In this document: in pieces, positions 1 to 24,945 of the stretch
Position numbering within the stretch: the stretch's first letter is position 1
How the letters are laid out: the number at the start of each line of letters is the position of its first letter
DNA from: a virus
Taxonomy: Duplodnaviria; Caudoviricetes
IMG/VR virus record: IMGVR_UViG_3300036798_000101
Location: 1-24,945 of that record
Length of the DNA: 24,945 nucleotides
Strand: one strand, 5' to 3'
Made by a program: the position numbers and the translations under genes
Notes under the pieces: model-generated
What the model was told of the DNA's origin: nothing
Database searches by the model: none
Seen by the model: the letters and a program-made list of their open reading frames with translations, nothing else

Positions 1-1
1 C

Positions 2-1093
2 GCCTTCGGCGAAAAAGCCTTCGACGAATCCGTCGCCGCCGTCGCCGCCGTTACCGCCCGTCCCGCCGGGACCGCCGGAGAAATTGACATCAGGGGCGGA
101 GCCGCCCCCGCCGCCGGGACCGCCGTAACCGCCGGGACCACCCGCCACGCCCGTATTGCTGTTCCCCTCCCCGCCTGGACCGCCCTGACCGCCGACGCCG
201 CCGGGACCGCCGGGATTACCCGTTCCTCCCATGCCGCCCGCGCCGCCGTCGCCGCCGGGACCGCCGTCGAAAAAGAAGGCCGAAGGTGGCCCGCCGAGCG
301 GGAAACCGTTGCCGCCCGAGCCGCCGGGACCGCCCGGGCCACCTGGACCGCCCGGGCCCTGCGGCCCGAATACCGTACTCGGATCTCCCTGCGGACCCTT
401 CTGCGCCTGCACGTCCGCGGGATCGGGTGGTGGTCCCGGAGGCCCCTGCGGCCCCTGCGGCCCCTGCGGTCCACCCGGTCCCTGCGGACCTCTGACGCCG
501 ACGGGCCCCGCAGCGCCTCCCGGTCCCGGCGTCGTCGAGGGCGTGCCCTGCGGCCCGGGATCGCCCGTAGCCGCTGCGAGCGCGGGCGGGCTGGGCGGTG
601 GCCCCGGATTTCCGGCCGGACCCTGCGGTCCCTGCGGACCCTGCGGTCCCGGCGTACCGCTTCCCGGAGGCCCCTGCGGTCCCGGCGTCGTCGAGGGCGT
701 GCCCTGCGGCCCCTGCGGACCACCCGGCCCCGGGACCGCCGGACCCTGCGGCCCCTGCGGACCCTGCGCTCCGATCACACCCTGCGCCCCCTGTATACCC
801 TGCGCTCCGGGAGGCCCTGGCGTTCCCGGTGTTCCCGGTGTTCCCTGCGTTCCGGTAAAGCCCGCCGGAAGCGTGGCCGTCCAGCGGAGGCCGTACGGCG
901 CCGTTGAATCGGCCATCAGATAAGATCCGGCTGCGCCGGCGGGGAAGTAGCCGATGCCGCACGGGAACAGGCTGTGCGAAATGAGGAACGTGCCCGTCAC
1001 GCCGACCGGCAGCGCGCGGGGCACGGTGTCGTACGAGGCTATGTCGCCCTTCGCCGCGACTTCGGAATGCGATACCAGCCGCGCATCCGCCAT
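2..1093 (-). CDS. Collagen-like / glycine-rich tail or head fibre protein (3' end truncated by window edge)
   Basis: Not in the ORF track. ATG at 1093 lies 3 nt after the upstream stop, and the frame is open to the window edge. It reads [34 protein letters not shown]...[15 protein letters not shown] (fibre-type N-terminus), then G-X-Y triplets ([28 protein letters not shown] runs), then GGP/GGD/GGN repeats. Confidence 0.85.
521..712. repeat. Exact 36-bp direct repeat (521-556 and 677-712) inside the collagen gene
   Basis: cggtcccggcgtcgtcgagggcgtgccctgcggccc occurs twice and encodes [12 protein letters not shown]. It is surrounded by many 9-bp GPQ-coding units. Confidence 0.9.
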
Positions 1094-1096
1094 ACG

Positions 1097-2407
1097 TCAG
1101 GCGTTCGGGATCAGTTCGTAGTTCGCGCCGTTCGCGATCGGGAGCGACGTGCGGCCCCCCAGCGTGTCGCCGCTGAAAGGCACGAGCGAACAGTCGCCGC
1201 CCGAGCGGTTCGCGATGTAGTACACATGCCGCTGCAGGATCGTCGACTGCTGCGGGAAGTTGACGACGTTCGCGCCCGCGGCGAGCGTGACGAGCCCGTC
1301 AGTCGGAGCCAGATTGTAGGGCGATGTCGTCACCGTGATCGCGTTGAGAGCCGTCCCGCCGAAGGGAATCCAGCCGTTGCCGACGTTGTAGAAGAGGTTG
1401 TCGAGAACGGCGTCGAAGTAGATCGCCGCAATGCCCGCCGGGGGCGACGGAGGGGCTCCGTTCATGCCGCCGTACTCGGTATAGAGAAGCGCGGCGTGCC
1501 CGTCGCCGTAGATGACGAGATCGCCGCCCGACGTCTGAAACGCCGCCACGGTCGCGGGCGTCGGGGCCTTGTCGGCGACCGAGTTGAACGTCTCCGCTGT
1601 GAACCCGGTGCCCGCGCCCCCCTTGAGCGTCACGACAAGCCCGGTGTAGTCGTACTGGAAATTGTCGTCGGCGGCGTACTTGCCGAGGCGGTTGTAAATG
1701 ATATCCCTGTCGCGGCCGGGTGCGTCGGCCCCGGGCTGCGACGTGCCGTATACGGCGACGTGCGCGTCCTGCGCCTGCGGAGGCGTCGTGTACGTGATCG
1801 TGAAGCCGTTCAGAGTGAAGTCGGTCCCGTTCTCCTGTTCGATGCCGTTCAGGAAGAGCAACAGGAAGCCGACCGGCGCTTCAGAGAGTGTAAATACAGT
1901 GTTGTTAGCGTCAATCGCGCCCGAGGGAATCTCCTGATGGATGCCGCCCGTACCGGGCGATGACGAGTCGTAGACGGCGAGCTGCCAGTCGCTCGCCTGA
2001 GGCGCTATCAGATACGTGATCGTGGTCCCGTTCAGCGTGAAGTCGTTCGCCGCGCCTTCCATCTGCTGCACGCCGTTCAGGAAGAGCAGAAGCACGTCTT
2101 CGGGAGCTTCGGAAAGGGCGAACACCTTGTTCGTCCCGTCCTGCGTTCCCGTCGGCGTCTCCTCGATCATCGTGATGCCGCCCTGGTTGCCCGGGGGTCC
2201 GCGCTCGCCCCGCGGTCCGGCCGCGCCCGCAGCTCCCTCCGGTCCCTTGTCTCCCGCCACTCCGCCGACGAAGGCCGAGATGCGGCGCAGACGGTCGTTG
2301 ATCTGGAGAATGAGCGGTTGTAAGTCCGAATTCCCGACGCCCTGCGGAAGCGGCGCGAGCGCAATCTTCGAAGCCTGTGGCGGCGCTGCGGGCGCGGTCT
2401 GAGCCAT
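1097..2407 (-). CDS. Tail fibre/spike-like virion protein with short collagen segment and two tandem beta-rich repeats
   Basis: Collagen stretch GDKGPEGAAGAAGPRGERGPPGNQG. Two ~65-aa repeats (E.P.G..D..N.VF.LSEAP...LLLFLNG..Q..G..DFTLNG.TITY...PQA.D...AVY). The start overlaps the upstream stop (TAATG). Confidence 0.75.
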   Translation of the reverse strand: MAQTAPAAPPQASKIALAPLPQGVGNSDLQPLILQINDRLRRISAFVGGVAGDKGPEGAAGAAGPRGERGPPGNQGGITMIEETPTGTQDGTNKVFALSEAPEDVLLLFLNGVQQMEGAANDFTLNGTTITYLIAPQASDWQLAVYDSSSPGTGGIHQEIPSGAIDANNTVFTLSEAPVGFLLLFLNGIEQENGTDFTLNGFTITYTTPPQAQDAHVAVYGTSQPGADAPGRDRDIIYNRLGKYAADDNFQYDYTGLVVTLKGGAGTGFTAETFNSVADKAPTPATVAAFQTSGGDLVIYGDGHAALLYTEYGGMNGAPPSPPAGIAAIYFDAVLDNLFYNVGNGWIPFGGTALNAITVTTSPYNLAPTDGLVTLAAGANVVNFPQQSTILQRHVYYIANRSGGDCSLVPFSGDTLGGRTSLPIANGANYELIPNA

Positions 2408-5400
2408 TACTCGCTCACGCTCATATCAATCTCGGCCCACTCCCATTTCGGGCTCGTTTCGTCGGCGATAAAATCCGTCCACGTCGCGAGGACGTCCGAC
2501 GTCTCGAGCGGAAAGTCGGCCCACGCCCATCCCGCCGCGGGATCGCTTACCGGGCGCGTCCACACGCGGATCCGGTAGACGCGCGCCGGCGAATCGCTGA
2601 TGAGTTTCACGCGCATCAGACGCCCGCGTATCCCGGGCGGCAGCGGTACGACCTGTGCGGCCCGCCCCGATGTCGTGAACGTCGTCGTGTACATGACGGC
2701 GAGCGGCTGCGTGTCCTGATCGGTGTACACCGTCACCGTGACGACCGCGTTCGCCCGCATGTCGATTTCAAGCCGTTTGAAGTGCCCGAAGCGTTCCGAG
2801 TGCAGATCGACCTCGAGCGCGCGGAAACTGTCATCGACGCCGGAAGGCGTCATTCCTGAAAGGTAGCGTCCGATGCGCGCGTGCCGCACCTGGACGCGGT
2901 AAAGCCGGAATCCGGCGGTTCCCGTCACTTCGAGACGCACCGAACGCGCTTCGACCCCGTCAGGCATGGGAACGAGCACCCACGCCCGCGAAGTTATGCC
3001 CGCCGTGAGCGTGTATGTGCCCTTTGAGGTCTGCGCTTCGCCCGGGAGGTCCGTAATTACCTGAACCTGAGAAGTGCCGTCCGAGTCCATCTCGAAGCGC
3101 ACCTGATCGACGGTCGAGACTTCTCCGCCCCCGAGCGCCTGCTCCATCGAGTCCCAGACGAATCCGTTCGTCGTCTCGTAGCCTTCGACGGCGATCTCGA
3201 GAACCCTCATCAGAAGCCGCGCCGAGTAGAGCCTGAAGAGGTTGACCGACGCGAGCGAGAGCTGCCAGAGGAGCCCTTCGGTGGTGGCAAACGGGTACTT
3301 CCAGATCGCGCGACCGCCCTGCGCCACGGTCGGCGACTGGCGGATCGCGAGGGCGTTGCCCGGGAGATCGCTTACGATGTTCACGCCGACGGCCCCGCCC
3401 GTCGCGTCGATGTCGAGCTGGAGTTCCTTACACTGCTTGATTTTTCCGACGCCGAGATCGGTCGGAATCGCCGACGCCACGCGCGCCGTCCTCGCTTCCA
3501 CGTAGTAGTAGAGGTAAACGTTGTGAATCGTCAGCGTGCCGCCCGTCAGGGCGTCGATGAACACGGCCATCGAGCGCGCGAGGAATCCGGCGTCCGTGCC
3601 GCCCGGGAGCCCGCCGGGAGCGAACGCGACCGACTGGCGCGTGCTGCCGGGAAGCGTACCAATCAGATACGGCGCGATCTTTCCCGCGTTGAACCCGAGG
3701 TACACCTGAGCCGCGCTGCCGCCCGTTCCGTACTCGTAGTCGATGACCACCTCGAGCCACATCTTGTCCTGTTCGGGCAGTCCGCAGTCCTCGTAATGCG
3801 AACCGTAGACGCATTCGATGAGCGTTGCGTTGTAATCGGTCGGAACGCGGCTCTGAAAGTCGGCGAGCGAGTAGCCCGCGGCGTTGTCGGCCGCAGCGCC
3901 CGTCAGGCCGATCATGTAGGTGCCGTCGAAGATGTAGCCGTAAAAGCCGGTCGTGCCTCCGAGCCCGTTGCGTTCGTAGAACCAGCGGCCCGAGGGACGC
4001 AGTAACGTCTGTCCTTCGGGCGCCGGTCCTTCGTCGAAAACGAGTAAGGGGAAGCCGCCGCCCTGTTCGGCGTACGAAATAAAGAGACGGTCGAAGGCGT
4101 GTCCGAGCGTGACGGCGTAGGCCGAGAAGGCGTACTGGTTGATGCCGGTGTTGACCGTGCCGCCCGGCAGCATCGACCCGGGCGGCTCGAGCATGGACGT
4201 ATTCGAAATCGTCGTGTTGAAGATCGGCAGTATGTCGGCGGAGAGATCGTGAACCATCGACATATCGAACAGCTTCAGACCGTTCGGCGCGACGAAGTAA
4301 TCCACCTGGCCCGCGCTCGCGAGCGCCCACTGATTCACGAGCCCCGCTCCCGAGTAAGCCTGCTCGAGCTGCGCCGAGCCCGGGTCCGAGCCTATGAGCA
4401 TCCAGATCGAACGCTGTTTGTAGAAGATGATGAGATTCGCGTGGATCGTGGCCCACACGATCGCCTCGTCGTCGAGCCCCACGTCGACCCAGTTGCCGAT
4501 CTGTTCGTCGTGCGATCCCGGCCAGTACTGCGGCTGATCCGGCGGCGTCCAGAAGACGCGGTTCGGGTGTTCCCGGGTCGACCATGCGTAGAGCCTGCCG
4601 AAGTGGGGCCCGATCATGCCCGCCGCCGCGGGCGGAAGATCGTTGTCGGCCGGCATGACGACGCCTGCGTTTACGGCGCTCGATTCGTCGACCGTCCATG
4701 TGTACGTCGTCGGCGACGAGCCCGAAGTCCAGGGGAGCTGGGCGACGCGGTAGGCTCCGGGAAGCGTGCCGCCCGAGACGTAGATGTTCAGAAAGCCCAC
4801 CCGCGGATCGGTCGGAACCGCCGTCGCCGGGATCGTTATAACGATGGTCTGGTTGTCGATCGTGATGGCCTGAGATCCGGGGCCCGGGTTCGATTCGAGC
4901 GTCAGATCGCTGCTCTGGAACGTGAAATAGACGACGTACGTTCCCTGCGGCGCCGTCCCGGGCGTGGCGCCCTGCGAAAGATTCACGGGAACGTTTCCGT
5001 CCGAGCCGCTGACGGAAATCGTCGCGTCGGGCTGAATCGGAGCGATGGTTACCTGTTGCCCGGTCCCGGGGTAGGTTACGGTGCAGTTCGGATCCTTCCC
5101 CGCAATGACCGAGATCACGAGCGCGACCTGATCCGGCCCGTAGCCAAGTTCAGGAAACGAGTACGTCGTGCCGCCGATCGAGAGGAAATGCGTGTACGGC
5201 TGCGTCTGCGGGGCGTAGGTGTAGACGGCCTGAGCGGAGACGCTGGCGGCGCCGCCCGCCGCAACTCCCGGCGAGGCCTGCGGAGTCGAAAGCGTCCACG
5301 TCTCGAAGCTCGCCGCGCCCGCCGAGCGCCCCTGATTGCCGCGGTTCATGATCCACATGAAACCGTTCATCAGCGAAAACGCCACGCGGTTGCCGTCGAA

Positions 5401-5703
5401 TCCTGACGCGATCTGCTGCCCTCCGACGCCGCCGTACCAGACGGTCCCGCCCGCGCCGGTCGAGTCGGCGTTCGCGGCGACGAAATACTCGCCGGGAGTT
5501 CCCGAAACCGCGCCCGAGTGCGCGATCCCGGCGTTCTGCATCGCGATCTTGAGCGCGTAGCCCGGGCGCGAAACGAGACGCCCGAGACTATCCGAGCGGA
5601 AGTTCTGGCAAAGGAGGTAGTCGGTAATCGGAATTTTGTCGACGGGAGGCAGACACGTCCAGCCGCCGCCGACGATCTGCATGCTCTTGCGTTCGTAGCC
5701 CAT
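2407..5703 (-). CDS. Large tail protein, nozzle/stabilisation-type (P22 gp10 / tail tubular B-like role)
   Basis: 1098 aa, beta-rich, directly after the adaptor genes. It contains NFRSDSLGRLVSRPG and GRLYAW...NRVFWT...PQYWP segments typical of podovirus nozzle beta-propellers. Confidence 0.7.
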   Translation of the reverse strand: MGYERKSMQIVGGGWTCLPPVDKIPITDYLLCQNFRSDSLGRLVSRPGYALKIAMQNAGIAHSGAVSGTPGEYFVAANADSTGAGGTVWYGGVGGQQIASGFDGNRVAFSLMNGFMWIMNRGNQGRSAGAASFETWTLSTPQASPGVAAGGAASVSAQAVYTYAPQTQPYTHFLSIGGTTYSFPELGYGPDQVALVISVIAGKDPNCTVTYPGTGQQVTIAPIQPDATISVSGSDGNVPVNLSQGATPGTAPQGTYVVYFTFQSSDLTLESNPGPGSQAITIDNQTIVITIPATAVPTDPRVGFLNIYVSGGTLPGAYRVAQLPWTSGSSPTTYTWTVDESSAVNAGVVMPADNDLPPAAAGMIGPHFGRLYAWSTREHPNRVFWTPPDQPQYWPGSHDEQIGNWVDVGLDDEAIVWATIHANLIIFYKQRSIWMLIGSDPGSAQLEQAYSGAGLVNQWALASAGQVDYFVAPNGLKLFDMSMVHDLSADILPIFNTTISNTSMLEPPGSMLPGGTVNTGINQYAFSAYAVTLGHAFDRLFISYAEQGGGFPLLVFDEGPAPEGQTLLRPSGRWFYERNGLGGTTGFYGYIFDGTYMIGLTGAAADNAAGYSLADFQSRVPTDYNATLIECVYGSHYEDCGLPEQDKMWLEVVIDYEYGTGGSAAQVYLGFNAGKIAPYLIGTLPGSTRQSVAFAPGGLPGGTDAGFLARSMAVFIDALTGGTLTIHNVYLYYYVEARTARVASAIPTDLGVGKIKQCKELQLDIDATGGAVGVNIVSDLPGNALAIRQSPTVAQGGRAIWKYPFATTEGLLWQLSLASVNLFRLYSARLLMRVLEIAVEGYETTNGFVWDSMEQALGGGEVSTVDQVRFEMDSDGTSQVQVITDLPGEAQTSKGTYTLTAGITSRAWVLVPMPDGVEARSVRLEVTGTAGFRLYRVQVRHARIGRYLSGMTPSGVDDSFRALEVDLHSERFGHFKRLEIDMRANAVVTVTVYTDQDTQPLAVMYTTTFTTSGRAAQVVPLPPGIRGRLMRVKLISDSPARVYRIRVWTRPVSDPAAGWAWADFPLETSDVLATWTDFIADETSPKWEWAEIDMSVSE

Positions 5704-6354
5704 CTACATTCCCGGCCCAAAATATTGCAGGAAAACTTTCTCGAAAAGTTTCATCCTTTCCGCACAATGGGCGGCAACTTCAGGCCTGGCGTGGTCGGAT
5801 TCCTTGGAAAGCGCGGTAGCCAAGACGGCATAAGTGAAGTAGTCCTGAGCCGCCGCAGTGATTGGAACGACGGACGCGCCCTGCGCGACGGTCGCGGGCG
5901 TCTGCTGGATGACCTGGCAGAGCGTACCGGCGACGTTCGGCGAGGGGTAGAGGAGGGCCTGCCCGGGACCGCCGACGCCGAGCACGGGGCCTGCGTCCAT
6001 CGAAAGGCGCGTCGGTACGCCCGTCTGAGCGCCCCATGCGGCCTCGAGCGCGTAGAGCTGCTCGACGTTCGTCAGCCTGAGAAGCTGGACGAGCGAGCCG
6101 TAGAGGAACCACGCCGCGACGGTGAAGACGTGGCCCGCGGGCATCGTGAGTTCCGCCTGTCCGCTCGTGACCACGACGGACGAATCGAAAACCTTGAAAA
6201 TGCCCGCCGTCCACGCGAGGCGCTTAACGGCTTCGTCGGCGAACTGGTAGAGATCGGCCGGCGGAACCCAGAGCGCGGCGTCGAGATCGGCCTGAGACTG
6301 AAAGCCGAGGCGATACCACAGATCGGCGACACTGTTCGCGACGTCGCAGGCCAT
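5704..6354 (-). CDS. Head-tail adaptor/ring-like protein 3
   Basis: 216 aa. N-terminal helices, central beta region with LYPSP, C-terminal helices. Same architecture as the upstream neighbour. Confidence 0.6.
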   Translation of the reverse strand: MACDVANSVADLWYRLGFQSQADLDAALWVPPADLYQFADEAVKRLAWTAGIFKVFDSSVVVTSGQAELTMPAGHVFTVAAWFLYGSLVQLLRLTNVEQLYALEAAWGAQTGVPTRLSMDAGPVLGVGGPGQALLYPSPNVAGTLCQVIQQTPATVAQGASVVPITAAAQDYFTYAVLATALSKESDHARPEVAAHCAERMKLFEKVFLQYFGPGM

Positions 6355-6360
6355 GCGGCT

Positions 6361-7065
6361 TTATTCGACGGGCGGGCGTCTCGAAGGCACGAGGTCTTTG
6401 CGGAGCTTCAGAAGCTGCGAACGGTCGAAGGCCGAGAATTCAAATGGTTGAACGTCGTACTGGTTTCCGCGATTTCTGGCGCGCACGTAATCGGCGCAGG
6501 CCTGCGCGGCGTCGAGGAACGATCCGAGAAGCGGAAGCGTCTGCTCGAGCGCCGCCGCGCCTTCGACCTGGCGCACGCGGTTGATCGCGTAGTCGGCGAG
6601 CTTCGGGTGGTACTGAACCGGAATCTGCGGCGCGTCGGCGTCGTTTGCGAGTGTGGCCGGCGCCTGCGCGTACGTCACGAGCGCCGTCGTCGTCACGATC
6701 GGCGACGGGTAAAGCGCGACGAGGTCGGCGCCGATACGGACGTAACGCTGCGGAGGGCCGAGCGCCAGCGGCCACTGCGCGTCGAGCGATGAGAGATCCT
6801 CGAGCCTCGCCGGTCGGACTTTCACGCGCTGCGTGTCGGCGATCCTGAGCGGCACGATCATGTCGGTGAAGACGGGTAACAGGTTGAAGAAGAGCTGCCC
6901 GGGCGTGATCGTCCAGGGCTCCGTAGTCTCGAGCACGAGCGTCAGGAGGCAGAAGAAACGCTGGCCCTCGTTGACCGCGGCGATGATTTCGGACGTCGGG
7001 TAGAACGTGGGCGTCGTTTCGTTGAGCTTGCCTGAGACGACGGTATAGAGTTCCTGCAGCGTCAA
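6361..7065 (-). CDS. Head-tail adaptor/ring-like protein 2 (tail tubular A / gp4-like role)
   Basis: TTG start overlapping the upstream TGA. MTLQEL...EIIAAVNEGQR...LYPSP...P.IP.QYH..LADYA is a common phage adaptor pattern. Confidence 0.7.
   Translation of the reverse strand: MTLQELYTVVSGKLNETTPTFYPTSEIIAAVNEGQRFFCLLTLVLETTEPWTITPGQLFFNLLPVFTDMIVPLRIADTQRVKVRPARLEDLSSLDAQWPLALGPPQRYVRIGADLVALYPSPIVTTTALVTYAQAPATLANDADAPQIPVQYHPKLADYAINRVRQVEGAAALEQTLPLLGSFLDAAQACADYVRARNRGNQYDVQPFEFSAFDRSQLLKLRKDLVPSRRPPVE
6363..6369 (-). promoter_or_regulatory. GTCGAAT motif, 8 nt before ATG 6354
   Basis: GTCGAAT-AAAGCCGC-ATG; overlaps the V-E-stop of the upstream gene. Confidence 0.6.
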
Positions 7066-8015
7066 TTCGGCCCGCCCTGGCCTGGTCCCCAGCCGCGGCC
7101 ATAGCTTCGGTCCACCCGGGCGAGACGATGCCTCGTAAACCGCGACTCCATTTTGAAAGACGTCGCCTTGCGGTTCTGCTGATGTTCGACGCGCAGCATG
7201 TCGGCCAGTTCGGCCCCCGCGCTGACGGTATAGGCGGCGGCTTTGGTCATGTCGCCGAGATGCACGGCGATTTTAGCCCGGGCGCATTCAACGATTGCGG
7301 CGTCGGTGACGAACGGCAGCGGCGATGCCGACGTGTTGGATCCGGTAAAGAAATTGGGGTTGCGGAAGTATTCGAGCCCGTACCCGCGCGAGCGGAGCGG
7401 CGGCGGGTAGAACTGAACCTGGTGGAGGACGGGCGGCGACGTTTCGGGCGTGTCGTCGTAAATCGCCCACGCGCCGGGATCCGACACCGTCGAGCGCGTG
7501 CCCCTCGAGGCGTCCATCCCGCCCTTCGTCATCTCCTCGAGCGGCAGTTCATTGACGGGGTTGAGTATCTGCGATGGCTGGGCGCAGTCCGCGGGAAGCG
7601 CGTAGACGTCCGTCATCATGACGTACGCAGCGCCCGCGTAAACGACTCCCGGCGCGTCGTAGCCCGTGCCTTCGTAGGGTCGGCCGAGCGAGAGCTGCGT
7701 CGCCGCAGTGATCGACTGGACGACGTACTGCGAATTGTCGCCGGGGCGATAGAAGAGGCGGTTCACCATCGCGGCGTTCCACGCCGTTCCGACGCCGTCG
7801 ACGACGGGCGATCCTACCGTGAGCGTGACGGATTCGGCCGGGAGCGACTGATACGCGGCGAGCGTCTGGATGACGCCGTGCGATCGCAGTCCGGTCCAGT
7901 CCGTCTTGTTGAGGATCGCGCGGTAGCACTCGTTGAGCCACTCGTCGAGCAGATCGAGCGAGACGCCCGGGGCGCTCGTCTGCAGGAGCATCCGAAGCTG
8001 GCCCCATGTGCTCAT
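7062..8015 (-). CDS. Head-tail adaptor/ring-like protein 1 with inserted beta domain
   Basis: MSTWGQLR...WLNECYRAI...W, YALPADC and QFYPPP adaptor motifs. Internal insert VTLTVGSPVVDGVGTAW...TQLSLGRPYEG. Confidence 0.65.
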   Translation of the reverse strand: MSTWGQLRMLLQTSAPGVSLDLLDEWLNECYRAILNKTDWTGLRSHGVIQTLAAYQSLPAESVTLTVGSPVVDGVGTAWNAAMVNRLFYRPGDNSQYVVQSITAATQLSLGRPYEGTGYDAPGVVYAGAAYVMMTDVYALPADCAQPSQILNPVNELPLEEMTKGGMDASRGTRSTVSDPGAWAIYDDTPETSPPVLHQVQFYPPPLRSRGYGLEYFRNPNFFTGSNTSASPLPFVTDAAIVECARAKIAVHLGDMTKAAAYTVSAGAELADMLRVEHQQNRKATSFKMESRFTRHRLARVDRSYGRGWGPGQGGPN

Positions 8016-8020
8016 AGGGA

Positions 8021-8395
8021 CTAGTCCGGGCCGGGGTAGATGCGCCGCCCGACGACGTAGACGGTGACCGCGTTCGTCTGATTGACGGGCGCGGCCAGCG
8101 TTCCCGAGCGCAGTTTCAGGTTCGTTACTCCGCTGAGAGTCTTGTCGCGGACGTCGATCGCGTAGTACGTCGATGCCGCCGTCGCGGGCGGAAGATCGAC
8201 CGGCGCGCCGGTCGAGTCGTTCAGTTCGACGTAGGAAGCGCCGTCGTCGAAGGAAATCTGATAGCTGATGCCCGCGGCTGTCCAGCCCGCCGGGAAGTAG
8301 AGGCCCGCAAGCGTGTAATCGCCGAGCAGCGCGGCAGTCGAGAGCGACTGCCCTGCCTGTATCGTCACCGGGACGCGCTTGAGGCCGATCGACAT
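8021..8395 (-). CDS. Hypothetical beta-rich virion protein
   Basis: 124 aa in the tightly packed structural operon; rich in Ala/Thr/Gly beta-strand residues. Confidence 0.65.
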   Translation of the reverse strand: MSIGLKRVPVTIQAGQSLSTAALLGDYTLAGLYFPAGWTAAGISYQISFDDGASYVELNDSTGAPVDLPPATAASTYYAIDVRDKTLSGVTNLKLRSGTLAAPVNQTNAVTVYVVGRRIYPGPD

Positions 8396-8399
8396 GAGC

Positions 8400-8903
8400 C
8401 TACGAGATCGTCACGCCCTGCGAGCGGACGAGGATCCACTTGCCGTTCGACGCCTGCACGGTGAGCGATGCGCCGGCGAACGCGGCGAACGTGGCGAGCG
8501 TGTTGCCCGCCGTCCCGGCGAGCAGATTGCCCGCGCCGAAACTGATCGTGTGCGCGAAGTTCGTCGTCGACGTAAACGTCATCGTCACGCCGTTCTGAGC
8601 CGCCGTGGGCGGCGCGACGGTGAGCGCGACCGCCGAGGCCGCGGTGATCTGGTAATTTCCGCCGGCAACGGGAACCGCGCCCGAGGCTGTAATCGCCGTC
8701 CCGAGCGAGCCCGGATTCAGCGCATAGACGACCGTGCCGTCCGGCTGACTGATCTGGAAGGCGTTCGCCGTCTGCGAGACGGGCACCTGAATGTCGAGGC
8801 CGACGTCCTTGCCCGAACCTATCGTGCGCGGATCGTGCCCCTGAGAGCCCGCCCCGCGCAGCACGATCGCAACCGGGCCGAAACTGGTTTTTTTGACCGG
8901 CAT
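8400..8903 (-). CDS. Putative head fibre/decoration protein
   Basis: GGAGG Shine-Dalgarno, immediately downstream of the major capsid gene, A/G/T-rich beta sequence. Confidence 0.6.
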   Translation of the reverse strand: MPVKKTSFGPVAIVLRGAGSQGHDPRTIGSGKDVGLDIQVPVSQTANAFQISQPDGTVVYALNPGSLGTAITASGAVPVAGGNYQITAASAVALTVAPPTAAQNGVTMTFTSTTNFAHTISFGAGNLLAGTAGNTLATFAAFAGASLTVQASNGKWILVRSQGVTIS

Positions 8904-8912
8904 TCGCGCCTC

Positions 8913-9833
8913 CTAGCTCGAGGGCACTCCGTACACGCCGTACCAGCCGTTGAAGCCGACACTGAAACGCATCCAGCCCGCCGTCTTGGTACTACGACTG
9001 TCGAAATCAATATCGTGCACCGTGTTGAACCGTTCGCGCCAGTAATAGCGCAGTTCGGTGTCCTGGACATCTGCTTCAATGAACCAGGCGTGCGGATCGG
9101 TCAGGTAGTCCCAGACCATCCACGAATCGAACGACGGCATCCCCGAGCGCCGGCGAAACGCATTGATCGTGTTGTTCGCCGTGTCGGGCCGGTCGGTCCC
9201 GCCGAGCAGCTCCGCGGCGATGAATTCGAGATCCGGCGGGAAAATCGCTTTCTTCGGCGGAATGCGCTGGAGCTTGCCGCGGTGATCGACGGTCTTACGC
9301 ATCGCGCCGAGCGCGAGCTGCATCGAGGTCACATCCGGGTCAGTCGGATACGGCAGTTTGTTCGACGCCGTCCCGCCTCCCACCAGCGGATGCAGGCTCG
9401 AAAACAGCGGCTGTCCGTCCGGGCCCGTCGCGCTCGTGAATCCCTGATTGAAGATCGCGGCGGCGGTTACTTCTTTCGTTTCGCTTGCGCTTCGGCCGAG
9501 TTCGCTCGAGAGCTTGCGTACGACGCCGAACTTGTCGTCGTCCATCGCCACGCGGGTGCAGCGGAACCCGAGCGAATACTGCGCGTGAACGTACGTTTTG
9601 TTGAACGCGGGCAAGGCTTCGTCGTACCGGGTGTCCTCGCCTTCGGGCACTAGCGCCATTTGCCCGAAGCCCGTGATTTCGGTGGTCTGTTCGATTGACC
9701 GCGAGGAGGTTTCCATGCGGAAGACTTCGGAGAATTCTTCGGGAAACCTCGAGTACTTCATCTGTACGACCTCGTCGATGGCCGGAAGCATCGACTGTAA
9801 ATAGAGGTCCGGGTAAAGGGTTCTGATGAACAT
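8913..9833 (-). CDS. Major capsid protein (HK97 fold, Mu gpT-like family)
   Basis: 306 aa with E-loop-like TSSRSIEQ...GFG...VPEG, ELGRSASETKE...FNQGF...GPDGQPLFS..HP and YLTDPHAWF. AGAGGA SD. Position after scaffold and decoration genes. Confidence 0.9.
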   Translation of the reverse strand: MFIRTLYPDLYLQSMLPAIDEVVQMKYSRFPEEFSEVFRMETSSRSIEQTTEITGFGQMALVPEGEDTRYDEALPAFNKTYVHAQYSLGFRCTRVAMDDDKFGVVRKLSSELGRSASETKEVTAAAIFNQGFTSATGPDGQPLFSSLHPLVGGGTASNKLPYPTDPDVTSMQLALGAMRKTVDHRGKLQRIPPKKAIFPPDLEFIAAELLGGTDRPDTANNTINAFRRRSGMPSFDSWMVWDYLTDPHAWFIEADVQDTELRYYWRERFNTVHDIDFDSRSTKTAGWMRFSVGFNGWYGVYGVPSS

Positions 9834-9860
9834 GGCTTATGTCCTCTGGTGGCGTCCTTC

Positions 9861-10430
9861 CTACGACCCCGCCGATCCCGGCGTGAAGGCGTGTTTCGAA
9901 ATGAAAACCTCGACGATGGCGTTCGGGCCTTCGTTATTGCTCATAATCTGAGCGACGCGGATGATGCGGAGATCGAGGCCCGCGGTCGCCGCGATCGAAC
10001 CGGAGTTCACCTGCATCAGCGACATCTTCGTGAGTGGGTTCCCGGGCGATGCGACGACGTTCGCGTTGTAGTTGGCGACGGACGCATTCGTGATATTCGT
10101 CGTACCGTTGCACTGCGCGATCAGGATGACGTCGATTTCGTCGCAGACGGGAATCACAGCCGCCACGCCCGCCAGGCCATAGGCGAGCGACGGCCCGAGC
10201 CAGAGGCTCGTTCCGGGCGTGAGCTGCGTTCCCGACTGCACGCGCGAGAGCGTAAACTGCGTCGGAGCTTCGGGCAGAGGCGTCGAAGTGCCGGCGATGT
10301 GGCCGACAAGATCGAAAGCCCAGATCGGATTGACGTCCGCGGCGGTCTTGCCGTACTCGCGGACGCTGAACGGCGAGCCGCCCTGTCTGATGACGGGGCG
10401 GAAGCCGAACGGAGAATTAGGATTTGCCAT
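9861..10430 (-). CDS. Putative capsid decoration/cement protein
   Basis: MANPNSPFGFRPV N-terminus is typical of the gene preceding the major capsid gene in many uncultured podoviruses; GGAGG SD. Confidence 0.65.
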   Translation of the reverse strand: MANPNSPFGFRPVIRQGGSPFSVREYGKTAADVNPIWAFDLVGHIAGTSTPLPEAPTQFTLSRVQSGTQLTPGTSLWLGPSLAYGLAGVAAVIPVCDEIDVILIAQCNGTTNITNASVANYNANVVASPGNPLTKMSLMQVNSGSIAATAGLDLRIIRVAQIMSNNEGPNAIVEVFISKHAFTPGSAGS

Positions 10431-10433
10431 GCG

Positions 10434-11363
10434 TTAAACCTCCCTGTCCAGACGGAATCCGGTGGCGCGTTCCCGCCCGAGATATGTGCGCGTGAGTTCG
10501 GGGTCGTCCGAGAAGTCGCCCGCGGCCGAGCTTGAAACGTTCTCGCCCGGGCGCAGCACGCTGAAGCCCTTGCGCTCGCCGATATCGCGTTCTGCAGCGC
10601 CGATCCAGCCCGTCTCGATTTCGCTCACGTGACGCGCCGATTCGGCGGCGTAGAAGCGCCGGCGGCGGTCCGCCATCCATTCCGGTATTTCGGCCATGAT
10701 GAGCGTCCCCACCTTGACCGGATCGCCGCGCTCGTCGCGCACGATCTGGTAACCGCGCATACCGAAGTGGGAAATGCAGCGGTCGCTGAGAAACTTGGGC
10801 GCCATGCCCGGGTTTCCGTAACGTTCGACGGCTTCTTCCATCGGTCGGCCGAGAAGCAGCGGGTCTTCGGACTCCGACTCGACTTCGACGTTCCGGGCCG
10901 GGATCTTCATGATGCGGTCGACGAACGCTTTCGCGACGGCGTCGACGCCGAACGCGGCGATCGCCGAGCGTAATCCCTTCTGCATGACGGGATCGGGCAC
11001 GGCATTCTCGCCTTTGATCCGGATGGCTTCCGCGGTCGCGTTCGCGTAGTCCTCGAGCCCGTACTTTTCGAGCTGGGCTTTGAGATGAGGGCAGGAGTGC
11101 AGGAGCGGATCCGGCCCGTAAATGATGCGCGAGAACGTGCGCGGGCGGTCGCCGAAGTTTTTGCGGTCCCACTCGTCGGCGAGAAACTCCGCGGCGTTCG
11201 CGGCGTCAGGCTTCGGCGGCCTGACGTCGAGCCCGATATCGCTCGCGAGCGTGCGTTCGGCTTCCTTCTGATCCTCGCGTGCTCTGATCTGCTCGAGGAT
11301 GCGGGCGTTCGCGGCTTCCGCCGGATCCGAGGGCGGCGCCTTCTTTTTCGGCTTCGTGCTCAT
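10434..11363 (-). CDS. Conserved head-module hypothetical protein
   Basis: ATGA-coupled to the scaffold gene. C-terminal GYQIV...VKVGTLIMAEIPE...RRRFY segment resembles the gene often found between scaffold and decoration genes. Confidence 0.7.
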   Translation of the reverse strand: MSTKPKKKAPPSDPAEAANARILEQIRAREDQKEAERTLASDIGLDVRPPKPDAANAAEFLADEWDRKNFGDRPRTFSRIIYGPDPLLHSCPHLKAQLEKYGLEDYANATAEAIRIKGENAVPDPVMQKGLRSAIAAFGVDAVAKAFVDRIMKIPARNVEVESESEDPLLLGRPMEEAVERYGNPGMAPKFLSDRCISHFGMRGYQIVRDERGDPVKVGTLIMAEIPEWMADRRRRFYAAESARHVSEIETGWIGAAERDIGERKGFSVLRPGENVSSSAAGDFSDDPELTRTYLGRERATGFRLDREV

Positions 11364-12109
11364 TTGGTCTTGCCGCCCATCTGCACGCCTGTCTTCGCGC
11401 GCTTGAGGTAGGCTTCTTCGCTGATGCCCATCATTGCGGCGATGTGCTTCTGTTCGGGCGTGAGCGTGTCGTCGTCTGTTTCCGCGCCTGAAGGACGGCG
11501 CGGCCCTGCGCCGCCTCCCTGCGCGTTAATGCGTGCCAGCCGGTCGGCCTCGCGGTCGCCCTTTGCTCCGTTCGGAGTACTGAGCTTGCCCGCACGCATA
11601 AATTCGAGTTCGGCCATACTTGCGGCGACTCCCATCGCGGTCGCGGGCGGCGTGCCGCTTTTGACGAGCTGCCCGTAATGGGTCGCAGTCGTCTTAAAGA
11701 AGTCGCTCTGGCGGTTCTTCAGGTCCGGGTACGTCGTGAGCAGTTCCTGCTCCGCCGAGTGCGCCGTCTGGATCGCGGTCGCGCGGGCGTCGATGAGCTG
11801 CTCGACTTCGGTTCGCTTGATGAAGCCCCGCTTCGCGGCGAGCCGGTCGAAGCCCTTCGTGCCTTCGGTGGTGATGGCCTCGAGGACGTCGGTGTCGTCT
11901 TCCTCTTCGGGTTCGGGCTGCGGCTGCGGCTGCGCGGGCGCTGCGGGTGTGCTGCGCGCCTGCGTGGCCCAGAATTCCGCGGTGCGCCGTGATTCGGCTA
12001 CCTCTTCGCGGAGTTCGGCGATTGTCTTCTCGAGGTCAGGGGCGGCTGCGGGCGCGGCGGCGGCGGGCGCGGATTCGGGCGCGGCGTTGTTTTCGGTATT
12101 TTCGTTCAT
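11360..12109 (-). CDS. Capsid scaffolding protein
   Basis: Acidic, low-complexity and helical, with C-terminal LTPEQKHIAAMMGISEEAYLK motif. Upstream of the capsid genes. Confidence 0.75.
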   Translation of the reverse strand: MNENTENNAAPESAPAAAAPAAAPDLEKTIAELREEVAESRRTAEFWATQARSTPAAPAQPQPQPEPEEEDDTDVLEAITTEGTKGFDRLAAKRGFIKRTEVEQLIDARATAIQTAHSAEQELLTTYPDLKNRQSDFFKTTATHYGQLVKSGTPPATAMGVAASMAELEFMRAGKLSTPNGAKGDREADRLARINAQGGGAGPRRPSGAETDDDTLTPEQKHIAAMMGISEEAYLKRAKTGVQMGGKTK

Positions 12110-12112
12110 ACG

Positions 12113-12472
12113 TCACAACTGCAAAGCGGCTCCGAAGGACGTACCGCCGTAAAGGTCACGCCTCGAGCGCGCATACGGGAGAACGCAACGACCACAAAGC
12201 ACCTGGAGCAGTCCATCCTTCGGCACCACGTAAAGCCTGTATTCGACTCCGGGATCCCGGTCGCGCAGTCGTTCCGCAGTTTCGCCGCACGCCTGACACC
12301 CGGGCGGTATGCCGCGGGCGGCGAGCAGATCGAGCGCCCGCATGTGCCACCCGAGGCAGTCGTCGCAGACGCGCTGCGCGGGCGCTGCGGGGGTTCCGAA
12401 ATGATGGAGCCGCCACGGCGGTAGCTGGCGGCTGCAATAGTTGCAGCGAATTGCTGCGACGAGCCCGTTCAC
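12113..12472 (-). CDS. Zn-finger hypothetical protein
   Basis: Four CxxC motifs (CNYC, CDDC, CQAC, CGRC); GTGA overlap with the upstream gene. Confidence 0.7.
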   Translation of the reverse strand: MNGLVAAIRCNYCSRQLPPWRLHHFGTPAAPAQRVCDDCLGWHMRALDLLAARGIPPGCQACGETAERLRDRDPGVEYRLYVVPKDGLLQVLCGRCVLPYARSRRDLYGGTSFGAALQL

Positions 12473-12732
12473 TTCTTTACGGGCTGCTGGGCGGCGTGCG
12501 CTGCGTTCGCGGCGTCGTGCTTCTTTTCTTTTTCGGCGTCTTTCGCGGCGGCTTCGGCGTCCTGGGCGTGCGTGGTGAGGCCGAGTTCCCCGGCGATCGC
12601 GACGGCGTCGTCGCCCTCGAGCGTGACGGCGTTCGCGCCGATCGCGAGGACGACGGAGTCATCCGACGTTACGGCGGCTGTCTGGACCAGCTCCTCGTTG
12701 AAGGCGAGCTTTTTACTTTTGGTGACGAACAT
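12469..12732 (-). CDS. Hypothetical protein (87 aa)
   Basis: Fits operon packing; preceded by the GTCGAAT motif. Confidence 0.7.
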   Translation of the reverse strand: MFVTKSKKLAFNEELVQTAAVTSDDSVVLAIGANAVTLEGDDAVAIAGELGLTTHAQDAEAAAKDAEKEKKHDAANAAHAAQQPVKK

Positions 12733-12741
12733 ACCGCCGTC

Positions 12742-12748
12742 ATTCGAC
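12742..12748 (-). promoter_or_regulatory. GTCGAAT motif, 9 nt before ATG 12732 (head of the scaffold/capsid run)
   Basis: GTCGAAT-GACGGCGGT-ATG; intergenic. Confidence 0.65.
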
Positions 12749-12758
12749 GGCGGCGCGT

Positions 12759-13025
12759 TCAGCGTTTTTTAGGCTGTGGCTTCGGCGCTTCCATTTCGGC
12801 GAGTATGACGCCGGGGAGCCGCAGTATCGCTTCGACCATTCCCGCGGCGCCCTGCGCCCGCCAGATGTCGCGGGGCTCGTCGAGACGCTGGCAGTCGTTC
12901 ATGAGGCGAAGCAGCTCGCGCGAAACGCGGTCACGGTAGCGGATGAACGACGGCGACTCGATCATTTCGCGGAAGCGGTCGCGGTCGAGCGTGTCGGGCG
13001 GTTCGGGCTTCGCCGTGACGTCCAT
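12759..13025 (-). CDS. Small helical head-module protein
   Basis: 88 aa. The IWRAQG...MVEAILRLP pattern resembles small genes normally found between portal and scaffold. Abuts the upstream stop. Confidence 0.65.
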   Translation of the reverse strand: MDVTAKPEPPDTLDRDRFREMIESPSFIRYRDRVSRELLRLMNDCQRLDEPRDIWRAQGAAGMVEAILRLPGVILAEMEAPKPQPKKR

Positions 13026-13505
13026 TTAGTGCCTCTCGAGGTAGCCGATCATCTTACGAAGTAACGCGGTGTTGTCCTTGACCTTGCCAAGAGTGAGATT
13101 ACAGCGGCCACAGAGCCAGCCGCGAAACTTTCCGGTCGCGTGGCAGTGATCGAACGCGAGCCGCGGTTCTCGCTCGCCGCAGATATCGCACGCTTCGGAG
13201 GGCGGCGTTTTCGCCTTCGCTTCTATCTTCGTGCGGCGCGCGACTTTGTAACAGGACTTGCAGCGGGCGACGTGGCCCCGGGCCTTTGTGTTGTCACGAA
13301 AGAAATCGTTCGGGCCCTTCTTCTCTCCGCACTTCGCGCACTCGAAGGTGTGGCGCTTTTGCTTGGACGCGCTATGGCAGGCCGTTGAGCAGAATCGGAC
13401 GCGAGATCGCTGTACAGCAGCACGTGACGGACGCACCGAAAACCGAACGCGACAGACCTCGCACTCGAATGAAATCTGACGTTCCTTCCAACCGGCTTTC
13501 GGCAT
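13026..13505 (-). CDS. Endonuclease VII-family nuclease with N-terminal Zn fingers (possible homing endonuclease)
   Basis: CDICG...LAFDHCHATGKFRGWLCGRCNLTLGKVKDN is the endonuclease VII signature. Upstream motifs CEVC...FCSTAC and CAKC...CKSC. Confidence 0.85.
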   Translation of the reverse strand: MPKAGWKERQISFECEVCRVRFSVRPSRAAVQRSRVRFCSTACHSASKQKRHTFECAKCGEKKGPNDFFRDNTKARGHVARCKSCYKVARRTKIEAKAKTPPSEACDICGEREPRLAFDHCHATGKFRGWLCGRCNLTLGKVKDNTALLRKMIGYLERH

Positions 13506-13564
13506 CTACCCATCATTCGCCTCGCGGTTGTCTCGCATCAAGACCGCGGGTACGGCAAAGCGGC

Positions 13565-13846
13565 TTAGTACCGCCCGTTGTGAGTTATCGCCGAGTTTGA
13601 ATCCATTCTGGCCTCGCGGAGCTTGCGGATCGCGGCGGAGCGGTCGGGGCAGGGCGGCGCGTTCGCGATGATCATTTTGACAGCGTTCGCGAGCGCGTTG
13701 CGGATCGCGGTCCCCTGCGCGACCTTCATTTCATCCCACTTGTGGTACTCGAAACAGTCGTCCACCTGGTCGGAGACTTCGTCGGAGACGGCGCGGGCGC
13801 GCGTGAAATCGATGGGCGGCTTACCGATTGGCGTGTCGAGCGGCAT
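13565..13846 (-). CDS. Acb2/Tad1-type helical-hairpin protein (candidate immune-nucleotide sponge)
   Basis: F.YH...AIR.A....I..NAP..PDRSAAIRKLREARM..NSAI pattern recognised by eye. Confidence 0.65.
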   Translation of the reverse strand: MPLDTPIGKPPIDFTRARAVSDEVSDQVDDCFEYHKWDEMKVAQGTAIRNALANAVKMIIANAPPCPDRSAAIRKLREARMDSNSAITHNGRY

Positions 13847-13861
13847 TCCCGCGATGATAAC

Positions 13862-14023
13862 TCAGCGCGCGGGGATGGCTTTCAGGAGTTCGGCAAGACT
13901 CCAGAGCGCGAGGCCGATCGACAGGAAGCTCCAGCGCGGCGGCGTCGGCGGCGACGGCTGCGCGGCCGACACGAGGAAGCACACGAAGGCGAGCAGCATC
14001 AGGACGATGTACACGATTCCCAT
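13862..14023 (-). CDS. Small two-TM membrane protein (53 aa)
   Basis: Not in the ORF track: MGIVYIVLMLLAFVCFLVSAAQPSPPTPPRWSFLSIGLALWSLAELLKAIPAR. Fills the gap between neighbours; GTCGAAT motif 8 nt upstream. Confidence 0.75.
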   Translation of the reverse strand: MGIVYIVLMLLAFVCFLVSAAQPSPPTPPRWSFLSIGLALWSLAELLKAIPAR

Positions 14024-14029
14024 GCCGTC

Positions 14030-14293
14030 TTATTCGACGGCGGCGAAAGGCTGCGGGTGGTTTACGTTGAAGAACGTGGACGTCGGCGTCGTCATGACGG
14101 TAACACTGCCTCCGTCGACGTCGATATTCACCGAGCAGCACACGCCCCCGGACTTTGCCGTGAATGCGAGCGCGTAGCGCCGGACGTAATGGGCCGAATG
14201 AATTGTTTCGATCTGCGTTCCGGCAGACGGTTTATCCGCGTCGAAAAACAGCTCGATCATATCGCCGCTATCGTTCTTATGGATCAGTGTCAT
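14030..14293 (-). CDS. Hypothetical beta-rich protein (87 aa)
   Basis: AGGGGG SD-like sequence; fits gene packing. Confidence 0.65.
   Translation of the reverse strand: MTLIHKNDSGDMIELFFDADKPSAGTQIETIHSAHYVRRYALAFTAKSGGVCCSVNIDVDGGSVTVMTTPTSTFFNVNHPQPFAAVE
14032..14038 (-). promoter_or_regulatory. GTCGAAT motif, 8 nt before ATG 14023
   Basis: GTCGAAT-AAGACGGC-ATG; overlaps V-E-stop. Confidence 0.65.
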
Positions 14294-14308
14294 TTGCCCC
14301 CTGCCTGC

Positions 14309-14521
14309 TTATTCGACGGCGTCCGTCCGGGCGTCGGCTTTGCGGAGCTGGCGCAGCGCCTCGTCGATGTGGGAGCGTGCGATCGCGTTCGTCCCTTCGG
14401 GGTCGGCGAGACGGTCTTTCGCCTCCAGCAGGAGGGCTTCGATCGTCACGTTGCAGAGCGGATCGCGATGTCCGAGCGCCGAGCGCGGCTCGCGCGGGCT
14501 CTCGGATCCGCCCGTGCTCAT
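14309..14521 (-). CDS. Hypothetical protein resembling the Tad1 C-terminal helical hairpin
   Basis: ATGA-coupled. Contains NVTIEALLLEAKDRL...NAIARSHIDEALRQL. Confidence 0.55.
   Translation of the reverse strand: MSTGGSESPREPRSALGHRDPLCNVTIEALLLEAKDRLADPEGTNAIARSHIDEALRQLRKADARTDAVE
14311..14317 (-). promoter_or_regulatory. GTCGAAT motif, 17 nt before ATG 14293 (SD-containing leader)
   Basis: GTCGAAT-AAGCAGGCAGGGGGCAA-ATG; overlaps V-E-stop. Confidence 0.55.
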
Positions 14522-14718
14522 TTCCCCAGCTTCGCGTTCGCCCGCCGGTCGATCTCGGCCTCGAGCGACTTCGAGAGATTGCCTGCTTTGACCTGTTGGG
14601 ACGCCCGCGCTTTCGCGTTCGCCGCGTGCGCGCGGTCATTCACCGGATAGCTTCGGCCCGGGCCCGCGAACGCCGACGCCGGCAGCGCGTTACGTTTCTT
14701 CGCCGTCAGTTTCGCCAT
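14518..14718 (-). CDS. Small basic conserved phage protein (DUF6582-like)
   Basis: MAKLTAKKRNALPASAFAGPGRSYPVNDRAHAANAKAR is a widespread phage motif. Confidence 0.75.
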   Translation of the reverse strand: MAKLTAKKRNALPASAFAGPGRSYPVNDRAHAANAKARASQQVKAGNLSKSLEAEIDRRANAKLGK

Positions 14719-14938
14719 GCGGTGAGTTTACGACGGAAAAGTTTCGAATGCGCTGGTGCAGGATCGCTTCGTACTCGTCCATTACGGTGAGCTGCCGGAA
14801 CATCAACCGGCGTTCCTCCTCAGGCAGCTTTGAAAATATCGGGTTCGTAGTGACGAAGAGGTGAAGTCTCTCCTTCCGCAGGCTCAGTTCCTCGTGTTCG
14901 GCGACGACGCGCTCTTCATGCGGTTGCATCGCCGTCAA
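14690..14938 (-). CDS. crAss001_48-related / Sequestin-like helical protein
   Basis: H..RVVAE..EL..R..RL..F....F..L...ER.LM..Q...M..Y..IL..RI..F. Start is TTG 14938 or ATG 14929; abuts the portal stop. Confidence 0.65.
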   Translation of the reverse strand: MTAMQPHEERVVAEHEELSLRKERLHLFVTTNPIFSKLPEEERRLMFRQLTVMDEYEAILHQRIRNFSVVNSPHGETDGEET

Positions 14939-17092
14939 TTATGACGCCCCGTGCAGGTACTCCTGACCCTGGTGCCCCGAGTAGATGTTCGGCCCCTGCG
15001 CCTGCGGGTTGCCCTGCGGCTGGAACGGCGGATTGCCGAAGAGCCCGTTCGGGAACTGGAGCGGCGCGCCCGCGGCGCTCGCCTGATTCGCCGCGGCGAC
15101 GGCGTGCTCGACGACGGCCTGCGCGATCTTTTTTTGCTGAAGCTGCGCGACGTGGTTGAGATAGTGCGCGTGCAGCTTCGCGAGCGCGTCGGGGTCGCGG
15201 TTCGGATCGGCCAGCGCCCGGGTATAATCCTGCGCGTGGCGGATCATATGGAGCTGATCGTTGTCCATCGGATTGACGTGAACATCCTCGCCCTCGAGCA
15301 TTTCGGTCCATTCGACTTTCGGGTCGATCGGGATGTCGGGCTGCGGTGGTTCGGGTACGAGATCCCCGAAGTTGGGATCCCCAAGAGCCTCGTGTACGTC
15401 GCGCGTGACGGCCCACAACGCACGCGGATTCTGCACAATCAGCGGGTTCTGAAGGTCGAGCTGGTAGCGGGCCAGCGTCTGCTCCTTCTTCACTTCCTTG
15501 CTCCAGACGCTCGAAGCGAACTCGAGCCGGAAATCGTACCTTCCGTCCCTGTCCTCGAGCGTCAGGACTGAGCCGCCCTTCTGCGTCGGAAAGAGCCCGT
15601 CGGCGTCCTCTTCCGTCACGCGGAAGAAAACCTCTTCGGGCGAAAACATATACTCCAGCTCCCAGATATGCGTCAGGACCGCGCTCATGTCCTCGCGCAG
15701 GACTTTCGTATCGAGGCTTATGCGGACGTTTCCTTCTTCCAGTAACTTGACCGTCTGCGTTGCCGTGCGCGGCGCGTTCGGGCGGTCGATCTGGCGCCCC
15801 ATCTGAAGGTCGGACAGGCCCGTGAGTTTTTCCCCGTAGGCGAGAATCGCCTGCTCCTTCCACGTCGCGAGGTCGAGGTTCGCCGTGATCTTGATCTCGC
15901 GGATGTCGGTCGCGGGGTTGTCGAGCGGAATGGCGAGCCCGGGCGCGAGGCGTATCGTGTCGGGCGTGACGCCCGCGGCGGGGCGGTAGCCGAGCGGCGG
16001 CGTCATCGCCATCTGCGCCCCTTCGGTCGCCTGGTTATGGTTTACCGAGAGTTCGTCCTCGATGTTCACGAGCATTTCGCACATGCCCATGCACCAGTAC
16101 GTCCCGTCCTGCGTCATCTGCGTTTCGACGAACGGGCGGCGGTTCTTCGTCGTGGGGTAGAGATCCTCGAGCGACTGGATCCCGATCACCATGTGCAGAT
16201 CCCACAGATATTTGATGCAGAAGTCCTGCTGGCGCATCTCGCGCTTGTCGAAGTCGTATTCCGCCGCCGAACGCTTGCCCTTCTTTAAGGGCCTCCAGCG
16301 TCCGTACCACTCGAGAATGGTGACCCACTCACCCGACGAGAGCGGGCGGTCGTACAGGATCCCTTCGGCCTCGTCGCGCTCGCGCTTGATCTCCTCGCCG
16401 TCCGTATCGCGCATCGTGCCGTTCTGCGCGTACGTCACGATGCGGTCCCAGTTCTCAGTAATTCCCTGATACTTGCCTTCCGCTTCGCCCTTCAGCAAGT
16501 CGTCGGGACGCACGCGCACGCGGCGGATGATGAACGAGAAATCGTGCAGCGAGCTGACGTCTTCCGCCGGCACGATGAAGTCGTCGGGCCAGAGCGGATC
16601 GAAGCCCGCGCCTTCGTAATCGACGACTTCCTGCCCCTTTACCTCGAACGTCTCGCGCTTCCACGGCGAATACGCGACCGATCGGCCGAAAATGAGCTTG
16701 CGGAGAACGAACACGCAGAACGGATTGAGCAGGCGCATGGAATTGAACACGCGCCACGTCATGTATCTCGAGATCTTCTGGTCCTTGCGGTAGTCGCTGG
16801 GCCCCACGGGCTTCGCGACGATCTCGGCGTCGTCGCCGAAGAGCCCGTCCATCTCCTTCGATAACTTCGTTAAGATGTTCCACTGGCAGTACGGGACCGG
16901 GAAATTCGAGGCGTCTTCCTCGCCCATCGCCGGCACGCCGGCCATCTGGCGCCAGCGCCGGTAGTAATCGCGCCAGCGGCGGATCCGCAGATTGTGATCG
17001 GAGATCGCGTTGCGGTAGTCGCTCTGCACGCGGCTCGCGATGCGGGAAACCTCCGGGTCGGGCCATTTTAGCTGGAACGCTGATTGCTCCAC
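14939..17092 (-). CDS. Portal protein (P22-like podovirus type)
   Basis: 717 aa, GTG start. Contains RPFV...YWCMGMCEML...EDELS..HNQ, EKLTGLSDLQMG...RTAT and a Q/P-rich C-terminus. Lies between terminase and head genes. Confidence 0.9.
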   Translation of the reverse strand: MEQSAFQLKWPDPEVSRIASRVQSDYRNAISDHNLRIRRWRDYYRRWRQMAGVPAMGEEDASNFPVPYCQWNILTKLSKEMDGLFGDDAEIVAKPVGPSDYRKDQKISRYMTWRVFNSMRLLNPFCVFVLRKLIFGRSVAYSPWKRETFEVKGQEVVDYEGAGFDPLWPDDFIVPAEDVSSLHDFSFIIRRVRVRPDDLLKGEAEGKYQGITENWDRIVTYAQNGTMRDTDGEEIKRERDEAEGILYDRPLSSGEWVTILEWYGRWRPLKKGKRSAAEYDFDKREMRQQDFCIKYLWDLHMVIGIQSLEDLYPTTKNRRPFVETQMTQDGTYWCMGMCEMLVNIEDELSVNHNQATEGAQMAMTPPLGYRPAAGVTPDTIRLAPGLAIPLDNPATDIREIKITANLDLATWKEQAILAYGEKLTGLSDLQMGRQIDRPNAPRTATQTVKLLEEGNVRISLDTKVLREDMSAVLTHIWELEYMFSPEEVFFRVTEEDADGLFPTQKGGSVLTLEDRDGRYDFRLEFASSVWSKEVKKEQTLARYQLDLQNPLIVQNPRALWAVTRDVHEALGDPNFGDLVPEPPQPDIPIDPKVEWTEMLEGEDVHVNPMDNDQLHMIRHAQDYTRALADPNRDPDALAKLHAHYLNHVAQLQQKKIAQAVVEHAVAAANQASAAGAPLQFPNGLFGNPPFQPQGNPQAQGPNIYSGHQGQEYLHGAS

Positions 17093-17100
17093 AGAGGTAC

Positions 17101-17107
17101 ATTCGAC
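17101..17107 (-). promoter_or_regulatory. GTCGAAT motif, 8 nt before portal GTG 17092
   Basis: GTCGAAT-GTACCTCT-GTG, in the 17-bp divergent gap. Confidence 0.7.
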
Positions 17108-17109
17108 CT

Positions 17110-17445
17110 ATGAGCCAATCGAAGCTGGCGGTGCTTCGCCCGCCGCTGATTCCCCCGTCCCACCCGGACGCCCCGAAATACTGGATGCACGAAACGAGCG
17201 GCCAGCTCGCCGCCGCGATCCAGCGTTATCTGCGCTCGCGCCGTCTGATGAAGGTGCGCGACGTCGCGATGATGCGCGCGTACTTCCGGCAGTGGATCAA
17301 CTCGCCTGTGTGGGACCAGAACCCGCACGAGTCGTCGCGCGCGAATCTCGGCGAGCTGCGGAGGACCGTCGAGGAGATCGTGTCGGTCGAAGGGATCGAC
17401 ATGTGGCTGCGGCTTGCGGAGCACGCGGGGCTCGATCCGCTGTGA
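17110..17445 (+). CDS. Hypothetical protein (111 aa), opposite strand
   Basis: Protein-like composition (YWMHETSG...MRAYFRQW...W...GLDPL). Occupies the gap with no credible minus-strand gene. Confidence 0.75.
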   Translation: MSQSKLAVLRPPLIPPSHPDAPKYWMHETSGQLAAAIQRYLRSRRLMKVRDVAMMRAYFRQWINSPVWDQNPHESSRANLGELRRTVEEIVSVEGIDMWLRLAEHAGLDPL

Positions 17446-17750
17446 GGCGCAGGAAGGCCGACGCGATCGGGCGGCTCTACGTCGAAGGCAAGCTGCGCGA
17501 ACGCTGGAAGATCTTCGGAGATGCCGACGTACACGCGATCCTGATGGGCTTCGTCGAGCGTTACGATCTGCTGAACCACAAGCATATGGTCGAGATCGAA
17601 TTCCCCGCTCTTCCTGTCGGGCAGCGTTATACACGCTTCGGAACCGATCCTTCGATGATGGTTAATCCGCGGGTCATCCGACCGTCAAGACGGGGCCGAA
17701 AGCCGTGTTTTTCACCGCCCCGACCCCCTAGCGACGCCGCCGCGAACTGA
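17442..17750 (+). CDS. Hypothetical protein (~102 aa), opposite strand
   Basis: GTG at 17442 overlaps the TGA of the previous gene (GTGA). This is the 3' part of track ORF 17040..17750: MRRRKADAIGRLYVEGKLRERWKIF... Confidence 0.65.
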   Translation: MRRRKADAIGRLYVEGKLRERWKIFGDADVHAILMGFVERYDLLNHKHMVEIEFPALPVGQRYTRFGTDPSMMVNPRVIRPSRRGRKPCFSPPRPPSDAAAN

Positions 17751-17922
17751 CGACGACGGCGGGCTTCTTCGCGACGTCCGCGGCGTGCTTCTTCGCCATC
17801 GCGCGGCCCTTCGCCGTTTCCTTGTTGCCGTGCATCGCGCCGATCGCGTTCATTGTTCCGTAAACAGCGCCCGGGTTGTTCGGGTACTCCTTCTTGAGCT
17901 TGTCTTCCAGGAACTTCGGCAT
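17728..17922 (-). CDS. Small basic hypothetical protein (64 aa)
   Basis: MPKFLEDKLKKEYPNNPGAVYGTMNAIGAMHGNKETAKG; GCCGATAA 7 nt upstream. Confidence 0.75.
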   Translation of the reverse strand: MPKFLEDKLKKEYPNNPGAVYGTMNAIGAMHGNKETAKGRAMAKKHAADVAKKPAVVVSSRRRR

Positions 17923-17929
17923 GGGTCCA

Positions 17930-17937
17930 TTATCGGC
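17930..17937 (-). promoter_or_regulatory. GCCGATAA, perfect sigma28 -10 consensus, 7 nt before ATG 17922
   Basis: GCCGATAA-TGGACCC-ATG; same register as the GTCGAAT-N8 copies. Confidence 0.6.
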
Positions 17938-18007
17938 ACCGCATCGACGCGAGCGCGAGCACGCACGCCAGCCAGAAGAGCGCCAGCGCGACGGCGGTGC
18001 GCGTCAC
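17930..18007 (-). CDS. Putative 25-aa single-TM peptide
   Basis: GTGA overlap with the methyltransferase stop. MTRTAVALALFWLACVLALASMRCR fills the gap. Confidence 0.5.
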   Translation of the reverse strand: MTRTAVALALFWLACVLALASMRCR

Positions 18008-18741
18008 GCGCCGACCGCCAGAACGCCCTGGCTGAGTCGTTTCGCCGCGATCTCGCAGTAGCGTTCGTCGATCTCGATTCCGATCGCCGAGAGGCCGAGC
18101 GCCTGCGCGGCGACGAGCGTAGAGCCAGAGCCCGCGAACGGATCGCAGACGACGCCCGCGGGCGGGACGGAGTAGCGCAGGAGCGGATTGAGAATCGCGA
18201 GCGGTTTCTGCGTCGGGTGTTCGGCGTAGCCGTGACAGTTCGCCGCGAAAATCACGCTTTTCATAAGACGCGCGCCGTACGAGTACTCCGCGCCTCCGAT
18301 GTCGCCCGTATGCTCCGGTCGGGCTGCGCGCCGGATGATTCCGACGCGATCGCCCGCCATCGTGATTGGCGCCTTAAATACAGCCGCCCACTCGCCGCGG
18401 TAGAAGTGCGCCGCGATTTCATGCACGCGCCGGAAACGATCAGACTGGAATCCGCTGCCGTTCTGCTTTTCCCAGACGATTTCCTGCGCGTGCTTCCAGC
18501 CGCGATCCTCGCCCGAACGCGCCAGCTCGCGAAACATGCGGAGCGAGCCGAAACACCAGAGCGAATTCGTTACCGCCGCCGCGGCGTCCATCCAGCCGTT
18601 CACGCGGGCGTCCCAGCCGAGCGACGTTTCGCCGTACGGCGGATCCGTTATGACCGCCGCCGCGCGCCCGAGCGTCGGAAGGATCTCGCGGCAGTCGCCG
18701 CAGTACAGCGTGACGCCGTCGCCTTCGTAATACGGCTTCAT
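18004..18741 (-). CDS. DNA methyltransferase, N4-C/N6-A, beta class
   Basis: TLYCGDCREIL, ITDPPYG (motif IV) before HPTQKP and DPFAGSGSTL (motif I), GIEIDERYCEIA. Confidence 0.93.
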   Translation of the reverse strand: MKPYYEGDGVTLYCGDCREILPTLGRAAAVITDPPYGETSLGWDARVNGWMDAAAAVTNSLWCFGSLRMFRELARSGEDRGWKHAQEIVWEKQNGSGFQSDRFRRVHEIAAHFYRGEWAAVFKAPITMAGDRVGIIRRAARPEHTGDIGGAEYSYGARLMKSVIFAANCHGYAEHPTQKPLAILNPLLRYSVPPAGVVCDPFAGSGSTLVAAQALGLSAIGIEIDERYCEIAAKRLSQGVLAVGA

Positions 18742-18941
18742 TGCGTCAGCCTCGCGATCTTCGCCGCCTGCTTGCGGGCTTCGGACTCAAGCCACTCCTT
18801 CGCTTTCGCGACGACGCCCGGGAGCGGTTCGGGCGTACGCAGCTCTTTCCGCAGTTCGTAGGGCAGTTTCCCGAAGCACGACCAGCAGAAGATGTGCCAG
18901 TCCTGCACCGTCACCGCGCCGCACGGGCAGTGTCCGGGCAT
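18738..18941 (-). CDS. Small Cys-rich hypothetical protein
   Basis: HCPCG...FCWSCFGKLP; overlaps both neighbours (TGATG, ATGA). Confidence 0.7.
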   Translation of the reverse strand: MPGHCPCGAVTVQDWHIFCWSCFGKLPYELRKELRTPEPLPGVVAKAKEWLESEARKQAAKIARLTQ

Positions 18942-19339
18942 CAGCGGATCAGCGGGACGGGCTCATACGTCCGCGGTCCCGTCTGCTCCGAGAACGTCAG
19001 CTTCTCGATATCGGGCTTGAGGAGATACGTCTCGAGCGCCTTCAGCGTGACCGACGCGGCCTCGAGGAACTTCTGCGCTCCGAGTGCCTTTCGGACCTTC
19101 TCTTTGTCGGCGCGGCGCTCCCAGCCGCGCGCCGAGATCATGACGCGGAAGCGATCGCCTTCGACGCGGAATTCGGCGTCGGGGTCGTAGTCGGCGACGA
19201 GCTTCGCTAACTGGTCGCGGCATTTGTTGTAGCGGGTCTGCGTGGGGCTGAACTGGTCCTTGAGGATCGACAGGTCGCCGTATTCGTCGCACAGTGACGC
19301 CGGTACTACCAGCGTCGGCTTGGGCAAAGTATGCGCCAT
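18941..19339 (-). CDS. Hypothetical phage protein (132 aa)
   Basis: Protein-like composition, coupled to the downstream gene, GTCGAAT 8 nt upstream. Confidence 0.75.
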   Translation of the reverse strand: MAHTLPKPTLVVPASLCDEYGDLSILKDQFSPTQTRYNKCRDQLAKLVADYDPDAEFRVEGDRFRVMISARGWERRADKEKVRKALGAQKFLEAASVTLKALETYLLKPDIEKLTFSEQTGPRTYEPVPLIR

Positions 19340-19347
19340 AGCGGTAC

Positions 19348-19354
19348 ATTCGAC
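19348..19354 (-). promoter_or_regulatory. GTCGAAT motif, 8 nt before ATG 19339
   Basis: GTCGAAT-GTACCGCT-ATG; intergenic. Confidence 0.7.
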
Positions 19355-19416
19355 AGTGGCCCCCTAGCCGGGACTGATTACCCCGGCGAACGGTTTACCC
19401 GCCACCGGGGGCCGCT

Positions 19417-19890
19417 TCACCGCCAGCCGAGCTTCGCCATCAGCCGCGCCGTCCGCTTCGCCGGCATCGCGGCGATCTTCGCCGAGATCTCCTCGCGCGT
19501 CCAGTTGAACGTGATCTCTTCCGAGAGCGGCTTCTGCGCCCTGCGCCCGGGCCCGGTGTAGCGGCGAAGGCCCCGGCGCTCGCAGCCTTCGTGCCCGTGC
19601 CACCACTGGTCGCGCGTAATCATCGCGTCACAGTAACGGCACTTCACGAGGCGCGGACGCTGCGCGGGCGCTGCGCTCGTCTGCGTACGCGGCGTCCGCG
19701 GCGGTTTCGGCGGCGTCGTTCCGCGCGGCGTGTAAAAGCGGTTGCGATGCGTGCATCCGTCGTGCGCGCCGCGGTCGTACTCGGTGCGCGTGATGATTGC
19801 GCCGCAGTACCCGCACGGCACGAGCAGGATCGGACGTCCGCGTTTCCTTCGGCCGAGCGAGGCGAGGATCGCAGAAGCGAGCGCCGTCAT
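19417..19890 (-). CDS. Basic protein with two tandem CxxC-x11-HxxC Zn-finger-like repeats
   Basis: LVPCGYCGAIITRTEYDRGAHDGC and LVKCRYCDAMITRDQWWHGHEGC; GTCGAAT 8 nt upstream. Confidence 0.7.
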   Translation of the reverse strand: MTALASAILASLGRRKRGRPILLVPCGYCGAIITRTEYDRGAHDGCTHRNRFYTPRGTTPPKPPRTPRTQTSAAPAQRPRLVKCRYCDAMITRDQWWHGHEGCERRGLRRYTGPGRRAQKPLSEEITFNWTREEISAKIAAMPAKRTARLMAKLGWR

Positions 19891-19898
19891 GCGGCGTT

Positions 19899-19905
19899 AT
19901 TCGAC
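19899..19905 (-). promoter_or_regulatory. GTCGAAT motif, 8 nt before ATG 19890
   Basis: GTCGAAT-AACGCCGC-ATG; intergenic, after terL. Confidence 0.7.
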
Positions 19906-19907
19906 AG

Positions 19908-19925
19908 TTTTTAAGTTCTTAAAAA
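19908..19925. repeat. AT-rich perfect inverted repeat TTTTTAAG-TT-CTTAAAAA
   Basis: Read directly from the sequence; adjacent to the 19899 motif. Confidence 0.8.
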
Positions 19926-19935
19926 TTGATTTCTC

Positions 19936-21690
19936 TCAGCGGATTCGCACGCGATCGCCGCGGCGGTCGGCATCCGGTCGCTGGCCGCGCCCGCCGTACG
20001 TGCCCATGACGGGCTTCGTGTCGATCGTACGCGAGACGGGCCGCGGCATCCTGATGCAGACGACGACGGCGAGCGCCAGCGCGATAACGCAGTCGTCGTG
20101 CGTGCCCTGCTGCGCTTCGGCCTTGCCCTTCGGATTGATGACGAACGTAAGCAGCTCCGTCTGCGTGATGGGGTCGCGGATGATGAGCGCGCCCTGCCGT
20201 ATCGCCTCGTCGAGGTAGCCGATGAGCAGCGGACGCGAGACGCCGCTCGTGTCCCAGCCAATGCGATCGCCGCGCACGATCGGATCCTGATCGGGCGTCA
20301 CGGGCCGGTGATAGATGAGGCCCGCGGGATAGTCGGCGTTGAGCATCGCCTCGAGCATCGAGACGCCCCCGCCGCCCGGGTTTCGCTCGCCGCAGAACTG
20401 CGCCACGTTGTACCAGCGTCCGAGCGTGGCGTTATAGCGTCCCGTCTCTCCCGGCATCATTCGCGCCCTGAGGACGGCGCACTGCTCGCCGGTATCGCGG
20501 TCGATCACCTGAGAGACGCTGTAATCGGGGTCGGACTGGCCAGCGCCTTCCGCGGTCGCATCGATTCCCTGAGCGCAGTCCGCTCCGATCGCATAAAGCC
20601 TGCCCTTCTCCGGTCGCTTCCACACGCGCAGCGCGCCGCGTTCGCCCGCCTGAAAGACGATGCGCGTCTCCGTTCCTACAACGTCGGCGTGCAGCTCGCC
20701 CGCGATGGGCTCGCGCTGGATGGGGAACGCCTGGATGTGCGGGATCGAGAAGCGATTGCGTGACGAGGCCGCAAACGCTTCCTCAGGCGTTGCGGGATGC
20801 TCGCGCCTGAAGAGGATCATGTCGCCGAGGCAATCGTTGGCTATCGTGTACCGGCGCCAGTTGAGCTGCTCGAGCGACAAATTGAAGCGCCGCATCAGCT
20901 CCAGCTCTTCGCGCGAGAGCGACGACTGGAAGCGGTCGGCGGGGATCGCGAGCGGCATGGCGTTCCCCGCGTGCTCCCACCAGCCCATGAACAGCCCGAT
21001 CCACTCGGAGTCGCTCGCAGGGTCCATCGCCTGCTGCCACATGACGTGGAACGTGTCGCCGATCGTCTTCGCCGTGCCCTCGATCACGGCGCACGTATCG
21101 GGCGTCTTCGGCACTGCGCTCATGACCGCGGCGAGCGTGGTGCTGGGCGTCGGATAGTACGGGAACTCCGAGAAGTGGACGTTCGTTAAGCGGAACGAGC
21201 GCCCGAACGCTTTCGAGCCCGCGGTGGCCACCTGAATGAACGACGACTCAGGATCGCCGCCGTACTCGTATTCGATGCGTTCGGCCTTCTCGCGACAGGG
21301 CGGCACCTTCACGAGGCCGGCGAACGGACGATACATCGAATTGAACCGCTTGTAGATCGCGAAGATGTTCTGCGTGCTTACGTCGTTATGGGCCAAAACG
21401 GCGGTATGGACCCCGGCTTCAAATGCGGTGTCGTGGAAGAAACGCGCCGCCGTGCCCGTCGTCGCGTGGATGCGGCGCGACTTGAGATAGATGATGCGGA
21501 CGGGCCGGTCGCGCGATCGCTGGCGCTGGATCGCCTCCTCGAGTCGGAGCTGCCCGGGCGACAGCTCGAGCGGCACGAGCTTCGCGCCTTCCGTCTCGAC
21601 AATAAGACTTGACCGGCAGAACGAGCGATGGTCGCGGAATTCGCGATAGACGAGCTTTACGTCTTCGGGCTTCAGTTCGGTGACGTTCAC
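19936..21690 (-). CDS. terL: Terminase large subunit
   Basis: Likely start GTG 21690 (GTGA overlap with the sigma-factor stop), not 22101. Q motif LSPGQ, Walker A region IIYLKSRRIHATT, Walker B VHFSE, coupling motif IEGTA, nuclease residues IGADCAQG, DYS and HDDCVIALALA. Confidence 0.92.
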   Translation of the reverse strand: MNVTELKPEDVKLVYREFRDHRSFCRSSLIVETEGAKLVPLELSPGQLRLEEAIQRQRSRDRPVRIIYLKSRRIHATTGTAARFFHDTAFEAGVHTAVLAHNDVSTQNIFAIYKRFNSMYRPFAGLVKVPPCREKAERIEYEYGGDPESSFIQVATAGSKAFGRSFRLTNVHFSEFPYYPTPSTTLAAVMSAVPKTPDTCAVIEGTAKTIGDTFHVMWQQAMDPASDSEWIGLFMGWWEHAGNAMPLAIPADRFQSSLSREELELMRRFNLSLEQLNWRRYTIANDCLGDMILFRREHPATPEEAFAASSRNRFSIPHIQAFPIQREPIAGELHADVVGTETRIVFQAGERGALRVWKRPEKGRLYAIGADCAQGIDATAEGAGQSDPDYSVSQVIDRDTGEQCAVLRARMMPGETGRYNATLGRWYNVAQFCGERNPGGGGVSMLEAMLNADYPAGLIYHRPVTPDQDPIVRGDRIGWDTSGVSRPLLIGYLDEAIRQGALIIRDPITQTELLTFVINPKGKAEAQQGTHDDCVIALALAVVVCIRMPRPVSRTIDTKPVMGTYGGRGQRPDADRRGDRVRIR

Positions 21691-22340
21691 CTGACGCCCC
21701 GCCAGATCATTTCTCGCGCGCTCGCCAGCTTCTCGCGCACCCACGTCGGCGATCGTCCGCACGCCGCCGCCGTCTCGCGCAGCGCCGCGCCTTTGAGGTA
21801 CGCGAGCATTACGCATCGTTCGGCGTGCGGGAGCGTCTCGATGACGCGATGCAGACGCCGGCGCACGAGAGCGTGCCCTGCGACGTCGTCGACGCGCTGG
21901 CCGCGGTCGGCCTCGAGCGACGGCGGGAGCCAGCCGCCGCGGGACTCGCGCATCGCGTCGAGCGATACGGCGCCCTCCTCGCGGTATGCACGGCGCTTCT
22001 GCGAATCGATAATCGAGCCCCGGATGCGGAAGTAAGCATACGCCGCGAACGCGCCGAGCTGCGGATCGTACGCATTCGCCGCCTGCACGAGGCCCACGCA
22101 TCCGGCCTGCTGCAGATCGCGCACATCGATGTGAGCTGCGAACATGCGCCGGACGTCGCGCGCGACTCTTGCGACGGTCGGAAGCGTCTCCTCGATCGAC
22201 GACTCGCGGCGCCAGCGCCTCCAGGCCCCGAGTTTCCCTTTATTCTTTAGGGTCTGGCTTGTAAGTGTCTGATTCCGCACGCGGTCGTCCCGCAGGTATT
22301 GGTCCCACAGTTTGTCCTCGAGCTTCCTACGTTTTGGCAT
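21687..22340 (-). CDS. Sigma-70 family RNA polymerase sigma factor, FliA/WhiG-like region 2
   Basis: Region 2 DLQQAGCVGLVQAANAYDPQLGAFAAYAYFRIRGSIID. Region 4 HTH LPHAERCVM...LRETAAACGRSPTWV. GGAGGAAGG SD. Confidence 0.88.
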   Translation of the reverse strand: MPKRRKLEDKLWDQYLRDDRVRNQTLTSQTLKNKGKLGAWRRWRRESSIEETLPTVARVARDVRRMFAAHIDVRDLQQAGCVGLVQAANAYDPQLGAFAAYAYFRIRGSIIDSQKRRAYREEGAVSLDAMRESRGGWLPPSLEADRGQRVDDVAGHALVRRRLHRVIETLPHAERCVMLAYLKGAALRETAAACGRSPTWVREKLASAREMIWRGVR

Positions 22341-22683
22341 CCTTCCTCCCGTCTGTTACGCGGCGGTGAATTTCGACGAACTCCTCCCACAGAACTGCGC
22401 CTGCGTCCGCGTTGTACGTGACGTCGCTGCGGTCGGCGCGAACGCCGGCGCGGTCGAGGAGGTCGCGGCCCGCGGCGATCGCGTCCGAGGGCTTTGTCTT
22501 CTTGCTGAGAACGATCGTGACGAGGCGCTTGGTGATGGCGTCGGCGGCGATCGCGAGCCTGAGCTTCGCCTTCGCCACGACCTGAGGACAGCCGCCGCCG
22601 TGCGCTCTGCAGACCCGGCCGCCTGCGATCGCGTTCGCCTTGCAGCGCGAGCCGTCAGTTTTGTGCGCCGTGCAGATCGCCAT
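22327..22683 (-). CDS. Putative terminase small subunit (HGGxSTG-like Zn motif)
   Basis: Likely start ATG 22683: MAICTAHKTDGSRCKANAIAGGRVCRAHGG, then AIAAGRDLLDRAG. Upstream of TerL. Confidence 0.65.
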   Translation of the reverse strand: MAICTAHKTDGSRCKANAIAGGRVCRAHGGGCPQVVAKAKLRLAIAADAITKRLVTIVLSKKTKPSDAIAAGRDLLDRAGVRADRSDVTYNADAGAVLWEEFVEIHRRVTDGRKDAKT

Positions 22684-22691
22684 ATCGAAAC

Positions 22692-22730
22692 GTCTGATAG
22701 ATCCGAGGGTCTGATAGATCCAGATCTGGA
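22692..22730. repeat. 13-bp direct repeat plus 12-bp palindrome upstream of putative terS
   Basis: GTCTGATAGATCC at 22692-22704 and 22709-22721; TCCAGATCTGGA at 22719-22730. Confidence 0.85.
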
Positions 22731-22952
22731 GTGAGACGCGGCGCTTTGAAATCAAGTGTAAAGCGAAGCCGCGAAAAGGCCTAACAGTAACCGCGCTGCG
22801 CGGGCGCTGCGCAAGGCGAATAAAAGGCGAACATAAACGCCGGCCACAGACGGGCGCTCCGAAAAAAAGAGCCATCCCGCGCGACTTCCATCAACGCTGA
22901 ACGGCCCTCTTTGCCTTGCCCCGCGGCTTTTACCCGCGAACGCCCTTACAGC

Positions 22953-23390
22953 CTAACCCACCGTTTCGCGCGCGATGCGGAAGCGCCACGCGGCGCGCTT
23001 CTCAGAACCCGCGTTGACGGCCCACGAGACGCCCGCTTTCGCCTGCGCGATGAGCCACGCTTTCGGCATGCCCGAGCGTTTCGCCGCTTCGTCGAGCGTT
23101 ACGTACGCGCCGAGCACGGCGACGGGATCGGCTGAGAGCCGCGCGAGATGCGCCGCCAGATCCGGCTGGACGAGCGCAGGCCTCGCCACAGGCGCCAGCT
23201 CCGCGGATTCTTTGAACGCGACGACGTCGGCGCGCTCGAATATCGCCCGCACGCCGTTCGGAGCGTCGACGTACTGCTGGCCGAGACGCCCCGCCTTTAC
23301 ATAGCCTTCTACAGTTCGTTTGCTTTTGCCGAGGAAGTCGCAGACTTCCTGCTTGGACATTTTTGCGGACACGCCGCCACGTGTTTTCAT
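22953..23390 (-). CDS. Helix-turn-helix DNA-binding protein (excisionase/MerR-like, probably two HTH units)
   Basis: MSKQEVCDFLGKSKRTVEGYVKAGRL and YVTLDEAAKRSGMPKAWL. Start at 23390 or 23360. Confidence 0.8.
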   Translation of the reverse strand: MKTRGGVSAKMSKQEVCDFLGKSKRTVEGYVKAGRLGQQYVDAPNGVRAIFERADVVAFKESAELAPVARPALVQPDLAAHLARLSADPVAVLGAYVTLDEAAKRSGMPKAWLIAQAKAGVSWAVNAGSEKRAAWRFRIARETVG

Positions 23391-23405
23391 GCGTCAAGTG
23401 TCACA

Positions 23406-23448
23406 CGCGCAGTCAGCGCGCAGCGCGTTGCGCGTTGAAAACTGCGCG
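23406..23448. repeat. Long imperfect inverted repeat upstream of the HTH gene
   Basis: CGCGCAGT (23406-13) pairs with ACTGCGCG (23441-48). Inner CAGCGCGCAGC pairs with GTTGCGCGTTG with two G-T pairs. Confidence 0.7.
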
Positions 23449-23481
23449 GGTTCAGCAACTCAATAAAAGCAGGCTTTTCGA

Positions 23482-24348
23482 TTAGACATGTCCAGGGACA
23501 CAGTGAGGCGAAAACCAGCAGCGTTCGCGTTCGGCGTTGTCGCCCTCAAGCGAATACCCGCGCGCCGCTTTCCAGATCGCGCACGTCCAGGAATCCGGCA
23601 TCTGATGCTCACCCTGGCGCCCGCAGAGCGCGATGCGGAAGCGCGGATCGTCGCCGTTGTGAATGGCCCACTCGCGAACCTCATGCGCGAGAAACATCGA
23701 ATCGTGGCTGTAGACCATATAGCGGTCAGTCGCGTAGGGCGGATCGAGAAAGACGGCGGTAACGCCCTCGCGCGTCGTCGGCGACGGCTTGAGGACACGC
23801 GCCCAGTCCCCGCAGCAGACGCGCACCTCGCGCAGACGCGCGGCGAGCGCCTCGAAGTAGCGGAAAACGTCCGCGCGTTCGCCGGCCACCTCGAGCTGGC
23901 GGTTCAGGCCGCGCGGCGCGCGGTAGCCGCCCGCCCGCCCCTTCCATTCCGGGTGCTCGCACCAGCCGCCGCCGATCCACTGCGCGATGCCCCAGACCCA
24001 CCAGCCCGCGATCTTCGCATCGAAGTACTCCGGATCGAGCATCATGCGGTCGCGAAACGCATACTGTCCGCAGAGCCACGCATGACGGGCGTGAAGGTCG
24101 GTTTCGTTTACCGGCTGGTCGGCGTGGTAAGCCACCAGATCCGGCGCCCCCGCGATCGCCCGCCAGAAGTTACTCAGATAGGCATCGCGGTCATTCACAA
24201 CTTCGATGCCTTGGGGATCGGGGCGTGCGAGCAGCACGGCGAGCGAGCCCGCGAACGGTTCGACGTAATGCGCGACGTCGCCGAACCGCGGCCAGACGAG
24301 CGGCGCAACACGCGACTTACCTCCGAACCAGACGAACGGCGCCCTCAG
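23482..24348 (-). CDS. DNA adenine methyltransferase (Dam/D12-like, alpha class)
   Basis: APFVWFGGKS, YVEPFAGS, EVVND and VFLDPPY. Start uncertain (CTG 24348 versus ATG 24435). Confidence 0.9.
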   Translation of the reverse strand: MRAPFVWFGGKSRVAPLVWPRFGDVAHYVEPFAGSLAVLLARPDPQGIEVVNDRDAYLSNFWRAIAGAPDLVAYHADQPVNETDLHARHAWLCGQYAFRDRMMLDPEYFDAKIAGWWVWGIAQWIGGGWCEHPEWKGRAGGYRAPRGLNRQLEVAGERADVFRYFEALAARLREVRVCCGDWARVLKPSPTTREGVTAVFLDPPYATDRYMVYSHDSMFLAHEVREWAIHNGDDPRFRIALCGRQGEHQMPDSWTCAIWKAARGYSLEGDNAERERCWFSPHCVPGHV

Positions 24349-24737
24349 AGCTGATCCTGGAACAGGGATGCAGTCGGGCGTGACGCGCCCGAGGTCTTTG
24401 GCCGCCGGATCAGCCACAGCGGGGTAACAGCGCATTCGACCTCACGCCAGAGCCAGCCCTGGCCGTAACGCGCCGCGCGACGGCGACGCATGACGGCGAG
24501 CCGGAAGCGCGCATCGTGGCGGTTGTGGCAGGCCATGCACATCAGCCGGACTTCGGAGCTGCGCGGGTCGTGGGTGACGTGCGCGAGGCTCAGATACTTC
24601 GGAGGCTTCCGGCCGCATACGGTACATGTGTAACCATGCGCGCGGATCAGCGCGGCGCGATACGTGCGCCACGACTGACCGTAAAATTTACGGTACTCGT
24701 CTCGTATGGGCAGGGCGATTCCGAGGATATCGCGCAA
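24345..24737 (-). CDS. HNH-like Zn-binding endonuclease-family protein
   Basis: PIRDEYRKFYGQSW...CTVCG...LSLAHVTHDP...LMCMACHNRHD. Confidence 0.75.
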   Translation of the reverse strand: MRDILGIALPIRDEYRKFYGQSWRTYRAALIRAHGYTCTVCGRKPPKYLSLAHVTHDPRSSEVRLMCMACHNRHDARFRLAVMRRRRAARYGQGWLWREVECAVTPLWLIRRPKTSGASRPTASLFQDQL

Positions 24738-24756
24738 TGCGCCCGGAGTCGATCGC

Positions 24757-24945
24757 TTACCCCGCCGGCGTCCGCGCCAGCTCGTAACGGCGGGCCCAGG
24801 CGACGAGCGCCGCGGCCGTCCACTCCGACGGCGGCAGGAGACTCAGCCCCGAAGGCGTCCCGTCGAGCCTCACGAGCGAATGATCGAATACCCACATGCG
24901 AAGCTCCCCGGGCTCGAGCCCGATGGCTTCGGCGGTACAGGCGAG
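24757..24945 (-). CDS. 3' end of hypothetical protein (truncated by window)
   Basis: Open frame LACTAEAIGLEPGELRMWVFDHSLVRLDG...WARRYELARTPAG* from the window edge. Confidence 0.55.
   Translation of the reverse strand, partial: LACTAEAIGLEPGELRMWVFDHSLVRLDGTPSGLSLLPPSEWTAAALVAWARRYELARTPAG

Follow-up and report, generated by a model that had tools for sequence, protein, structure and literature searches.

A seven-base word at a fixed distance from start codons as the likely promoter of a phage-borne, FliA-derived sigma factor

Comparison with known systems

The sigma factor FliA reads −13C, −12G and −11A of its promoters by residues Y76, R80, R82, D87 and R90 of regions 2.3–2.4, and the solved P. 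aeruginosa fliC promoter is (−15)GCCGATAA(−8) (PMC12784957). The phage word GTCGAAT considered here has the same −15 to −8 register as promoters of the FliA/sigma-28/WhiG group (PMC12784957; PDB 9WSM, 6PMI) and shares G−15, C−13, G−12 and A−11 with them, and the contact residues of region 2.3–2.4 are the same in the phage sigma factor. The words differ at −14, which is T or G in the phages, and at −10/−9, where the phages have AT and FliA promoters TA. Further, FliA has domain 3, whereas the phage protein lacks it and scores under the family cut-off; the FliA class-3 flagellar promoters carry a TCTAAAG −35 element that is missing from the phage sites; and, unlike FliA, this sigma factor is encoded by the phage, with the start codon at the predicted +1.

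Phage sigma factors with single-element promoters are already known. According to the accessible parts of two papers (PMC8948821, PMC12276001), gp36 of phiEco32 is a phage sigma factor with domains 2 and 4, and its middle and late promoters have a single visible consensus element 6–8 nt before the transcription start; however, the word is tAATGTAtA and the activator gp79 is involved. The same parts do not mention leaderless messages, and in one of them (PMC12276001) gp36 makes −35 contacts although the consensus has one element. In T4, late genes are preceded by a single short motif for gp55, TATAAATA (−13 to −6), and the motif diverges together with gp55 in Aeh1; unlike the present case, T4 is a large lytic phage with another word, and gp55 requires gp33 and the sliding clamp (PMC1524935, in the portion available, which does not mention leaderless messages either). 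Leaderless genes read by sigma-70 carry TANNNT roughly 12 nt upstream of the start (PMC3160421), and thus resemble the phage genes in lacking an SD and in the constant, short spacing between promoter element and start codon. They depend, however, on the host primary sigma factor, whereas the phage word matches an alternative, phage-borne one. As judged from sequence, our system would be a variant form of phage-sigma, single-element late promoters. For phage 7-11, a purely computational promoter call (PMC4331800) was later superseded by a different, bipartite consensus (PMC8948821); this revision and the −35 contacts of gp36 count against the reading that we prefer.

The phage family and its sigma factor

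The window, that is, the whole stretch of 24,945 nt that was analysed, contains the following landmark genes.

22327..22683, minus strand: small terminase (phrog_10899; start set from orthologues and sequence)
21687..22340, minus strand: sigma-70-family factor, 217 aa, between the small and large terminase genes
19936..21690, minus strand: large terminase, 584 aa (phrog_2)
14939..17092, minus strand: portal, 717 aa, GTG start (weak match to phrog_1216, E 0.003; 46–85% identity to relatives)
8913..9833, minus strand: major capsid, SD-led (AGAGGA)

The family comprises 271 capsid clusters at E 1e-100 or better, with genomes of about 45–48 kb, and is probably temperate; none of 50,697 deposited phage records matches it closely. 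The host is possibly a member of the Bryobacteraceae. Searching GTDB with a strict sigma pattern produced ten matches; one of them was a relative, located on a 24.9-kb contig in a Streptosporangiaceae bin. This host label was not adopted, the 189-aa protein of the capsid cluster being found in 0/100 other sampled Actinomycetota genomes. ESM Atlas returned no host taxon, a tRNA scan of 24 loci yielded none, PADLOC and PDB searches with an Acb2/Tad1-like protein produced no match, and scans of viral contigs with single-sequence queries (sigma, integrase, terL) gave nothing new.

The sigma factor consists of an N-terminal helix, a FliA-like domain 2, a short linker and domain 4. Pfam recognises Sigma70_r2 and, weakly, Sigma70_r4_2, with no match to r3, and the short linker is visible in the AlphaFold model (pLDDT 88.8). 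The conserved Asp (D112) is separated from domain 4 by 58 residues, 49 fewer than the 107 in FliA. The initial annotation had called this protein FliA/WhiG-like, and for domain 2 the description stands: the best structural-database matches of the domain are FliA/WhiG structures. It does not extend to the whole protein, as the FliA/WhiG family has domains 2, 3 and 4, domain 3 is absent here, and the TIGR02479 score is 65.3 bits against the cut-off of 189.6. NF005413 gives 54 against 201 bits, and the general superfamily model TIGR02937 is passed (70 vs 42.9 bits). A bacterial FliA taken as control scored 245. By sequence comparison, therefore, the sigma factor is FliA-like in domain 2 only.

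Residues R58, Y101, R105, R107, D112 and K115 align to R32, Y76, R80, R82, D87 and R90 of FliA and are retained in 35–40 of 40 homologues. Thus Y101, R105, R107 and D112 are identical to the FliA contact residues, and R90 corresponds to Lys115, which is Arg in other relatives. In contrast, at the position of Q228, the −35 reader of FliA, Gln is present in 2/40 homologues.

ECF (group 4) sigma factors have a strict bipartite −35/−10 promoter and a linked anti-sigma factor. The phage protein has domains 2 and 4 only, as they do, but there is no −35 element, its neighbours are terminase genes, and its domain 2 is nearer in sequence to FliA/WhiG structures.

We collected 63 homologues, and the phage-encoded sigma factor is conserved across the group. 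A sigma-2 domain was found in 17/20 records selected by capsid and in 7/7 of the near-complete ones. A tblastn search of the sigma factor against the same 50,697 phage records gave no match.

GTCGAAT sites in the window

The exact and variant sites are listed below, N8 denoting eight nucleotides between the word and the start codon.

24434..24440, minus strand: GTCGAAT
19899..19905, minus strand: GTCGAAT, N8 before ATG 19890 (157-aa gene after terL)
19348..19354, minus strand: GTCGAAT, N8 before ATG 19339 (132-aa gene); motif at 8/20 orthologues
17930..17937, minus strand: GCCGATAA, in the register of the GTCGAAT sites, before ATG 17922; doubtful
17101..17107, minus strand: GTCGAAT, N8 before portal GTG 17092
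15310..15316, minus strand: GTCGAAT, portal-internal, N8 before an in-frame ATG
14728..14734, minus strand: degenerate GTCGTAA, N9 before ATG 14718 (66-aa gene, phrog_16160)
14311..14317, minus strand: GTCGAAT, N17 before ATG 14293; purine-rich gap, a short-leader case
14032..14038, minus strand: GTCGAAT, N8 before ATG 14023 (53-aa membrane peptide); in a hairpin
13515..13521, minus strand: GGCGAAT, N9 before ATG 13505 (endonuclease VII-like)
12742..12748, minus strand: GTCGAAT, N9 before ATG 12732; in an 8-bp hairpin
12241..12247, minus strand: GTCGAAT, internal to a 119-aa gene and read there as Val-Glu-Tyr; not in register, some 130 nt ahead of 12109
6363..6369, minus strand: GTCGAAT, N8 before ATG 6354 (216-aa structural protein)

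The five N8 sites of the initial annotation (before 6354, 14023, the GTG at 17092, 19339 and 19890) and the N9 and N17 sites of 12732 and 14293, respectively, are all where it had placed them. Its list was correct but incomplete, having omitted three minus-strand copies (15310–16, 12241–47 and 24434–40). Altogether 11 copies are present, 10 of them on the gene strand, against a shuffle mean of 5.75; since 11 was reached in 5/100 shuffles, the raw count exceeds the chance level only slightly. The position is far more selective: GTCGAAT stands at N8–9 of 6/29 annotated gene starts, with 0.02 expected, although this test is post hoc and the held-out family test below carries more weight.

The site at 12742–48, the closest in-register GTCGAAT upstream of the capsid gene cluster, has counterparts at N8 in 2/2 orthologues. 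The two variants lie at the positions described initially. GTCGTAA is at background family-wide (1/50), and all four orthologues of its 66-aa gene (4/4) have GTCGAAT at N8–9; GGCGAAT is the form preferred by the Arg115 relatives and is present at 0/2 orthologues of the 13505 gene. For the gene at 14293 an orthologue search found none. The 6363–69 site is lineage-specific, with the motif at 0/22 orthologues, and overlaps the stop codon of the adaptor gene; the 14032–38 site likewise overlaps the preceding gene's stop codon.

The GCCGATAA octamer before 17922, taken earlier as a bridge to FliA, is indeed present. However, GCCGATA is at background across the family (3/89), the octamer doubles as the Cys-Arg-stop end of a 25-codon ORF, and G(T/G)CGAA(T/A) occurs at 0/2 orthologues of the gene; its membership in the regulon is probably to be rejected. 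The copy at 15310–16 reads as Lys-Val-Glu-Trp coding sequence and is probably incidental. On present evidence, we reject it, as well as the copies at 12241 and 24434, as regulon members.

Conservation of the word and its spacing

As the held-out set we used 42 new loci of relatives chosen by capsid alone. There, 60/97 GTCGAAT copies lie at N8–10 before a start codon, 48 of them at N8, compared to the background of about 5%; this is the positional enrichment in related phages that had been suggested as a check. On the sigma strand of an earlier set of 26 records, 90/140 copies are in register, with a similar background (about 5%), and at control loci of unrelated sigma factors only 0/42 and 1/39 copies are at N8. 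Both motif and spacing are genuine and reproduced across the phage family. Among 100 non-redundant sites, 71 are at N8 and 29 at N9–N10; N17 cases exist besides.

At the portal gene the word follows the start codon. The motif precedes an in-frame GTG in 17/43 portal genes, the window included, all motif-led portal genes start with GTG (17/17), and the motif tracks the start codon across 0–52 codons of variable N-terminus. Placement in the genome is that of a late promoter, one short motif before late genes and largely absent from early ones, as judged by position: in four complete genomes, 23/25 in-register sites are in the terminase–lysis or virion arms. The complete genome G005 has only two exact sites. 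Distant relatives (capsid identity below 60%) keep the sigma factor, and neither GTCGAAT nor GGCGAAT is evident in them (0/7 and 2/19); a de novo motif search there yielded no convincing promoter word.

The promoter reading and its alternatives

Most likely, with a probability of about three in four, GTCGAAT is the entire sequence-specific promoter of the FliA-derived phage sigma factor, transcription starting at the start codon or no more than about 2 nt from it, with a leaderless first gene. The observations behind it are the spacing, the absence of SD words and of a −35 element, the location of the sigma gene between the two terminase genes, and the retained residues that in FliA contact C−13, G−12 and A−11. 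After prophage induction the sigma factor would join the host core RNA polymerase. Its domain 2 would read G−15 T−14 C−13 G−12 A−11 A−10 T−9, flipping A−11, while domain 4 would serve chiefly as an anchor on the polymerase and would not read a −35 box. The +1 would be the A or G of ATG/GTG, since the N8 register is that of P. aeruginosa fliC, which puts the start codon at +1. The first gene of each unit would be translated leaderless, and later genes, such as those of the capsid cluster, would rely on SD or translational coupling.

The start-codon context agrees with this. At N8, the end of the 8-mer is 7 nt before the start codon, so that, as in known leaderless genes, a candidate −10 element stands about 7 nt upstream and there is no SD. 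SD-like words occur at 3/100 motif sites compared to 37/80 controls, which bears out the initial remark that the short-spaced genes lack them. A pyrimidine at −1 is seen at 77/100 sites vs 39/80 controls, and the G−2/Y−1 pair at 50/100 vs 7/80. The −10-only, leaderless interpretation offered initially is thus supported by the family spacing, the missing −35 element, SD depletion, the FliA register, the contact residues and the change of the word's second base with the sigma sequence, all of which are consistent with it.

The word could instead be read by a host alternative sigma factor of the FliA, T3SS or ECF type, the phage sigma factor acting elsewhere. We consider this unlikely. The split between GT and GG forms could track the host lineage, but between the sister phages G142 (Lys with GT) and G012 (Arg with GG) the residue and the base both change, the canonical FliA word is at background, and all near-complete relatives have the sigma factor. 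Besides, TAAA at the FliA spacing (N13–17) is found at 2/100 sites, so the sites are not of the bipartite FliA type.

It is also quite improbable that the phage sigma factor reads the word but depends on another element or on a phage co-activator, as with gp33/gp45 of T4 or gp79 of phiEco32, or that it initiates several nucleotides upstream. Domain 4 is kept with a conserved S-x-T-W-T-R helix, gp36 touches −35 bases despite its single-element consensus, and the N9–N10 and N17 sites would fit a short leader. However, no −35 element was found among the 100 sites by a position matrix or by k-mer windows compared with shuffles, as the initial annotation had stated for fixed spacings: the information content does not exceed 0.11 bits at any position 3–45 nt upstream of the word, and the top 4-mers and 5-mers are equalled by 9/100 and 32/100 shuffles. 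The Y−1 signature is strongest exactly at N8 (60/71). Scanning for sigma-70 promoters gave no bipartite ones, and sites resembling terminators were no more frequent than expected by chance.

An RNA-level element, be it a non-SD translation signal, stop–restart coupling, or a hairpin or cleavage site yielding leaderless ends from read-through RNA, seems very unlikely. The T of the word opens a stop triplet at 46/100 sites, but only 9/100 stop triplets close an ORF of at least 60 codons, and stop-codon coupling was rejected as the main explanation. Similarly, the flanking sequences have a slight folding advantage over swapped ones (−3.7 vs −3.1 kcal/mol, 0/200 swaps) and two window sites have perfect hairpins, but most sites have no stable hairpin, so a shared hairpin was rejected too. 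Moreover, the invariant bases are those read by FliA domain 2, in the FliA register, and in G004 the word stands at the head of a divergent portal operon.

Finally, chance, that is, Val-Glu codons and the frequency of TCGA where the genome is GC-rich, fits the near-chance window count, the use of GTCGAAT in 14/76 Val-Glu-x codon strings and the 11/100 sites that may be gene-internal, but is refuted for the family by the held-out enrichment with its sharp N8 peak and by the 21 one-mismatch variants, most of which are unenriched; it may hold for single sites at 15310, 12241, 17930 and possibly 6363.

If the promoter reading is true, it defines a late-gene switch for an uncultured, probably temperate phage family, in which a flagellar-type sigma domain functions with neither domain 3 nor a −35 box, and a phage sigma factor is tied to leaderless translation.

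Residue 115 and the second base of the word

In the Lys115 records, 108/205 GTCGAAT copies and 14/141 GGCGAAT copies are in register, compared to 5/79 and 23/107, respectively, in the Arg115-Arg116 records. Hence residue 115, the counterpart of FliA R90, is predicted to bias base −14 to T (Lys) or G (Arg). The exceptions are G145, which has Lys yet prefers GG, G013 with Arg and GT (2/3), the GG portal sites of Lys115 phages G005 and G008, and GT in the Arg115 records L087 and G138. The supported branches of the sigma tree hold one independent residue–base contrast. On the portal tree there are three independent pairs, all concordant (sign test, p 0.25).

If it holds, this pairing would offer direct access to the way in which region 2.4 recognises the extended −10 position, and might serve as a compact tool for orthogonal expression. 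A broader scheme is offered tentatively: a late programme run by a minimal, domain-3-less sigma factor on a seven-base promoter, with many leaderless units in which the start codon determines the output, and with a repeated Lys/Arg swap in region 2.4 turning GTCGAAT into GGCGAAT. The swap might then constitute a one-residue, one-base code and an orthogonal switch pair.

Phage family and gene order

The window, a virus record of 24,945 bases, is 54% complete (CheckV), with about 65% G+C. Its minus strand carries, in this order, two DNA methyltransferases, an HTH gene, the small terminase, a sigma-70-family gene, the large terminase, the portal, the capsid, an adaptor and tail-related genes. Among these are:

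18004-18741 and 23482-24435, minus strand: genes for two DNA methyltransferases, of the N6/N4 and D12 classes, one of them lying between terL and the portal gene
21687-22340, minus strand: the sigma gene, 217 aa
14939-17092, minus strand: the portal gene, with a GTG start
8913-9833, minus strand: the major capsid gene

In a set of 50,697 deposited phage records, no capsid is more than 35% identical to that of the window, and the sigma factor has no match. The relatives are uncultured records, with complete genomes of about 45–48 kb. Since a tyrosine integrase is present in four complete relatives and some relatives are classed as proviruses, the family is probably temperate.

Immediately upstream of the small terminase start (22686-22725, minus strand), GGATCTATCAGAC is tandemly repeated, a candidate packaging or operator site; relatives have a repeated (G/T)ACCCATGAA-like word in the same place. 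Two relatives (G028 and G146) yield two sigma-like matches each, and in a third, G002 (L149:2345-7492), the virion arm closes with the gene for a 1715-aa protein that contains a ddrB-like ParB domain.

GTCGAAT sites in the window and in relatives

All sites proposed in the initial annotation were found in the window at the positions and spacings described. The total of 11 GTCGAAT copies, ten of them on the gene strand, is near chance (shuffle mean 5.75, at least 11 copies in 5 of 100 shuffles). At 8–9 nt (N8–N9) before the start codon, the word precedes 6 of the 29 annotated gene starts, 0.02 being expected. Three additional copies are out of register or gene-internal; the portal-internal one corresponds to Lys-Val-Glu-Trp codons and is missing from most relatives.

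Relatives were collected via a sigma alignment (A1, 40 of 63 homologues), and whole contigs were retrieved. In 26 records including the window, 90 of the 140 sigma-strand copies have an ATG or GTG 8–10 nt downstream (background 4.9%), and an unbiased 7-mer scan over 21 of these records ranked GTCGAAT first (95/165). A held-out set comprised 80 loci chosen by capsid alone, less 14 whose contigs had already been used. At the 42 loci with capsid identity of at least 71%, two of which are near-duplicates, 97 copies were counted, of which 60 are in register and 48 at N8. The positional enrichment over background, proposed initially as a check, is seen in both sets. At control loci with unrelated sigma factors, N8 placement was observed in 0/42 and 1/39.

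By position, the terminase-lysis or virion arms hold 23 of the 25 in-register sites of four complete genomes. Gain and loss of sites proceed separately for each gene. The word precedes 8/20, 4/4 and 2/2 orthologues of the genes starting at 19339, 14718 and 12732, respectively, and 0/22 of that starting at 6354. For the portal, it stands ahead of an in-frame GTG in 17 of 43 genes; as this GTG lies 0–52 codons before the conserved core, the word and the start move together, and the N-terminal extension varies across relatives from 0 to 52 codons. All motif-led starts are GTG both in the portal (17/17) and in orthologues of the 1098-aa virion protein (8/8). In the relative G004 (L150:12426-15581), the arm with the portal, capsid and tail genes has the opposite orientation to terS-sigma-terL, the portal operon is directed away from the terminase-sigma genes with the motif at its head, and the sites track genes on both strands.

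We consider the feature real, probably operating like late control of the gp55/gp36 type with a FliA-derived reader. With a probability of about three in four, the phage sigma would join the host core polymerase after induction and start transcripts at the start codon of the first gene in many late units, inner genes such as the capsid gene being translated from SD sequences.

The sigma factor

In a Pfam search, domain 2 is matched, domain 4 gives a weak hit, and domain 3 is not found. The score is below the FliA/WhiG cut-off (65 bits vs. 190), and the protein is not a member of that family. The solved structures that match its sequence best are those of FliA and WhiG. In the model (pLDDT 88.8, pTM 0.50), a long N-terminal helix is followed by three helices of domain 2, and a short linker of low confidence leads to domain 4; in Foldseek, the model retrieves sigma factors with low TM scores. 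The basic N-terminal helix (residues 7-43, window 21694-22322) ends in a G-x-W-R-R-W-x-R segment, conserved in the core clade and missing in more distant sigmas.

The Pseudomonas aeruginosa fliC complex contains (-15)GCCGATAA(-8) as its −10 element. The flipped A-11 is stacked by Y76, the −12 pair is contacted by R80 and R82, the −13 pair by D87 and R90, −15/−14 are read by R97 of domain 3, and the −35 box by Q228 (PMC12784957). With the start codon set at +1, the N8 site becomes G-15 T-14 C-13 G-12 A-11 A-10 T-9, that is, it has the same register and is identical at −15, −13, −12 and −11. Residue numbers in the PDB chain and in the publication differ by 5, an offset that we set from nine matched named residues. 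In A1 the contact residues are kept (Y101 35/40, R105 35/40, R107 39/40, D112 40/40); the position of R90 is Lys in 40/40, and that of Q228 is Gln in only 2/40.

T4 gp55 (PMC1524935) and phiEco32 gp36 (PMC8948821, PMC12276001) are established cases of a phage sigma with a one-element late promoter. Sporulation-type phage sigmas (PMC9429907) and, for sigma-70, leaderless genes distinguished by a −10 box (PMC3160421) have been described; Escherichia coli FliA sites are bipartite (PMC4183435). In the literature covered, largely outside subscription journals, we found no description of this sigma-word system. A caution is provided by phage 7-11, whose computed promoter (PMC4331800) differs from the one measured later (PMC8948821).

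Covariation of the word and residue 115

At 60–68% capsid identity, GGCGAAT is in register in 17/46 copies and GTCGAAT in 0/8. Preferred words could be assigned to 29 of 47 sigma-bearing records: residue 115, equivalent to FliA R90, is Lys in 20 of 21 records preferring GTCGAAT and Arg in 7 of 8 preferring GGCGAAT. Pooled counts, excluding G013 and G025 and with six records of other residue pairs tallied separately, are 108/205 GTCGAAT and 14/141 GGCGAAT for Lys-Arg records (n=26), and 5/79 and 23/107 for Arg-Arg records (n=13). G138, G140 and G143 have capsids 77–79% identical to that of the window, yet they have Arg115 and lean to GGCGAAT.

Residue 115 was chosen after a first look at the data, positions 76 and 117 split the labels equally well, and each word is found with both residues. 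The portal tree yields three independent contrasts, each of them concordant (p 0.25); the sigma tree, taken at its supported branches, yields one. The shift of preference suggests, rather than shows, that the phage sigma reads the word; reading by a host sigma is unlikely. In distant relatives the sigma is kept, and both words are without signal.

Structure of the site

Of 100 non-redundant sites, 71 have a spacing of 8, 21 of 9 and 8 of 10, and 52 have A as the base following the motif. A conserved −35, which the initial annotation had not seen at fixed spacing, is not seen here either: information content is at most 0.11 bits across 3–45 nt upstream, 9 of 100 shuffles equal the best upstream 4-mer and 32 the best 5-mer, and only 2/100 sites have TAAA at the FliA distance. 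A hidden second element, a co-activator or a short leader is slightly less probable still than a host reader.

SD-like words accompany 3/100 motif sites vs. 37/80 homology-defined starts without the motif, in agreement with the initial observation at short-spaced starts. A pyrimidine at −1 followed by a purine at +1 is a mark of transcription starts; here, a pyrimidine directly precedes the start codon in 77/100 motif sites vs. 39/80 other starts, and G-2/Y-1 is found in 50/100 vs. 7/80.

A signal acting at the RNA level has a low probability. A stop triplet begins inside the motif at 46/100 sites, but closes a real ORF at just 9/100; folding of the flanks is slightly more stable than in swapped controls, an effect due to a minority of sites, two from the window among them. 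Chance is negligible as an explanation.

Perfect hairpins touching the start codon, whose loop includes part of the motif, are present at 12732-12756 and 14023-14044 (minus strand), and could mask the starts in read-through RNA. Start-abutting hairpins containing the motif are in small excess across the family.

One-mismatch variants are mostly at background, with weak enrichment for GTCGAAG, GTCGAGT, GTCGAAC, GTCGAAA and GGCGAAT. GTCGTAA is not enriched family-wide (1/50), and neither is GCCGATA (3/89). The GCCGATAA site before the start at 17922 also ends an ORF:

17930-18007, minus strand: hydrophobic 25-codon ORF that overlaps the stop of the methyltransferase gene and has the GCCGATAA word at its end

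An orthologue search with this ORF returned none.

Candidate host and a possible Acb2/Tad1-like gene

A capsid 77% identical to that of the window is labelled Bryobacteraceae and resides on a 113,762-base contig, more than twice the phage genome. Other proteins of the capsid cluster are labelled Vicinamibacterales (2.5-kb contig) and Streptosporangiaceae (contig of at most 27 kb). Acidobacteriota as the host is a lead only. Bryobacterales proviruses have been described in an account that, in the parts covered, mentions no sigma or promoter (PMC11924767). TAnnnT is mildly enriched 6–7 nt before ATG in the family (31 and 32 vs. 5–24 at other distances), which hints that the host may translate leaderless messages.

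One gene inside the late region has a different upstream box:

13565-13846, minus strand: 93-aa protein whose match to the Acb2/Tad1 hairpin is weak (E 0.002, below cut-off)

It has no GTCGAAT, and TATCAT lies 7 nt before its ATG. Among the relatives, G007, G004, G002 and L130 again have TAnnnT there, at N5–7, and G138 and G143 have CAnnnT at N7. Possibly, this is an anti-defence gene with its own leaderless promoter for the host sigma-70.
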